A DNA stretch of 64,000 bases. Source: an uncultured delta proteobacterium. Its GTDB lineage: Bacteria > Desulfobacterota > Desulfobacteria > Desulfobacterales > JAHEIW01. Location of the stretch: NCBI GenBank assembly GCA_963706575.1, contig CAVPNL010000004.1:288001-352000 (forward strand), in the 5' to 3' direction. Within the stretch, counting starts at the first letter, position 1. Each line of letters starts with the position of its first letter. This document shows, piece by piece, positions 1 to 64,000 of the stretch. Under the pieces are notes generated by a model. The model was not told the DNA's origin. It saw only the letters and a list, made by a program, of their open reading frames with translations, and ran no database searches. The translations under genes and the position numbers were made by a program.

Positions 1-125
1 TCTTCGCGCTCTGACTGGCAGGTCACGATTAAATTTTGCGTATGTAAGATATATGAAATTCTGGATGGTAAATTTTAAATTACACATGATTATTTCGTAC
101 CAACTTGATCTCCAACTTTATGAGT

Positions 126-159
126 AAAAGCCGGTGGAGCTTTTCAGCTCCATCCGGCT
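126..159 (-). terminator. Intrinsic terminator downstream of the collagen-like gene
   Basis: AGCCGGTGGAGCT-TTTC-AGCTCCATCCGGCT hairpin with a 5' A-tract (U-tract on minus strand). Confidence 0.5.
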
Positions 160-313
160 ATGAGAGTGCGTATGATCATCGGCAAAATTAGTCCAGAAAG
201 TCTATAATAAGCAACGAGGTATAAGTGCCTGAATGCGAAAGGCGAATTTTTGTATTGTTAATATTCGCAAATACACGCGCTTTTAGATTATTTAGACACA
301 AGAAATGCAGCAG

Positions 314-904
314 CTATTGAGTATCCGGTGCATAAATGCACATGACATTGAGTACAACACGGGCAAAAATATGATTATTGTTTGGGTGCTGAATGAACTG
401 CCAACCGATAGGAAGTTCTCCTGGTTGGCAAGTCATACCTTCGAGTCCTGGAACTCTGTCATCCTCGTCATAGTATTTGCACACCGGACGCAGGACATCA
501 TTGTATCCAGTACCCTGAAACCGAACCTCCCCTCCGGGCATAGCCAAGTACGTATATGCGTTGCCGCTGATAGCGACATCATCAGGAATGTTGTCGCAGT
601 AAACGATAATCGGATCAGGTGTAAAGCTCGGATCAGGTGTAAAGTAGGGACTAACCTCAATAACTTTCATATATTTTTCTAAAATACCAGCCGATCCTTG
701 TGGTCCTGCTAGTCCCTGCGGTCCTGCTGGTCCCGGAGGCCCCTGTGGTCCTGGAGTCGATTTATTATTATCAAACTGTTTGATCAGACTAAATAAAAAT
801 GCAAACGGCTTTCCGGGTACATGGTCCTTTTTAGCAAGAGCAACCTGTGGAAATCCTATGAAAAATACACCTATCAATACGATCATGATCTTGATAAATT
901 TCAT
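314..904 (-). CDS. Secreted protein with a short collagen triple-helix (Gly-X-Y) repeat
   Basis: AGGAGG RBS before ATG at 904; signal peptide MKFIKIMIVLIGVFFIGFPQVALA; GPQGPPGPAGPQGLAGPQGSAG repeat. Confidence 0.8.
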   Translation of the reverse strand: MKFIKIMIVLIGVFFIGFPQVALAKKDHVPGKPFAFLFSLIKQFDNNKSTPGPQGPPGPAGPQGLAGPQGSAGILEKYMKVIEVSPYFTPDPSFTPDPIIVYCDNIPDDVAISGNAYTYLAMPGGEVRFQGTGYNDVLRPVCKYYDEDDRVPGLEGMTCQPGELPIGWQFIQHPNNNHIFARVVLNVMCIYAPDTQ

Positions 905-986
905 AGTTAACCTCCTATCAATTGAATATGAATCAAGAACACATAAGCCCACCTTCTCCCATTATTAAGGCGTTACTTCCCCATAA

Positions 987-1029
987 CAAAAAAAGCCGCG
1001 CCACCCTGTTTTCCAAGGTAACCCGGCTT
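987..1029 (-). terminator. Terminator in the riboswitch expression platform
   Basis: minus strand AAGCCGGGTTACCTTG-GAAAA-CAGGGTGGCGCGGCTT followed by a T-run. Confidence 0.6.
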
Positions 1030-1039
1030 CCTATCCGAC

Positions 1040-1116
1040 ATCTAGGCAACCCGGCTATCTCTTTGAGACCCGTGGCTTTCCGTCCCCTTCTCACAAAGGG
1101 TTTGGCTTTGTCATGG
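1040..1116 (-). ncRNA. c-di-GMP-I (GEMM-I) riboswitch upstream of the collagen-like gene
   Basis: minus strand CAAAGCCAAACCCTTTGTGAGAAGGGGACGGAAAGCCACGGGTCTCAAAGAGATAGCCGGGTTGCC follows the GEMM-I pattern (AAACC...GGGACGGAAAGCC...AGCCGGGTTGCC). Confidence 0.9.
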
Positions 1117-1252
1117 AATTAATTGTTTTTTTAACGATAAAAATTAATTTGCAAATATGCGTACTTTATATGTATCGGCATTTCTAAAATTAACTTTAGA
1201 AAAATTTTTACAATTCAAACTTCTTCCAAAGATCGAATATCAGCCAATTCCA

Positions 1253-1295
1253 GATATGAGAGTATCACCAAAACGGGGAACTTGTGATATCATCC
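1253..1295 (+). repeat. GATA/TATC boundary repeat (site 1 plus arm)
   Basis: GAGAGTATCACCAAAACGGGGAACTTGTGATATCATCC, nearly identical to 17918-17955. Confidence 0.75.
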
Positions 1296-1395
1296 CTATT
1301 CTTGATGATATCATAACAATTTTTGAGCTTTATAATTCAGCACAATGATCACGAATGAGAGACTATTGGTTTGAAATGTGTGAGGTTATATTCTG

Positions 1396-1626
1396 TCACT
1401 CAACAATCTCGAGTATGTACCTTTTACGTTTCTTTCCAGCAGCTGCACTTAAAATTGTCCGAATTGCTTGGGCTGTTCTGCCCCGTTTGCCAATGATCTT
1501 TCCCATATCCGGCTTTGCTACCCTTACTTCCAACACCGTGGTGTGGCTACTTCCAATTTCATTGACAGAAACCTCTTCCGGCTGATCAACAAGTGCTTTT
1601 ACAATTTTAGTGATCAGATCCTTCAT
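1396..1626 (-). CDS. khpA: KH-domain RNA-binding protein (UPF0109)
   Basis: 76 aa; IVKALVDQPEEV...DMGKIIGKRGRTAQAIRTIL with KH GxxG loop. Confidence 0.9.
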   Translation of the reverse strand: MKDLITKIVKALVDQPEEVSVNEIGSSHTTVLEVRVAKPDMGKIIGKRGRTAQAIRTILSAAAGKKRKRYILEIVE

Positions 1627-1762
1627 AGCCCAGCCTCCCCATCTGTTATCCGGTATTTATTCAGAATCAAACTATATCGATCCTACCTCTATATGCAATA
1701 TAAAATTACTAAGCACTGCATTAGAGGGGGGCTGGATTCCGACAGGATATAGGCTTATAAAA

Positions 1763-1790
1763 TGAAAGGGGTGACTCCGAAGAGTCACCC
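1763..1790 (-). terminator. Hairpin/terminator upstream of khpA
   Basis: GGGTGACTC-CGAA-GAGTCACCC (UUCG loop on minus strand) followed by T-rich sequence. Confidence 0.6.
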
Positions 1791-2117
1791 TGAATGGTGC
1801 AGAACATTAGCACAACATTAATCGATCCAATTTCAAAAGCACCGATTCCATACTAAAAAAAGTATAGTTTAAATGTCAACCCCATTTTCCGAAATAATCT
1901 AAGTCCATAGGACTCACGGTAACCGTTGTGGTGCCGTATATAGCTCCCGCCTAATGCTATACACAACCTTTGACAACAACTCCGGATTTATGTATCTCTA
2001 CTTAGCGAATTCGACCTCACAAACATTGTTAACCCAAATAGTTTATCAGATATCGGAACATGTATAGAATGCAGTTGTTTAATAGGATATTGTTTACGTG
2101 AAAATATTAGGTGGCTC

Positions 2118-2717
2118 TTGAAAACCAGTAATGGAAAAACAAGCGTACCGATTGTTGGTGAAAACGTACCCAAAAAGAAAACTTATTTTTTGCCGTGGAT
2201 AGGTAAATTTATATTTGCAATATTCGGATGGAGTTTCAAAAATGAATTTCCCAATATTCCCAAGTTTGTGATTATTATTGGGCCGCATACATCCAATTGG
2301 GATTTTGTTTTTGGGATAGCAGCTATGTTTATATTAGGCGCCAAAATTTCATGGATGGGGAAGCAACCACTCTTTCGAAAACCGTTTGGTGGTATTTTTC
2401 GATGGCTTGGTGGAATACCCATAGATCGAAGTTCATCTCATGGTGTAGTTGATACGATGATCAACCAATACAAAAGTATGGACGAATTCATTCTCGCCAT
2501 AGCACCTGAAGGAACACGAAAAAAAGTGGAGAAGTGGAAATCCGGCTTTTATCGTATTGCTACAGGTGCTGATGTTCCGATATTGATGGCGTGTTTTGAT
2601 TATAAGAATAAGATTATCAGCTTTGGTCCATTAATATATCCTTCAGGGAATTTAAATGCTGATATAGAAGATATGCAGTTATTTTTTGAAAATATAAGGG
2701 GGAAGAAATCTCAATAG
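2118..2717 (+). CDS. 1-acyl-sn-glycerol-3-phosphate acyltransferase-family protein
   Basis: PHTSNWD (HxxxxD), GGIPIDR and APEGTR motifs; TTG start. Confidence 0.9.
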   Translation: MKTSNGKTSVPIVGENVPKKKTYFLPWIGKFIFAIFGWSFKNEFPNIPKFVIIIGPHTSNWDFVFGIAAMFILGAKISWMGKQPLFRKPFGGIFRWLGGIPIDRSSSHGVVDTMINQYKSMDEFILAIAPEGTRKKVEKWKSGFYRIATGADVPILMACFDYKNKIISFGPLIYPSGNLNADIEDMQLFFENIRGKKSQ

Positions 2718-2840
2718 AATAAAATGCATAATCGTTACAGGGGACGCTTGTGACGGGTGCTGAATTCAGACCTGAAGGTTCTCTCAGCAAACCCAAGTTT
2801 CTATGATACCTTCAAAGTGACACCGAATGAAACTTTAGGC

Positions 2841-2909
2841 AATTTTACAGATATGAAACGGATATCAGAAGAATTTTCAGGCTTCGAAAAGCTGTTGTTA
2901 GTTGGTATC
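2841..2909 (+). repeat. GATA/TATC boundary repeat (site 2 plus degenerate site 3)
   Basis: AATTTTACAGATA-TGAAACGGA-TATCAGAAGAATTTTCAG...TTCGAAAA...GTTGGTATC. Confidence 0.6.
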
Positions 2910-2996
2910 TTAAAATCTAACGAAAAACTCAGCTTCGCTAATTACCGTATCAATTGCTGTGCTGGGTTAGCCCTTGATTTAAATATGGACCCATCA

Positions 2997-4043
2997 TTAC
3001 ATGTCAATGCCATCTATAAAAACTGGAGCTTCATGGAGCTTTAAGTTATCTTTAAGCGGTTTAATGTAAAGAGAAATATTAGTAGAAATCCGAATAAATC
3101 CCTTCAAACTATTTAGCAGAGGATGGTTTCGCTCGCTTATGCAAAAAATTTGCTTTATATTCTTCTTAAAGGCGAAGTTATTAATGTATCTTATGAGAAT
3201 GGCCAGATGGGAGGGTTCTTTATATCCAATTAGAGTAAGCAGGATCTGATTCAATTGATCACCCGGTTTAAGAGCTTGCGGCAAAACTCGTGTTATAAAC
3301 AGCAAACGACCGATTATCTTCACCTTTAAATTAAGCGATTTCAAAGTGAGTTTCATGACTTGGCTCCAGTCCCAAAAACCTAAGCAGGCCAGGATCTCTC
3401 CTCTATCTTCCAAAACGAGCAAGTTTTCCATTGAGAATTTAGGGACTCGGCTAATGAATCGAGCTAAAATCTCAGCTGATGCTGGTTCATACAATTCGTG
3501 ATTCTGCCAGGTTTCGTTTAACAATTTGGCCACATTCGTCAAATCATCCGATGTAGCAGATCTAATTTTTTCTCGAGACTGTATGGCTACCTCTTTTCTG
3601 ATTACTATACCTGGCATTGCGAGCTTGCGGTGTAATTTGAAACCCAGGCTTTCAACGAGTTTAATCGAAGGCAGATTTTTTTCCATGATCAAGCCGTAAA
3701 CAAGCACTGCACCATTTTGTATTAAGTGATCCTCCATGTTTTGAAGAAGGCTTTTTGCCAGGTTCTTTTTCCGGTGGTTGGGGTGGACGAATGTCTGAAA
3801 TGAGTACCCCACTCGGCTAAGTTTGCCGCTAACAAGGGCGTTTCGCATTGCACAGGCGTGTGATGCAATGATTGTGTCTCCCTCGCACGCAGCATAAACC
3901 TTGTATGATTCATATGCTTTAGCTCTGGCAAAAAAGTCAGGTGTATTGACAACAGATACGATTAAATCGGTACCTTGTGGGCATTTGGCCTGAAGCTTTT
4001 TCAGCGCATCGTTATCATCTGGAACTGCTTCACGTATTTCCAT
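2997..4043 (-). CDS. GNAT-family N-acetyltransferase
   Basis: MEIREA start; FVHPNHRKKNLAKSL acetyl-CoA motif; NLPSIKLVESLGF. Confidence 0.85.
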   Translation of the reverse strand: MEIREAVPDDNDALKKLQAKCPQGTDLIVSVVNTPDFFARAKAYESYKVYAACEGDTIIASHACAMRNALVSGKLSRVGYSFQTFVHPNHRKKNLAKSLLQNMEDHLIQNGAVLVYGLIMEKNLPSIKLVESLGFKLHRKLAMPGIVIRKEVAIQSREKIRSATSDDLTNVAKLLNETWQNHELYEPASAEILARFISRVPKFSMENLLVLEDRGEILACLGFWDWSQVMKLTLKSLNLKVKIIGRLLFITRVLPQALKPGDQLNQILLTLIGYKEPSHLAILIRYINNFAFKKNIKQIFCISERNHPLLNSLKGFIRISTNISLYIKPLKDNLKLHEAPVFIDGIDM

Positions 4044-4133
4044 ATTTCAGCCTTTCAAAGCATTCCAAGTAATTCTCTAATCAGGTGAGCGCTTACCAAT
4101 ATCGCCACGCATCACAGAATACAGATATATTGA

Positions 4134-4241
4134 GAGACTGTCGAAAAAGTCCCAAAATGGTGATTTTAGTAATTTCGCATGCAATGAAATCAATAATTAA
4201 CAAACACCAATTTTACGGATTTTGGGTTTTTCGACAGTCTC
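4134..4241. mobile_element. 108-bp MITE with IS1182-type ends, inserted in a boundary repeat
   Basis: TIR GAGACTGTCGAAAAA...TTTTTCGACAGTCTC; TGA duplicated on both sides; same end as the IS1182 remnant at 6232-6246. Confidence 0.85.
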
Positions 4242-4249
4242 TGAGAGTA

Positions 4250-4302
4250 TCTTAATGGCTCAGCGACTTGCATACAATGTCCGCTACAATCGCTTGTTAA
4301 GC
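4250..4302 (-). other. Degenerate attC-like site after the racemase gene
   Basis: minus strand GCTTAAC-aagcg-ATTGTAGC-GGAC...GTCGCT-gagcc-ATTAAGA; R'' perfect, L' partly missing, R' G->A. Confidence 0.45.
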
Positions 4303-4347
4303 AATAAATCGATTTTCCTCAGCCGGGGCCGCTCGACCAAACAAGGG

Positions 4348-5436
4348 TCATGCCGAGAATCGACTCACCGCGTCTTCGTTCCATTCCACGCCTGTGCCGA
4401 TGGCGTCGTCTATGATCGCCATGCCTTTCTCAATTCGGAGCGGCTCGGCCAGGATGGGGTTCCACCAGTCAGCATACTCCAGCCAATGCGCTGTCGGCGT
4501 GCAGCACAGGAGGCGCGCACTGATCTCTGGCCAAAGATGGTTGGACACACGCATACCTTTTGCGTGTGCGAGTGTCGCGGCCCTGAGCCAACCGCTCACT
4601 CCGCCAATCTTCATCACGTCTGGCATTAGGAAGTCCGATGCTTGGGCCTCAATAGCGTGCAGCATGTCCAACGTTCCCCACCAGTTCTCACCGCACTGGA
4701 TTGGGGTTCGCGCTTCGCGTGCTACAAGTGCATGCCCGGCATAATCGTGGGCGAGCGTCGGCTCTTCGACCCAGGTGAGGCCCTCGTCGTCGAGAACCCG
4801 CAGGCGTTCTACTGCCTCTGTCGGAGTGAGGCACTGGTTGTAGTCCACCATGATGGCCATGTCGTCGCCCGCTGCCTTACGAATGGCGCGCACAACGGCG
4901 ACATCCTCTTGCACAGTGGGGTAGCCAATCTTGGCCTTGACACCTGTGAATCCTCGCTTCGCCCAACTCTCGGCGCCCTTTTCGGAGCCTTGCACGCCGT
5001 CGTACCCGACCGCACCGTAGGCACGAACCGGCTTCTCCATCCCCCCGAGCAAGCGCACGAGTGGCATGCTGTGAACGCGAGCCAGCGCATCCCAAAGTGC
5101 CATGTCAATCGCAGCGAGCGCAATACCGACTAGACCTTGCGGCCCTAACAATCGGAATCGTTTGGCGAGTTTTTGCTCGACTTCGGCTGGAGCCAGGACG
5201 TCACCCTGCACCAGGGCCTCGAAATTCTGAATCAGCTCAGCTGTCGGCTTGAGCGCGGCCGGCGTGTAAGTGAACACGATGCTGTGCCCGCTGATTCCGG
5301 TGTCGGTTAAAATATCCGTCAAGACCAGAGGCGACTCGGTAATCACGCCGCTCGCGGTCTGATGCGGTTCTGTCATCGGCACCCGAACAGCCCTCACTCT
5401 GAAGCCTTTAATTGTCGGCGATGAATCTTTTTGCAT
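4348..5436 (-). CDS. Mandelate racemase/muconate-lactonizing enzyme family protein
   Basis: KAKIG (KxK), MVDYNQ, WVEEP, GENWW, MPDVMKIGG, SNHL; much GC-richer than its flanks. Confidence 0.9.
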   Translation of the reverse strand: MQKDSSPTIKGFRVRAVRVPMTEPHQTASGVITESPLVLTDILTDTGISGHSIVFTYTPAALKPTAELIQNFEALVQGDVLAPAEVEQKLAKRFRLLGPQGLVGIALAAIDMALWDALARVHSMPLVRLLGGMEKPVRAYGAVGYDGVQGSEKGAESWAKRGFTGVKAKIGYPTVQEDVAVVRAIRKAAGDDMAIMVDYNQCLTPTEAVERLRVLDDEGLTWVEEPTLAHDYAGHALVAREARTPIQCGENWWGTLDMLHAIEAQASDFLMPDVMKIGGVSGWLRAATLAHAKGMRVSNHLWPEISARLLCCTPTAHWLEYADWWNPILAEPLRIEKGMAIIDDAIGTGVEWNEDAVSRFSA

Positions 5437-5611
5437 ATCCTCCTCCGATCAGTTTGTTCAACATTAATATTGAGTAGACGTCTTGTTTTTGTATTATTTA
5501 AGGCATCTTAGTAGGCGGCAATATAATATTCCTATATGGAATAAAATGCAGATTTATATTCAGGCGAGAATTTTGATGCCATATTCTTGAAACAGTTTAA
5601 TCGATATTACA

Positions 5612-5692
5612 GATTTATTGAGAATACCTGAAAAATACCTAAACTACAGATATGCCAGAATATCACAACATTTTTAAGACTTCAAAAACCTT
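5612..5692 (+). repeat. GATA/TATC boundary repeat (sites 1 and 2; site 3 split by IS1182, remainder at 6247-6256)
   Basis: ATTGAGAATACCTGAAAAATACC...CAGATATGCCAGAATATCACAAC...AAAAACCTT, closely matching 16096-16180. Confidence 0.85.
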
Positions 5693-6246
5693 CTTGAAAA
5701 CTGATCTTTCATCGAAGATACAAAAGTTGCAATGGTACTGTGATCGGGCCGCTGGTTGCCAGACAGCGCCATAAAGGTCACGTTCTCACAGCAGGCCCTT
5801 TCAATTTGCCGCGAGGATATCAGCCCCCGCGCGTAAGCCAACAATACCACTTTTAACAAAATCTTAGGATCATAGGCACTGCGGCCTGTCTCGTCATTTT
5901 TGTAGTTGCCCTCAAATACCGACATGTCCATGCGCGTCTCAATGAGCATATGGATGGCAAACTCCAAACTGCCGGGCACCAGTTGCTCCTCTAATGAAAC
6001 CGGGATTAAAACCTTTTGGGAATAATCATAACGCTTAAATTTGGCCATTAATTTGTCCACTCCATATTTGCCTGGTTGTTGTATCAGAAACTAATCTATA
6101 CCTAGCAATAGGACTAGACATTGTCAAACGAAAAAATACAAGGATAGCCGATATTTGCGGGATATTGTTTGGAGCTTTGAGTGGGATAAAAAATTATAGA
6201 TCTTATAGAAAAACCACCTTCAATTGATACCTTTTTCGACAGTCTC
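5693..6246 (-). mobile_element. Truncated IS1182-family element (left end plus 5' part of transposase)
   Basis: ORF 5674-6060 MAKFKRYDYSQ...GRSAYDPKILLK...SSRQIE...PDHSTIATF is IS1182/DUF772-like; terminus GAGACTGTCGAAAAAG at 6246. Confidence 0.85.
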
Positions 6247-6390
6247 TGGAGATATCAAAGGTTTTAAAACCGTAATGAAACCCGTGTTACATAGAAGCAG
6301 TTAGCAACGACTTATATCTTACCAATGATTTGATTATATTGATTATTTCAGGCTCGTATGAGTTAACAAATCGGCTTGTTTGGGCATCTT

Positions 6391-7452
6391 CTAAATATCC
6401 AGCAGGCTCTTTTTGATCACGACCTGTTTGAGAATTTCAATGCTGTCGAGAGCTTTACCAGCACCTATAGCTATTGTTGATAATGGATCTTCGGTTATTG
6501 TTATCGGAAGGCCGACTTCCTCTCTGAGAAGTTTGTCCATATTTTTTAAAAGAGCACCACCGCCGGTTAATACAATTCCCCTTTCAGCGATGTCTGCAGC
6601 CAACTCCGGCGGAGTTTGTTCCAAAACCGTTTTCACCGTCTGCACAATGGCATCTATCTGCTCGGAAATTGCTATCCGTATCTCTTCTGAATCAATGGAT
6701 AAAACGTTGGGAATTCCTTTTGTAAGGTCTCTGCCCTTAACTTTTATTGTTTCCAGATTCTGAGGGTCCGGGGATGCATTTCCGATTGTGGTTTTAATTG
6801 TCTCAGCTGTCCGCTCGCCGATCAATAGATTATACTTCCTCCTGATATACTGTATGATTGCAAAATCCATCTTATCACCGGCCACCCTGATGGATCGACT
6901 GTAAACAATTCCTGCCAGAGAAATAACAGCAACCTCTGTAGTGCCGCCGCCGATATCAATTACCATATTGCCTATGGGTTCTGTGAAAGGGAGGTCGGCC
7001 CCAATTGCGGCCGCCATCGGCTCTTCAATCAAAAATACTTCGCGAGCCCCCGCAGCTTCCCCTGCTTCCCTGACAGCGCGCTTTTCAACCTGGGTAATTC
7101 CGGATGGCACGGCGATAACAATTCTCGATCTTACAAATATCCGCCGATTATGCACCCTGCGAATAAAATACCGCAGCATAGCCTCGGTAATTTCAAAATC
7201 AGCAATAACACCGTCAGCTATCGGACGAATGGCTACTATATTTCCGGGTGTCATTCCCAGCATATTTTTCGCTTCAAGACCAACAGCCAAAATGCGATTT
7301 TTTGCCCTCTGGCCCGTTTGAATCGCAACAACTGATGGCTCATTCAATACGATACCCTCGCCTTTCATCCACACGAGGGAATTTGCAGTACCCAGATCAA
7401 TGGCCAGATCATTCGAAAATAAACCCATAACTGCATTAAAGATAGAATTCAT
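6391..7452 (-). CDS. mreB: Rod shape-determining protein MreB (stand-alone paralogue)
   Basis: [22 protein letters not shown] and LTGGGALL motifs. Confidence 0.93.
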
Positions 7453-7492
7453 ATATTCTCATTGCACTTCGAAAGATAAAGATTTGAGCGTA

Positions 7493-7700
7493 TACCAGTT
7501 ACGTGACCGGCAAACCGGTTATGGCGAGAGGGGCCAATTTAATAGCGAAAATTCCTTTTATTGGGATTTAGACAATAAAATCATAGGACCCTATATTTCT
7601 TAAAACGCCTGTTTTACCCCTACAATGGTATCTTTAAGCCTAAATAACGGGCCTTTTTTTATCTCTTTTTGCAAAATATTAAATACTTACTGCGGCCCCC
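7493..7700 (+). mobile_element. Remnant (3' end and right end) of the Y1-transposase element
   Basis: Near-identical to 27462-27660 (YQLRDRQTGYGERGQFNSENSFYWDLD...GCGGCCCC). Confidence 0.85.
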
Positions 7701-7727
7701 TTTTACCCCCTTTTAATTCATTACTAT

Positions 7728-8165
7728 TTAACCGGCCGAACTAATATCTCCAGTGATTTCATTAGCGTAAGTACTAATTCTGTTGATTATATCAGTAACG
7801 TCTTGGTCGTTAATTCCGCGATCTCGAAGTGTATCAAGGAGATGGTTAACGAAAAGAGTAAAGTGGTGTTTAGTTATACCTCTGCCATGGTGGACATGAC
7901 TAAGGGGTTTACCCGTATAAGTGATAGGGCCATCAAGAGCCGCAACAAAGAACTCTCGTTGCATGCTCCGTAGCTTATCAATAGAGGTATTCCTAAAAAA
8001 CGGCTTCAGTTCAGGGTCGGCCAATATACGATCATAAAAGTCATCCACAACCTCCCCGATCATTTGCTTACCGCCGATTCGTTCAAATAGCGTTGGATAG
8101 TTATTTGGCATTTTGAATCTTTCTACTTCAGAATCTTTGATTTTCTGTGTGACACTCTCGTTCAA
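7728..8165 (-). CDS. Group 1 truncated haemoglobin (start may be 8111)
   Basis: TLFERIGG, VDDFYDRILADPELKPFF, YTGKPLSHVH. Confidence 0.9.
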   Translation of the reverse strand: MNESVTQKIKDSEVERFKMPNNYPTLFERIGGKQMIGEVVDDFYDRILADPELKPFFRNTSIDKLRSMQREFFVAALDGPITYTGKPLSHVHHGRGITKHHFTLFVNHLLDTLRDRGINDQDVTDIINRISTYANEITGDISSAG

Positions 8166-8218
8166 TTATCAGCACGAATGAGGATTAGAATAAGGATTTC
8201 ATTCCTCTAAGGTAATTA

Positions 8219-8527
8219 TCAATCAGTCTGACTGGCAGTCATCGGCGCATAAATATTGTAGTGGGTTTCTTCGCCAGTTAAAGCTTCAATTTTACTCTCG
8301 ATATGGGTTCTTTCTTTATTGTGTTTCCATCTATTCCAGTCATCTACAGTTTCCCACAAACTGATTACCAAACAATCGCCGGGATGTTCTAAATCACATA
8401 AAGTCTTACCGGAAATATATCCGGGTTGGTGCAGTGCAAGTGCTCGCATCTGCAAGATTAAAGGAACCAATTTTTTTGCATGACCGCCTTGCTTTATCTT
8501 CCTTTTAATTAAGACTTCGACCGCCAT
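8219..8527 (-). CDS. Antibiotic biosynthesis monooxygenase (ABM)-family protein
   Basis: QPGYISGKTL...LVISLWETVDDWNRW; GGAGG RBS. Confidence 0.8.
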   Translation of the reverse strand: MAVEVLIKRKIKQGGHAKKLVPLILQMRALALHQPGYISGKTLCDLEHPGDCLVISLWETVDDWNRWKHNKERTHIESKIEALTGEETHYNIYAPMTASQTD

Positions 8528-8652
8528 ATTACCCTCCAAATTTTGAGTTGGGCATTTAATATTGCGAAGTGGGTTAAATGATCAGTTTTGATAATCAATA
8601 GTTCAAGATATTTACCATTGCACCAGTGTGACGTCAACTTTTGATGAGAATA

Positions 8653-9250
8653 TCACAATTTTGGCAATTTTAAAGATATCAGCGGTGCTAAACAAGATGC
8701 ACGACATTTCACAGAAGGGGCGGTTTATTATTCGTTGGACTTGACCGGCGTCACTTTGCCCACAGCATCGAGCCAGCGGATTAGTAGGGATGGTGAAGAA
8801 CGATACCAGTTATCTTTGAGGTCATGGGCTGAGGGTGGAGCAACACGACACCAGGCACCATCAGAATACCGGATTAAGGAAACGCCGTCTAAGACCATCC
8901 GAACACTGCCGTCACCATATTTAGAAACTCGTCGTGCCATTTTCACGCTCCTGTTTAGGGGGGATGATTGAGGATACATAAGGGACTTACATTTTAACTT
9001 AATCAGTTTTTTTTCAAATTACAAGGCTTGGTTGGGCGGTCGCCGGTTAATCCTTGCGGACTGGGGTTCTTTTTTTTACCTCACCCAGCCACTTGGCCCA
9101 ATATCAAATAAAAAACCCTATCAGAAGTAACTGACAGGGCGATAAGTTCTTTGACAACCTGCTGGGACTGAGTCGCTTATGGATCAGTCCCAATTCCCAT
9201 TCTTGGTTGTGATATAAAAGCAATATCACAAGAATTTCGGAGATTCAAAA
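8653..9250 (+). repeat. About 600-bp module duplicated at 63181-63778
   Basis: Colinear high similarity; both copies begin and end inside GATA/TATC sites. Confidence 0.92.
8728..8940 (-). CDS. 70-aa basic hypothetical protein (copy 1)
   Basis: AGGAG RBS and ATG; 7 of 8 differences from copy 2 are synonymous. Confidence 0.75.
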   Translation of the reverse strand: MARRVSKYGDGSVRMVLDGVSLIRYSDGAWCRVAPPSAHDLKDNWYRSSPSLLIRWLDAVGKVTPVKSNE

Positions 9251-9575
9251 CTACAGGTTGGAGTAACATGCAATTTTAGAATGTAAAGATATTTTGGTTT
9301 GCCAGATGATATCCACAACTATCAGCGTTTGTTACGTATAGATAGCAGTCTACAATTCAGCCAAAGTTTGGATTCCAACCATTAATATAAAACTTTGAAA
9401 AGATGCTTAAATAGCAGATTATTACAATTGTGATAAAAAATGAATATCGCAAGTTTTTCAGAGTTTCAAAACCTTTGATATGTTGGATATCAACGGTTTT
9501 GTAGAGCGTTTATTCATGTGATTTTTGCAGATAGTTGAAAAGGTTTTTGCCCTCTGATATGTTTACAGTATCTGT
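9207..9575 (+). repeat. Gene-free cluster of GATA-N9-TATC sites
   Basis: TTGTGATA-TAAAAGCAA-TATCACAA (9207), TTGTGATA-AAAAATGAA-TATCGCAA (9428), GATATGTTGGATATC (9477), GATA-TGTTTACAG-TATC (9556). Confidence 0.75.
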
Positions 9576-9901
9576 AATTTATGGATGATTATGAGAACTT
9601 TGATATATAGCAGAAACATGCAAATCGGCATTCAGACCAGCGATCAAAGATATCTTAAATATTTTTAGCCGTTACAAATTATAGCTTTGTTGGATCACGA
9701 TTCATAAAGCCGGAGCTAACTTGTCAACCCACTACACTTCAAGCCTGCGCAAACTTTTCCTAAAACCGCATATCTTCCGGCGGAACCTCAATTTCAATCA
9801 GAAGATTCAGCATTGCGCAAAATTTTCTTTGGTCAATTTAATATTCAATAATAAAAAAGGGGCATTAGATGCCCCTTCGATTGTGCTGCTAATAGATCGA
9901 C

Positions 9902-10187
9902 TTACTCGGGGACCAGTGATTTGATGACTCCCTTACTATCGGCTTCCACGTTGACGGAATCACCTGGTTTTAAATTCTTTAGGCTTTCCATGTCTATGTC
10001 TGGACCTGTCATAAGCTTTTTTACATCACCGGTATCATCCTTTATTGTCAACTCCTTAGTAACGGGATTGAAGGAATCCACTGTTCCGGTTATTTTTTGA
10101 GTCTCATCAGCGGATACAGCTGCAACCGCGATAAAAGAGAATACAAAAAGAGCCATGAGCAATCATTGATACAGATTTTTTTAACAT
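9902..10187 (-). CDS. Small secreted OB-fold-like protein, one apparent frameshift in the signal peptide
   Basis: AAGGAG RBS and ATG at 10187 are one base out of frame with ORF 9902-10162 (ITGTVDSFN...LKPGDSVNV). Confidence 0.65.
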
Positions 10188-10338
10188 TTTTAACTCCTTA
10201 GGGTTTCTAATTAATTTTGTTTTTTTTGATTCGCTTATCCGTGACAATCCACACTGGATCAATTCTTAGTTTCTCCTTTCTTTACACCTCCTTTTCCCGT
10301 AGTTAGACTTTCAATTCCTGCCTTTCTTTTTATGTCAT

Positions 10339-10354
10339 TGCAAATGGTATACCA
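10339..10354 (-). promoter_or_regulatory. Putative sigma54 -24/-12 promoter
   Basis: minus strand TGGTATACCATTTGCA (GG-N10-GC). Confidence 0.45.
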
Positions 10355-10661
10355 AAACAACCAGTTTCAATATCTATTTGAAATTTATAAATATTTTTAC
10401 TTGAAATGATTTTTGGCATCTTACTTGTGTATGATTTACCTTACACAAGCTAACAGGAAAAAGAATGAATTAGAGTTGTAAGTAACCGAGGATTCTATGT
10501 TTAATAAACATTTAAGGATTTTTATTCACAGTGACTACAAAATCGTACTCAAATCAAGTACCGCGGAGGATATTTTAAAGACTCAATCTTTATTTATATC
10601 ATAACATTCATAGTTACTTAGGTGAAAAATTGGATTGCTAATTGGCTAATTATAAAAAGAT

Positions 10662-11241
10662 TTATGATTCATCCGGTAATGAATAAATTGGAGATAAATA
10701 ATCGCTTTCTTGTTTTATTTCTTCTACTATCTTTTTGACATCTGTTGTCTTTCCATTCACCATTTCCACTACTATTTTTGAGTCCTTCAAGATTTAAACC
10801 AGAAACAATCATACTCGAATTTGCACCTACCCTGTGCATTGCCCTAACCAACTTATATATTTTGTCCTTTTGCGGATGATTCTGCCATGGGTGCTTTTTA
10901 CTTACAACGACAACATTTAATGACTCAAATTTATCAGAAACCTGTTTCGTGGCAATCTTATCGACTTTATGAACGATTTGCCTGAGGTCATTGGCTATTT
11001 CCCGCAACTGATTGGTCTGCAATTCATGCTTGGTATTATGTGGAGATTGTCTTTGATCTGAGCTAAGTAGATTAGCGACCGCCCTTTCAATAAATTGGGT
11101 AATGGTTTTCCCTGTCAATTTTCTTTCTTTATCTATCAGATTCTTTAGTTCAGCAGACACCTTAACCGTTATGGTCTTCTTGTCTTCTGAAGCATGCTTT
11201 TCTTTCTTTTTCATGTGGCTAACCTGGCACTTATCGTTCAT
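10662..11241 (-). CDS. Putative DNA-binding protein: RHH-like N-terminus plus recombinase-domain-like C-terminus; frameshift near 10750
   Basis: KTITVKVSAELKNLID...TITQFIERAV; IYKLVRAMHRVGANSSMIVSGLNLEGLKNSSGNGEW continues as KTTDVKKIV after removing one A. Confidence 0.6.
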
Positions 11242-11991
11242 CTGTATTTTTTTATTATTTGGCTATAGCTGGTTCGGTTATATTTAATATTCGCTGGACT
11301 CTATGGCTGCTTGGCCGCCGGTTTCTTCGATAGGTGCGTTTCGAAGAGACAGTATTTTTGATGATCAGGAACGAAAAGAGCGATTAAAAAGAAAACTTCT
11401 GGCAGCATAGAGTTTAGAAGTTATGAAACCTTGATGAATTTCTTTTTGCTAAGGTTATTTGGCAAATTAATGTTTTTCATCTAAATACTTTAACATTAAT
11501 ATTGCAAAAACACCGATAAGTACCATGGCAAAATTAACAATAAGTACCATCTTTAGTTCCTTTTACTCATGGACAAATGAATTAGAGATGCTATTATCCA
11601 TTTAAATATTGCAAAACTCATTCCATTTTTTATTGGAAATTTTTTGTAAATAATCAGGGATGTTAAGAATGGCAGGGTAGGATTCTAAAACGGAGATGTG
11701 TACAATATTATACGGAGCGTAAGATATTTTATAATTAAATCAACTTAGTGATTTATAGATACACGAAATACATTTTTTTACATTTCATGCGCCAGTCCTT
11801 AATTTTTGGCCATGCAAAAGAGAATAAATTAGCGTGCCTGATGCGAAAATTTGGAGGGTCCGGAATTTTGTTAGGTGTGGTCACGAAATATCCAATTTGG
11901 GATTTTGTAGATTGGGTTAAATAAGCTGAAATTTCGCAATAGGAAAACTTGAGATATCACAACAGAAAACCAAATATCATCCAGGTTGCTA

Positions 11992-12047
11992 TTAATTGAG
12001 AATACCTGAAAAATACCAGAAGTGCAGATATCGTAATCTGATATCAC
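11992..12047 (+). repeat. GATA/TATC boundary repeat next to the PilZ stop codon
   Basis: ATTGAGAATACCTGAAAAATACCAGAAGTGCAGATATC...GATATCAC. Confidence 0.8.
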
Positions 12048-12053
12048 AGGTTT

Positions 12054-12353
12054 TTAAATTAACTTTGCTCCGTAGCCGAGTTGATAAGATGATCCCTGAA
12101 TTTCTATACACCACATGATTTTGACATCAAAATACTGATGGGATTTACTTATAAATTGCTGTGGTGGTTTCTTAATTGATATGGCTATCTCATGTCCTTG
12201 TAAAAGGTCTTCGTTAGTTTCGAAATACAATCCCTCCTTACTAAAGTTGTACATAGTGCCCTTGTAAAAAAAATCAGCTGGACTCGTATTATGCAGAATA
12301 GGAGTTTCACATGGAATCCGCTCAGATTTTCTGCGTTCAATGCCAGTATTCAT
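12054..12353 (-). CDS. PilZ-domain protein
   Basis: RRKSER (RxxxR) and NFSKEG (NxSxxG); GGAGGAG RBS. Confidence 0.85.
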   Translation of the reverse strand: MNTGIERRKSERIPCETPILHNTSPADFFYKGTMYNFSKEGLYFETNEDLLQGHEIAISIKKPPQQFISKSHQYFDVKIMWCIEIQGSSYQLGYGAKLI

Positions 12354-12446
12354 TTGTTCATCTCCTCCGCTTGATAAGGTCGCCGATAATTTAATCTTAG
12401 AAAACATGCGATTACTTGCAAGTATCCTACGTTGGCATCAACCTGT

Positions 12447-12498
12447 GATACATTGATAATATCACCAACACAGGAAATTTCAGATATCAAGCGATATC
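12447..12498 (+). repeat. GATA/TATC boundary repeat (sites 1 and 2)
   Basis: GATA-CATTGATAA-TATC-19nt-GATA-TCAAGCGA-TATC. Confidence 0.75.
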
Positions 12499-12671
12499 CT
12501 AAAAACAAAACCCCACCTCTCAATTTGAGAAATGGGGTTCTGGAAATAAAAACATAATACCCTCCGGTAAAGGGTTATTATTTATTTTTTTTCGTACTTT
12601 TGAAGGGCTTCATGCATTCAGCGTCTTATAGCCTCTAAGCGTGTATTATTTCGGAAAGTTCTAGATAGTAC

Positions 12672-12836
12672 TTACAATTTGAAAGATCTATCTTGCTCTA
12701 AATCGTCCATTGTTTTTGAATATTTAGCTTTAGATGATTGACCAATTTTTGACAATAAACCGATTAGCAGGTAGGTCAAGGTCAGAAAAAGTATAATCGC
12801 TAAACTAGCAAATATTATGATCTCAAATTTTGGCAT
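12672..12836 (-). CDS. 54-aa single-pass membrane protein (below the ORF-track cutoff)
   Basis: GAGGG RBS; MPKFEIIIFASLAIILFLTLTYLLIGLLSKIGQSSKAKYSKTMDDLEQDRSFKL. Confidence 0.55.
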   Translation of the reverse strand: MPKFEIIIFASLAIILFLTLTYLLIGLLSKIGQSSKAKYSKTMDDLEQDRSFKL

Positions 12837-13176
12837 TATTTACCCTCAACAAAATATTTAATGCTTAACAGTATCATAAATTATATGTAGTTTCTATAGA
12901 CTAATTTTGGTGATTGGTCTTTATTAAACCATTGGAAAAAAGGGAGGGATGTCATTTGTCTTCTCCAAATCGGACTCCTGGTAAACTTAAAACAATGCTC
13001 CACAATACCGAAAAAACTCTTTCAACGCCGTTTTAAGCGATTAAAATTCGTTCTGAAGAGTTAATGGGGGAAACGGATAGTTTCTTTGGTAATTTTTTAA
13101 CAAGATTTAAACTAAAAACTTTTCGACAATTTGAGGGGCAGGATCGTTTAGATTTTGTCCCTATTCCCTTCTTTAA

Positions 13177-13231
13177 TTGTGATATAAAACGTGTATCACA
13201 ACTTTTTCAGAGATTCAAAAGTGCTGATATG
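13177..13231 (+). repeat. GATA/TATC boundary repeat (site 2 plus site 3 split by the intron, continuing at 15088-15100)
   Basis: TTGTGATA-TAAAACGTG-TATCACAA-...-GATATG|intron|TTGGAGAAATC. Confidence 0.85.
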
Positions 13232-15087
13232 GTTAAGTGGCGCAGGGGGATTTCACCCCTACGCTCTCCAAGATCCGTACGTGACAGTCTCCCGTCATAC
13301 GGCTCCTACTGTCCAGCCGTCGGCCGAAAGCCAAATTCCCAAGTCGCAATTAGTCTGGGTTCACGGCGTGCAATGCGACCTAACCAATGGGTCGCCTTGA
13401 GCCAGTGGCCTCTCAGCCTTTTGTATTTCCGCATCGCCCAACGAACCAAGGCATACTGAAGCTGACGGAGTATGGGACGCAATGCTGATTTGTAATATTT
13501 GCCATAATAGTTTAACCAACCCCTAATCACAGGGTTGATTCGACTGGCAATATCCTCTAATGAAGATGAGCTCCATAAATGCAACTTCCAGCCCCTTATC
13601 GTAGCACTCATCGCTTTGATCGCTGATTTGCTCACCGCTGGTGTAAAACCCACAAAATAGTTGCGACCTTTACAGTCGCGCGGTCGAAAGCAGTAACCAA
13701 GAAAATCAAAACTCTCATGCTTATAGTTTCCGGGGCGTCTTACATCCTTACAATAGACAATTTTCGTCTTCTCCGGATGCAATTGCAACTTGCAGCGTGC
13801 CAGCCGTCTTTCAATGACCTTCAGCATGACCTGCGCCTGAGGTTCTGTACGACAGTGGACAATAATATCATCCGCATATCTTGCAAATGGTGTACTCGGA
13901 TAATTCACCCGCATCCACTCATCAAACGCGTGGTGAAGAAAAATATTGGCCAGCAGGGGGCTTATCACTCCCCCTTGGGGTGTGCCCTTTTCTGTTTCGA
14001 TGAGACTACCGTCCTCCGATTGTGCCGGAGCTTTCAGCCATCTCTCGATGTAGAGCAGCATCCACTTGCTGTCCGTATGCTTCTTCACCGCGTACAACAT
14101 CAGCTCATGGTCAATGTTATCGAAGAACCCCTGTATGTCCAGATCGATCACCCAGTTGTACCACCAGCACCTTTTGCGAACCACGCCAACTGCATCCAGT
14201 GCTGATCTGCCTGTTATGTAACCATAAGAATCCGGGTCAAAAATCGGCTCTACATCGGGCCCCAGACACATCTTGACCACCATCTGCGCCACGCGATCCG
14301 ATACGGCTGGTATACCCAACCTTCTGGATCCCCCATCGCTTTTGGGTATGTCTACCGTGCGCACCGGCGGAGGAAAATAACTGCCCGAGGACATCCGATT
14401 CCAGATCTTATAAAGGTTGTCCTTGAGATCAACCTCAAAATCTTTGATCGACTGCCCATCGACTCCCGCAGCACCTTTGTTCGCCTTTACCCGACGATAG
14501 GCTTCCCAAACCACCTGCTTGGAAATACTAAACGACTTTGTTTTAGTAATAGGCTCCTCCCATCTCTGGTTGACCGCATCGCTAAAACCAGACAGCACAA
14601 CTCCTTCGCTCCACCTGCATTACACAGACTTCCTCACTACTACGAGTTGTTCCGCCCCCGTGTCCCGCATCGGTACTCTCACGCTTGTGGGTCCTCCACT
14701 TGCGTTTCTCCCTTAACATCGGAACGACAGGTTCCCACGTTCCGCACAAAAGCCTGGATCAAGTTCATGCCATCTCTATGCCGGACGCCGCCCAGACAAT
14801 AAACAGGCTCCCTCTGGGCTTTTCCTGCAGACCTCCAAGTATCCGCAGTTTTGACGACATCTCAGATATTTCGACACCTCATCAATGGTTCGCTTGTGCT
14901 CATCTCCTTGATCCATACCTGACACAGTCTTGGCCATGCCTTGCCCTTAACGCTCACCACAACGGCTCTTTACCGATGCAGCTTAAGGTGGTTTGAAGCC
15001 TGCTCCTGCAAGCCGACTCCGAAGGGCCCTCCTTCATCTTCCGTGCAGTTACGCACACTTTATATTAAAAGTGCGCTCGTGGCGCAC
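13232..15087 (-). mobile_element. Group II intron, RmInt1-like (bacterial class D)
   Basis: 5' GTGCG at 15087; domain V GAGCCGTATGACGGGAGACTGTCACGTACGGATC; domain VI ending AAC at 13232; EBS1 loop TTGGAG at 14833-14838. Confidence 0.93.
13306..14550 (-). CDS. ltrA: Group II intron reverse transcriptase/maturase, no endonuclease domain
   Basis: LYKIWNRMSSGSYFPPPVR, PQGGVISPLLAN, RYADD, NPVIRGWLNYY; RBS GGGAGGAG is followed by ATT rather than ATG at 14550. Confidence 0.92.
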   Translation of the reverse strand: MTKTKSFSISKQVVWEAYRRVKANKGAAGVDGQSIKDFEVDLKDNLYKIWNRMSSGSYFPPPVRTVDIPKSDGGSRRLGIPAVSDRVAQMVVKMCLGPDVEPIFDPDSYGYITGRSALDAVGVVRKRCWWYNWVIDLDIQGFFDNIDHELMLYAVKKHTDSKWMLLYIERWLKAPAQSEDGSLIETEKGTPQGGVISPLLANIFLHHAFDEWMRVNYPSTPFARYADDIIVHCRTEPQAQVMLKVIERRLARCKLQLHPEKTKIVYCKDVRRPGNYKHESFDFLGYCFRPRDCKGRNYFVGFTPAVSKSAIKAMSATIRGWKLHLWSSSSLEDIASRINPVIRGWLNYYGKYYKSALRPILRQLQYALVRWAMRKYKRLRGHWLKATHWLGRIARREPRLIATWEFGFRPTAGQ

Positions 15088-15140
15088 TTGGAGAAATCAC
15101 AAGTTTCTGCTTTCCGAATAAAAGCCAAAATGGAAATAGC

Positions 15141-15173
15141 AAAAGGCAGGGCCTTGACGACCCTGCCTCTTTT
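15141..15173. terminator. Bidirectional intrinsic terminator
   Basis: AAAAGGCAGGG-CCTTGACGA-CCCTGCCTCTTTT. Confidence 0.6.
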
Positions 15174-15192
15174 CTGATTTCTTAGTTATGGT

Positions 15193-15717
15193 TCACTGTT
15201 TTGGTTCGATTATTTTCCAAGTTCCCGTTCCTCTACTGATAGCCTGGTGTGTTCCTTCTGCGGCAGGTCTCATAGGCCTTCTAGTATATTCTATGCCTCC
15301 CTCAATTCCTTTAAATTTTCCAGTCCCTCCTACAATTTTACCCTTTCCACTAACTGGGTTGGGTCCAAGCTGGACTCCCTCTTCCGTAAGTTCCATGACT
15401 ACTTTATCACCATCTTTGTCTATATTAAATATATACCCCCTTAGGCTCCCTACACCATTTTCGAAATACATAACGCCTATATTATGTATTGACATACCGT
15501 GGAATGGACCCGTGTTACTATCACTGACTCTTACTCCAAAATTTTCATATGTGAATGCAAAATTTTCTTTATCGAGGGGGTAAACTTTATGAGTACCTCC
15601 ATAAGTGACAGTGCCAGAAATGGTGCCTTCTTTTGCCATCTCTGCCTTCGAGAAAGGCACTAAAGCGAGCAAGAAAACAAGCGCCAGTATTGATGCTATA
15701 ATTATTCTCCTCATCAT
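15193..15717 (-). CDS. Secreted hypothetical protein (beta-rich)
   Basis: AGGAGG RBS; signal peptide; GGTGKFKGIEG motif. Confidence 0.8.
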   Translation of the reverse strand: MMRRIIIASILALVFLLALVPFSKAEMAKEGTISGTVTYGGTHKVYPLDKENFAFTYENFGVRVSDSNTGPFHGMSIHNIGVMYFENGVGSLRGYIFNIDKDGDKVVMELTEEGVQLGPNPVSGKGKIVGGTGKFKGIEGGIEYTRRPMRPAAEGTHQAISRGTGTWKIIEPKQ

Positions 15718-16095
15718 TTACCTCCTTTTTGTGTAGGTGTCGCGTAGGGTTACGTTCTTTTCAAATGGTCATTTTGTCTCCTAACAGAACAGCTACATCT
15801 GTTAGGAGAAAGATTGGCACATTTTGAGTGGTATCTCCATTTCACTTTTCCCGAATATTTGGGTTAAAGTTCGTGGGAACCGGAGTCTATATGAGTGGCG
15901 AAAGCATATTAGAATTTGCAGAGTCGCTCAGCAGGCGAATGTGAAAGGGAAAGAAAACTGATAATGAAAATGAATTTTAGATAGGAAATTGAACTTCAGG
16001 AAGCACGCAAATAACAGCCTTATATTTGATACCAGATCTAAATGTCAAGCGAAATGCATTTATTTGTCAGATTTCACAAGCTGATGTCAGGTTTT

Positions 16096-16195
16096 GATAT
16101 ATTGAGAATACCTGAAAAATACCGAAAGTACAGATATGCCAAAATATCACAACTTTTTTATGTCCCTAAAAACCTTTGATAAGTTGGAGAGTACC
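16096..16195 (+). repeat. Complete three-site GATA/TATC boundary repeat
   Basis: GATA-TATTGAGAA-TACC-20-GATA-TGCCAAAA-TATC-29-GATA-AGTTGGAGAG-TACC. Confidence 0.88.
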
Positions 16196-16207
16196 AGATA
16201 TATGGAT

Positions 16208-16264
16208 TCTTAACGGCTGAATGGAGCGGCGCTGTCAAGCGTTCGCTCCCATGATGTGTTAGGA
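16208..16264 (-). other. attC-like integron recombination site (57 bp)
   Basis: minus strand TCCTAAC-5nt-ATGGGAGC...GCTCCAT-6nt-GTTAAGA; extra base in L'' and canonical spacers. Confidence 0.65.
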
Positions 16265-16759
16265 TTTATTATATTTGACCAATGTAAAAGGCTATCCACG
16301 TTATTTTAAGATGACTTACTACCGTTCCGTGAACTTCCCCGATCCGAAGCTCATGAGCTGACACTGCTGTCTGGCCATCTCAATAATCTCCTTTTTCGTC
16401 ATGTCGCCACCAATGGGCTGTTAGGTGTAGTGAGTGAATGGGGTTTTTAATGCTGCCGGCCCTATGGATTTTACGCAACAGGCACCTTATCCAAACCTTA
16501 GTGAGCGAATTCTTTTAATGAGATCCCCCTGAGACCTGGGCGCCGGTCCTGCCGGGTGATTGAATGTTGGACGAGCCAGTTTTACATGCAAATACGAATA
16601 AGCATATTAATACGACTAAAATTATTTTTTTCACGGCCTTTCTCCTATTTTATTTTTTGTCTTTGTATAAAATTGAGCATCAAAAAGAAAACAACTAACT
16701 ATAAATATTTGGCTAAAGACCTTCGTTGTCAATTGTTATTTCAGGTGGTGATATATTGA

Positions 16760-16867
16760 GAGACTGTCGGAAAACCTAAAATGTGTGTTTTTAGTGCCTC
16801 TAAGTACTTGATATTACTATACCCGAATTTTGGAAAATGGTTGAAATTAGACTTTTTCGACAGTCTC
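16760..16867. mobile_element. 108-bp MITE with IS1182-type ends, inserted in the boundary repeat 16750-16902
   Basis: GAGACTGTCGGAAAA...TTTTTCGACAGTCTC; TGA duplication; same length as 4134-4241. Confidence 0.85.
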
Positions 16868-16905
16868 TGAGAATATCACTAAATCGGGCAACTTGTGATA
16901 TCATT

Positions 16906-17829
16906 TCAATTTTTTCCGGTTTTATTCCAATGCTCTATCAAAAGAGGAACGATTTTTTCCGGCTGATCTTCTTGGACAAAATGCCCAGCCTCTGAAATTT
17001 TATTGAAATCAACATTAGCACCTCTTTTAGTTAATCTTGCGTGCATATCTTTCCCAATCCATAGTGGAGCAAAACGATCATTTTCTCCCCAAACCAGCAT
17101 TATACTAACTTGATAAGAGTTGGTAGGCCTTTGCAAAAATTGCGTTTTATTTTCAGGCAAAATCAAGGACAAGTGTGGGATTTGTTGCAGGGCTAAAGAT
17201 TTTGCCATATTTTTATATAGTTTGATCCAATACCGGGTTGATTCGCTGTCACAGAACATTTCAAAATAACTTTTTAGAACTTTTGGGTCTAATCTGCTCG
17301 AATCATTAAACGATCGTATCATTGCAAATTTGAAGAACTGTTTGGGGAACCATTTAAACGCTATTTTTGGCAGCAGTGGAATGTTAAGAAAAATTAAGTG
17401 CCACATACCTGACAAATCGGTCTTCCAAAAGTTCGTATTCATAACAGTGGCGGATATAAGTGATTGAGGTTTAAATCTTGCGGTTTGCAGAGCCAATGCA
17501 CCGCCCCAATCATGTCCGATAAAATGGTATGATGGAAGTTGAAGGGTTTCAACAATGGTTTGGTGGTCTTCATATAGCCTGCTAATAGAAGCCTCTCCTG
17601 ACTTTGAACTCTCTCCAAAACCTCTTAAATCATAAGTTATAAGCCGAAAGCTTTTTGTAACGGCATCCGGCAAACTTGATATCAAATGGTCCCAACAATG
17701 ATGATTTTCGGGAAATCCGTGAACAAATACCAACGGCATTGCTTCATTTTTAGTGTCCCAAAGAGCAATTGTTACTCCATCATCCATGGTGATGTATTTC
17801 CTAAAAAAATTAACTTTACTCAACATCAT
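16906..17829 (-). CDS. Alpha/beta hydrolase (epoxide hydrolase/haloalkane dehalogenase-like)
   Basis: HGFPE, DLRGFGES, GHDWGG, AGHFVQED. Confidence 0.9.
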   Translation of the reverse strand: MMLSKVNFFRKYITMDDGVTIALWDTKNEAMPLVFVHGFPENHHCWDHLISSLPDAVTKSFRLITYDLRGFGESSKSGEASISRLYEDHQTIVETLQLPSYHFIGHDWGGALALQTARFKPQSLISATVMNTNFWKTDLSGMWHLIFLNIPLLPKIAFKWFPKQFFKFAMIRSFNDSSRLDPKVLKSYFEMFCDSESTRYWIKLYKNMAKSLALQQIPHLSLILPENKTQFLQRPTNSYQVSIMLVWGENDRFAPLWIGKDMHARLTKRGANVDFNKISEAGHFVQEDQPEKIVPLLIEHWNKTGKN

Positions 17830-17907
17830 AAACTCCGAAGGTTATAAACAAGAGTGTAATGCAAGTCTTTGGATAATCGCCAGATAAACAATTGTCAGCC
17901 AATTACT

Positions 17908-17955
17908 GATATATATTGAGAGTATCACCAAAACAAGGAACTTGTGATATTATCC
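17908..17955 (+). repeat. GATA/TATC boundary repeat
   Basis: ATATATTGAGAGTATCACCAAAACAAGGAACTTGTGATATTATCC. Confidence 0.8.
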
Positions 17956-17986
17956 CCATTTTCTGAGAACAGTATCTCAATAATAG

Positions 17987-18154
17987 TTAACTTTTTTTTG
18001 AAGTTACCGTCTGAAAGGATGAAATTTGTTGCTTCAATTTTTTGGCTTTACACTTTGGGCAACTGTATTTTTTCTTTTCATATTCGGCAATAGAAAGGAC
18101 TATGCTAAAAGACTTTTTACATTTTTCACAGAAGAACTCATATGTGGGCATCAT
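17987..18154 (-). CDS. FmdB-family zinc-ribbon protein (55 aa, below the ORF-track cutoff)
   Basis: AAGGAGG RBS; MMPTYEFFCEKCKKSF...CPKCKAKKLKQQISSF. Confidence 0.88.
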   Translation of the reverse strand: MMPTYEFFCEKCKKSFSIVLSIAEYEKKKYSCPKCKAKKLKQQISSFQTVTSKKS

Positions 18155-18363
18155 ACACCTCCTTTTGTTAGTGTTTTAAGCAGATGTACTCAGTATGTGG
18201 ATTATTTGAAGGAGCGCAAAAATCAGATGAGAACCAGATTCGATTCCGTAGTTTGAGAACCGCTCCAGACCAGTTGGAATAGCAGGATCAGGTATAGGTT
18301 GTTCGAATTTATATCCAAATCGATGGGCTTTTTCAATCAAAATTCAGGATTCTGGAAACTGGC

Positions 18364-18462
18364 GATATATTGAGAGAAACCCAAATATCGTAATTTTACA
18401 GATATGCTAAAATATCACAACTTCTCGAGGCCGGTCAATTTTGCCGATATGTTGGAGATATT
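18364..18462 (+). repeat. Complete three-site GATA/TATC boundary repeat
   Basis: GATA-TATTGAGAG-AAAC-20-GATA-TGCTAAAA-TATC-29-GATA-TGTTGGAGA-TATT. Confidence 0.88.
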
Positions 18463-18502
18463 CGCAGCTGCTCGGATAGACCGCGCCACTTTTTGGAGAC
18501 GT

Positions 18503-19441
18503 TCATTTTTTATTAAGTATTTCTCGAAAAGTTTGCTCCCGAAACATCGAATCGGCCAAACGCACATTGGGCATATGCAAACAATTATTTAACACCTTAG
18601 GACCATGAATGGATAACAATTCAGGTTTTACATTCACATGTGGCATACCTCCTTGCGCGTCGTGCAAACTTTCCCACTCAACCATAACTAAATATTCTGC
18701 AGGTACCGTATAGCCCTCCCAGACATCTGCAGTGCGTTGCAGTTTGCTACCTGAACTATTCTTAAGTTTTTCCAGCATGGATTCAACAGTGGCATGTCCA
18801 CTTCCTAGAGTTGAAAGGCCAATCCGCTTGAGGATCTGGCAGCCGACCATACCCGTGGATTCTCTAAGTTTTCCCATAGTTGCAGTTTCGCCGGCTTCAA
18901 ATTCCTCTTCTTGGCCTGGACGGACTTTGTGCAAAGCCATAACGGTGACAGTTTGTCCCGAATCCACTGCGTAACCATCAGATTCCCCAGCTGCACTCCT
19001 CCTTAACCATTGATTCATTGAGATAAGCTTGGGCAAATCACTGTAAACAACTCGATAGATGGGTTCTTCTGGGCCTTCTAATAATACATCACCGCATTTC
19101 GCACACGTATCGACAACTACGTCCTCAAATGTTTCATGAAAATTCTCATGCGCCTCCCACGATTCCCAGTAGGTAAACTGATCAATCCAAATATGAGAAA
19201 GTCGATCGCCCATGTCTGAGCTCGCGCCCCATCGCATACCCATGGGGCATGCGCCGATTTGCTTCATTAAATCGAAGCCTTTAAACCCGGGTGTTAGCGC
19301 TGTAGCAAGACACATTTTAGAACTGGCCTGCTTCATCATTCTCATTAAGTCGGGATCGTTGTTAACTAAAACGCGGTTAATTGCAACATACAGTGGTGAC
19401 TTAGGTTCAGCATCAAATAATTGTTTTACATTTGCTTTCAT
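18503..19441 (-). CDS. sor: Sulfur oxygenase reductase (SOR) homologue
   Basis: YVAIN, KMCLATALTPGF, YWESWEAHENFH, CAKC, GPEEPIY, C-terminal TFREILN; colinear with Acidianus SOR as I recall it. Confidence 0.85.
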   Translation of the reverse strand: MKANVKQLFDAEPKSPLYVAINRVLVNNDPDLMRMMKQASSKMCLATALTPGFKGFDLMKQIGACPMGMRWGASSDMGDRLSHIWIDQFTYWESWEAHENFHETFEDVVVDTCAKCGDVLLEGPEEPIYRVVYSDLPKLISMNQWLRRSAAGESDGYAVDSGQTVTVMALHKVRPGQEEEFEAGETATMGKLRESTGMVGCQILKRIGLSTLGSGHATVESMLEKLKNSSGSKLQRTADVWEGYTVPAEYLVMVEWESLHDAQGGMPHVNVKPELLSIHGPKVLNNCLHMPNVRLADSMFREQTFREILNKK

Positions 19442-19609
19442 AATTTTAACCCACCTTTCCAATAAACAATAAGGTAACGAAATAATTTATCTCTTTTACG
19501 GATATAGATATGATCCCAAGCAAAAAACGTTTCTGGGATGCGATATACTTATTAAGTGAGTTTTTCTTAATTTAGTATATTTTGTATAAAAAATATTTGG
19601 GATCTAACT

Positions 19610-19879
19610 TTATTTCAGGATACCATATTTCTTCAAATTGGATTTTATATAGGGCCAATGCAAGACAATATGTACTGCGATCACAACTATGAATATCAAT
19701 GCAGCCCATTCATGAAGGGCAATAAAAAAATGTCTTAAAGAAACCGAAAAACTTCCCCTGGCTTCATATCCCCTTGGCAATACAAGCCAATTTAGCAAGC
19801 CAGTGCTGAATAAAACAATAAAGAGGATAAAGGATATTACGTTGACTATCCAAAGCTTTGAAGATCTTCCATTAGACAT
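19610..19879 (-). CDS. DUF4405-like small membrane protein (putative haem b binding)
   Basis: TGLL...LHEWAAL...HIVLHWPYI. Confidence 0.75.
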   Translation of the reverse strand: MSNGRSSKLWIVNVISFILFIVLFSTGLLNWLVLPRGYEARGSFSVSLRHFFIALHEWAALIFIVVIAVHIVLHWPYIKSNLKKYGILK

Positions 19880-20027
19880 TCGCTTCTTTCAATTAATTGC
19901 ATTATTTATAGAGGTTGATTTAGTCCGGAAAGTTCACATTCTCATGAAAAATTTATCTTTTGTTAGGTTGCTTAGTCTGGAATAAATACAGAATAATTGC
20001 CAGATACCAAAAAAATCATCCGATGGC

Positions 20028-20070
20028 GATATATTGAGAGTACATGCATTTTGGCAAAATTACAGATATG
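20028..20070 (+). repeat. GATA/TATC boundary repeat
   Basis: GATA-TATTGAGAG-TACA-20-GATATG. Confidence 0.75.
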
Positions 20071-20090
20071 CACTCTAACGCCATATCTCC

Positions 20091-20399
20091 TTAATTAAAA
20101 ATTAGAATGGCAAAGCCGATTCCGAATCCTATTAATGGAACAATATATTTCAGATATTTCTCTTTAACTCCAGTTTTTCCGCTCAACAGCCTCCCTCTAT
20201 GGTTGTGTATTCTTACCAGGATACTAAGGAGATAAAAGCCAACGCAACAAATTGCATAAATGGCAATATTAGCTGCTTCAGGAAATCTATCAAAATATAT
20301 AAACAAAAATGAAAGCAATAAACCCGAAGTAAAAGAAATAATAAGCCAACTAAACTCATTATTCCAATTCATACGATCGGTTTTTTCGTCATAGCCCAC
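20091..20399 (-). CDS. Hypothetical three-TM membrane protein
   Basis: Three hydrophobic segments; start uncertain. Confidence 0.65.
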   Translation of the reverse strand: MGYDEKTDRMNWNNEFSWLIISFTSGLLLSFLFIYFDRFPEAANIAIYAICCVGFYLLSILVRIHNHRGRLLSGKTGVKEKYLKYIVPLIGFGIGFAILIFN

Positions 20400-20487
20400 T
20401 GAATATCCACCTTAGATGTCGCCATACATGATAAATGGCAGTTCACACATGCTTATTCAGACATATAACAGCCATACACCAGGTTGT

Positions 20488-20878
20488 GATACATTGAGAG
20501 AAACACAAATATCGCAATTTTACAGATACCATATGGATATCTGCACCGTATCGCATTTTTAAATCTGCTGTCAAATTGAAGTCCCGAAAAATGAGGCTTT
20601 GAGACAATAAAAAGGGCAAATCCATAGGATCGGATTCACCCTTTTGAGTTGTGATTTAAAGCGAATATCGCAGGAATTTTCAGATTTGATATCTACCGTT
20701 TTGTTAGAGTAATCGCAGCTATTTAAAGGCAAATTTTATTACCAAAAAATAGCAGACACCTAAAAGATGGCTCTCTTGTGATTAGTTTACAATATCTGAA
20801 AATATGAGGATGCAAGATACTTGGTTTTTATTGTTGATATCTGTAATTGTGGCGCATCTGCGATATGTTGGTACCACA
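20488..20878 (+). repeat. Gene-free cluster of GATA/TATC sites
   Basis: GATA-CATTGAGAG-AAAC-20-GATA-CCATATGGA-TATC (20488); TTGTGATT-N9-TATCGCAG (20649); GATATGTTGGTACC (20862). Confidence 0.7.
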
Positions 20879-20934
20879 ACTGTTAGAAATGCTGGCAAGC
20901 GACTGTTGTATATAGCAGTATTTCATTAAGTTAA

Positions 20935-22815
20935 TTAATCAGGCAGACCCGCCTTGCGGAGTGCCCCTAACCAGCGGTTTTTTAAATCAGCATCCTTAAA
21001 TGGATTTACTTTTCCAGCATCCTGCTCTACGGAAAAATTTGGTTTAATCCGCAAAACTTCGGCAGCAGCTTCACGTGCTTTGGTCTCATTGCCCGACATC
21101 TGATATGCATATGTTAGTCCCCAATAGGCAAAGAGATAATCGGGATTACGTTCTATAGCCCTATTCCACAACGGTATCGCTTTTTCATACTGTTCAGAAA
21201 AGGCATAGGCAAAAGCCAGGTTGTTCAGATACATGAGAGGTGAGACAGGATTGAGGCGGATGGCCTTTTCAAGATATAAAATGGCTTCGTCATAGCGACC
21301 GGTGAACCTTAAGACCATCCCCATAAAAAAATGATCTACTGCAGAGTTGGGACTTAATTCGACGGCCTTTTGCGCCTCGATGATGGCCTTTTCATGTTCG
21401 TTTCTCAACAGAAATACCATGCCAAGCAATCGATGCGTGACGGTATCTTGACCGGACAAATCGATGGCCTTCAGAGTCAACTGTTCCGCTGTTTTAATCG
21501 ATTTGGCGCGATCTTTTGTCCTATTGAACCAGACATCGTCCAGATGTGTATGTGCCAGAAGAGTATAGGCACCCCCATATTCGGGATCAAGGGTAATAGC
21601 TTCTTGCGCCAACCTTCGTGCCTCAATTGTATCTGCTGTTGTTCTACGGTACAAGTGTTCATTCCCTTTTAGAAACTTCTCATAGGCTTTAAGATTGGTC
21701 GTTTTTATCGAGGAAAACCGGCCCCAGTCTGCCTCTGAAAGTTCCACTTGCATTGCAGCCATGATTTTCATCGCGATTTCATCCTGCAGGGCAAAGATAT
21801 CCGTCACCTTCCGGTCGTAATTTTCCGCCCATAAATGGTGCCCTGTTGTTGCATCAATCAGCTGAACCGTGATACGCACGCGATCATCAAATTGCTGCAC
21901 ACTACCTTCGAGCACATACCGAACTGCCAGTTCTTCTGCAATTTGCTGAATTTTTACAGGTTTTCCTTTGTAAGCAAACGTGGAGTTGCGGGCAATTACA
22001 AGAATATAAGGAACCTTTGAAAGTGACGTGATAATTTGTTCGGTGATTCCGTCGCTAAAATACTCCTGCTCGGAATCGCCGCTCAAGTTGTCAAACGGAA
22101 GTACGGCAATAGAGGGCTTATCCGGCAATGGATACGCCATCTTCTCCACAGAGGCAGGCTCTATTCGCTTAGATTGTTCGATGTATAAATACCATCCTGC
22201 TAATCCGATGAGAATAACCACAGCAGCGGCAACGGCCACCCACCTTTTTGTTTTCCTCTTTTCACCAATGATCTTGCCGACGGCTTCCGGTTCCATTAAA
22301 ACTTTATAGACACGCACCGGCGCTGCTATGTTTTTAACGCTGTGTTCACCTAAATATTCATAACCCAGTTCAAGTTTAGTTTTTAGCTGGTCGTAGGCGG
22401 TCCCTGAAATGCAAATGCCGCCTCCTTCTGCCATGCCTTCCAGGCGGGCAGCTATATTGACCCCGTCGCCGTAAATTCTGTTATCTTCCTCAACAATATC
22501 ACCCAGATTAACGCCGATTCGGAATAACATCCGTCGGTTCTCCGGCAAATCAGCATTTCGTTCACTCATCTCTTTTTGGGTTTCAACAGCACACCTGACC
22601 GCATCCACGACACTGGAAAATTCTGCCATAAGATTATCACCGGTCATATCAACTACTCGTCCACTGTGTTGCTCAATTAGAGTGGACATCGAATTACGGT
22701 AGGTGTTTAAGGTTTGGATTGTCGTTTCCTCATTATCTTCCATCAAGCGGCTGTAACCGACAACATCGGCACTGAGTATGGCGGCGAGTTTACGTTTAAA
22801 ACCTTCTCCTGCCAT
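20935..22815 (-). CDS. Class III adenylate/guanylate cyclase with TM, TolB-like and TPR domains
   Basis: RKLAAILSADVVGYSRLM, GDGVNIAARLE, SIAVLPFDNLS, TPR repeats. Confidence 0.92.
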   Translation of the reverse strand: MAGEGFKRKLAAILSADVVGYSRLMEDNEETTIQTLNTYRNSMSTLIEQHSGRVVDMTGDNLMAEFSSVVDAVRCAVETQKEMSERNADLPENRRMLFRIGVNLGDIVEEDNRIYGDGVNIAARLEGMAEGGGICISGTAYDQLKTKLELGYEYLGEHSVKNIAAPVRVYKVLMEPEAVGKIIGEKRKTKRWVAVAAAVVILIGLAGWYLYIEQSKRIEPASVEKMAYPLPDKPSIAVLPFDNLSGDSEQEYFSDGITEQIITSLSKVPYILVIARNSTFAYKGKPVKIQQIAEELAVRYVLEGSVQQFDDRVRITVQLIDATTGHHLWAENYDRKVTDIFALQDEIAMKIMAAMQVELSEADWGRFSSIKTTNLKAYEKFLKGNEHLYRRTTADTIEARRLAQEAITLDPEYGGAYTLLAHTHLDDVWFNRTKDRAKSIKTAEQLTLKAIDLSGQDTVTHRLLGMVFLLRNEHEKAIIEAQKAVELSPNSAVDHFFMGMVLRFTGRYDEAILYLEKAIRLNPVSPLMYLNNLAFAYAFSEQYEKAIPLWNRAIERNPDYLFAYWGLTYAYQMSGNETKAREAAAEVLRIKPNFSVEQDAGKVNPFKDADLKNRWLGALRKAGLPD

Positions 22816-23100
22816 AACGGCACCTCCCTTTTAGGGTTTCAAACAGAGGAACTCAGTATGTGGGCTATTCAAAGGGGCGCAAAAATCAGATGAGAAATCG
22901 GATTGGATTCAGTTGGTGAAGCATCGCTTCAGGACTGTTGGAAAAAGAGAATCAGGGTTTGGTTAGATGTATTTATATCCAAATCGATGGGTTTTAGTCA
23001 ATAAAATAAGGATGTTTGTAGCTGGTGATATATTCGGTACATGGGGATCGGACCGTTCTATTATATTGATATTTATGAAAAAGAGGTCCAGTCATACGTG

Positions 23101-23213
23101 TTTTTGAGGTCTATACTGCTCTTTTGGGAGTCAAAACCGGCATTATAGTCCCATATATGAGCCCCATATCTGGCATTAATCTATATAATTTTAACTCCGT
23201 AGCGCGGCTGGAC
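23101..23213 (+). repeat. About 110-bp repeat (second copy at 24961-25072) resembling a Y1-element right end
   Basis: TTTGAGG.CTATACTGCTCTTTTGGGAGTCAAAACCGGCATTATAGTCCC...AGCGCGGCT.GAC in both copies. Confidence 0.75.
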
Positions 23214-23238
23214 TTCCTTTGTATCAATGCTGGACTTC

Positions 23239-23535
23239 TTATTTTAGCTCAAAACCCAAATTGATACTTTGGTTGATGACGACATTTTTTTTGGGATTTT
23301 TAAGGAGAGCATTAGCAACATCTAAAATTTTAAGGCGCTTGAATAAAGTATTGGCGTCACACCTATCCCAATATTTTTTAGTAAATTTTACGACATATAT
23401 TTCATCATTATTTTTAACGCTAAATGTTAGTGCCATGCGGTCTTCATCATAGGCTTGGTCTATAGGAAGTCCGGGGAATCCAATAGAAAGATATTTATAA
23501 ACTGCATCAAATTTGTATTGATCAAATTCGGTCAT
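23239..23535 (-). CDS. Hypothetical protein
   Basis: 98-aa ORF with AGGTG RBS. Confidence 0.6.
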   Translation of the reverse strand: MTEFDQYKFDAVYKYLSIGFPGLPIDQAYDEDRMALTFSVKNNDEIYVVKFTKKYWDRCDANTLFKRLKILDVANALLKNPKKNVVINQSINLGFELK

Positions 23536-23626
23536 AATATTCGCACCTAAAAATTGATTGATGTCAGCATTCAGTTCTTTGATACTTTGCCAGGACAGAG
23601 TTGTTTACTCTTAGTCCCTATTAAAA

Positions 23627-23716
23627 TTATGGACGCATTTTCTTATCAAGAATTTTATAAACAGCATATACAACACCTACAATGATGACGAAGATCAACA
23701 AATCCATGAGTTCCAT
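23627..23716 (-). CDS. 29-aa small membrane protein under riboswitch control
   Basis: GGAG RBS; MELMDLLIFVIIVGVVYAVYKILDKKMRP. Confidence 0.65.
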   Translation of the reverse strand: MELMDLLIFVIIVGVVYAVYKILDKKMRP

Positions 23717-23821
23717 TTTCAGCTCCACAATTGTTGTTTGCTTCTATGTCAAGACTGCAATCCACTACAAACGCAAAAGCCGAGCCACCCTTTTGCGCAG
23801 GGAAACCCGGCATTTTAAACC

Positions 23822-23899
23822 ACCCAGGCAACCCGGCTGTCTGCTTGAGACCCGCGGCTTTCCGTCCCCTTCTCACAAAGGGTTTGGCTTTATCGTGGG
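23822..23899 (-). ncRNA. c-di-GMP-I (GEMM-I) riboswitch, copy 2
   Basis: minus strand AAAGCCAAACCCTTTGTGAGAAGGGGACGGAAAGCCGCGGGTCTCAAGCAGACAGCCGGGTTGCC followed by a terminator-like hairpin at 23775-23812. Confidence 0.9.
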
Positions 23900-23927
23900 A
23901 GAATTTAATTCTCAATATGGTGGTATT

Positions 23928-24952
23928 GGGGGTCGGGCCACGCTAACTAATTGACATTATGTCACAAACATCATAAAATCAAGCCGTTTTAGGCCTTAGA
24001 AGCCCCATTTTGGGGTCAAAATCACCCTTCTAAGGAAAAGGTTGCTTTAATGGCACGCGCAAAAAGACATTACCTTCCCGGGCACGTCTGGCACATAACA
24101 CACCGATGCCACAAAAAGGAGCTTTTGCTAAAACTAGTTAAAGACAGGCAAAGGTGGCTTTATTGGTTGTTTGAGGCTAAAAAACGATATGGTTTGTGCA
24201 TTCTCAACTATATCGTAACATCAAACCATATTCATCTTCTTGTGGCAGATGATGGGTCTCGAGATGCCATCCCCAGGTCAATGCAACTGTTAGCCGGACG
24301 AACCGGGCAGGAATATAATCAGCGCAAAAAGCGCAAGGGTGCTTTCTGGCAAGATCGCTATCATGCAACTGCTGTGCAAAGTAATTCGCATTTAATCAAA
24401 TGCATGACCTACATTGATCTGAATATGGTGCGTGCAGGTGCGGTAAAGCATCCACAAGAGTGGATTCACAGCGGATATCATGAAATTCAAAAGCCCAAAG
24501 AAAGATATGGTTTAATTGACTTCAAAAGCCTAATGCAGCGGCTGCCGATTGAGTCCAAAGACGAATTGAAGGAGGCGCATTATAAATGGATTGAAGAACA
24601 ATTGAAAAAATCACAGCTGGTTCGTGAAAGCAAATGGACTCAAAGCATTGCTGTTGGAGAAAAATCGTTTGTTGAACAAATAAAAAAACGGCTTGGTATT
24701 CGTTCTAAAGGTCGGAAGATTCTCGAAAATGAAGGTGACCACCAGTTACGTGACCGGCAGACCGGTTATGGCGAGAGGGAACAATTTAATAGCGAAAATA
24801 CCTTTTATTGGGATTTAGACGAAAAAACCGTAGGGTCTTATATTCATTAAAATGCCCATTTTAGCCCTAAAATGGTGCCTTTAAGCCTAAAAAACAGGCC
24901 TTTTTTTAGCTCTTTTTGCAAAATATCAAATACTTGCTGCGGCCCGACCCCC
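23928..24952 (+). mobile_element. Y1 (HUH) transposase element, copy 1
   Basis: Ends GGGGGTCGGGCCAC...GCGGCCCGACCCCC; similarity to copy 2 stops at these ends. Confidence 0.88.
24050..24850 (+). CDS. Y1/HUH transposase (IS200/REP-associated type)
   Basis: HITHR, NHIHLL (HUH), FWQDRY, YIDLNMVRAG (catalytic Tyr). Confidence 0.9.
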   Translation: MARAKRHYLPGHVWHITHRCHKKELLLKLVKDRQRWLYWLFEAKKRYGLCILNYIVTSNHIHLLVADDGSRDAIPRSMQLLAGRTGQEYNQRKKRKGAFWQDRYHATAVQSNSHLIKCMTYIDLNMVRAGAVKHPQEWIHSGYHEIQKPKERYGLIDFKSLMQRLPIESKDELKEAHYKWIEEQLKKSQLVRESKWTQSIAVGEKSFVEQIKKRLGIRSKGRKILENEGDHQLRDRQTGYGEREQFNSENTFYWDLDEKTVGSYIH

Positions 24953-25296
24953 TTTTCTTTTTTGAGGCCTATACTGCTCTTTTGGGAGTCAAAACCGGCA
25001 TTATAGTCCCATATATGAGCCCTTATCTGATATTAATCTTTATAATTTTAGCTCCTTAGCGCGGCTCGACCCATAGATAACATTCTCGGTGAAATTGTAA
25101 AGAAATGTTCGTCCTTGTCCAAATAAGGTTGTAGAAGGGATGTCCCCTTTGTTTCCAGATTTAAAAGCTGCCGGGTTTTTAGAATTGACACATATCATAA
25201 AACGTGCCAATCGAAGTTTATGGAACCTTCCATTAGAACCCTGTATCCTGACCCGTCCGAATCCCTTGTTTTAAACCAATCGGGGATCGGAAGAAA

Positions 25297-26613
25297 ATGA
25301 ACTCGAAGAATTTTTGTTTTTTGATTTTTTTCATTGTTGTTTTATTGGCGGGCTTTGGCCTTTCGGATGGGGCCGGTAATCAAACGCTCAGTGCCAAAGA
25401 ACAACTGGGCAAATCCATATTTTTCGATAAACAATTATCGCTCAAGCGCAATCAGTCCTGTGCATCCTGTCACGATCCTGCTGCCGGTTGGGCCGGCCCG
25501 GATTCTGCCGTAAATGCCCGTGGAGCAGTTTACGAGGGCTCTGTTGCCGGCCGCAGCGGCAACCGCAAACCGCCGAGTGCTGCTTATGCAGCAACCCACC
25601 CCAAACTACACCTGTTTATCGACAAAGATGAAGACGAGCAATTGTTTATTGGCGGTAATTTTTGGGACGGTCGGGCCACCGGAGAAGAGCTGGGCAATCC
25701 GGCAGCCGATCAGGCCCAGGCGCCTTTTGTTAACCCTGTTGAGCAGGCACTGCCGGATATGCTCTGTGTCGTTTACCGCGTTTGCACCCCCGCCGCCCCT
25801 TATCCGGTATCCTTCGAGGAGGTCTGGGGAAGCGGTGCCTGTGAAATCAGCTGGCCGGAAGATTTCGATAAAATGTGTGCACAGAATGAAATTTCGATAC
25901 AGCTAATCGACAGGGAAATGGACAGGGCCCGTAAGATTTTTGATCAAATCGCCCTGTCTATTGCGGCTTTTGAGGCTTCGGACGAAGTGAATCCCTTTTC
26001 TTCTAAATTTGATAAATATATGAAAGGCCACGCAACACTGAGTGAAATTGAACAGATCGGTTTAGATCTGTTCAAAAATAAAGGCAAGTGCGCCGATTGT
26101 CATGTTCTGGACCCGGGCCCCGGAAATACACCACCGCTTTTTACGGACTTTACATTCGATAACCTGGGAATTCCCAAAAATCCTGAAAATCCTTTCTATA
26201 TCATGCCTTCAGAAGTTAACCCGCAGGGACACCGCTGGGTGGATAACGGTCTCGGCGGCTTTTTGCAGACCCGCCCCGATTTCAGGGAACACCGGCTGGA
26301 CAACATCGGAAAGCACAAGGTTCCGACGCTTCGCAACATTGATAAACGGCCGCATCCAGATTTCGTGAAATCCTACGGGCATAACGGCTATTTTAAGGAT
26401 CTAAAACAGATCGTCCATTTCTACAATACCCGGGACACTCTGGGCATCTGCTGGGGCGCTGATGGGGAGATCGAGGGTGAAACCTGCTGGCCCCCGCCGG
26501 AGGTAACCCTCAATGTCAATTCAGAGGAACTGGGAGATCTTAAGCTCACGGACGCCGAAGAGGATGCGATTGTTGCATTCTTAAAAACATTGACCGACGG
26601 CCACACTGATTAG
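25297..26613 (+). CDS. Di-haem cytochrome c peroxidase/MauG-family protein
   Basis: Signal peptide; LGKSIFFD, CASCH, FWDGRA, CADCH, KVPTLRNI. Confidence 0.92.
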   Translation: MNSKNFCFLIFFIVVLLAGFGLSDGAGNQTLSAKEQLGKSIFFDKQLSLKRNQSCASCHDPAAGWAGPDSAVNARGAVYEGSVAGRSGNRKPPSAAYAATHPKLHLFIDKDEDEQLFIGGNFWDGRATGEELGNPAADQAQAPFVNPVEQALPDMLCVVYRVCTPAAPYPVSFEEVWGSGACEISWPEDFDKMCAQNEISIQLIDREMDRARKIFDQIALSIAAFEASDEVNPFSSKFDKYMKGHATLSEIEQIGLDLFKNKGKCADCHVLDPGPGNTPPLFTDFTFDNLGIPKNPENPFYIMPSEVNPQGHRWVDNGLGGFLQTRPDFREHRLDNIGKHKVPTLRNIDKRPHPDFVKSYGHNGYFKDLKQIVHFYNTRDTLGICWGADGEIEGETCWPPPEVTLNVNSEELGDLKLTDAEEDAIVAFLKTLTDGHTD

Positions 26614-26651
26614 GCAAACAGCAAAGAGAAATGAAAAAGGCGTATTGTATT

Positions 26652-27668
26652 GGGTCGGGCCACGCTAACTAATTGACATTATATCACAAACATCATAAAA
26701 TCAAGCCGTTTTAGGCCTTAGAAGCCCCATTTTGGGGTCAAAATCACCCTTCTAAGGAAAAGGTTGCTTTAATGGCACGCGCAAAAAGACATTACCTTCC
26801 CGGGCACGTCTGGCACATAACACACCGATGCCACAAAAAGGAGCTTTTGCTAAAACTAGTTAAAGACAGGCAAAGGTGGCTTTATTGGTTGTTTGAGGCT
26901 AAAAAACGATATGGTTTGTGCATTCTCAACTATATCGTAACATCAAACCATATTCATCTTCTTGTGGCAGATGATGGGTCTCGAGATGCCATCCCCAGGT
27001 CAATGCAACTGTTAGCCGGACGAACCGGGCAGGAATATAATCAGCGCAAAAAGCGCAAGGGTGCTTTCTGGCAAGATCGCTATCATGCAACTGCTGTGCA
27101 AAGTAATTCGCATTTAATCAAATGCATGACCTACATTGATCTAAATATGGTGCGTGCAGGAGTGGTAAAGCATCCGCAAGAATGGATTCACAGCGGATAC
27201 CATGAAATTCAAAAGCCCAAAGAAAGATATGGTTTAATTGACTTCAAAAGCCTAATGCAGCGGCTGCCGATTGAGTTTAAAGACGAATTGAAGCAAGCAC
27301 ATTATAAATGGATTGAAGAGGAATTGAAAAAATCACAGCTGGTTCGCCAAAGCAAGTGGACGCAAAGCATTGCTGTTGGAGAAAAATCGTTTGTTGAACA
27401 AATCAAAAAACGTCTTGGTATTCGTTCTAAAGGTCGGAAGAGTCTCGAAGATGAAGGTGACTACCAGTTACGTGACCGGCAGACCGGTTATGGCGAGAGG
27501 GGCAAATTTAATAGCGAAAATTCCTTTTATTGGGATTTAGACAACAAACCCACAGATCCTCCTTAAAACGCCCATTTTACCCCTAAAATGGTCCCTTTAA
27601 GCCTAAAAAACGGCCTTTTTTTTAGCTCTTTTTGATAAATATCAAATACTTACTCTGGCCCGACCCCC
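26652..27668 (+). mobile_element. Y1 (HUH) transposase element, copy 2
   Basis: GGGTCGGGCCAC...TGGCCCGACCCCC. Confidence 0.88.
26772..27566 (+). CDS. Y1/HUH transposase, copy 2
   Basis: Near-identical to 24050-24850, diverging toward the 3' end. Confidence 0.9.
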   Translation: MARAKRHYLPGHVWHITHRCHKKELLLKLVKDRQRWLYWLFEAKKRYGLCILNYIVTSNHIHLLVADDGSRDAIPRSMQLLAGRTGQEYNQRKKRKGAFWQDRYHATAVQSNSHLIKCMTYIDLNMVRAGVVKHPQEWIHSGYHEIQKPKERYGLIDFKSLMQRLPIEFKDELKQAHYKWIEEELKKSQLVRQSKWTQSIAVGEKSFVEQIKKRLGIRSKGRKSLEDEGDYQLRDRQTGYGERGKFNSENSFYWDLDNKPTDPP

Positions 27669-28005
27669 TTTCGCTTTCGCATGATGGGCTCCTTCTGGCT
27701 GTGGGGTTGGTGGTTCTTCCTAACATTACCAGATCGCCTGTCATGTCCACTATTTATTTATATGGTGCACTTTGAATTTGAATTCACCAAATCGTTTCGA
27801 TCAGCAACATCGTTTACAATCCTGCGCTTTTCGATTCCTCTTACGATTACATGATGCAAAGTCCCAGGGACATCCAACCGGGCTCGACGCGGCATCGTAT
27901 CCCTCCTGCCCAACTATTTTTATCAATCACGTAACACAAATACAAATAAGTTTTTTTAGTCAACAACGTCCCTTAATTCGAGCTATAGAAAGCAACTCAT
28001 TTGCT

Positions 28006-28380
28006 TCATTCTGTGCCATTATCAGTCTTTAATTCAGGATGTCTTTCATAAAAACCTGACAACTCTTCTAACGGACCTTGACAGTCTGGGCATATTAAAT
28101 CTTGGCAATCTTTTTTGTAAAAAGGCTTTATACATTTTGGGCACATCAATACCTTTTTGTCATCCCTTGCTTTCTTTTCTGCCTCAATCGTCTTTTCTCT
28201 GAAAGAGGACCAAATAAAAAAAGCTCCTAATATTATAAGCCCTCCGCCAAAAGGCCATTTAATTTCTGTAAAATCAAAATCTTAGCGCGATCCTAATATG
28301 ATTAGATAATAGGATTTATGATTATCCAAATCCAAACAATCCCATTAAACATCCTAATCAATGTAGGTTATCCTTTTCAT
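28006..28380 (-). pseudogene. Frameshifted membrane/Zn-ribbon protein, candidate immunity gene
   Basis: ATG 2 nt after the RHS stop; hydrophobic fragments, then LMCPKCIKPFYKKDCQDLICPDCQGPLEELSGFYERHPELK. Confidence 0.5.
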
Positions 28381-28382
28381 AC

Positions 28383-31300
28383 TTATTTCTCACATGATGT
28401 AGAATTCTGGCTTGATGAAAGAAAGCTATTATATTTCTCAAAAATCGGTCTCGCAAAACTACCAACATAGCCCCCTAATCCTTTTGGGGGTCCAGTTTGT
28501 GGAAACCAGCCATATATTAAATCTACTATTGCTCCAGAATATGGTGCGGCAATATAAGCGGCTGATATAGCCGAAGGCGCAGCAGTTATAGCAGCTGCTG
28601 CTGTCAATGGTACGGCTTCACTAACAAAAGCGACACCTAATGCTGTTTGCGCGAGAGGGTGACCATTCATTGCGATGTCAGCGGTTGCTTTCGACGCTTC
28701 ACCAACTGCATAGCGCACCCCCTTTTGTACCCTCTACAATTGCCTTTTTAATACCGGGAAGAATATCAGAGAATTCTAACCCTAACGGATCAATCAGATT
28801 TATTGGATCATTTAATACATACCCATAAAGATCCGTATCACCACCGGCAAAGAAGATGGGATCCTTTGCAGTCCAGCGCCCTACATCCGGATCATAATCC
28901 CTGAAACCAAATCTGACCAACCCGGTATCACGATCATGCAAACCGCCGGCAAAACCGAAGGGAATCTTAAAAGCCTCATTGGTATCAGCAATGATGTTAC
29001 CGAATGAATCGTAATCTATTCTTTTTACCACATTGCCGGCCGAATCCGCAACCACTCTCAAAGATCCCACCTGGTCATAGGTCAGATAATAGGTTACTGC
29101 CTTCTGTCGTTACTGCCACCGGCATGCGATCATCGGCATATTCAAAGCGCATCAAAAGATTATCAGATCCGTCATAGACTGCCAGCAGCCGCGTCAGACC
29201 CTGCCAAAGGTATTTTTCCGTTATGACTCCGTCTGACTTCTTTGGCAATTCGGCGACCCAGCGGATCATGCAAATATTCAATTAGCCGTCCATCGGGCAG
29301 ATGTGACACTCTAACAGCTCGCCGCGGGAAGAATAGATATAAGACGTTTTATCGGCTGTATTGGTTCGATCGGTTTTATGGTTAAAAACCCGTCAAGGTC
29401 ATACTCATATTTCATGTCACCGACCGTCAGCAGGTGATCTTCTTCCGAATAAGTGTAATTTCTTCCGGAAATCCCACGCAAGGTATTCATCTCATAATTT
29501 CGGGTACCGTTGGCATCATAGCGATATTCTTCTACTAAGATCACCGTCTTTGGTGACCGTCAGCAGCCGCCCCATGTAATCGTATGTGTAGCTATAAGTT
29601 GCAGTAACACCGGCGACGGTTTCAGTCTTTTGAGTGATTCGGCCGTTGTTGTCGCGGTAAGATTCCAGGAGGCCACATTTTGGGTGCCGACACTGACACC
29701 CTGCCCTTCTACTTCGCCATAGCCATTGAATAAGCGGGTCAAGATTAAAGGCGCCTCCGGAGACTGATTCAGGCAAACCATTTTCGCTGTTGCGGGATAT
29801 GGCAAAACTGCCGGCAGCGGTTAAAAGCCCATCATTGTCATAAGTATAATTGACCGTGTGGCCGGCATAGGAAAAGCAGGAAATGTCAAAGTCATTATTG
29901 TAGGTGAAAGTCTAAGATTGATTCAGTGTACCGCTCAGCGTCTCCGATGTGACCAGTTTGCCGTCGTAACTCGTAGGTAGTCGATTCGGTATCTTTTGTG
30001 ATCGAATCAATCTTCGTGCCGCAAAATAGGTGTAAGATCAATATTACCTTCGGGAGTCTGAATTTGTGATAGCCTGGTGTTGTCATAAATGTTGAATGAT
30101 CTGTTTGCCGGAAGGAAAGTTTGTCTCGATCAAGCGCCTGTCTTTGTCATACACATAATGGTAACTGCCGCTTATTGGCGTCGTATAGGAACTGTTTCGG
30201 TTGACCTTGTTGTAATCCAAACCGTGGCTGAAATGCCGACTGGATTGGTCAATACCGTCATATTTCCGTTGGCATCATAGGTAAAATCAATGAAGTTGCC
30301 GTCGGGCCGATTGATGCCGGTTATACGCCCAATATGGATCATATTCATAAGTGGTTGAGTGGCCTTCAGGATCGGTGACGGATTCCAAGAAATCCATCAG
30401 CATTGTAGGTAAAAGAGGATTGTCTGGTGTTTGTGCTGACGGAAGTTAAGTCTTCCCCTTGAATCATAATCGTATGCTGGTTTGATGACAGACCCGGCCA
30501 CAGCTGACACTTTCCACCAGCAGGGTCGCCGGATCGTAGAGTGAGGTTATGGTTCTGCCCTCGGGTGAAGTAACGGTCTTTTGTGCTGCGAGGGTGTTGT
30601 TCTGAATACTAGTAGCCTTACCGTTAACGGCAGCCGTCTCAACGATCAGGTCGGCAATATCATCCTCGTTGGTATCGGTGTAGGTCTTATCAATCGTCGT
30701 TATTCTTTCTAATCCTGCTGGCGTGCTTTCCGTCATCTGTTTTACAGATTTGTACTTATATTCTGAATCAAGATCGTAGATGTATTCCAGATCGGTGCCG
30801 CAGGGAAGGGAATGGTTTTCGATCAAACCATCATCAGACTGCTCAAAATGGGTAAGCGCTCCTGTAGGATCGGTAATTGTAGAAGTATATTTTCCCGTTG
30901 AATCTGTTTGGTCAAGAAAAGAAGTGAGATTGCCTTCAGCCGATAGGACTTCAGTCATGATCTCACTGTTTACGTCGACCGTTCGGGTATAGGTCCATTG
31001 ACCGCCTTCTTCATCCAGAACCTCTGCTAATCTACCTTTGTCATCGAAAACATGTTTAAATTGATTTCCGGCCGGTTCAGTCTCCACCAGCATCAGCCCG
31101 TCTGATGTGTACTCAAAATCATAGTAACTGCCATCAGCATAGGTTACGCGATTGAGGTGGTTATTCGCATCGATTGCCAGTTCGGTCCGAATCCCATCCG
31201 GTGAAATAATGGCGGTAGGCATGCCAGCCACCGCGTCGCGCTCGATGCGGATAATGTTTCCAAACTGATCCGTAATAGCCACTAAATTGTTTTCCCCATC

Positions 31301-34300
31301 ATAATCGAAATCATACAATGAAATCCTCGTATCCAAATCAACTGTCTTCATATGACGCCCGTCGCTGGACATAATATATCCCAGGCCGCTTTCTTCGGTA
31401 AATGAGAATGCTGATCCGGGGGTTGCCACTTTTATCCCTGAAGATGGTGAACCTACTTTCCGGACACGACCGTTAAACATATCGGCGATAAAAATATTTC
31501 CAGCAGGATCTATAAGTACATCAGTTGGGCGATTAAGCTGAGCCAGGGATGCCAAAACACCATCCCCTGAGTACCCTCCACTGGTATTGTTAAAACCTGC
31601 CACGGTGGTTATGACACCATGCGTATTGACTTTACGAACGCTGTTATTCCAGGACTCAACAATATAAAGATTGCCCGCAGAATCCATGGTTATTTCTTCA
31701 ACGCCATAAAGGTAAGCCTCGGTTGCAGGGCCGCCGTTACCAATCGTCCCCCAGGCTCCGCCACCGGCAACCGTTGTGATAATACCGCTGGGATCTACTT
31801 TCCGAACCCGGGATCTTTCTGCAATGTACAAATTGCCCTCTTCATCCAAATAAATGTCCGTAGGATCATTCAATTGAGCCTGAACGGCCGGTCCACCATC
31901 GCCTTCTGAACCAGCGGTGCCATTGCCGGCAACAACTGTCAAGACGCCGGCGGGATCCATTTTCAAGACCTTATGCGTGCTAACGGCCGCATAAATATTA
32001 TCCTGATTGTCAATATGAATTCCTCTAAAACGAATTCCACTATATGAATAGTCATCAGATCCGCATGCACCGACAACTGTGGTTCTCTCTCCTTCTGGGG
32101 TGACTTTATGAACACAACCGCCATTCGCACCACCATACCAATTATAATATGCGGTATGATAAATATTACCCTGTGTATCTGCGGCTATATATCCATTGTA
32201 ACCCCAGAACCCGGCGGCACCTGAATATGTTGTTACGATACCTTCGGTGTCCACTTTAAGGATGTAAGACCGCCAATTTTGATATCCCGGTAAATGGGAG
32301 CTTAAAATATACAGATTGCCTTCAATATCCATGGCCAGAGAGCTGGGATTCGGAATTTTTGCCGAGGTTGCCAGTCCTCCCATTCCGCCAAAGAATTTGG
32401 ATCCGCTACCATCGCCGGCATAGGTCTCAATAATTGCGGCATTGTTACTGGTGATTGTGCCGTCTCCCTTAAGAAGTATGTTCTGACTCAAAGGGCTAAT
32501 CTGATGATGGGCGGATAATGTCCAGCCTTCGGCAAGACTGCCTTTTCCCATAAAAATGGGCATTTTGCGGTCATTCCAGATAATCACCTCTTGTCTGGTG
32601 GGTACGGTTAAAGCGTCAGTTCCCGCCTGGCCAAAAGCCCTGCCCTCCGTATTTGGGGCAAAATATACCCCATAGTATACAAAGCCGATGCGAACATGAG
32701 CGATTACTGAATCCTGGACAGGTCTGCCCAGATAATCAAGCCCATCCCACTCTATTTCGGCTATCTGATTGGGTTCAGGCGGCAGCTCAATTTCATATTT
32801 TTTAGCGGCCACATAAGCTTCAATGATAATTTTAAGTAAACTCTCCGGCACGGTCTCACCACTTACCGGCACACTAATCACACCCGGTTTATAGCCTGTT
32901 ACGCGACTGCTGGCGTAATGCAGGGTCATACCGGTGCCTGGAATAGGGATGTCTTCATGGAAAACACGGCTGCGCTGCTCAACAAATGAGGAGATGCATT
33001 GAATGTCGCCGCGCGACTGCCCTGCAGTTGTTCCGATAAAGTTTGAGTCCTGTTGGTCAACAACCATCGTTCCTTCTGCATTTGAGGCAATCGCATCTGC
33101 CGGCGGGCCGAAGGGCCAATTGCAGTCAAATGGGGTAAAATGATTCATCTGAACTCGCCAGAAGGTGTCGCCAGGAGCGTAGCGCTGACTGTCGCCAAGT
33201 CCCCTAATTTCACTGCTAAAGGAACCATCTCCGTCCAAATCATCGAGTGCGCCATCTCCATCAGCATCCAGCGCATCCACCATGCCATCGGCATCGGTGT
33301 CCAAAAGTTGAACCACTACACCGTTTTCAGATGGCACCCAGACCCCTTTATCGCGGTCGTAGTATCCCACCGGCACGATGGATCCGACTGGAAAACCCAA
33401 AAAATTATCGATAAAGGTTGTTACCGGCTTGTCGAAGCGCACGCGTTGGGCACCGTCAACGCTAAGTTCCGCACAGTAAGTAAAAGCTGAGTTTCGCGGC
33501 AGCCTGGCAGGCATGGCTTCCGGGATCTGATATTCGGTGGCGCGGGTGGTGATGGTGGTCAATTCCTGCACATCGTTGCCTTCCTCGTCTACCAGATAGG
33601 CCTTGTTGTCGCCGCTAAACACCATTGTCACAGCGCGTGTACCAGATTCATCGACGACATCTTCGCTCTTGTGGGTAATCACGGTATCGACATTGCCGTC
33701 AAAGGTCAGGGTGGTGGCTACCTCATCTTTGATGATCATGACAACGGTTTCGGCGACGGCATTATCGTTCCAGGGTACATACACTTTTCGCTGGGCAGGA
33801 ATCAGGCCCTGTTTTTGATAAACGACCGTAAGGGTTCCGCCGCCTTCAACGGGAATCGAAAACCGGCCCTGATCATTGGTCGAGACACTGCCGTATTCCG
33901 CATGGCTGTGAACGGTGATCATAACCCCCGGCAGAGGCTGTTGATTGATATTGTGCACCAATCCAGTGATCAGCGAAAACCGTTCAGGATCATATTGATC
34001 AACGGTGGCATCCTTCGGGACGAGATCCTCATACTGTTCACCATAGGACCCTTCGGGTTGAGGGTCGGGATTGCCTGTAACCTGAACGGTAACCTGAGCA
34101 TTGGCCGAGCCTGCCGGCCCGGTTACTGTTAGGGTATAAGTCGTTGAGCTCTGAGGAGAGACCAGGGTTGTTCCTTCCAAGGAGACAGAGCCGATGTCGT
34201 TGTCAATATGGGCGCTTTCCCCACGCATGGAACTCCAGCTCAATGTGCTGGATTGGCCCTGCTCAATTGGGGTCGGCGAAGCGTTAAAACTCACTGTCGG

Positions 34301-35446
34301 CGTCTGATTTTGAGAACCCAGCGAGATCGATAGATTAACCGCAGAATTTTCCACCACGGATGTTCCGGCTACCGGACTCTGGCTGATCACGGAACCTTCC
34401 TCCAAGGTTTCGCTGTGCTCGAAAATGATGGCGCCGACCACCAGCCCGGCTTCCAGAAGTTCAGCTTCAGCATCAGCCTGAAGCCATGCGACCACATCCG
34501 GTACGTTGACCATTCGCGGATTAGCGGTGATCACCACCTGATCGGCCGGGCTGTCAACCTCCCCATCGTTGACAATGAGCTTAACTTCATAGATGCCGGC
34601 AAGATCAGGCGTAAAAGTCGGATCCTCCGCAGAACCATCGGACAGAACAGCGGTACTTCCCTCCGGAACCTTGGTAAACGCCCAGCTAAAGCTCAAGGAA
34701 TCACCATCTACATCTGCTGAAGCGCTACCATTCAGCGCTACCGTGTTACCGACAAACACAGTCTGATCCGGTCCTGCCTGGGCCACCGGTGCGCTGTTTT
34801 CGATTGTCACCGTAACCTTGTCCGTTGCCGGGTCTCCTGTACCGGCGGCAGTTAACGTATATGTGGTGGTTTCTGCGGGTAAGACGGATGTTGATCCGCT
34901 TGGATCGACCGTGCCGATTTCCGGCCGGATTTCACAGGAATCGGCATTCTCCGTCTGCCAGCTTAAGGTGCTGGAAGCTCCTCTTTTAATTTTAGAAGGT
35001 TTGGCAGTAAACGCTATTATTTGGGGCGCTGGCCTTTTGTCTTCACCACGCTTTATTTGGATGGAGACTGAAGCCCCGGGATTGCCAATTAAAAAAACAA
35101 ATAGCCTGTTGGTGGTCTTTAGCGCAATGTGCTTTTCAAAGGCGATTTCGTCTCCAGCCTGAAAATCCCGTAAAAACGTAAATGAGCCGTTGAGCACAAA
35201 AAATCCGCGCCGAATTTCTTTTTGATGATCATTTTTCCTTATTTTAAGAATCCCCTCTCCGGCAGCATCAGCGCTGAAAGTATGCTGGGAAGCGCATAAA
35301 TGCCATTTACTTATGGTGAAATCTTTTTCAAATACAATCCCATCACCGGCATAAGCAGCATTGGAAAGGGTAATGATTAAGGAAAAGATAAAAAGAATGG
35401 TTACAAAGCAGCGGCCGTTTCTTGGCATAACATTTCCTCCATTCAT
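28383..35446 (-). CDS. Bacterial teneurin-like RHS/YD protein; 3' 2 kb broken by many frameshifts
   Basis: Signal peptide, PKD (AGPDQ), PASTA (VPDVV...SQSP), EDIPIPGTGMTLHYASSRVTGYK, NHL repeats, YD repeats, RHS core RDYDPDVGRWTAKDP...PINLIDPLGL. Confidence 0.88.
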
Positions 35447-35900
35447 TCAGGTTTCTCAACCAGTAGAAAATGCCAGAGCATTTCGGCAGAGAAACAAATA
35501 AATTTTGAAAATAATTATGAAGACATTAAACGTGGCGGGAAAAACGCTAAAGTTCTAGCAGAATACACACGGATAGTCAATAATAATTTATAATATTATC
35601 AAGTATTTACGTAATTTTACGGCATTTGACAGTACTTTACAGTATTTGTCAGCATTTGACAGTTCGGTTAAGATTTTCACCACAGGGAGGGCTGAGGGTA
35701 CAGAGTTAAAACAACATTCTATAATGCAAAAATAAAATGAAAAGCGGTAAGGTGAAAGGCTGTAAATTTGCGGCCAACTGAGTTGCTTATCAGCACTGCA
35801 AAGGGTAGGAAAAAAATCGCCGCCGGGGTGCCGAGCATCGAGACTTTTCGGCACCGCCGGCGGCGATTTGCGTTGTTGGGCGTGTTTTTGAATTTTTGGT

Positions 35901-36110
35901 CTAGCTGTTTTTCAATTCCTGAAATTTGTCGTGCCAGGAGCATTTTTCGCAGAAGACTTCGGTGTCGCTCTTTACTTCCGGGCTGTCGGATTCGTCGGCC
36001 TCCGAGTTGTAGACGATGGTGGCGTCCTTCAGCTCGAACTCGAAGGTTTCGTATTCGTCATCCGGGTCTTTGACGAAAAAATTCAGGCTGCCGCATACGG
36101 GGCATTTCAT
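35901..36110 (-). CDS. Small zinc-ribbon protein
   Basis: MKCPVCGS...FCEKCSW. Confidence 0.75.
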   Translation of the reverse strand: MKCPVCGSLNFFVKDPDDEYETFEFELKDATIVYNSEADESDSPEVKSDTEVFCEKCSWHDKFQELKNS

Positions 36111-36250
36111 TTTCAAATAATCCAGTGTTTGATTATTAGTGTTTAGTTTTTGGTGTTTGGTGTTTAGTGTGCACAACTGTCAGCTTGGCTAACAAAACAC
36201 GAAATACGACACACTAAACACTTGAAGAATTTTTATAAAATTCTTCAACC

Positions 36251-36745
36251 TTAATCGACTTTGAAAAACGCCGTCTTTTTAGCCTTGCAGACCGGGCATT
36301 CATCCGGGGCTTCGTTTTCACAGGTGTAGCCGCAGACATTGCAAACATAATAATCGGCTGCTGCCATGCCGTCCATATTGGCCAGGGCATTCTCGTACAG
36401 GTTGGCGTGCACTTGCTCAACGGCGTTGGCATACTCAAAGCTGCGCAAAGCGGCTTTGTTATCTTCGGCTTTGGCGTCTTCGATCATTTCCGGATACATG
36501 CTTTTGAATTCGTGGGTTTCACCGGCAATCGCTTCTTTAAGGTTGTCGGCGGTGCTGCCGACGCCTTTTAAGGTCCGCAAATGGGCATGGGCATGCACGG
36601 TTTCGGCGGCCGCAGCCGCACGGAAAAGCCTGGCCACCTGGGCGTAGCCTTCTTTATCCGCCTTTTTGGCGAAGGCGAGATATTTACGGTTGGCCTGGGA
36701 CTCACCTGCAAACGCGTCTTGTAAATTTTGCTCGGACTTACTCAT
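36251..36745 (-). CDS. rbr: Rubrerythrin
   Basis: AFAGESQANRKY, ETVHA, EQVHA, CNVCGY...CPVC. Confidence 0.95.
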   Translation of the reverse strand: MSKSEQNLQDAFAGESQANRKYLAFAKKADKEGYAQVARLFRAAAAAETVHAHAHLRTLKGVGSTADNLKEAIAGETHEFKSMYPEMIEDAKAEDNKAALRSFEYANAVEQVHANLYENALANMDGMAAADYYVCNVCGYTCENEAPDECPVCKAKKTAFFKVD

Positions 36746-36798
36746 ACAATTCCTCCTTTTAGTTTTTTTGTTAGATTAACTTCTCTGCCACATTTAAT

Positions 36799-36871
36799 TC
36801 CCCCTCACCCTATCCCTCTCCCTCAGGGAGAGGGAATTGGTGGGGACCGGCCCTCTCCCTCGGGGAGAGGG
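36799..36871. repeat. REP-like palindromes
   Basis: CCCCTCACCCTATCCCTCTCCCTCAGGGAGAGGG and CCTCTCCCTCGGGGAGAGG. Confidence 0.6.
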
Positions 36872-37209
36872 AACTGGCTGGCACTTCACGGTGTGCGGCA
36901 TGGATATCGAAAAATTTGTATCAGGTTTAGTGCTAAAACAAGTTTTATGCCAAAAAAGGTGAAACAATTAAATGAAGCTGATACTGATTTAATATCAGGC
37001 AGTTATACTATTTCCGATCTGTATTGCGTTAGCTATTCCGACCGCCGGAGTTGCCCCTTCATGAGACAGTATGTCTCAGCTCCTCCGTTACCGACCGGGA
37101 TTTGATCCGTGAAGCGTCGGCTGAAAACAATCGCCCAAAGCCGCCTGCCGGCTCAGATGTTCCCGGCATCTTTATGAGTCACAAGTGTCTCACGAAACAC
37201 GAATCATCT

Positions 37210-39957
37210 TTATTGATCCTTTGATATGCGGCCCTGCAAGGCCGCATGAGCTGCCGCCAGCCGGGCGATGGGCACTCTAAACGGTGAGCAGGACACGTAG
37301 GTCAGCCCCAGCTCATGACACAGCAGAATGGATTCGGGATCGCCGCCGTGCTCTCCGCAAATGCCGCATTCCAGATCCGGATTGACACTGCGGCCCTTGG
37401 TCACAGCAATCCGCATCAGTTCCCCCACACCGTTCGGATCGATGACAGCAAAGGGGTTGTCCGGCAGAACACCGGCAGAGATATATTGCATCAAAAATCC
37501 GGCTTCCGCGTCGTCGCGCGATATGCCGAAGGTGGTCTGGGTCAGGTCGTTGGTTCCAAATGAAAAGAATTGGGCATATTCGGCGATCTCATCCGCGGTT
37601 ATGGCTGCCCGCGGAATTTCAATCATGGTGCCGAATTTATAATCAATTTCAATGCCCTGCTCATCCATCACCTTTTTGGCCTCGGTTTCCAGGGCCTTTC
37701 GCTGAATCTTCAGCTCGTTGACATGGCTGGTCAGCGGAATCATGACTTCCGGATGGACAACCACATCTTCTTTGGAGACCGCACAGGCGGCCTCAAAAAT
37801 GGCCCGCACCTGCATGGTGGTGAGTTCCGGGATCTGGATTCCCAGTCGTACCCCCCGAAGACCCAGCATCGGATTGGCTTCATGAAGACTTTCAACCCTT
37901 TTGAGGATACTCTGTTTCATGCGGATCTGCTCCAGCAGGTCATCGACCTGAGCCAGGTTGGCGGCTTTCTGCAGCCGAATCTTCAGATCGGAAAGCTCAT
38001 ACATGAGGTCAAAGCGATTCGGCAAGAATTCATGCAGCGGCGGGTCGATCAATCGGATGATCACCGGCAGCCCGTCCATAGCCCGAAAAATCCCAATAAA
38101 ATCCTCGCGCTGTAAGGGCAAAATCGCAGCCAGGGCCTCAAGACGTTCACGGGGCAGATCGGTCATGATCATTTTCTGGACGTGCGGCAGGCGCTCGGAC
38201 TCGAAAAACATGTGCTCGGTGCGGCAAAGCCCGATGCCCTGCGCGCCGTATTCCCGCGCCCGCTCGGCATCCTTGGGGTAATCCGCATTGGCCCAGACCC
38301 CCAGGCGGCGGAACTCATCGGCCCAGGATAAAAGCTTGATCAGCCAGGGGTCCTTGATATCGGGCACCATGGTCTCGAGCTTGCCCAGATAGACCTCGCC
38401 GGCCGTTCCGTCAATCGAGATCCAATCGCCTTCTTTGATTTGCTGGTTGCCCACCTGCATGCGGCGGTTGGCCAGATCGATTTCAAGCGATGAGACCCCG
38501 ACGACCGCCGGCGTGCCGAACTGCCGGGCCACCAGGGCGGCATGACTGGTGCGCCCGCCGCGGCTGGTTAAAATCCCCTCGGCCGCCAGCATGCCATGCA
38601 CATCGTCGGGCTTGGTTTCGGGCCGCACCATGATCACATCCTTGCCCTGCTCTTTGGCCCACAGTTCGGCGCGATCGGCATCGAAGGCCACAATACCGAC
38701 CGCAGCTCCCGGCGACACATTAAGTCCTGTGGCTAAAAAGGCCCCGGAGTTCCGGGCCTTCTGCTTGGCCTGAACATCAAACTGGGGGTGCAAAAAGAAA
38801 TCGACCTGCTCCGGGCTTACCCGCAGCACCGCTTCTTCTTTGGTAATCAATCCCTCCTCGACCATATCCACGGCAATCCGCACGGCTGCCTGGGCGGTGC
38901 GCTTGCCGTCGCGGGTTTGCAGCATCCAGAGCCTGGCGTTTTCGACGGTGAATTCGACATCCTGCATATCGCGATAATGCGTTTCCAGGTTCTGACAGAT
39001 CTGCTCGAATTCGGCATAGGCTTGCGGCAGTTCCTTTTTTAATTCTTTAATATCATTGGTCAGGCGAATGCCGGCCACCACATCTTCACCCTGGGCATTC
39101 ATGAGGTAATCGCCTTCGATCTGTTTTTCGCCGGTAGAGGCATTGCGGGTCATGGCTACACCGGTGGCACTATCGTCTCCCATGTTACCGAAAATCATGG
39201 TTTGAATATTCACAGCAGTGCCCAGATCATGGGCAATGCCGGCGGCATTGCGATAATCGACAGCGCGCTTGCCGTTCCAGCTTTTAAAAACCGCTTCGGT
39301 CGCCTTTCGCAACTGAACCAGCGGGTCGGTTGGAAAATCGCGATGCGTATGATGTTTGTATATCTTTTTGAACCCGGCGGTGACCTTCTGCCAGTCGTCG
39401 GCGGTTAATTCGGCATCGCTGTTTACGCCCGCTTTCCGGCGGGTGCGGGTAATCACTTCTTCAAAAGGTTCGTCAGAAATTCCCATAACCACGCTGCCAA
39501 ACATCTGAATGAGACGGCGGTAAAGATCATACACAAAACGCTCATCGCCGGTTAATTTGATCATACCTTTGGCCGTATCATCGTTGAGGCCGATATTGAG
39601 AACCGTATCCATCATACCGGGCATGGAAAACTTCCCACCGGAACGACAGGAAACCAGTAGAGGATTCTTTTTATCTCCAAATGTCTTCCCTGTAGCGGAT
39701 TCAACCGCTTTGAGCGCCTCCAATGCATGCTCCCACATTCCCTCCGCAAAGGTTTCACCGGCCGCCAGATAAGCATTGCATGCCTCGGTGGTCAACGTAA
39801 AACCCGGCGGGACCGGTACTTTCAGACGGGTCATTTCTGCCAGGTTGGCGCCTTTTCCGCCTAAAAGCCCGCGAACCGCCTCCCAATCACCGCCGACATA
39901 TTTTTCGGCCTGATCCACTTCATTAAAAAGATAAACCCATTTGCTTTTGCTGCTCAT
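37210..39957 (-). CDS. ppdK: Pyruvate, phosphate dikinase
   Basis: LLGGKGANLAEM, SMPGMMDTVLN, GGRTSHAA, GLCRTEHMF, GICGEHGG. Confidence 0.97.
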   Translation of the reverse strand: MSSKSKWVYLFNEVDQAEKYVGGDWEAVRGLLGGKGANLAEMTRLKVPVPPGFTLTTEACNAYLAAGETFAEGMWEHALEALKAVESATGKTFGDKKNPLLVSCRSGGKFSMPGMMDTVLNIGLNDDTAKGMIKLTGDERFVYDLYRRLIQMFGSVVMGISDEPFEEVITRTRRKAGVNSDAELTADDWQKVTAGFKKIYKHHTHRDFPTDPLVQLRKATEAVFKSWNGKRAVDYRNAAGIAHDLGTAVNIQTMIFGNMGDDSATGVAMTRNASTGEKQIEGDYLMNAQGEDVVAGIRLTNDIKELKKELPQAYAEFEQICQNLETHYRDMQDVEFTVENARLWMLQTRDGKRTAQAAVRIAVDMVEEGLITKEEAVLRVSPEQVDFFLHPQFDVQAKQKARNSGAFLATGLNVSPGAAVGIVAFDADRAELWAKEQGKDVIMVRPETKPDDVHGMLAAEGILTSRGGRTSHAALVARQFGTPAVVGVSSLEIDLANRRMQVGNQQIKEGDWISIDGTAGEVYLGKLETMVPDIKDPWLIKLLSWADEFRRLGVWANADYPKDAERAREYGAQGIGLCRTEHMFFESERLPHVQKMIMTDLPRERLEALAAILPLQREDFIGIFRAMDGLPVIIRLIDPPLHEFLPNRFDLMYELSDLKIRLQKAANLAQVDDLLEQIRMKQSILKRVESLHEANPMLGLRGVRLGIQIPELTTMQVRAIFEAACAVSKEDVVVHPEVMIPLTSHVNELKIQRKALETEAKKVMDEQGIEIDYKFGTMIEIPRAAITADEIAEYAQFFSFGTNDLTQTTFGISRDDAEAGFLMQYISAGVLPDNPFAVIDPNGVGELMRIAVTKGRSVNPDLECGICGEHGGDPESILLCHELGLTYVSCSPFRVPIARLAAAHAALQGRISKDQ

Positions 39958-40480
39958 CGTTACACCCCCCCTGAAGAAGTGTGAGTCGGCATAGCGCTCA
40001 ATCCCACATTTGAATGGTTGTTGCCAGGTACCGGGCAAAGCGATTTCCCGGTGTGTCTGTGCCAAAAGTTTCTGATGCAGATCGAAGAGTGCTGGATGCT
40101 GGTTTTAGACCGGGCAAATTCGAGCAGATAGATTCCGCGCAGGAGGGCAAGTGGTGATCGGAAGCAGTCGCAAAAGGTTCCATCTGCTTCAACAAGTTTA
40201 AATTCGATTCAAGCCGCCAACATCCTATCCGATAAAAGCCTGTAACCCCGGTTGAAGTCAAGTATTTTCTTGGCATATAATTCCGTTACACGGATAGCCA
40301 AACTGCTGCAATACTTGATCCGGCTTCATTTGGGTATTATTTTAAAATAATTGGATTCAATGACGTTGTATTTACCACAGAGAACACGGGGGACACAGAG
40401 AATAGATTTTTAATCAAAAAAGCGCTTGTCTTTGTGGGCTCTGTGGTTAGACCTAAAATCATCTATTTTGGAGCGAAACT

Positions 40481-40741
40481 ATGGAGAACTGGGAAAAACT
40501 ACTTTCATGTGCAGAAGAATGCAGCCGGTGCAACAAATCTTTAGAGACCCAAGACCGCAGAATCCTATCGGTCTTCGATCACCAGCCGATTTGTTCGGAT
40601 TGCAAAAAAGAAGAAGAAAAGCGCTCCGACTACGAGGATGCCTCCCGGCAAATGATGGCCGAGTGCATCGCAGAAACCGGCAAACCCTACGGCGATCCGG
40701 CCAGCTATTGCTTCCACCACTTTTGCCCGTTTAAGTGCTAA
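40481..40741 (+). CDS. Cys-rich hypothetical protein
   Basis: GGAG RBS; CSRC, CSDC, YCFHHFCPFKC. Confidence 0.7.
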   Translation: MENWEKLLSCAEECSRCNKSLETQDRRILSVFDHQPICSDCKKEEEKRSDYEDASRQMMAECIAETGKPYGDPASYCFHHFCPFKC

Positions 40742-40802
40742 TTACAGCCAGGATTTCCAACTTCTAATATAAAAGCCGCAAGAACGGGGCAGGAAGATTC
40801 CC

Positions 40803-41155
40803 ATGGCCGCAGACAACAGTTACAAAGAACTCCTGAAGAAAGTTAAAGCCCTGGAGGAAGAGGCTGCTACCCGCAAAAAAGCAGAAGCACGCCTGAAAAA
40901 GAGCGCGAGGCGCTGATCGATAATCTCAAAAAATCCCTTGCCAAGGTCAGAAAATTAAGCGGCCTCCTTCCCATCTGCGCATCGTGTAAAAAAATCCGGG
41001 ACGACAAAGGATACTGGAATCAAATCGAGGCCTACATCCGCGATCATTCGGAAGCCGAATTCAGCCACGGCATCTGTCCGGAATGCTCCCGGGAACTTTA
41101 TCCGGAATATCATCGAAAAGAATCCGACAAAATGGCAAAATCAAACAAAAATTGA
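40803..41155 (+). pseudogene. Coiled-coil protein with LLPICASCKKIRDD...SHGICPEC domain; one frameshift near 40900
   Basis: Motif typical of the C-terminus of many deltaproteobacterial signalling proteins. Confidence 0.7.
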
Positions 41156-41482
41156 TACATCCGGTTATGTACCTACCAGCATTAAGCTTCCGAGAAATCA
41201 GCCGCTTTTAAATCCACACCGACCGCCTGCGCCTTGACACTGTACTCTATCATCAGGCGCTTAAGGGCTAATTGTTTCTTAAAGATCAATTGCTTGACAA
41301 AGGCCAAACATTTCTCATACAAAAAGCCATGCAATAACGATCGATAGGCTTGAAAGCCAGGAGGCTTGGAAGCCAGAAAGCTATAAAGTTTTTTCGCCTC
41401 AAAGCCTTATAGCTTTCCAGCCTCCCAGCCTTTTGCCCGTTTTTTACTTTTGTAATGAATACATCATTTGAGAGGTAACCAT

Positions 41483-43336
41483 ATGACACAGCTTATCTCA
41501 GATCGCAGGGACATTGACTTTGTCCTTTACGAACAACTAAATATCGAAGACATTTTAGAAACGGAAAAATTCAATGACCTCAACCGCAAAATGTTCGACA
41601 TGGTCATTTCCGAAGCCCGAAATTTAGGCGTTAAGGAAATCTATCCCACCTATAAGGAAGGGGACCGTGAGGGGGTAAAATTTGAAAACGGCAAGGTTAC
41701 GGTCCCGCACTGCTTTCAGCGCCCCTATGCTCTTTTTGTAGAAGGCGAATGGATTGCCATGGCCGAAGACCCTGAAGTGGGCGGACAGGGGTTTCCCTGG
41801 ATCATCCGTCAAGCGGCCTTCGAGTATATCATCGGGGCTAATTTTGCCATCGCCGGGTTCGGTAACCTCGGACACGGTGCCGCTAAAATGATTGAGCTTT
41901 TCGGAACGCCCAAACAAAAAGAGCTGTTTTTAAAAAAGGTCTATTCCGGTGAGTGGGGCGGCACCATGATGCTGACCGAGCCCGATGCCGGCTCGGATGT
42001 GGGCGCGTTAACCACAACGGCTGTTAAAAATCCGGACGGGACCTATTCTATTTCGGGCAACAAAATCTTTATCACCTGCGGCGACCACGATCTGACGGAA
42101 AATATCATCCACCCGGTTCTGGCCCGCATCGAAGGCGCGCCACCGGGGCCCAAAGGAATTTCATTGTTCATCGTTCCCAAGATATGGGTCAACGATGACG
42201 GCAGTCTGGGTGAGCCCAACGACATCGTTTGCAGCGGTGTGGAAGAGAAAATGGGCATCCACGGCAGCCCGACCTGCAGTATGGCGCTGGGCGGCAAAGG
42301 AAAATGCCGCGGCCTTTTACTGGGGGAAGAAAACAAGGGCCTGATGGTCATGTTCCACATGATGAATGAAGCCCGCCTGGATGTCGGCGCCCAGGGCTTT
42401 TTGCACGCCTCGGCCGCGTATTTATATGCGGTCAACTATGCCCGTGAGCGATTACAGGGCAGAGATATCGAAAAAGGCAAAGATTCGACAGCGCCCCAGG
42501 TACCGATCATCTGCCACCCGGATGTCAGGCGGATGCTGTTGCTGATGAAAGCTTACGTGGACGGCATGCGCAGCATTGTCTATTACGTCGCCTATTGTTT
42601 TGATAAAAAATCCACCGCAAAAACCCAGCAGGAGAAAGAACGCTACAATGATTTTATTGAGTTACTGACGCCGATTATCAAGGCTTACTGTAGTGAACGC
42701 GGGCAATTTGTCTGCGAACAGGCCATTCAGGTGTACGGCGGCTACGGCTATACCAAGGAATATCCGGTCGAACAGCTTTACCGCGATTGTAAGATCACCA
42801 GTATCTATGAAGGGACCAATGGAATTCAGGCCATGGATTTATTGGGGCGCAAGCTGGGAATGAAAAAAGGCACCGTTTTTTTGGATTTTCTAAATGAAAT
42901 CAAGGCCGCAATTGCGAGCGCCAGAGAAATACCGCGCCTGGAAGACCTTGCCGGCCGGGTTGAAACGGCCCTGAACCGACTCAGTGAAGTCGCGATGCAT
43001 ATCAGCAAAACCGCTTACTCCAGAGATATGAAACTGGCGTTTGCTTACGCGCACCCGTTTATGGAGGTTGTCGGCGATGTGATTATGGCCTGGATGCTTC
43101 TATGGCGGGCTGCGGTGGCCGTGCCGGGATTGGAAAAACTGGCCGGCAGCGCAGACGAGAAGGCAATTCAGTCCACGGTTGCCAAAAACAAAGATGCGGC
43201 CTTCTACGACGGTCAGCTAAAAGCCGCCGAATTTTTCATCACCTCCCTGCTGCCGGTTACCCTGGGAAAAATGAATGCCATTGCCGCACCCAACCCCGCA
43301 GCGATCGATATTCACGAAAAGTCGTTTGGGGGGTAG
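41483..43336 (+). CDS. Acyl-CoA dehydrogenase
   Basis: LTEPDAGSD, GNKIFIT, KMGIHGSPT, IYEGTNGIQ. Confidence 0.95.
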   Translation: MTQLISDRRDIDFVLYEQLNIEDILETEKFNDLNRKMFDMVISEARNLGVKEIYPTYKEGDREGVKFENGKVTVPHCFQRPYALFVEGEWIAMAEDPEVGGQGFPWIIRQAAFEYIIGANFAIAGFGNLGHGAAKMIELFGTPKQKELFLKKVYSGEWGGTMMLTEPDAGSDVGALTTTAVKNPDGTYSISGNKIFITCGDHDLTENIIHPVLARIEGAPPGPKGISLFIVPKIWVNDDGSLGEPNDIVCSGVEEKMGIHGSPTCSMALGGKGKCRGLLLGEENKGLMVMFHMMNEARLDVGAQGFLHASAAYLYAVNYARERLQGRDIEKGKDSTAPQVPIICHPDVRRMLLLMKAYVDGMRSIVYYVAYCFDKKSTAKTQQEKERYNDFIELLTPIIKAYCSERGQFVCEQAIQVYGGYGYTKEYPVEQLYRDCKITSIYEGTNGIQAMDLLGRKLGMKKGTVFLDFLNEIKAAIASAREIPRLEDLAGRVETALNRLSEVAMHISKTAYSRDMKLAFAYAHPFMEVVGDVIMAWMLLWRAAVAVPGLEKLAGSADEKAIQSTVAKNKDAAFYDGQLKAAEFFITSLLPVTLGKMNAIAAPNPAAIDIHEKSFGG

Positions 43337-43356
43337 GGTTTAGAAAGGAGTTTAAA

Positions 43357-44607
43357 ATGAAAGATGTTGTGATCGCTTCAGCTTGCAGGACCGCTATCGG
43401 CGCATTTGGCGGAACTTTAAAAGACGGTCATGCCGCAACCATTGCCAGTGCGACCATGAAAGCGGCGGTGGAAAGAGCCGGCATCGATGCCGCCTTGATC
43501 GATGATGTGCGCTACGGCTGCTGCATGGAGCCGGTGGACACTTTAAATGTGGCTCGCATTGCAGCGCTTTTAGCCGGCATACCGGATTCGGTACCGGCGG
43601 TGACGATCAACCGCGTCTGCATTTCCGGCATGGAGGCCGTCCTTTCGGGCATGGCGATGATCCGGGCCGGCATGGCAGATGTCATCCTGGCCGGCGGGGT
43701 AGAGCATATGTCCGGTGCGCCGTATTCACTTCCGGGCGCCAGGTGGGGGTATCGCCTGCAGGACAACGAATGCGTCGACAATGTGATCCGTGGTCTGTAT
43801 TGCGGGTCCCACATCATACCGCATCCCGAAGACGGACCGGTGGATGCCGAAAAGCCGCCGCTCTCCTTTTTTAAAGGCAAACCGTATATTATGGGGCACA
43901 CGGCTGAATTCGTGGCCCAGCATCTTAACATCAGCAGAGAGGAAATGGACGAGATCGCTCTGCGCAGTCACAACAATGTTGAACGCGCCACCCAGGACGG
44001 CTCGTTTAAAGATGAGATCGTCCCGCTGGAAATTCCACAGAGAAAAAAAGCGCCCATCATTTTCGACAAAGACGAACATTTCAGACCCGGACTGACGCCG
44101 GCCGATCTTGAGAAGCTGCCGCCGGCATTTGTGCCCAAAACCGGCAAGGTGACGGCCGGCAACTCCAGCGGTATTAACGACGGATCCGCCGGCATGGTCA
44201 TTATGTCCGCTGAAAAGGCCAAGGATCTGAATATTCAGCCGCTGGCAAAAATAACGGCCACCGGCAAAGGCGGCTGTCATCCGTCCATTATGGGGCTGTC
44301 TCCGGTACCCGCGGTTAGCGATCTGCTTAAAAGAAGCGGTATGAAACTGGAAGATTTTGATCTGATTGAAATCAATGAAGCTTTTGCCGCCCAGTACCTG
44401 GGCTGTGAAAAAGAGCTGGGCTTGAAGCGGGAAATCACCAATATCAACGGCTCGGGAATCGGCCTGGGGCATCCGGTGGGCGCCACCGGCACCCGGATCA
44501 TCGTCACGCTGATCCATGCGCTGAAAAAACAGAACAAAAGTCTGGGGCTGGCGACCCTTTGCGGCGGCGGCGGGGTGTCGATGGCCTGCGCAATTGAGAT
44601 TATTTAA
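43357..44607 (+). CDS. Acetyl-CoA C-acyltransferase (thiolase)
   Basis: NRVCISG, NEAFA, GHPVGATG, LCGGGG; AAGGAG RBS. Confidence 0.95.
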   Translation: MKDVVIASACRTAIGAFGGTLKDGHAATIASATMKAAVERAGIDAALIDDVRYGCCMEPVDTLNVARIAALLAGIPDSVPAVTINRVCISGMEAVLSGMAMIRAGMADVILAGGVEHMSGAPYSLPGARWGYRLQDNECVDNVIRGLYCGSHIIPHPEDGPVDAEKPPLSFFKGKPYIMGHTAEFVAQHLNISREEMDEIALRSHNNVERATQDGSFKDEIVPLEIPQRKKAPIIFDKDEHFRPGLTPADLEKLPPAFVPKTGKVTAGNSSGINDGSAGMVIMSAEKAKDLNIQPLAKITATGKGGCHPSIMGLSPVPAVSDLLKRSGMKLEDFDLIEINEAFAAQYLGCEKELGLKREITNINGSGIGLGHPVGATGTRIIVTLIHALKKQNKSLGLATLCGGGGVSMACAIEII

Positions 44608-44633
44608 AATTTAATTTTTCCCCGAGAGCTTTT

Positions 44634-44762
44634 TTACAAACCGTCTCAAAATGCTGCCATATCGCGGCAAGATGCCGCTCCCACATGTTTTGTGGCAAAT
44701 AAATAGTACTTGATAGTGGGAGTGGCTTCCAGCCACGAATTATTTGATCCGCTTTTGAGTCC
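44634..44762. repeat. MITE-like element containing a REP-like inverted pair
   Basis: ACCGTCTCAAAA...TTTTGAG ends; GCGGCAAGATGCCGCTCCCAC and GTGGGAGTGGCTTCCAGCCAC inside. Confidence 0.5.
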
Positions 44763-44859
44763 GATCGCGATTCGGCCTCGAAAATTAACTGAAGTTTTTA
44801 TAAATAATTAACGAATACAAATGGATTTGGATTTGATTGACTAAAAAGGAGGTGGAGCA

Positions 44860-45606
44860 ATGAAACGGTATATCTGGAGTATAGCAGCGGCGACCATTAT
44901 TTTGGTATTCCCTTTTTGGGCGATGGCGGTGGACTATTTGGCGGAAGCCGACAAAATTTTTGATCAGGAGGGGCTTGAAAATTACAAGAAGTCCATTGAC
45001 CTGTATGTCAAGGCGGTTGAACAGCATGCCGACGATTATGAAGCCGCCTGGAAGTGCGCCCGTGCGCACCGCGAGTACGCCGATGAAGCCAAAAAGAAAG
45101 GCGTCGAGGGCTGGAAGGATATTTGCGCCCAATACGGCAAGGCAGGCATGCAATACGCCCAGAAGGCCATCGAGTTGAAACCGGAGCGCCCCGACGGGCA
45201 CTATTACTACGGTCTGAACGTCGGCATTTATTCCGATGGCGTCAGCATATTCACCGCCCTGGCGGAAGGATTGAAAGACAAAACCCAGCAAAGCTTCGAA
45301 AAAACGTATGAGATCAACAAAATGTATAAAGATGGTGGACCGATGCTGTCGCTGGGCCGTTTCTGGGCGGTCCTGCCGTGGCCGCTGCGCGACCGGAAAA
45401 AATCGCTGGCCTACTACCGCGAATATCAGGAGACCCAGTATTTCGCCACCAACACCGAAGCCCAGCTTTTTCTGGCGGAACTCCTGATTCAAATGGGCGG
45501 AGACAAGAACAAAAACGAGGCCAAAGGCTATGTGGAAGACGGACTAAAATCCGATGACCCGTATTTCGCAGATTGGGCAAAGCAGATGCAGGCCAAATTG
45601 AAATAA
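44860..45606 (+). CDS. Secreted TPR-like protein
   Basis: AAGGAGG RBS; signal peptide; AQKAIELKPERPDGHYYYG. Confidence 0.8.
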   Translation: MKRYIWSIAAATIILVFPFWAMAVDYLAEADKIFDQEGLENYKKSIDLYVKAVEQHADDYEAAWKCARAHREYADEAKKKGVEGWKDICAQYGKAGMQYAQKAIELKPERPDGHYYYGLNVGIYSDGVSIFTALAEGLKDKTQQSFEKTYEINKMYKDGGPMLSLGRFWAVLPWPLRDRKKSLAYYREYQETQYFATNTEAQLFLAELLIQMGGDKNKNEAKGYVEDGLKSDDPYFADWAKQMQAKLK

Positions 45607-45739
45607 TAAGCGCAGCGTCATTCAGCCGTCGAAGTGTTTTTTTGACCACTGCGAATAGTCCGCCATCAATCGGAGATCAAATTAAATTACAACCTGATCG
45701 ATTCGCCTCCAGAGGTCCAGAGGTAAAGGCGGTGTTATT

Positions 45740-47443
45740 ATGGCAGACCCCTACTCAGCGAAGCCCTGGTTGAAGTTCTACGACAAGCATGTCCCACCGA
45801 ACCTGGAGTGCCCAAACAAAACCTACCTGGCATATTTCAGGGAAGCGGTGGAAAGCGTTCCCCGCAAAGTTGCTGTCTATTATATGGGAAGGGGAATAAC
45901 CTTTCACGAGCTGGACAACCTTTCCGATAAATTTGCCCGGTTTCTTCAGCGCGCCGGCCTGCAGCCCGGTGATACGGTGGGTGTCCACCTTCCCAACCTG
46001 CCGGCATATTATATATCCATCATCGGCATCCAGAAAGCCGGCTGCGTGCTTTCGGGGGTAAGTCCCCTGCTCCAGGACAAGGAGCTGGAATATCAGCTCA
46101 ATGACTCCGGTGCCAAATGCCTGGTCACTCTGGATATTTTTTATGATAAAGTCGCAGCGGTCTGGGAAAAAACCGGCGTTAAAACAGTGGTGGTTACTCA
46201 AATCGCAGACTTCCTCTCACCGGTTAAGAAATTCCTCGGCACCCTGTTAAAAAAAATCCCGTCGGCAAGCATCACGCCCCTGCCCGCAAAAAAAGTGCAT
46301 CGCTTTAGACAAATTCTCAAAGACATGCCCGCCGATAAGATTGAAATTAAGCGAAGCCTTAAAGACCCCATGCTGATGCAGTATACCGGTGGCACGACCG
46401 GTCTGCCCAAGGGGGCGATTCTCACCGAGAAAAACATTTCCCATCAGCTCAGGCAATTACAGGTGTGGCTGGATCTCAACATGGGAGATCAGTTCGTCCT
46501 TTCGGCCTTTCCTTTGTTTCACCTGGCGGGCCTTATCCTGGCAATGGTCTGCCTGGCCATGGGCTTCAGCCAGGTGGCCGTTCCAAACCCCCGCGACCTG
46601 GATTTTATCATATCCGCCATTAAAAAATATCAACCCACCGGTATCGTCAACGTGCCGACGCTCTTTCTCGAACTGTTAAAGAAGCCCGGATTTGTTTCCC
46701 TGGACTTTTCAACCGTCCGGTGGTTTATCAGCGGCGCCGCTCCTTTCCCCTCGGATCACTTAAGAAAATTCGAAGCCGTCGTCGGTGAAGGCAAACTGAT
46801 CGAGGCTTTTGGTATGACGGAAACAAGCCCGGTGACCGCCGCTCTGCCCCTGTACGGAACCAAGAAAGCCGGCTCAATTGGCATTCCGTTTCCGGACACC
46901 GAAGTCAAGCTCATTCATCCGGATACCGGCGAACCGGTACCACAGGGAGAACCCGGTGAATTTGTGGCCCGCGGCCCGCAGGTATTTACGCTGGGTTACC
47001 ACAATAATCCGGAAGAAACGGCAAAAACATTAAAGGATGGCTGGATTTACACCGGTGACATCTGCAAGATGGATGCAGACGGCTATTTTTACGTTGTGGA
47101 TCGCCTCAAGGATATGGTGAATGTCTCCGGATTCAACGTCTTCACCCGCCAGGTGGATGAGGTATTGATGGACTACCCCGACATCGACATGGCGGCAACC
47201 ATCGGGCTGCCGGACCCCGAACGGCCGGGATCGGAAATCGTCGCATCAGCGATAGTGCTAAAATCCGGCAAGGAAAAGAGCAACCAGATGAAAGATGAAA
47301 TCACCCATTATATGCGCGCAAAAGTCGCCCCTTACAAAATCCCCCGGGTGATCGAGTTTATGGATGAACTTCCGACCAGTCCCGTCGGCAAGGTGTTGAA
47401 GCGTGAGTTAAGAAAAGTAATGCAAGATGAAAACGGTATCTAA
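45740..47443 (+). CDS. Long-chain fatty acid-CoA ligase (AMP-binding)
   Basis: YTGGTTGLPKG, FGMTET, TGD, VGKVLKR. Confidence 0.93.
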   Translation: MADPYSAKPWLKFYDKHVPPNLECPNKTYLAYFREAVESVPRKVAVYYMGRGITFHELDNLSDKFARFLQRAGLQPGDTVGVHLPNLPAYYISIIGIQKAGCVLSGVSPLLQDKELEYQLNDSGAKCLVTLDIFYDKVAAVWEKTGVKTVVVTQIADFLSPVKKFLGTLLKKIPSASITPLPAKKVHRFRQILKDMPADKIEIKRSLKDPMLMQYTGGTTGLPKGAILTEKNISHQLRQLQVWLDLNMGDQFVLSAFPLFHLAGLILAMVCLAMGFSQVAVPNPRDLDFIISAIKKYQPTGIVNVPTLFLELLKKPGFVSLDFSTVRWFISGAAPFPSDHLRKFEAVVGEGKLIEAFGMTETSPVTAALPLYGTKKAGSIGIPFPDTEVKLIHPDTGEPVPQGEPGEFVARGPQVFTLGYHNNPEETAKTLKDGWIYTGDICKMDADGYFYVVDRLKDMVNVSGFNVFTRQVDEVLMDYPDIDMAATIGLPDPERPGSEIVASAIVLKSGKEKSNQMKDEITHYMRAKVAPYKIPRVIEFMDELPTSPVGKVLKRELRKVMQDENGI

Positions 47444-48368
47444 AACCGACAGCGAAAATGCCAGTTTCGATTTAAGTCTGGGTTATTTAAACAAAAGCGG
47501 CAGCGCTTGGCTCCGCACCGCTGGGTTTACTGCTTTAGCCCTGATTGCTTTTGCGGCCAATTCAGTGCTGTGCCGGCTGGCCCTGGGTGCGACCGCCATT
47601 GATGCCGCCAGTTTCACCACCATCCGGCTGGTTTCCGGCGCCCTTGTGCTGCTGCTTGTAAATGCTGCCGGAAAAACCGCGGTGGTGACTGACAGAGGTA
47701 ATTGGACCTCCGCTTTCATGCTGTTCCTCTATGCAGTCACGTTTTCTTTTGCCTACACCAGCCTGAACACCGGCACCGGCGCCCTGATCCTGTTCGGATC
47801 GGTGCAGGCCACCATGATTATTTTTGCGGTTTTCCAGGGCGAGCGTCTGCGTCTGTGGGGATGGCTGGGTCTGTTTGCCGGCCTGGCGGGTTTGACCTAT
47901 CTGGTGTTTCCCGGTCTGACGGCGCCCTCCCCTGCGGCGGCGGCCCTCATGGCTGTTGCCGGCATTTCCTGGGGGATTTATTCATTGCGCGGCCGCGGTT
48001 CGGTATCCCCGGTTGCCGTTACCACGGACAATTTCTTGCGATCCACCCCTTTTGTGGTTCTCATCAGCCTGGTCTTTTTTCAGGATTTGCACATCACGTT
48101 TAAGGGCGCTTTCTTTGCAGCCCTTTCCGGCGGGCTGACATCGGCAATCGGCTATGTCATATGGTACGCTGCCCTGCGGGACCACTCGGCAACCAGCGCG
48201 GCACTAGTTCAGCTGCTCGTACCGGTGCTGGCCGCACTCGGTGGCGTGGTTCTCCTGTCCGAAGCGCTCACGGTGCGTCTGCTGCTGTCATCCGCCATGA
48301 TTATCGGGGGCGTTGCCCTGGCCTTGACTCAGCGGCAAAATCCGGTGCCTGCGAAATCAACAGAATAA
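47427..48368 (+). CDS. DMT/EamA-family transporter
   Basis: AFAANSVLCRLAL; about 10 hydrophobic segments. Confidence 0.88.
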   Translation: MKTVSKTDSENASFDLSLGYLNKSGSAWLRTAGFTALALIAFAANSVLCRLALGATAIDAASFTTIRLVSGALVLLLVNAAGKTAVVTDRGNWTSAFMLFLYAVTFSFAYTSLNTGTGALILFGSVQATMIIFAVFQGERLRLWGWLGLFAGLAGLTYLVFPGLTAPSPAAAALMAVAGISWGIYSLRGRGSVSPVAVTTDNFLRSTPFVVLISLVFFQDLHITFKGAFFAALSGGLTSAIGYVIWYAALRDHSATSAALVQLLVPVLAALGGVVLLSEALTVRLLLSSAMIIGGVALALTQRQNPVPAKSTE

Positions 48369-48515
48369 TATCAAATACTGAAAGGGAGTCTTAACTGACG
48401 GATACCGATTTTCCCTCCTCCAGGATTTTATAACATGCATCAGCTTAGTCTTATTGAGAAACTGCCGGGACGGCGCTTTCGGTTTGAACTGGAAGGGGTG
48501 ACGCTGACGCGTCAA

Positions 48516-49655
48516 TTATTTCTGACAGTCATGCGAAATGATGTTTCCGGTGCGGTCTCCGCTTTTGGTGGTCTCATAGGATATTCCGCAGACTGAATCC
48601 TTGCCTCTTTCCTTGACGCTGAACATGGCCTGATCCGCCAGCGCCAGCAGTTCTGTGAGCGTGTCGGCATCATCGGGGAAGGTGGATACGCCCAGACTGG
48701 AACTAATGCAGACTTTTAAACCCGCTTTTTGAAGATAGATGGTTTCTTTGATTCGTTTCCGGATGGTTTCCGCCATATCCAGTGCCTGCCGCTTGTCAAA
48801 TCCGGGCAATACCAGCACAAACTCATCACCGCCATAAGCCACGCCGTAAGCAGGTGGCTGAAGGGTTGTTATAATCGTGGCGGCAATTTCCTGAAGCGCT
48901 TTGCTGGCGTTAAGATGCCCATGGGTGTCGACCACCTGTTTAAAATTATCAATATCCATAAATACCAGAGAAAAAACCAGGCCGCGGGAGGCGCTTTTTT
49001 TAATCAGCTCAGCCAGGGCGTGGTACAGGTATCTGGTGTTGTAAAGGCCGGTTAAATTATCGTGAATCGCCTGTTTCTTAAACTTTTGCTCGCTTTTTCT
49101 CAGGGCTTTCTGAGCCTGTTTAAGATGTTCGTCGGCCTCCATTTCTTTGGTAACGATTGTTAGATTGCCGATCGAAATGTAAATATTATCCGCTTCAAAC
49201 GGCTCTATTCGGGCCTGGTCTTTTAGCCAATAGGTTCCGGCGTCAGCCGCAGAGATTTTATAAACCGCTTCGAGAATTCCGCTTTTTTTAACCTCTTCTC
49301 TAAGTTCGGATTTGCGTTCGATGACCTCATTGCTTTGCAGGGTCACTTCCCGAGGGTCCTTGGGTTTGCCCATTTTTGTGTAGATGCGGCGCTCAACCAT
49401 ACTGTTTCGGAAAAATTCTGACGCATCCGAATGGCCACAGCCCAGAAGCTGTATCAGCTGTCTGCTGACAAACTCATACCAGATCACATTGTGCTTTTCC
49501 TGCCAGGCGGCAATGTAAGGTATCGCCGGGGCTCCCAGCTCATCAAATACTTGAAAATGCCGGATGCATTCGGCAATGCGGCTTTTGAGCCCGCTGCTGT
49601 AACTGCCGTTTAAAATCCGGCCGTAGTAACCATTGGGCGTATCTTGATCAGGCAT
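48516..49655 (-). CDS. Diguanylate cyclase (GGDEF)
   Basis: DNLTGLYN, DIDNFKQVVDTHGH, YGGDEF, ADQAMF; no RxxD I-site. Confidence 0.9.
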   Translation of the reverse strand: MPDQDTPNGYYGRILNGSYSSGLKSRIAECIRHFQVFDELGAPAIPYIAAWQEKHNVIWYEFVSRQLIQLLGCGHSDASEFFRNSMVERRIYTKMGKPKDPREVTLQSNEVIERKSELREEVKKSGILEAVYKISAADAGTYWLKDQARIEPFEADNIYISIGNLTIVTKEMEADEHLKQAQKALRKSEQKFKKQAIHDNLTGLYNTRYLYHALAELIKKSASRGLVFSLVFMDIDNFKQVVDTHGHLNASKALQEIAATIITTLQPPAYGVAYGGDEFVLVLPGFDKRQALDMAETIRKRIKETIYLQKAGLKVCISSSLGVSTFPDDADTLTELLALADQAMFSVKERGKDSVCGISYETTKSGDRTGNIISHDCQK

Positions 49656-49671
49656 GCGGGTTTCCGATTCT

Positions 49672-49833
49672 TAGAAGTGGTTTCAAAACCTCAGATCAGG
49701 TTCAAGGGCAAGGCGTCAGGCCGATCGGGAAAGTCGTTGTTCTCAGCATACATGATGGACTAGATGTGAGCATTTACCGGAGGACTGCAACGCAGCCATT
49801 GAGCCTGAGATGGGGTTTTGAACGACCAATTCT
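49672..49833. mobile_element. MITE (inverted copy at 60395-60541)
   Basis: TAGAAGTGGTTTCAAAACC end; interior is the reverse complement of 60395-60541. Confidence 0.8.
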
Positions 49834-50054
49834 TGGTGATGGTTTCATCCCCGGGGACAGATCTCTGCGGCGAACCTGGTATGGCTTTGTGATAAAGGAC
49901 AAAACAATATGTTGATATCAAATATGTATTTATACACCACATATGGTATGGGATCAAGTTGAAATTGATTGGTTTGACGTTTGACAAATAAGAATTCAGC
50001 TTTTACGATTTTGCCGTTCGATGCGTACCGCACGGATAAAACCTGAACTCAAAG

Positions 50055-50100
50055 ACACTATATATTGTGTATAACATCTTATCTTGACTATATATTGTAT
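50055..50100. promoter_or_regulatory. Tandem NrdR-box-like sites
   Basis: ACACTATATATTGTGT (50055) and TGACTATATATTGTAT (50085). Confidence 0.5.
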
Positions 50101-50180
50101 GGTATGGTATAAGTTACATTCAGGATAAATTCTGGAAATCGGTATATTCATTATTAGACGCAATTTTGGGGGAATTTACC

Positions 50181-50516
50181 GTGGATCCTGAAAATGTGGT
50201 TTATTTGCACGAAAGAGGGTCAAATAGCGTCATCGATTTAAGGCGATTTAGGCGAAAACCATTTCGCCGCGCCACTATCTTTGCCTGTCAAGACCGCTAC
50301 TATGCAGGTTTAACTAAAAATATCAGCAAGGGTGGGATTTTTATCGAGACGCGGAATCAATTTTTGCCCGGGCAAATTATTACACTGGTCATTTCCCGCA
50401 CTAAAATAGAAAAAGGCGTCATGCTGAAAGGTGAGGTGGTCCATCTACAGCACGAAGGATTCGGCTTGAAATTTTTAAGCCTGCTGAAAGACGGAAGGGA
50501 ATTTCATATAAAGTAA
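50181..50516 (+). CDS. PilZ-domain protein
   Basis: RRFRR and NISKGGIFI; GTG start. Confidence 0.82.
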   Translation: MDPENVVYLHERGSNSVIDLRRFRRKPFRRATIFACQDRYYAGLTKNISKGGIFIETRNQFLPGQIITLVISRTKIEKGVMLKGEVVHLQHEGFGLKFLSLLKDGREFHIK

Positions 50517-50561
50517 AAGGCAGTGTCTCAATGACCCTGCCTTTCTGCCTTTTTTATTAAC

Positions 50562-51497
50562 TTAAACTTCACCCATAAAATTCTCTACTAATGATATTAA
50601 CGCTTCAACCTGCCGCGGTTCTTTCCAGATGATTTCCGGATCGGCTCCGAACCAGGTCAGCTGGCGTTTGGCGTAATGTCGATGATCACGCTTCAGGGTT
50701 CTAACACACTCGTCCCAGTTTAACCGGCCCTCGATGTAATCCACCATATGGCGGTAGCCGATGGATTGCATGGGCTTAAGGCTCGCAGAATATCCCCTGG
50801 CCATCAAACCTTTGACCTCATCCAGAAATCCGGCCGAAATCATGTCGTCAACTCTGCGGTTAATCCGCTCGTATAAAAGCGCGCGGTCCATCTCCAAGCC
50901 GATTTTTAAGGACTCAAAGGGTTGTTCGAAAAACCCGTGCTTTTTATGATGTTTTGAAATGGCCTGACCGGTTGCCTCGATGACCTCTAAAGCTCTAAGG
51001 ATGCGATAGGTGTCGTTGGGGTGCAGCCGATTGGCGGTTTCGGGATCCAGTTCGCCAAGGCGTTCGTATAAAATTTGGATACCATGTGTATCTGCCTCTG
51101 CTTTTAGCCTGTCGCGAATTTCCGGGTCTGAAACCTTCTCATCGAAGAGGCCGTACAGAAGCGCTTTAATGTAAAGCCCCGTTCCGCCGACCACAAAGGG
51201 CGTAATATGCTGCTGATCCAGCTCGATGATTTTTTCCCGGGCCCTTGCGGCATATTGGGCGGCATCAAAGGATTCATCGGGCTCCACGAAATCGACCATA
51301 TGGTGGACGACACGCGCCTGCTCTGCGACGGTGGGCTTGGCCGTGCCGATATCCATATACTTATAGACCTGCATGGAATCCGCCCCGACGATCTGACCCG
51401 CAAAGTGCTGCGCCAGATCGATGGCAATGGTTGTCTTGCCGATACCGGTCGGACCGCAGACAATAATTATTTTAGGCTTCGCAGTTGGGGAATTCAT
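50562..51497 (-). CDS. miaA: tRNA dimethylallyltransferase
   Basis: GPTGIGKT, DSMQVY, VGGTGLY, YAKRQLTWF. Confidence 0.97.
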   Translation of the reverse strand: MNSPTAKPKIIIVCGPTGIGKTTIAIDLAQHFAGQIVGADSMQVYKYMDIGTAKPTVAEQARVVHHMVDFVEPDESFDAAQYAARAREKIIELDQQHITPFVVGGTGLYIKALLYGLFDEKVSDPEIRDRLKAEADTHGIQILYERLGELDPETANRLHPNDTYRILRALEVIEATGQAISKHHKKHGFFEQPFESLKIGLEMDRALLYERINRRVDDMISAGFLDEVKGLMARGYSASLKPMQSIGYRHMVDYIEGRLNWDECVRTLKRDHRHYAKRQLTWFGADPEIIWKEPRQVEALISLVENFMGEV

Positions 51498-51623
51498 AAG
51501 GTGTTAAATTCTTTATCTGGTTATCCGGAAGAACAAGTGGTATTGAATGTGGGAGCGGCTTCCACAGAGGGTTTATCTGATGGAACTTGGACTTTCCAGA
51601 TAAGCAGAATAATTTATTCTACT

Positions 51624-52007
51624 TCATCGCCTGGCATGACATTGCCCGCACATGAGCGGTCCTTTCTTTTTTTCGCGGTGGCAGCTTTTACAATTGGTAT
51701 GAAAGGCCATCATCAAACCGGGTTTTCGGCCGTCATCCTGCATCGCATGGCAATCCGCGCAGCCCTGGTCTTCGGATGATTCATCTTCTATCAGCTTGCC
51801 GTTTTCATAGACATGGTGGCAAACGTTGCATTCTTCGATTGCGGCCGATTCATTGTGCTGGTCGTGCCTGAAAACAGCCGGCGGCCGCTTCGGGTTTTCA
51901 AAAGCCTGGTTGTCAATGACGATCATATCTTCCTGTGAATAGGCCGCTACCGGGAAAAAACAACAAACCGTAAATACCGCCAGAATGAGCAGAAACCATC
52001 GCCGCAT
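51624..52007 (-). CDS. Tetrahaem cytochrome c3 (acidic, TmcA-like)
   Basis: Signal peptide; CNVCH, CADCH, CKSCH, CGQCH; VFRHDQH. Confidence 0.9.
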   Translation of the reverse strand: MRRWFLLILAVFTVCCFFPVAAYSQEDMIVIDNQAFENPKRPPAVFRHDQHNESAAIEECNVCHHVYENGKLIEDESSEDQGCADCHAMQDDGRKPGLMMAFHTNCKSCHREKKKGPLMCGQCHARR

Positions 52008-52152
52008 CGAAACGTCTCCTTTATATAATTGCGATATTACCAAAGTGTCATACCGGATAAAGCTAAAAATTGAAATCTCAATTGGGCTTTCCAAACCGGG
52101 TGCTTCGCACCCGGTTCCGCCCGCAACGATCGGGGCGCTTCGCGCACCTGTC

Positions 52153-52208
52153 TTTTACCGCATTAAGCGGTAAAATCCAAGCCACCCGCTATGCGGGTGG
52201 TCGTTGAC
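52153..52208 (+). mobile_element. Orphan IS200/IS605-type right end
   Basis: AAGCCACCCGC-TAT-GCGGGTGG-TCGTTGAC hairpin plus terminus; no tnpA/tnpB adjacent. Confidence 0.5.
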
Positions 52209-52599
52209 GCCAAATAATTTCAAATAGAAGGTTGACAATTCGGGGAAGATTTTATACCTGATCTGATTCCGGATTGCAACCTAAGCCATTGATATTATAT
52301 CATATTAAAATGGTAGGATATAATTGGCAATTGCAAAAGCGCCGATTCGACATTGAACCGTGGCGGCTTTGAGGGCTCAAATGGTCGCCTGACTGGAATT
52401 CATTTGTTGACTAAGGGTCGGAAATTTATTGAAATTTTTCACATGACCCGCCCGCGAATTTCGCGAAAATTCATTGACAAACACAGTGGAAGCGTATAGT
52501 TTGGCAGACTTTGCCAAAAATTCGTTAGCGTAAAATCTATTTTTGAATAACATACAATAATTACAAATATGTATTGAATTATCACAGGAGAAAGAATCA

Positions 52600-55500
52600 A
52601 TGCCAAAAGAAGTTATCGGATCGGTAATGGTCGTCGGAGGCGGTATTTCCGGTATGCAGGCAGCACTGGATCTGGCGGATTCAGGCTACTATGTCTACCT
52701 GGTCGAAAAGGGCTCATCCATCGGCGGCGTGATGTCCCAGCTGGATAAGACCTTTCCCACCAACGACTGCGCCATGTGAATTATTTCACCGAAACTGGTC
52801 GAGGTCGGCCGGCATTTAAATATCGAGCTCAAAACGCTCAGTGAAATTAAAGCGGTTAAAGGCAGGGCGGGTAACTTCCAGGTCGAACTGATGCGACACC
52901 CGCGCTATATCGACGAATCACTGTGCATCGCCTGCGGTGCCTGCGCTGAAAAATGCCCTAAAAAAGTTGTGGATCCCTACAACGCGGGGCTCGTCAAACG
53001 TAAATCCGCCTATGTCGAATATCCCGCAGGCAGTACCCTTGAAATATTGCATCGATGGAGACAGCTGCATTTACATCCAGAAAAAAAAATGCGGGGCCTG
53101 CAAAAAGCTCTGCCCCACCGGCGCCGTAGATTTTGACCAAACGGCCCAAAGCGAAACCCTGCAGGTCGGATCGCTGGTGCTGGCACCGGGTTTTTCGCCT
53201 TTTGATCCTTCAAAATTTGATAATTACCAGTATGCCAACCTTCCCAATGTCATGACCTCGCTGGAATTTGAGCGTATCCTTTCCGCATCCGGTCCGACAA
53301 TGGGGCATGTTACCCGTCAGTCAAAGGACAAGGGCGAGCCCAAAAAAATTGCCTGGTTCCAATGCGTGGGCTCCCGGGACATGAACAAATGCGATCACTC
53401 ATACTGCTCCTCGGTATGCTGCATGTATGCCATCAAAGAAGCCGTCATTGCCAAAGAGCATGTCGGCGATGACCTGGACTGCGCAGTCTTTTATATGGAC
53501 ATTCGCACCCCGGGAAAAGACTTCGAACGCTTTTACGACAATGCCCGGGAAAAACACGGTATCCGTTTTATCCGCAGCCGGGTGCACAGTGTTGATCCGG
53601 TTCTGGGAACCGACGATCTGGAGATACGTTACGTGACGGAAAGCGGCGAGACGGTCAACGAGATCTTTGACATGATCGTGCTGTCAATCGGGATGGAAAC
53701 CTCACCGGAAATCATCAAGCTTGCCAAAAAGCTCAGGATTGACCTGACGGAGGGTAATTTCTGTCAAACCTCCAGCTTTGCGCCGGTGGCGACATCCAGA
53801 AAGGGTATTTATGTCTGCGGTGCCTTCCAGGGACCCAAAGACATCCCTCAATCGGTCGTTGATTCCAGCGCGGCCGCAAGTGCTGCTGGAGAAATTTTGA
53901 CCGCTGCCCGCAACACGCTGACGAGCAAGAAAGAAGCGGTGCCCGAGGTCAATGTCGTCAACGAGCGACCCCGCATCGGCGTATTTGTCTGCCACTGCGG
54001 CATCAATATTGCCGGTGTGGTGGATGTGCCCGCCGTAGCAGAATATGCCGGCACCCTGCCCTACGTAGAATTTGCGACCGACAACCTGTATTCCTGCTCC
54101 CAGGACACCCAGGACGCCATTGCCAAAATTATCGAGGAGAAAAAGCTAAACCGTGTGGTGGTGGCAGCCTGTACGCCCAAGACCCATGAGCCGTTGTTTC
54201 AGGAAACTTTGATCAATGCCGGGTTAAACAAATATCTGTTTGAGATGGCCAACATTCGCAACCAGGACTCCTGGGTGCATAAGAACAACCCGGATCTGGC
54301 CACCAAAAAAGCCAAAGACCTGATCCGCATGGCGGTTCACAAGGTGGCTTTGATGGCCCCCCTGCAAGAAGCCGAACTCGAGATCAACCAGACCGCTATG
54401 GTCATCGGCGGGGGGATCTCCGGCATGTCTGCGGCCAGAAGCCTGGCGCGCCAGGGATATGAAACCCACCTCATCGAAAAAGACACCCAGCTGGGCGGGC
54501 AGGCCCGTCATATTTACCGCACGGCTTCCGGCGACAGTGTTCCCGAAAAACTGGCCGACCTGATCAATGAAGTCGAAAAGAATAAAAAAATTCATGTTCA
54601 TGTCGAAACCGAAATCAAGCAGGTGGACGGGTTTGTAGGGAATTTCGAGACCACCCTGGCGGTCAACGGAAACGAAGACATCCTTGAGCATGGAGTGGCT
54701 GTAATGGCCACCGGGGCATCGCCGTATCAACCCGATGAATATCATTACGGTAAGGATCAGCGCATTCTTACCAGCCTGGAGCTTGATCGCAAATTCATTG
54801 AAAATGACGCCACGCTGAAAGACCTGAACACGGCCGTCTTTATTCAGTGTGTCGGCTCCCGGGAACCACAGCGGCCTTACTGCTCGCGGGTGTGCTGTAC
54901 CCATTCGGTCGACAATGCTATAGAACTCAAAAAGCTCAACCCTGAAATGGATGTATTTGTTCTGTACCGGGACCTGCGAACTTACGGTGAGCGCGAGGTC
55001 CTGTACAAGAAAGCGCGTGAAGCCGGCGTGATTTTTATTCGTTTCAGTTTAGAGAACAAACCCGAAGTGATCAGCGAAGGCGACAGATTGTTTGTCAGAG
55101 TCATTGACCATGTCATTGGACGACCGGTGGAAATCGAAACCGATCTGATCAGCCTGGCAACCGCCATCCTGCCGAACAAGGCAGAAGAGTTAGCGACTTT
55201 TTTCAAAGTTCCGTTAAATGAGGACGGTTTCTTTGTGGAACGCCATGCCAAACTGGGGCCGGTTGAATTTGCCACCGACGGCGTATTTTTATGCGGCACG
55301 GCGCATTATCCCAAACCAATTGATGAGTCCATCGCCCAGGGACAGGCGGCCGCATCCCGCGCCGTAACGCTGCTGGCGCGGGAGACCATTTACACCAGCG
55401 GAACCATCGCAGAGACCAATCCCACCCTGTGCAGTGAGTGCGGTGTTTGTGTGTCGGTCTGCCCCTATTCAGCGCCCTCCTTTACCGAGGAGGGGCCTTT

Positions 55501-55645
55501 TGCCGGCAGAGCCCAGATTAATCCGGTACTGTGCAAAGGATGCGGACTTTGCGTGGCCTCGTGCCGATCCGGCGCGATTCATCTGAAAGGTTTTGACAAC
55601 GATCAAATTTTTGCGCAAATCTTTGCATTGAATAATGCAGTATGA
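52600..55645 (+). CDS. hdrA: Heterodisulfide reductase subunit A-like flavoprotein; selenocysteine at codon 60; one +1 frameshift near 53024
   Basis: VVGGGISG, KTFPTNDCAM-TGA-IISPKL, QCVGSRD, CSSVCC, 4Fe-4S motifs. Confidence 0.92.
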
Positions 55646-55754
55646 TAGTAGATTTAAGTTTGAGTACTGGTTGTTGAATGCTTGTGAGAAGTACTGCAAA
55701 GTCATCCAGCAGTGAGAAGCCAGTCGCCTGCAACCAGAAAAGGAGAATAAAAGC

Positions 55755-56186
55755 ATGTCTGAATGGGAACCTAAAATCGTAGCCTTTTTGTGTAACTGGT
55801 GCAGCTACGGTGCTGCCGACCTGGCAGGGGTTGGACGGATGGAATACCCATCCAACATACGGGTGGTTCGAATCCCCTGTACCGGAAGGATGGACCCTAA
55901 GTTTTTCCTGGCCGCCTTGCGTGAAGGCGCAGACGGCGTCTGGGTGTCCGGGTGACATCCCGGCGAATGCCATTACCTGGAAGGTAATTATTATGCCCGA
56001 CGCAAATTTGCGCTGTTTCAAAACCTGATGGAGCACATGGGAATTGAACCCGGCCGCCTGCAGTTTTCCTGGGTCTCCTCGGCGGAATCCACAAAGTTCG
56101 TCAGGGTGGTCACCGAAGTCACCGAGGCCATCAAAGACCTTGGACCCAATAAAAATTTAGTCAAAACCATGCCGAAGGTAGCTTAA
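55755..56186 (+). CDS. flxD: MvhD/FlxD [2Fe-2S] subunit; selenocysteine at codon 67
   Basis: [25 protein letters not shown]; frame stays open to TAA at 56186. Confidence 0.92.
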
Positions 56187-56187
56187 G

Positions 56188-57135
56188 ATGTTGAGTTACA
56201 TTGATAAAATAAAAGAAATTTCCATGCGGCTTTTAAAAGAGTGCCAGGTGGAAATAGTTATCGGGTTCCGCAAGGGAACCGTTCCGATGATGAATGAACC
56301 GCACTTCGCCAAATCTCCCGAAGCGGTTGAAGACTTCGTCTGGGACAGCAATTGCGGCATTAACCTGTGCAATTATCTCACGAATCGGGGTGAAAAAATT
56401 GCGATTGTGGCCAAAGGGTGTGATTCCCGCAATATCGTCACCCATATCATTGAAAATAAAATCAAACGGGATCAGCTCGTCATCATCGGAGTCCCCTGCA
56501 AAGGGATGATGGATAAGCGCAAAATTTCCGCCATGTTCGAGGAGGAGATTGGTGAAGTTATCGAAAACGAAAATAATATCACGGTTAAAGGCGATGGCTT
56601 TGAAAAAACGTTAGATAAGAAAGATGTGCTCCAGCAAAATTGCGCTATCTGCATTCACCGCAACCCGGTGATTTACGATGAACTGGTGGGAGAGCTTGTC
56701 GAAGAACAGGTCGATGTGGACCGCTACGCAGATGTCCGTGAAATCGAAGCCCTGGCGCCGCAAGAAAAAGCAGCATACTTTGAGAAACTTCTGGAACCCT
56801 GTATTCGGTGTTATGCGTGCCGCAATGCCTGTCCGCTTTGCTACTGCCCCACCTGCTTTACCGATGAGTCCCGGCCGCAATGGGTCGGCAAAGGCCAGGA
56901 CCTGACCGATGTGAGCACTTTTCACTTTTTAAGGGCTTATCATTGTGCCGGCCGTTGCACCGATTGCGGAGCCTGCGAGCGGTCCTGCCCGGTGAGCATT
57001 AATATGCGCGTCTTAACCAAAAAATTGGAAAAAGATTGTCTGGATCTTTTTGGCTGGGAGGCGGGCCTGGACCCCGATGTGAGACCGCCCCTGGACACTT
57101 ACAAGCCGGGTGATCCGGATGAGTTTATTAAGTAA
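56188..57135 (+). CDS. flxC: 4Fe-4S protein, FlxC-like
   Basis: CIRCYACRNACPLCYC, CTDCGACERSCP; operon position. Confidence 0.8.
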   Translation: MLSYIDKIKEISMRLLKECQVEIVIGFRKGTVPMMNEPHFAKSPEAVEDFVWDSNCGINLCNYLTNRGEKIAIVAKGCDSRNIVTHIIENKIKRDQLVIIGVPCKGMMDKRKISAMFEEEIGEVIENENNITVKGDGFEKTLDKKDVLQQNCAICIHRNPVIYDELVGELVEEQVDVDRYADVREIEALAPQEKAAYFEKLLEPCIRCYACRNACPLCYCPTCFTDESRPQWVGKGQDLTDVSTFHFLRAYHCAGRCTDCGACERSCPVSINMRVLTKKLEKDCLDLFGWEAGLDPDVRPPLDTYKPGDPDEFIK

Positions 57136-57254
57136 TTGGTGTTTAGTATTTAGTATTTGGGTTGAGTATTTGGTTTTAGTGTTTGGCAGATTTCCATAAA
57201 TAACTCATCCTAAACACAAAACACCAAACACTAAAAAACAAAGGTATTTTCATT

Positions 57255-58322
57255 ATGAAGATCGTTCAAATCGACAAAGAAAACTGGACGGATGGACTTG
57301 CAAAATTATCCGAAACCTATCGCCTTTTCGGTCCCGTCAAGGAAGATGGTTTCCATAATTTTAAACAACTCCATCAGGGGCAATTGCCGGATTTAAATTG
57401 TTTGAACACCCGTCTGTCACCCAAGTCGATCATCTATCCCCAAACGGAAGTGATGTTCGAATATTCCCTGGATGAAAACCAGGAAAACCATCACATCTTA
57501 AAAGAAGCCAACAAAGACTATTCACCGCAGGCGGTTATCGGAATCCGACCCTGCGACGCCAAGGCCTTTGCGCTGGTCAGGCTTAATTTCGACACCCCGG
57601 AGTACCAGGACCCGTATTGGCTCAAAGCCTATGAAGCCACAACACTGGTAGGCCTGGCATGCGAGTCGCCCTGCAGTTCCTGTTTTTGCACCACTGCCGG
57701 CTGTGGGCCCTATCATGAAGAAGAACTGGATCTGCTGCTGATCGATAACGACGATCAATACTGGGCCAAAGTCATCACCGATAAAGGGGAAGCCTTTCTG
57801 GCAGCCGCCGGATGGACCACGGCGCGGGACGCGCAAACCGCCCTGAAGGAAATCGAGGTTAAAAAGAAGGCCGCCGAAGAAAAAATATCCGCATTTGTGA
57901 AAACCGACAACCTTCGGGAAATTGAGACGAACGCGCTTTACAACGCACCCTTTTGGGAGGAGGTTTCCTTTTCCTGCATTAACTGCGGTACCTGTACCTA
58001 TGCGTGCCCGACCTGCTGGTGTTTTGACATTCAGGATGAGAACCGCGGCAATAGCGGCTGTCGTCTGCGCAATTGGGACAGCTGCATGTACCCGTTATTT
58101 ACCCTGCATGGTTCAGGGCATAATCCCAGAGACACCAAATTGCACCGGGTGCGCCAGCGATTTATGCATAAGCTAAAATACTATGTCGATAAATATGACG
58201 CCGGGATTCAGTGTGTGGGATGCGGCCGCTGCATTCGCCTCTGTCCGGTCAACATCGACATTCGCCGTGTTTGTGGATACATGAACAGCTTCGCCAAGTC
58301 AGCAGAAGCGTGTGAAGTTTAA
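57255..58322 (+). CDS. flxB: 4Fe-4S protein, FlxB/AsrA-like
   Basis: GIRPCD, CINCGTCTYACPTCWCF, CVGCGRCIRLCP. Confidence 0.82.
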   Translation: MKIVQIDKENWTDGLAKLSETYRLFGPVKEDGFHNFKQLHQGQLPDLNCLNTRLSPKSIIYPQTEVMFEYSLDENQENHHILKEANKDYSPQAVIGIRPCDAKAFALVRLNFDTPEYQDPYWLKAYEATTLVGLACESPCSSCFCTTAGCGPYHEEELDLLLIDNDDQYWAKVITDKGEAFLAAAGWTTARDAQTALKEIEVKKKAAEEKISAFVKTDNLREIETNALYNAPFWEEVSFSCINCGTCTYACPTCWCFDIQDENRGNSGCRLRNWDSCMYPLFTLHGSGHNPRDTKLHRVRQRFMHKLKYYVDKYDAGIQCVGCGRCIRLCPVNIDIRRVCGYMNSFAKSAEACEV

Positions 58323-58383
58323 AGGATTGAATATTTTTGATTGAATATTGAATAATCAATTTTCAATTTGTACGGGGGTTATT

Positions 58384-59229
58384 GTGCTAAATCCATATAT
58401 GCCGTATCCGGTTCGCATCGATAATATTACCGTTGAAACCGAAGATAAGAATCTAAAAACATTTCGCTTTGTCTTCTTAAACCCGGAAGATGAAGAAAAG
58501 TTCAGCTACCATGCCGGCCAGTTTGCCGAACTTTCAGTGACCGGAAAGGGTGAAATTCCCATCGGCATTGCCTCATCACCTTCGGAAAAGGGATTTGTCA
58601 TGTTCACCGTAAACAAAGTGGGCCTGGTATCTTCCTATCTGCACGCCATGAAAGAAGGCGACATAATGGGCGTTCGCGGCCCCCTCGGCAACTGGTATCC
58701 GTGGGAACAGATGGAAGGCAAAAATGTCGTCATCATCGGCGGAGGATTTGCCTTTACCACTCTGAGGTCTTCTATAATTTACATGCTGGATCCGGCCAAT
58801 CGATCAAAATTTAAGGATATTCACGTCATTTACGGCGCCCGGACACCGGGCATGCTGCTTTACTGGGACGAGCTGATCGAGTGGGAAAAACGCGATGACA
58901 TCAACATGCACATTACCGTTGACGGCACCGATGATCCCAACTGGAAGTACAACACCGGTTTCGTTCCGACGATGGCCGAGCAAAAAGCACCGCCCGGCGG
59001 TGAAGATACCTACGCGGTCGTGTGCGGGCCGCCGATCATGATTAAATTTACACAACCGGTTTTGGATAAGCTCGACTATTCCCATGATCGTATAATCATG
59101 TCCCTTGAAAACCGCATGAAATGCGGAATTGGAATGTGCGGCCGCTGTAATATCGGCAAAGAATTTGTTTGCAAGGACGGGCCGGTTTTTACACTTGCGG
59201 AATTAAACAAAACACCACGGGAGTATTAG
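58384..59229 (+). CDS. flxA: FAD/NAD-binding oxidoreductase, FlxA/AsrB-like
   Basis: RGPLGN, CGPPIM, MKCGIGMCGRC...CKDGPVF. Confidence 0.85.
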   Translation: MLNPYMPYPVRIDNITVETEDKNLKTFRFVFLNPEDEEKFSYHAGQFAELSVTGKGEIPIGIASSPSEKGFVMFTVNKVGLVSSYLHAMKEGDIMGVRGPLGNWYPWEQMEGKNVVIIGGGFAFTTLRSSIIYMLDPANRSKFKDIHVIYGARTPGMLLYWDELIEWEKRDDINMHITVDGTDDPNWKYNTGFVPTMAEQKAPPGGEDTYAVVCGPPIMIKFTQPVLDKLDYSHDRIIMSLENRMKCGIGMCGRCNIGKEFVCKDGPVFTLAELNKTPREY

Positions 59230-59369
59230 AACCCATCTTAAATTATTTTCATGTTGACAATGCTATGTCAATTACGATAAAAAGCTCATTTTATAATTGA
59301 GCCTAAAAGGCTGCGGCCGCAAAAGAATAAATTATTAATATATTAATTATTAAGAAGGAGGACGATTAA

Positions 59370-59687
59370 ATGCCAAGTGTAGAATTCATGGGAAAAGAGT
59401 TTAATGTCGACGAAGACGGATTTATCGATTCCTACGACAACTGGTGTCAAGAGTGGGTGCAATGGGTAAAAAATCAAGAGGGTATCGAGGAACTTAATGA
59501 AGAGCACCAAAAAGTAATCGAGGTTCTTCGCGAATATTATGAAAAAAATGGTATCGCCCCGATGGTTCGCGTTCTTTCGAAAGTTACCGGGTTTAAACTG
59601 AAACACATTTATGAATTGTTCCCATCAGGACCGGGCAAGGGGGCCTGTAAAATGGCCGGTCTTCCGAAACCCACCGGATGTGTCTAA
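59370..59687 (+). CDS. dsrC: DsrC sulfur-carrier protein
   Basis: VDEDGFI...LFPSGPGKGACKMAGLPKPTGCV with both C-terminal Cys. Confidence 0.95.
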   Translation: MPSVEFMGKEFNVDEDGFIDSYDNWCQEWVQWVKNQEGIEELNEEHQKVIEVLREYYEKNGIAPMVRVLSKVTGFKLKHIYELFPSGPGKGACKMAGLPKPTGCV

Positions 59688-59718
59688 TCACAAGATCGTG
59701 ACCGAATTTTCAATTTTT

Positions 59719-59751
59719 AAAAGGCCCTGCGGCGGATGCAGGGCCTTTTTT
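59719..59751 (+). terminator. Intrinsic terminator after dsrC
   Basis: AAAAGGCCCTGC-GGCGGAT-GCAGGGCCTTTTTT. Confidence 0.85.
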
Positions 59752-59753
59752 GT

Positions 59754-59980
59754 TAGAACCCATCTCAAAAATGTCTTTTGGTCCAATATCTTTGTTGGTG
59801 CCTCGCTTTAAATCCTCAACATACAACAGTATGCCTGCGGTTTACGACCCACAAAGAGGATTTAATCAGGCGGGAAGTCCAGCAACGCTGGAAAGCTCGG
59901 CCCCGCCGCGCGTGTCGCGGCGAAGCCTTTAGGCGAAGACGGAATCTTGAACCAAAATCCTATTTTTGAGGTGGGCTCTA
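59754..59980. mobile_element. MITE (partial inverted copy at 62216-62365)
   Basis: TAGAACCCATCTCAAAAAT...ATTTTTGAGGTGGGCTCTA TIRs. Confidence 0.8.
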
Positions 59981-59995
59981 AGGAGGTCCCCTATT

Positions 59996-60397
59996 ATGAT
60001 CCTCTCCGTCAAAACGTCGTCCCGCACAGAATTAATCGATATTACGTCTAAAATTGCAAAATTGGTAAAAGAATCCGGTGTCACTCAAGGCCTGTGCATG
60101 CTATATGTGCCCCACACCACCGGTGCGGTCACCATCAATGAAAGTGCCGATCCGAGTGTCAAAAGCGACATCCTGATGGTCTTAAATCAGATTATTCCCT
60201 GGGATGCAGATTACAAGCACATGGAAGGCAACTCAGCGGCTCATGTTAAATCTACCCTGGTCGGCGCATCGGAACTGGTGGCCATTGAAAACGGCGCACT
60301 GACGCTGGGCACCTGGCAGGGGATTTTTTTCTGCGAATTCGACGGTCCGCGAACGCGAAAGGTTCATGTTCGTATCACTGAGCAGCGCTTTGCATAG
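59996..60397 (+). CDS. yjbQ: YjbQ/UPF0047-family protein
   Basis: PHTTGAVTINE, GNSAAH, LGTWQGIFFCEFDGPRTR. Confidence 0.92.
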   Translation: MILSVKTSSRTELIDITSKIAKLVKESGVTQGLCMLYVPHTTGAVTINESADPSVKSDILMVLNQIIPWDADYKHMEGNSAAHVKSTLVGASELVAIENGALTLGTWQGIFFCEFDGPRTRKVHVRITEQRFA

Positions 60398-60541
60398 AAG
60401 TGGTTTCAAAACCCCATCTAAGGCCCAATGGCTGCGTTACAGGCCTCCGGTAAATGCTCACATACCCATGTATGCTGCGCTTTCCCGATCGGCCTGACGC
60501 CTTGCCCTTGAACCTGATCTGAGGTTTTTAAACCACTTCTA
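60395..60541. mobile_element. MITE whose end overlaps the yjbQ stop codon
   Basis: TAGAAGTGGTTTCAAAACC...GGTTTTTAAACCACTTCTA. Confidence 0.85.
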
Positions 60542-60714
60542 ATAAGTACAACATTCAGGACTCAGGGTTATCTGATTGCTGAATTTTAGCTTATCCGCAG
60601 ATTACGCAGATTACACAGATTAGTTTTATAAAATAAATGAGACACGGGCGAAATATTGGTATGTTTTGCCAGTGTTCGGGGGCTAATTAATAAAGGGTTA
60701 AGACAACATGAGGA

Positions 60715-61176
60715 ATGAACATGCCAGAGATTGATGATGTCGACAAGGCCATATTGAATCAAATCCAGTCCGGCTTCCCCATCACATCCCGACCCTACCG
60801 CACCATTGCCGAAGATTTGGGGTTATCCGAAGCAGAGGTTTTAAAACGCGTCTCTCGCTTAAAGTCGTCCGGCATTATCCGCCGGATTGGCGGCAATTTT
60901 AAGCCTGAAAAACTTGGATTTGTCAGTACCCTATGCGCCGCAAAAGTTCCCGAAGATAAGATCCTCCAATTTGCTGAAGTCGTAAACCGTTATCCGGGTG
61001 TAACTCACAACTACCGCCGGGAAAATACATTTAATATCTGGTTTACCTTTATTGCACCATCGATGGATGAAATTAATGCAAACCTCGAACAGATCGCCGC
61101 GGAAACCGGCGTAAGCGATATTCTCAATCTGCCGGCGACGAGGGTGTTTAAAATAAGAGCCGAGTTTAAAGTGTAG
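60715..61176 (+). CDS. ahbA: Sirohaem decarboxylase alpha subunit (AsnC/Lrp-like)
   Basis: IQSGFPITSRPY, GIIRRIG, STLCAAKV, VTHNYRR, NIWFT. Confidence 0.85.
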   Translation: MNMPEIDDVDKAILNQIQSGFPITSRPYRTIAEDLGLSEAEVLKRVSRLKSSGIIRRIGGNFKPEKLGFVSTLCAAKVPEDKILQFAEVVNRYPGVTHNYRRENTFNIWFTFIAPSMDEINANLEQIAAETGVSDILNLPATRVFKIRAEFKV

Positions 61177-61362
61177 TTTTCAGATGTCAAATCCAGGGGT
61201 TCAGAGATTCGGGGTTCAAGGATTTGTTAAATTAGTTTTATTTGTTTCATTGGTTGAATTGGTTGGCATAAACCGAACCAATTGAACAAATTAAACCAAT
61301 CAAACCAATTAAACAGATGGAACACCTGCCAGCAGGCTGACACCTGAAACCTAACATTGATT

Positions 61363-62166
61363 ATGAACGACATCCGTATAGCTGCTGTGATAATGAATTG
61401 TCCGGTTGGGCGGGTTGAGGACAACCTGGACCGCATGGCCGGCTGGATCCAGACCGCAAAGAAACGGGCGGCGGATCTGGTCTGTTTTCCGGAAATGAAT
61501 GTTACCGGTTACAGCACCCGTGAGGTAATCAAAGAGTCGGCGGAAACCGTGCCGGGAACAATCAGTCGATCGGTTTTAGCGCTGGCGCGGGAATTTAAGC
61601 TGGCCATTCTGGCCGGGTTGCTGGAAAAAGACGCTCGGGGCCGCGTGTTTGCCAGTCATCTGGTGGTCACACCGCGGGGGGTGGCCGGCATCTATCGCAA
61701 AATCCATATTGCCCCGCCGGAGACCGATGTATTTTCGGCGGGCGATACCATCGCGCTGTTTAAAATCAAGGGGGTCAAGCTGGGTATCCAGCTATGTTAT
61801 GATGTGCATTTCCCCGAGCTCTCAACCCGCATGGCCACCGATGGTGCCGATGTGATTTTTATGCCCCACGCATCTCCCCGGGGCACGCCTACCGCTAAGT
61901 TTAATTCCTGGATGCGCCACCTGCCTGCCCGCGCTTTCGATAACGGCCTGTACGTGGTGGCCTGCAACCAGACCGGAAACAATCAGAGCGGCCTCAACTT
62001 TCCGGGGGTATCCGTTATTCTTGATCCTGCCGGTCGAATCATCAAAAAACATACCGGCGGAAAAGAACATATGATGGTTGCTGATCTAAAAGCCGATGAA
62101 TTAAAAAAGGTCAGGGGCCACCGCATGCGCTATTTTCTTCCCAACCGCCGCCCCGAATTGTATTGA
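61363..62166 (+). CDS. Carbon-nitrogen hydrolase (nitrilase family)
   Basis: FPE, YRKIH, LCYD catalytic triad motifs. Confidence 0.92.
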   Translation: MNDIRIAAVIMNCPVGRVEDNLDRMAGWIQTAKKRAADLVCFPEMNVTGYSTREVIKESAETVPGTISRSVLALAREFKLAILAGLLEKDARGRVFASHLVVTPRGVAGIYRKIHIAPPETDVFSAGDTIALFKIKGVKLGIQLCYDVHFPELSTRMATDGADVIFMPHASPRGTPTAKFNSWMRHLPARAFDNGLYVVACNQTGNNQSGLNFPGVSVILDPAGRIIKKHTGGKEHMMVADLKADELKKVRGHRMRYFLPNRRPELY

Positions 62167-62530
62167 TTGAAAAGCCCTAAGCTCCCTGCGCCGGCAATCA
62201 ACCGGCGCCCTTGTTTAGTACCCATCTCAAAAATAGGTTTTTGCTTCAAGATTCCATCTTCGCCTAAAGGCTTCCGTCTTCGTTAACCGCCGTCGCTATA
62301 GCTATGGCGGTCAAGAAACTTCGACGGGACAGGTCGCCGGGACACGCGCGGCGGAGCCAAGTTTCTAATGCTGCAGCCTATACAACAACACGTAATATAA
62401 AATGAATACCGCAGGTTTTTGAATTTGTTAAAAGTGCCGATTAGTTGGAGCTGTACGAATAAAAGGCAGAGCCATTGCTGGCCCTGCCCTTGTGTGTAAC
62501 TTATCCACCACAATTTAAATTATTGGTCAA

Positions 62531-62827
62531 TTATCCTTTTAAAGCTTTTATCATATCATTCACTTGGCTTTCTGTTGCTATCGGAATAACCTTGAAAGTG
62601 CAAAATGGTACGTACTGCTGGAGAGAACTCATCACTTCCAACTCAGTACCTTCATTTATAGCATATCCATTGGATTCACCAACAAATGATCCCCAGTCCT
62701 TTGTTATTCCTTTTTCGATGTCTTGCCTGACCATTGCCATCAACATACCCCAGCCTTCACCTCGCTCTTTTGGATCAACCGGAATTTGCGTTTGTACCAC
62801 TTCCCAGAGAACAAGATATTTTCCCAT
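62531..62827 (-). CDS. Hypothetical protein (DUF3303-like)
   Basis: MGKYLVLWE...KDWGSFVGESNGYAI; GGA RBS. Confidence 0.7.
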   Translation of the reverse strand: MGKYLVLWEVVQTQIPVDPKERGEGWGMLMAMVRQDIEKGITKDWGSFVGESNGYAINEGTELEVMSSLQQYVPFCTFKVIPIATESQVNDMIKALKG

Positions 62828-63180
62828 GACTTTTTTCCTGCCTTTTTTAATGGGTGAGCATAATTTGCACGGTAATTTATTGGAATCCCCCAACAGGATA
62901 TAAAATCCCGTCAGGAGCCTGGCATGCATAATTTTAGTGGTTTCTCCATTGAATCTTTACCTGATTATTAGGTTAAATTTTAATGGAAACCAGTATCTAT
63001 TTCAGAGGGAAAATAACTTTTAGATTGGGAATCCGTTCAATGGGTAAGCAGGAATTTCAGAAAAGAAATTATGAGAACTAACAGTGAGTGTGAGAATCAG
63101 CTCCAATCGAGCACAATGTTAAATTTCAAATATTACAGGCACCATTCAATGTCAATGAAATTCAAAAACCGATACATTGA

Positions 63181-63778
63181 TCACAATTTTGGTAATTTTA
63201 AAGATACCAGCGGTGCTAAATAAGATGCACGACATTTCACAGAAGGGGCAGTTTATTATTCGTTGGACTTGACCGGCTTCACTTTGCCCACAGCATCGAG
63301 CCATCGGATCAGCAGGGATGGTGAAGAACGATACCAGTTATCTTTGAGATCATGGGCTGAGGGTGGAGCAACACGACACCAGGCACCGTCAGAGTACCGG
63401 ATTAAAGAAACGCCGTCTAAGACCATCCGAACACTGCCGTCACCATATTTAGAAACTCGTCGTGCCATTTTCGCGCTCCTGTTTAGGGGGGTGATTGAGG
63501 ATACATAAGGGACTTACATTTTAAGTTAATCAGTTCTTTTCAAATTACAAGGCTATAGCTGGGCGGTCGCCCGTTAATCCTTGCGGGCTGGGGTTCTTTT
63601 TTTTTACCTCACCAAGCCGCCTGACCCAATACCAAATAAAAAACCCTATCAGAAGTAACTGACAGGGCGATAAGCTCTTTGACAACCTGCTGTGACTGAG
63701 ACGCTTATGGATCATTCCCAATTCCCATTCTTGGTTGTGATATAAAAGCAATATCACAAGAATTTCGGGGATTCAAAA
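63181..63778 (+). repeat. Second copy of the 600-bp module (first at 8653-9250), bounded by GATA/TATC sites at 63171 and 63735-63800
   Basis: Colinear with copy 1; ends TTGTGATA-TAAAAGCAA-TATC-28-GATA-TGTTGGAAA-TATC. Confidence 0.92.
63256..63468 (-). CDS. 70-aa basic hypothetical protein (copy 2)
   Basis: 69 of 70 aa identical to 8728-8940. Confidence 0.75.
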   Translation of the reverse strand: MARRVSKYGDGSVRMVLDGVSLIRYSDGAWCRVAPPSAHDLKDNWYRSSPSLLIRWLDAVGKVKPVKSNE

Positions 63779-64000
63779 GTACTGATATGTTGGAAATATC
63801 AGCAGGTTTTATATCGTACTATTTGGAATAATCTATTAATGCGCATAGAGTGCATCGCAGGGAGGTGCAACTCTCTGCCCAGAGCCTTATGACTTCTAGC
63901 CTCTATGAGCATTTTTTTATATAGAAATTATGACTTTTCTTCTCAAAAAGTAATTGCTGCGAAGGTCGTATTTTTTATAATATTTACATAACTAAGAATT

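Follow-up and report, generated by a model that had tools for sequence, protein, structure and literature searches.

What are the short, one-way repeats that separate unrelated accessory genes in this 64,000-nucleotide stretch of a Desulfobacterales genome (hereafter the window)? A sequence-only reading took them for recombination sites of an integron-like system. We suggest that they are probably the recombination sites of a small tyrosine-recombinase element, which would shuffle cargo by exchange between like cores. At the level of sequence the earlier reading is supported by breakpoints inside the sites, a core block free of them and a tyrosine recombinase tied to them. The analysis points to a system that works like an integron and differs from it in its parts.

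Anatomy of the sites

The described motif, whole or in part, is present at all 20 positions where it had been reported. The family consists of two half-types, A (core ATTGAGA plus an inner palindrome) and B (inner palindrome plus core GTTGGAG), and the tripartite form of 82 bp is a fusion of the two. Core 1 has 13-bp inverted GATAY arms flanking ATTGAGA; in core 3 the arms flank GTTGGAG. The spacing given earlier is correct for the fused forms, where site 2 starts 36-37 nt and site 3 81-85 nt after the start of site 1. The full tripartite form, by contrast, is intact in the window only at 16096 and 18364; at 4124, 5612, 13177 and 16750 the site is interrupted by an inserted IS, intron or MITE, and most of the others are A-only or B-only.

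A two-box PWM, seeded from the window and then iterated on the genome, gives about 40 A and 38 B matches above 20 bits in the host genome (5.67 Mb) and 0 A and 0 B in the reversed genome, counts that are partly circular because seed and iteration come from the same genome. The repeat family is thus real. None of the 26 PWM matches of at least 10 bits in the window lies within the core block (36-62.3 kb), which holds one bare GATA-N9-TATC at 36980. The absence of the family from this block had been noted, and the motif is not equally common in core DNA.

The 7-bp cores are fixed, with ATTGAGA in 121 of 155 A sites and GTTGGAG in 95 of 156 B sites. The spacer of site 2 varies (33 distinct spacers of 6, 7 or 9 nt among 45 fused units). 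In spacer-blind scans ATTGAGA stays with A (116/212) and GTTGGAG with B (98/222), and the two words were never exchanged among the 25 commonest words listed. A site-pair survey of 19 genomes shows A-to-B gaps that peak at 81-85, 147 and 210 bp, with 10 spacings of the 210 type.

Sites in the window

The following sites lie on the plus strand. At 1253..1296 the sequence shows a degenerate A end with a shortened core 1 and the left half of the inner site, and at 2850..2910 inner site 2 is followed by a degenerate core 3 (B end). Core 1 at 4124..4255 is split by a 108-bp IS1182-like MITE (4134-4241) with a 3-bp target repeat. In the fused A-B unit at 5612..6256 an IS1182 remnant, with a transposase fragment at 5674-6060 and a right TIR that ends at 6246, has displaced core 3. 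A 605-bp A-to-B unit at 8643..9270 carries a small minus-strand ORF (8728-8979) of no Pfam family; its second copy lies at 63171..63800 and closes with a 38-bit B end (63180-63782, 94% identical, with different flanks). A B end of 32 bits by PWM (9428..9493) precedes an A end (11990..12091, 34 bits) with a full inner site and a decayed core 3, followed by the minus-strand PilZ gene. At 12410..12500 a second core type, CTTGCAA, stands 37 nt before a 38-bit A end. A minus-strand group II intron (13232-15087, RT/maturase 13306-14598) interrupts core 3 of the B end at 13177..15105 at the point G|TTGGAG; an intron-free allele of this site was found in a public contig.

Further along the same strand, 16096..16194 is an intact tripartite site (fused A-B, 82 bp core to core), and the A end at 16750..16901 is split by an IS1182-like MITE (16760-16867) and followed by a minus-strand hydrolase gene. 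The A end at 17910..18363 is joined to an FmdB-type zinc-ribbon gene (17987-18154, minus) and its conserved promoter-leader (about 18155-18363, minus), and A end and gene have three further copies in the genome at 90-95%. The second intact tripartite site (18364..18462) lies beside the sulfur oxygenase reductase (SOR) cassette (18503-19462, minus). It is followed by an A end of 38 bits by PWM (20028..20069) and a 210-bp A-to-B unit (20488..20714).

The first B end of a second array (62390..62460, plus strand) is inserted behind the nitrilase gene, and the 7 bp after its core 3 may be the remnant of a two-recombinase element end. This array continues outside the window up to about C4:362,100; five of five relatives have neither the array nor any site at the corresponding locus.

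On the minus strand, 22816..23040 is the conserved promoter-leader of a cyclase-TPR cassette (20935-22815), at the end of which, at 23027, stands a core 1 without its spacer.

Arrays and cargo

Neighbouring sites are co-oriented in 198 of 199 cases across 19 genomes, and the B-to-A gaps are gene-sized. The sites had been described as lying just past the stop codon of opposite-strand genes, and this is general: across the relatives' loci, 77 of 88 A sites and 92 of 102 B sites have an opposite-strand ORF as their right-hand neighbour. Arrays open with B in 8 of 9 cases and close with A in 7 of 12. The sigma-70 promoter-leader borne by cassettes gives 40 matches, and in one cassette class the sites stand about 30 nt from a conserved sigma-70 promoter. 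The arrays are lineage-specific, and in those of sediment sulfate-reducer relatives stripped copies stand between unrelated genes. These abundant relatives carry dozens of sites per genome. Some A/B units also stand alone in the genome.

A small tyrosine recombinase between the cores

The window itself encodes no recombinase, as had been stated (Pfam scan of 51 ORFs); the genome, however, encodes candidates. The sequence-only reading proposed a search for a recombinase co-located with site arrays, and a 278-aa tyrosine recombinase gene indeed sits between A and B within arrays, in 8 loci. Among the evaluable loci of homologues of at least 75% identity, core 1 precedes the gene in all 9 and core 3 follows it in 7 of 11. 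Over all 97 recombinase loci core 1 is found in only 17 of 85 and core 3 in only 21 of 80; other subfamilies have other cores.

The catalytic R, K, H-x-x-R, H and Y are kept across 67 aligned homologues, and the predicted structure (pLDDT 78) matches XerA, Tn1549 Int and Cre, XerA being the nearest fold; the enzyme thus has the residue set and the fold of a tyrosine recombinase. In the element ORF Pfam finds only PF00589 and a SAM-like domain, and no DDE, HUH or DEDD transposase with matching ends. The gene is out of frame at an A8/A9 run in 55 of 79 loci, and its reading usually appears to need a slip on this run.

The autonomous element is about 1.05-1.15 kb long, in the order core 1, inner palindrome, 278-aa gene, terminator, second inner palindrome, core 3. 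Most copies are without the gene and persist as linkers of 82, 147 or 210 bp or as cargo-bearing linkers. The 20488-20714 unit aligns to both element ends, including the terminator hairpin, with the left end 10 bp (one turn) shorter, and appears to be a copy from which the gene was lost by internal deletion. The earlier proviso that the motif might be the decayed end of a known IS or MITE family holds in one half: a small element and derivatives of it that resemble MITEs have these sites as their ends. This tyrosine-recombinase element, however, could not be matched to any described family. No match to it was found at 1e-30 in plasmid and phage collections.

In the host genome there is a single homologue (C18:107.7 kb, 63% to the query), which lacks a good B end and whose distance from core 1 is atypical. 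Among 24 genomes of the same family all have sites and only 9 the recombinase; G004 and G007, each 97% complete with about 30 sites, have no match to the 278-aa recombinase or to the two-recombinase pair described below. At the level of the order, the gene occurs in 11 of 21 genomes with B sites versus 23 of 130 without, kin that are not independent. We suggest the 278-aa enzyme as the candidate recombinase for the sites.

Insertions into the cores

Group II introns, an IS1182-like element and two-recombinase elements were all found inserted in cores. For the introns, 9 true starts were kept of the 37 rows returned by a start regex, most others being chance matches in genes. The two-recombinase elements encode proteins of 360 and 312 aa and have two intact copies in the host genome. 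We suggest that these insertions are parasites, which would use the cores as safe targets.

Breakpoints and the search for exchange products

Shared cargo breaks inside the sites, as the sequence-only reading had expected of recombination sites. Among 14 same-type site pairs sharing an outside flank of at least 85%, which were picked at sites, are few and come in part from one genome, 4 break at core 1, 3 at core 3 and 3 at inner site 2; 2 share an inserted IS or intron and 2 continue. Site 2 as the sole crossover, in the manner of a lambda attP, was rejected, since most breakpoints lie at cores 1 and 3. Whole modules are bounded by two copies of core 1 (372 bp, 98.7%) or by two copies of core 3 (799 bp, 86% in a comparison between species). 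The SOR cassette is 97.6% like a copy in another genus, and the homology begins at core 3 of the 18364 site; this comparison covers the left end, the right end meeting an assembly gap.

No filled/empty allele pair was found among 279 cores, and the core search and assembled public reads gave no circle, excision product or clean filled/empty pair. No B-core-A junction of the circle type passed the scan; elsewhere there is one zero-distance B/A overlap. The best 20 public runs contain only 19-38% of the words of window 15100-23100. Four public runs yielded pieces from relatives and no circles; three listed contigs end or diverge at sites 4124, 13231 and 17914, and joints at 88% likeness, possibly from other organisms, are excluded as proof.

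Proposed mechanism and alternatives

We suggest that one recombinase binds all GATAY arms and that, owing to the differing 7-bp spacers, core 1 and core 3 would each recombine with a copy of their own kind. With this like-core specificity, circles of linker plus cargo would be excised and reinserted in head-to-tail order, and two crossovers could exchange an individual linker or cargo gene. The variable inner site may be an accessory site and a third, looser crossover point. It is probably the crossover when an array first lands in the chromosome, since the start of an array tends to be B and its end A. The cargo genes face the opposite way and bring their own promoter.

It is unlikely, though the strongest of the alternatives, that the A-to-B unit is a selfish IS-like transposon with MITE derivatives, whose tyrosine recombinase joins its own ends on excision (one-strand exchange in the shared TTG) and inserts into GATAY-N7-RTATC junctions, the cargo moving as a by-product or by another enzyme. 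The many gene-free derivatives, the IS-typical slip run and the solitary units agree with this, as do hybrid, empty-looking cores: ATTGGAG has host-type arms on both sides (L119:8526), and ATTGTAG precedes a 99.7% copy of cargo that in the window follows a B end. However, such a transposon leaves the strict co-orientation, the gene-sized gaps and the like-to-like modules without a place, B-first and A-last arrays are the reverse of a composite transposon, and no filled/empty pair was found among the cores. We give small credence to shuffling by the two-recombinase elements or by host XerC/XerD, with the 278-aa gene a mere passenger. The pair is inserted precisely in core 3 in the host genome and in relatives, with repetition of GTTGGAG. 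A sister pair occupies core 1, where ATTGAGA is repeated. Of 16 genomes outside the family, just two have A sites, and these are the two that contain the pair. Yet the inverted ends of the pairs are their own and do not resemble the GATAY arms, and the pairs insert as well into cores that lack an inner site. Just 4 of the 24 family genomes contain a pair; in G023, a complete genome with sites and the single gene, there is no more than a pair fragment; and the terminator and spacing of the sites derive from the single-gene element. The pair had been considered as the master enzyme and was demoted once the single gene was found between the cores.

That the sites are divergent attC-like single-strand hairpins served by an integron integrase encoded elsewhere (CALIN) is very improbable. 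attC forms a hairpin with extrahelical bases. Over their full length the sites show no more folding than shuffled sequences (z -0.4 to -1.7), folding being limited to local palindromes (z -2.6 and -3.7), and against the integron-integrase model TIGR02249 (cut-off 265) the 278-aa enzyme scores 44 bits and the pair 75 and 113; cargo promoters also speak against it, in spite of co-oriented arrays, cargo opposite the recombinase gene and group II introns in the cores at a G|TT position reminiscent of the attC G|TT motif. A transcription-factor site regulating the accessory genes is largely refuted. LysR-type binding sites follow a T-N11-A rule, which ATA-N9-TAT fits, the arms are palindromic, and one cassette class has the sites close to its conserved promoter; but the fixed asymmetric cores, one-way orientation, absence from core DNA, exchange of flanks inside the sites and descent from element ends all contradict it.

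Returning to like-core exchange by the small element, we see about an even chance of something wider: a second, integron-independent gene-capture platform in Desulfobacterales, with one small slip-regulated tyrosine recombinase, heterospecific 7-bp core pairs allowing natural cassette exchange, several orthogonal sets of cores (ATTGAGA/GTTGGAG, CTTGCMA/GTCTGAC and others) that short adapters link, and standard promoter-leaders giving expression at any landing place. Integrons and Acinetobacter dif modules are the main described bacterial routes for stacking and reshuffling single genes, and we found no description of such a system in searches of the open-access literature. If true, it would be a third design, one that relies on a minimal enzyme of its own and on short double-strand sites and that integron finders would miss; it would account for the hypervariable islands in the genomes of the abundant sediment sulfate-reducer relatives, and its orthogonal cores would make a natural cassette-exchange tool.

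Comparison with known systems

By the tests run, this is not an integron, dif-module, RIT or res system. Integrons and CALINs (PMC4889954) share with it a tyrosine recombinase, one-way arrays of unrelated single genes, a recombinase gene opposite the cargo, many arrays without a nearby recombinase gene, and introns and ISs that target the sites. Co-oriented sites between single genes are present here as well. Unlike in integrons, with their attI, Pc and mostly promoterless cassettes, the enzyme is XerA-like and encoded between cores inside the arrays, not beside attI and Pc; the sites look like double-strand cores with two fixed spacers, the arrays are scattered and unanchored, and the cargo often has its own promoter.

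The Acinetobacter dif modules (pdif/XerCD), as described in PMC13141974, also have two alternating kinds of module, predicted exchange between matching spacers, excision of module pairs between like sites, swapping of single modules by two crossovers, and ISs that target the sites; the 28-bp XerC/XerD sites alternate in orientation, lie on plasmids and use host enzymes. The sites studied here are instead one-way, with symmetric GATAY arms of one kind, an inner accessory palindrome and a dedicated gene between the cores. The like-to-like modules and core breakpoints would fit a matching-spacer exchange as in pdif. The earlier statement that the sites are not attC, dif or CRISPR repeats stands as far as the lack of an Rfam match in the structured RNA and CRISPR repeat test, of an IntI-type integrase and of the pdif arrangement goes.

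IS26 translocatable units (PMC4894685) likewise add an element with adjacent cargo beside an existing copy, in head-to-tail arrays, with a DDE transposase and inverted repeats in place of a tyrosine recombinase and core sites. RIT, Tn554, SE and GInt (PMC10214605, PMC3414803, PMC8138268) are small mobile units moved by tyrosine recombinases, SE and Tn554 with unequal 6-7-bp spacers at their two ends, and need two to four proteins. Here, in contrast, one short ORF of 278 aa with a slip site lies between the ends, and gene-free linkers are abundant in cassette arrays.

Tn3-family res shares with the sites three spaced palindromes over about 110 bp, and has a serine resolvase acting at site I. 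The likeness that had been drawn from the three spaced subsites proves weak: PF00239 has no match in the host genome (92% complete), breakpoints occur at each of the outer palindromes, and what looked like three subsites is a merger of two element ends.

Form and distribution of the repeat family

The tripartite repeat, with core 1 (ATTGAGA) in site 1, core 3 (GTTGGAG) in site 3 and an inner site 2 between them, is a real family and is widespread within one bacterial family. All 20 positions listed in the sequence-only reading carry the motif, and the core block is free of it as described there (0 of 26 window matches in 36-62.3 kb). A two-box weight matrix resolves two half-types: A joins site 1 to the left arm of site 2, and B joins that site's right arm to site 3. 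With matrices refined on the same genome, 40 A and 38 B sites score above 20 bits in its 5.67 Mb (25 contigs), and none does in the reversed genome used as control. The surroundings are AT-rich (median GC 41.5% versus 48.5%). All three sites are built alike, a spacer of 6-9 bp being enclosed by inverted arms of about 13 bp that end in GATAY.

In a set of 311 sites from 19 genomes (the window's genome as a whole and 80 chosen regions of the others), neighbours less than 6 kb apart are co-oriented in 198 of 199 pairs. The A-to-B gaps, here called linkers, measure 81-85 bp in 41 of 68 cases, 146-147 bp in 5 and 209-210 bp in 10, while the B-to-A gaps are the size of a gene. ATTGAGA is the core in 121 of 155 A sites and GTTGGAG in 95 of 156 B sites, and these words stay fixed even when the spacer is left out of scoring. 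Other core types occur on identical arms (CTTGCMA, GTCTGAC, GTTTACA and GTAGATG; window 12410 and loci L129, L146-L148, L163-L184 and L026), at times chained with 37-bp spacing, adapter-like between subfamilies. Co-orientation has a rare exception in locus L032 of the relative G023, where a recombinase element is followed by A sites on the other strand, which suggests an inversion.

Models built from sequence only find A and B sites in 24/24 genomes of the same family and A sites in 2/16 genomes outside it. B sites occur in 21/151 genomes of a wider sample of the order. A homologue of one recombinase carries the source label Desulfobacterales.

Flank exchange and cargo genes

The breakpoints fall where recombination sites would place them: flanks are exchanged inside the sites, both within the genome and between species. 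Within the genome, a 372-bp module bounded by two successive core 1 sequences is repeated at 98.7%, and a 605-bp unit spanning core 1 to core 3 has two copies (window 8652-9254 and 63180-63782). A 799-bp module with core 3 at both ends is shared between species at 86%. Among 14 pairs with a common outside flank, 7 change partner at core 1 or 3 and 3 at site 2; 2 have a common inserted element and 2 continue. The first site of an array is B in 8 of 9 cases, and the last is A in 7 of 12. An 11.6-kb array lies behind a nitrilase gene in the window's genome; this locus carries no site in any of the five relatives, where matching core genes flank it on either side or the next operon is present; in one of them the contig stops short of the far side. 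Circular modules and empty sites did not appear, with no circle and no filled/empty pair among the cores and public reads searched.

Cargo genes sit on the opposite strand to the sites. The match of the sulfur oxygenase reductase cassette to another genus begins at core 3 (97.6%). Its gene (window 18503-19462), 97.6% identical to the copy in that genus, belongs to a probable sulfate reducer and, judging from this identity, was probably transferred recently. A promoter-leader of about 200 bp, with 40 matches across relatives, precedes cyclase-TPR, zinc-ribbon, dehydrogenase and other genes; its sigma-70 -35 and -10 boxes are separated by 17 nt and lie some 30 nt away from the core. The window copies (18155-18363 and 22816-23026, minus strand) include a 150-nt leader, and the cassette genes behind them are unrelated. 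The promoter-leader has no match in Rfam; it could conceal a regulatory RNA or be a mark of how cassettes arise.

The recombinase element

The site family is linked to a candidate enzyme, a 278-aa Xer-like tyrosine recombinase. Its gene was found between core 1 and core 3 when the 25 tyrosine-recombinase matches of a single-contig relative were listed. The sequence-only reading had proposed a search for a tyrosine or serine recombinase located with the sites; the former lies between them, no serine resolvase was found in the genome, and the analogy with Tn3 res is therefore weak. The recombinase family comprises 4040 clusters at 1e-50 and is present in 14/41 relatives, 34/151 genomes of the order and, with a stricter cut-off, 19/301 of the phylum. 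The 97 loci compared include 85 that can be evaluated for core 1, which precedes the gene by 115-135 nt in 17 of them, and 80 for core 3, which follows it at 80-180 nt in 21; 8 loci have both. Homologues at a level of at least 75% have core 1 upstream in 9/9 and core 3 downstream in 7/11; remoter subfamilies have other cores (CTTGCMA left, GTCTGAC right).

In alignment the catalytic set is conserved; the nearest fold is XerA, and the score is far under the integron-integrase cut-off. Among the 79 loci whose start is visible, the frame is broken at an A8/A9 run close to codon 18 in 55 and kept in 23. The single copy in the window's genome has an A9 run, no stop after it and atypical ends.

The sites descend from the ends of this element. 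Window 20488-20714 can be aligned to its left end, terminator hairpin and right end, and the 210-bp units are thus its gene-free derivatives; we infer the same origin for the 82-bp tripartite form. The possibility that the motif is the end of a known IS or MITE is right as to an element end, but the tests for known IS types that were run came out negative.

Proposed mechanism and known systems

In tyrosine recombinases, homology of the 6-8-bp overlap steers partner choice. From this chemistry we suggest that like cores recombine, so that linker-plus-cargo units would be excised and added head to tail, and that two crossovers would exchange single units. The variable inner site may act as an accessory site and a looser crossover, and the slip run would hold the enzyme level low. 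The main rival is a selfish element that joins its own two ends via the shared TTG, with which the existence of hybrid cores agrees. The recombinase gene has no match in G004 and G007, two site-rich, 97%-complete relatives, which speaks against the selfish element and the cassette model alike.

The integron-like behaviour proposed earlier is supported at the level of the array, which works like that of integrons (PMC4889954), but the defining integron tests run here came out negative. Acinetobacter dif modules (PMC13141974) are similar in their two alternating module types, but the defining pdif tests that were run came out negative. So did those for RIT, Tn554, SE and GInt (PMC10214605, PMC3414803 and PMC8138268). 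In IS26 translocatable units (PMC4894685), too, an element and its neighbouring cargo join an existing copy head to tail, but by a DDE transposase. No description of such a system was found in the open-access literature searched, and it appears to be undescribed.

Elements inserted in the cores and other features

The cores are themselves targets. In one group II intron family 9/9 starts lie within core 1, core 3 or their arms, at three precise positions (core 3 top-strand arm, core 3 bottom strand and core 1 bottom-strand arm). The window copy spans 13232-15087, and the intron-free form of position 13231 is seen in a public contig. IS1182-like ends adjoin a core in 32/34 cases; an IS1182-like element and a 108-bp MITE hit cores with a 3-bp repeat (window 4134-4241, 16760-16867 and 5693-6246). 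Two-recombinase elements, a separate and large family (6291 protein clusters), have a 7-bp repeat and occupy core 3 (two copies in the window's genome) or core 1. The two copies in core 3 (C1:71-2039 and C12:208366-210334) are almost identical to each other, measure 2.1 kb and combine a pair of tyrosine recombinases with inverted ends of their own, and fragments of other subfamilies lie at C18:89283-89489 and C12:228005-228388, one adjoining a B site. Integron sites too are reported as intron targets (PMC3001079), and pdif sites as targets of ISs (PMC10132070).

The accessory region of the window also holds two c-di-GMP-I riboswitches (1041-1115 and 23823-23897). Two IS200/RAYT-like tyrosine transposase genes (23930-27670 and 7493-7708), just below the RAYT cut-off, have long flanking repeats, and a second mreB-like gene (6391-7452) follows a copy of this flank. 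A 1660-aa YD/NHL/PKD/PASTA repeat protein is encoded at 28383-35446, with a YD fragment downstream.

Follow-up and report, generated by a model that had tools for sequence, protein, structure and literature searches.

Three unrelated classes of mobile element appear to converge on the core words of a probable cassette-end repeat in sediment sulfate-reducing bacteria

In a 64,000-nucleotide stretch of an uncultured delta proteobacterium genome (the window), a group II intron, an IS1182 remnant and two MITEs all interrupt one short repeat, which raises the question of what the repeat is and why elements of unrelated mechanism should gather in it. The first-pass annotation placed all four at nearly the same point and called the repeat a safe-harbour site. 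We consider it probable, from patterns in the sequences of this and related genomes, that the repeat forms the ends of a tyrosine-recombinase cassette system and that three unrelated mobile classes have specialized on its cores by reading the DNA sequence (Table 1).

The repeat and its two cores

As a sequence pattern, the left end consists of a half-site, a 7-bp core and an arm 37 bp inside (sites 1 and 2), and the right end of an arm followed after 45 bp by a half-site and a second, different 7-bp core (site 3). In the empty unit at 16096-16189, the cores of sites 1 and 3, ATTGAGA versus GTTGGAG, lie 82 bp apart. Profile matches to sites 1 and 3 number 103 in the genome versus 3 in the reversed genome. 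The idea that arms stand on both sides of every core is untrue for sites 1 and 3; the GTTTACA core in G394 does have arms on both sides.

Ends of duplicated segments lie within 10 bp of a core in 12/40 cases, compared with 2.0% at random, and more than 25 bp away in 24/40. Contigs from other sediments depart from the window sequence at cores, in a comparison from which most joints were left out as short-sided; a run X2 contig departs at 17914, in a site 1 unit, and a run X4 contig covers 20041-20491, core to core of a cassette. We infer that the 7-bp cores are the crossover points of the cassette ends. An initial placement of the crossover in site 2 was dropped, because the mapped ends of duplicated segments point to cores 1 and 3.

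A Tn3-type res site with a serine resolvase was rejected, there being no PF00239 match in the genome and the crossovers mapping to two 7-bp cores. An integron/attC array was likewise discarded: the 92%-complete genome has no TIGR02249 match above cut-off, and so no IntI, and the repeat has no attC-like fold, folding no better than shuffled sequence (z -1.25/-1.92). Nor does a pdif/Xer module with IS1202 fit, since the XerD box, as described in the available sections of PMC10132070, is missing from the sites and the IS is an IS1182 member inside the core. A gene-cassette system with these crossover words in sediment sulfate-reducing bacteria is apparently undescribed.

Table 1 Repeat sites and mobile elements in the window
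Feature	Position	Strand	Remarks
Site 1: half-site GATAT and core ATTGAGA	4124..4135	+	core restored by MITE1's first GA
MITE1, 108 bp	4134..4241	.	IS1182-type ends; TGA duplication at 4131-4133 and 4242-4244
Site 1 and arm site 2	5612..5666	+	core 5617-5623; left of IS remnant
IS1182 remnant	5701..6246	-	left end and transposase codons 1-121; remainder deleted
Right portion of site 3 with TGG duplication	6247..6256	+	TGG AG ATATC
Module, degenerate site-1-type core to GTTGGAG core	8639..9263	+	second copy at 63171-63795
Arm site 2 and site 3 variant	9430..9488	+	GTTGGAT
Site 1 and arm	11990..12047	+	
Site 1 variant and arm	12447..12490	+	ATTGATA
Arm site 2 with left portion of site 3	13179..13231	+	GATAT G; intron 3' exon
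Group II intron, 1856 nt	13232..15087	-	GTGCG...AC; class D-like; single copy
Intron-encoded RT/maturase	13306..14598	-	without endonuclease domain; Pfam RVT_1 and GIIM only; TIGR04416 420.8 versus 300
EBS1 UUGGAGG	14832..14838	-	complementary to IBS1 TCTCCAA, one G-T wobble
Putative EBS2 AUCUG	14863..14867	-	complementary to consensus outer half-site CAGAT; register inferred from RmInt1
Remainder of site 3	15088..15098	+	TTGGAG AAATC; intron 5' exon
Empty unit	16096..16189	+	site 1 (16096), site 2 (16133), site 3 (16178)
Site 1 holding MITE2	16750..16761	+	
MITE2, 108 bp	16760..16867	.	TGA duplication at 16757-16759 and 16868-16870
Site 1 and arm	17910..17956	+	start of segment with two further copies on contig C1; breakpoint is the core
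Second empty unit	18364..18457	+	sites 1-2-3
Cassette bounded by two site-1 cores	20028..20499	+	
Site 3, then CTGTACGA	62439..62458	+	remnant end of two-recombinase element
Arm and site 3 variant	63737..63795	+	GTTGGAA

Insertions in the cores

The 546-bp IS remnant is identical to the left part of an 1834-bp element that is whole at C1:180734-182567 and C6:430700-432533, with a single 505-aa ORF, imperfect inverted repeats and a TGG duplication in 2/2 copies. The full-length copy passes NF033551 (302.6 bits versus a cut-off of 270) and its transposase has DUF772 and DDE_Tnp_1_6 domains. As first annotated, the remnant stops directly before TGGAGATATC at 6247, in site 3, with sites 1-2 beyond; these adjoin its far side because a deletion took the left half of site 3 together with the rest of the IS. 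All four IS1182 copies of the genome lie in site 3 (GTTGGAG), and an orphan IS end at C4:271457 lies outside the repeat.

The annotation of both MITEs was also correct: they occupy site 1 after GATATAT, with TGA duplicated ahead of GA, and their termini read GAGACTGTCG(A/G)AAAA. The genome's MITEs belong to the IS1182 clade (non-coding, inverted repeat identical to the IS left end and 3-bp duplication in 5/5) and all lie in site 1 (ATTGAGA, 5/5). Exact GATAYATTGAGA words make up just 25 of 209,646 TGA trimers in the genome, yet 5/5 MITEs occupy such words. Because MITEs and IS segregate by core (5 in site 1 and 0 in site 3 versus 0 and 4; Fisher p 0.008), the MITEs probably have a helper other than the resident IS; in the transposase tree, site-1 transposases form a subclade separate from the site-3 type. 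The proposed common insertion point stands as an equivalent point but falls in two different cores, ATTGAGA for the MITEs and GTTGGAG for the IS and intron.

Across genomes, 39 of the 46 distinct complete IS/MITE insertions are away from AAC/GTT. These genomes are related and several loci near-copies, so that counts throughout overstate independence. Thirty of the 39 (23/32 with our own genome left out) centre the 3-bp duplication in a GATAT-N7-ATATC palindrome, scored as at least 6/10 at offset 0, compared with 2.4% of the genome background; 9/39 fall below 6/10. The mean score was 7.2 at offset 0, 1.1-2.0 at odd offsets, and 4.3 and 5.6 at the self-similar offsets -2 and +2. Full-length IS in polar cores all point one way (18/18), and the transposase phylogeny tracks the target word (ATTGAGA/ATGGAGA clade, 100/100); core words, here and below, were called by eye on aligned flanks. 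Sister transposases use AAC/GTT, with strict RYYYAAC in only 2/7 such targets, and the viral collection held no relative of the IS1182 transposase.

The same convergence could arise if a site-bound recombinase guided IS1182 through protein contact or bent DNA, core preference being secondary, which we regard as unlikely. Such guidance fits a duplication at the overlap centre whatever its sequence (TGA, TGG, AGC, GGA, TGC and CGC are seen), the presence of the 108-bp MITE in ATTGAGA, ATAGCAG and GTTGGAG cores across genomes, and the AAC/GTT of the sister transposases, which a different tyrosine recombinase uses as its cut point; both routes are left open for IS1202 at Xer sites in available sections of 10.1101/2022.12.17.520857. 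However, IS insertions also occur in a bare palindrome without an arm (in C6) and in an arm palindrome (L018), core words are subclade-specific, and half-sites that are both occupied should hinder a cut between them.

The intron splits site 3 between GATATG and TTGGAGAAATC, a single base 5' of where the IS cuts, between GATATGT and TGG, as the first-pass annotation had stated; run X2 contigs carry an intron-free allele, which ends at 13231 and continues TTGGAGG. It is class D-like, by an RT/maturase without an En domain, an IIB-type ribozyme with EBS1/EBS2 and an EBS1 that co-varies with the 5' exon, in an RT tree that includes no named class D reference, and its core is predicted to be recognized by EBS/IBS pairing. 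Of the motif LX3AX3PXLF[V/A]HW, as given in the available part of PMC4615759, the protein has the first portion and differs in the last residues. The putative EBS2 forms 3/5 pairs with the target of the window copy. The suggested likeness to attC parasites thus survives as to specialization, but not as to class: a hairpin-reading IIC-attC intron is ruled out by a target that is a core matched to EBS1/EBS2, in a repeat without a better-than-shuffled fold.

Intron 5' ends were identified at 21/30 host-family loci, 17 of them in cores recognized on other grounds (8 GTTGGAG, 6 ATTGAGA, 2 GTTTACA and 1 on the other strand), 3 in a probable core variant and 1 in an unrelated place. EBS1 is UUGGAGG, UAGCAGA, UAUAUUG or UAUCUG, varying with core and register. 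Core-targeting introns form separate branches among relatives aimed at RT YADD codons, and the palindrome score has no discriminating power for introns because YADD-codon targets score too. With these introns and the IS and MITE counts above, a flank test set beforehand, which compared the flanks of other copies with the repeat, is passed.

The term safe harbour is not supported as it stands, since insertions split the core or displace the arm; only its sense of an intergenic, multicopy target remains. An occupied site is probably inactivated because the IS and intron split the crossover core and a MITE moves the arm 111 bp away (beyond MITE2, to about 16897).

Candidate recombinases and the proposed system

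A small tyrosine-recombinase gene with a frameshift lies between core words, and its product is likely their cognate enzyme; at L141 and L142 the gene is naturally in frame. IS-derived words precede this gene by 116-127 bp at 9/26 loci (control 3.1%) and follow it by 70-123 bp at 13/30 (control 6.4%), with none at 17/26 and 17/30, respectively. In our own genome the gene has site 1 upstream and an inverted site 1 downstream. Words also agree within genomes: in G394 the recombinase ends are ATTGAGA/GTTTACA, introns lie in GTTTACA and MITEs in ATTGAGA, with similar agreement in G196 (GCTGTCA) and G175 (CTTGCCA/ATAGCAG). Only 13/25 repeat-rich genomes have this recombinase; it was not found in G107, G228 or G334, and G028 yielded no more than a fragment, despite 12 site-1 matches in G028 and 10 in G107. 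The nearest relative on plasmids is at 28%, and the viral collection held no relative, its 83 matches to a 14-mer being probably due to chance.

The earlier view of an abundant recombination-type site with specialized parasites is supported and gains a third unrelated class, a two-recombinase element, complete at 17/29 loci and flanked by single-recombinase end words in 14/17 (the words of 3/17 had no match). Conceivably this element, and not the single frameshifted recombinase, shuffles the cassettes and is a helper instead of a parasite, but we think this very unlikely. The cores do serve as its crossover words, and it co-occurs with repeat-rich genomes (6/25 versus 13/176) and with the single recombinase (11/19). 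Against this, its own terminal inverted repeats differ from the half-sites, four same-genus, repeat-rich genomes gave no match at E<=1e-60, and the arm-core ends themselves bound the single recombinase. It is more improbable still that the repeat, instead of recombining, serves as a palindrome for protein binding or regulation and the elements merely favour AT-rich palindromes. Targeting of inverted repeats is on record for IS1182 members (available part of PMC5678879), and recombination is here deduced from pattern, but duplicated-segment ends and departures of other-sediment contigs fall on cores, the crossover of a tyrosine-recombinase element coincides exactly with the 7 bp, and cores bound the recombinase gene at fixed distances.

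On the preferred reading of a cassette system with sequence-reading parasites, a small Xer-like recombinase, its own gene packed between such ends, would recombine cassette ends. The IS1182 clade and the 108-bp MITEs would cut core positions 3-5, where GATAT-N7-ATATC has its dyad centre, in a single orientation, and each subclade of transposase would favour one core word. Class D-like introns of at least three lineages, bearing EBS1 complementary to the core, would retrohome into it, and the 2.1-2.3 kb two-recombinase element, with a core word as its own overlap, would integrate by 7-bp homology. For the parasites, the gain may be a multicopy intergenic target on mobile DNA.

More tentatively, the system may be a natural cassette exchange, in which mutually incompatible 7-bp cores are slots swapped by one frameshift-controlled recombinase through double crossover, and on which a guild of DDE transposons, retro-homing introns and recombinase elements radiated core by core, its IS1182 hunters being sister to integron-attC hunters; we hold this possible but rather doubtful. 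Core words under cassette exchange are ATTGAGA, GTTGGAG, GTTTACA, ATAGCAG, CTTGCCA and others.

Relation to known site hunters

To our knowledge, only a few hunters of recombination sites are known (IS1111-attC, IIC-attC and IS1202-Xer), and our literature search found nothing on the convergence of the three classes on one site. In the IS1202 family, the ISAba32/ISAjo2 subgroup targets Xer (pdif/dif) sites, where it inserts 5 bp beyond the XerC arm, duplicates 5-6 bp and leaves the site intact, according to available sections of the reports (10.1101/2022.12.17.520857, PMC10132070). In both cases a DDE IS targets cassette-system sites of the tyrosine-recombinase type in a single orientation, with the mechanism open. 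In contrast, the IS1182 cut here falls within the 7-bp overlap and gives a 3-bp duplication; the site does not resemble dif, and introns and a recombinase element use the target as well. IS1272, of the IS1182 family, also has inverted-repeat targets but replaces the inverted repeat without duplication (available part of PMC5678879), unlike the clean 3-bp duplication at the dyad centre seen here.

Group IIC-attC introns, which are class C, lie with IS1111-attC elements antisense to cassette genes (available part of PMC3001079) and likewise pair an intron lineage with an IS lineage specialized on cassette recombination sites. Here, however, the intron is class D-like, its EBS1/EBS2 pair with the core, it runs with the cassette genes and several lineages converge, on a site without an attC-like fold in a genome without IntI. 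RmInt1-type class D introns resemble it in the missing endonuclease domain, a length of about 420 aa, EBS1-3 pairing, a C-terminal motif that is similar in its first portion and colonization of repeated DNA; relatives of RmInt1 have IS coding sequences as homing targets (available part of PMC4615759), whereas the introns here appear to home into recombination cores.

Three unrelated chemistries would thus share one seven-base target in a cassette system that is not an integron, with target words that shift together across genomes. The parasites may map the crossover points of a candidate recombinase and provide independent evidence for an old, active system. IS1182 transposases with differing, precisely defined targets would form a natural series for studying how DDE transposases find recombination sites.

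Insertions at the boundary repeat

Insertions converge on the boundary repeat, and this convergence is real and far past chance level. The repeat forms the ends of an inferred cassette system and comprises site 1 (core ATTGAGA), site 2 (the arm) and site 3 (core GTTGGAG), where a core is a 7-bp putative crossover word. The first-pass annotation had placed two MITEs, an IS1182 remnant and a group II intron here, and the window sequence bears out all four positions.

Insertions and other features of the window
Feature	Position	Observation
MITE1	4134-4241	108 bp; TGA duplication, GATATAT|TGA|GA
MITE2	16760-16867	108 bp; TGA duplication, GATATAT|TGA|GA
IS remnant	5701-6246	left 546 bp of 1834-bp IS1182
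Group II intron	13232-15087	only copy in genome
EBS1 of the intron	14832-14838	UUGGAGG
Remnant end of two-recombinase element	62439	preceded by core
attC-like hairpin	16206-16266	directly after site 3; z -3.06 on - strand
Apparent attC start	4262-4300	truncated by site 1
Mandelate-racemase-family gene	4348-5436	60% G+C vs 41-46% in surroundings
mreB-like gene	6391-7452	in cassette region; adjoins Y1-transposase-type element end (7494-7708)
Truncated haemoglobin gene	7728-8165	
PilZ gene	12054-12407	flanked by two site-1 cores
Sulfur oxygenase reductase gene (PF07682)	18503-19462	as cassette; host a probable anaerobic sulfate reducer
c-di-GMP-I-GGC riboswitches (two)	1041-1115; 23823-23897	
Two Y1 (IS200-like) transposase genes	24050-27671	common ends; di-haem cytochrome c peroxidase gene between them

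The window spans C4:288001-352000. Flanks elsewhere in the 5.67-Mb assembly (92% complete; relatives labelled Desulfobacterales) agreed. All five MITEs lie in GATAYAT|TGA|GA, of which there are only 25 among 209,646 TGA trimers, and the site-3 word adjoins all four copies of the IS, whose transposase scores above the NF033551 cut-off. Two of these, on contigs C1 and C6, are whole with TGG at both sides; contig C8 holds only a right end and the window only a left end, which could be two halves of a single event. MITEs and IS copies are segregated between the two cores (p 0.008). The 10-mer GAGACTGTCG has 18 matches in the genome: ten ends of the five MITEs, three IS left ends, one orphan end outside the repeat (C4:271457) and four that are unpaired and chance-like. 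The orphan, IS1182-type end is joined to a Y1-transposase-type repeat end (C4:271443-271460). On C8 (~247100-247200), inspection by eye revealed a tRNA gene 3' end followed by the arm and site 3 with the IS inside, a possible anchor of an array.

Site profiles matched 103 times in this genome, clustered in ~12 regions, versus three times in the reversed genome. Site 1 (GATAY-ATTGAGA; 28 copies aligned) has its arm 37 bp rightward and site 3 (GATAT-GTTGGAG; 20 copies aligned) 45 bp leftward, with no comparable feature on the opposite sides; the arm is a GATA...TATC palindrome with a variable spacer. Among 15 pairs of segments duplicated within the genome, parasites left out, 12 of 40 distinct ends fall within 10 bp of a core (2.0% at random) and 16 within 25 bp (4.8% at random), the other 24 lying farther away. 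Contigs from four other sediment studies, read as evidence of presence only, depart from the window at 4124, 13231 and 17914; one spans 20041-20491, core to core, and one has the intron site empty. Within the genus, five genomes match the site-1-plus-arm pattern 18, 12, 10, 13 and 4 times; two genomes from another family match it 19 and 9 times, and at least one match occurs in 59/201 genomes of the order (reversed control, 0-2 per genome).

Neither a serine resolvase nor IntI was found in this 92%-complete genome, nor an attC-like fold in the boundary repeat; the boxes of the hairpin after site 3 are not a strict fit to the attC consensus. The mandelate-racemase-family gene and the apparent attC start that follows it look like an integron cassette recaptured by the repeat's cassette system.

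Target words across genomes

The IS/MITE end motif occurs in 111/401 genomes, and the transposase family numbers 2809 proteins at E<=1e-150. From 41 transposase loci, 30 pattern loci and 40 fetched regions we obtained 54 elements that had both ends and a 3-bp duplication (unpaired ends excluded), representing 46 distinct targets. Seven were of the AAC/GTT type used by related IS1182 transposases (strict RYYYAAC in two). Among the other 39 (mean score 7.2), 30 scored at least 6/10 for a GATAT-N7-ATATC palindrome in which core positions 3-5 are the duplicated bases, extending the flank result across genomes; the figure was 23/32 without our own genome and 1/7 for AAC/GTT targets, against backgrounds of 2.4% (genome) and 3.5% (window). 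The motif's self-similarity lets offsets of 2 score as well (4.3, 5.6); odd offsets do not. The target cores also stand as end words of the recombinases: ATTGAGA, GTTGGAG, ATAGCAG, ATGGAGA, (A/C)TTGCAG and CTTGCCA. All 18 full-length IS copies in polar cores (two of ambiguous polarity excluded) run against the GATAT strand, the direction of most cassette genes. In a midpoint-rooted transposase tree of 31 rows, ATTGAGA/ATGGAGA users form one clade (100/100), ATAGCAG and TGCAG users belong to other clades, and AAC/GTT users fall outside (84/87). Insertions outside full sites, at a bare palindrome on C6 and at an arm with a 7-bp spacer in locus L018, favour direct DNA read-out.

The class D-like window intron encodes an RT without an endonuclease domain, and its EBS1, within a stem-loop, pairs with the final seven exon bases. 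Among 110 related loci, the closest introns (RT 89-100%; L051, L052, L188, L190) all interrupt G|TTGGAG; those of an 81% RT subclade from a single genome (L053, L068, L074), with EBS1 UAGCAGA, interrupt A|TAGCAG; and a 63-73% group (L067, L192), whose EBS1 is UAUAUUG, lies at GA|TAYATTGAGA. A further group (L056, L057, L218, L244) entered ATAGCAG/ATTGCAG from the opposite strand, and many other related introns occupy RT-gene YADD codons or unrelated sequence. Core-targeting introns occupy at least three separate, well-supported branches (FastTree; backbone weak) and may have a single origin with later losses. A DNA search across the 25 genomes of the host family yielded 30 intron loci, and a 5' end was present at 21 of them: eight at |TTGGAG (counting our own copy and one CTGGAG), six at site 1, two at GTTTACA, three at GTAGATG (a probable core variant), one at site 3 from the other strand and one unrelated.

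The YADD-codon introns number at least 22 (L194-L200, L211-L213, L221, L231, L234, L246, L250 and others); DNA at these codons is similar to GATAT..., a possible route of lineage switch to cores. In the clade L201, L205, L216 and L248, insertion follows ...GTAA at a distance of three bases from 7-bp words (CTGTTAG, for example) that may mark a further recombination site.

Recombinases at the cores

Our genome has ten PF00589 matches, one a small Xer-like gene on C18 with its N-terminal part frameshifted at an A run; in L141, L142 and L149 that part is in frame. This single recombinase, present in 45/201 genomes, is commonly packaged as core-arm-gene-terminator-arm-core with two unlike cores: ATTGAGA/GTTGGAG (L154), CTTGCCA/ATAGCAG (L141, L142, L144, L150) or ATTGAGA/GTTTACA (L451, L453). 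Counting only words derived from IS targets, we found one in 9/26 upstream windows (control 3.1%) and 13/30 downstream windows (control 6.4%). The single recombinase is likely the cognate enzyme of the repeat, and the site 1-2-3 unit in the window looks like an empty version of the package. Against that role, a renewed search of five genomes showed the gene to be missing or only a fragment in four, two of those four being repeat-rich and 97% complete, and its downstream core in our own genome is an inverted site 1. It also occurs in only 13/25 repeat-rich genomes versus 32/176 others, counts that are non-independent since the genomes are kin. The cassette system presumably resembles recombinase-mediated cassette exchange.

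A separate recombinase pair makes up the third class, a 2108-bp element that has inverted ends of its own; on C12 and C1 it lies in site 3 with GTTGGAG on each flank. Seventeen of 29 loci are complete, of which 14 (one duplicate) have a single-recombinase end word and three no match. At L184 (G175:C18:546494-552408), an intron, a broken two-recombinase element and the single recombinase are stacked within 6 kb, the pair sitting in the CTTGCCA core immediately upstream of the single-recombinase gene.

Fate of occupied sites and known systems

Insertion positions, registers and orientation, and the co-variation of EBS1 and transposase clade with the core word, are read directly from the sequences. 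By known chemistry, a transposase dimer would make a 3-bp staggered cut centred on the 17-bp dyad, the recombinase pair would integrate via 7-bp overlap homology, and the intron would enter as do RmInt1-type introns, whose reverse splicing is described as directed by EBS/IBS pairing (PMC4615759). GTTGGAG would be destroyed as a core by intron or IS insertion; at site 1, a MITE would restore ATTGAGA with its first two bases, replace the right half-site and shift the arm 111 bp. With the core destroyed, or the half-site replaced and the arm moved, sites hit by any of these are probably dead, and the 'safe harbour' proposed at first pass is therefore not supported. Exact site-1 words are occupied in 5/25 cases.

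The closest systems described include the IS1202 elements that target Xer sites (10.1101/2022.12.17.520857, PMC10132070) and the IIC-attC introns with IS1111-attC (PMC3001079); IS1272 is described as using inverted-repeat targets without duplication (PMC5678879). Among the matches listed by a literature search that covered mainly openly accessible papers, none reported the present cassette system, or an IS1182 element or class D intron inside a tyrosine-recombinase core. The picture, wider than the view first taken of this locus, is of three unrelated element classes that hunt the recombination sites of a putative cassette system.
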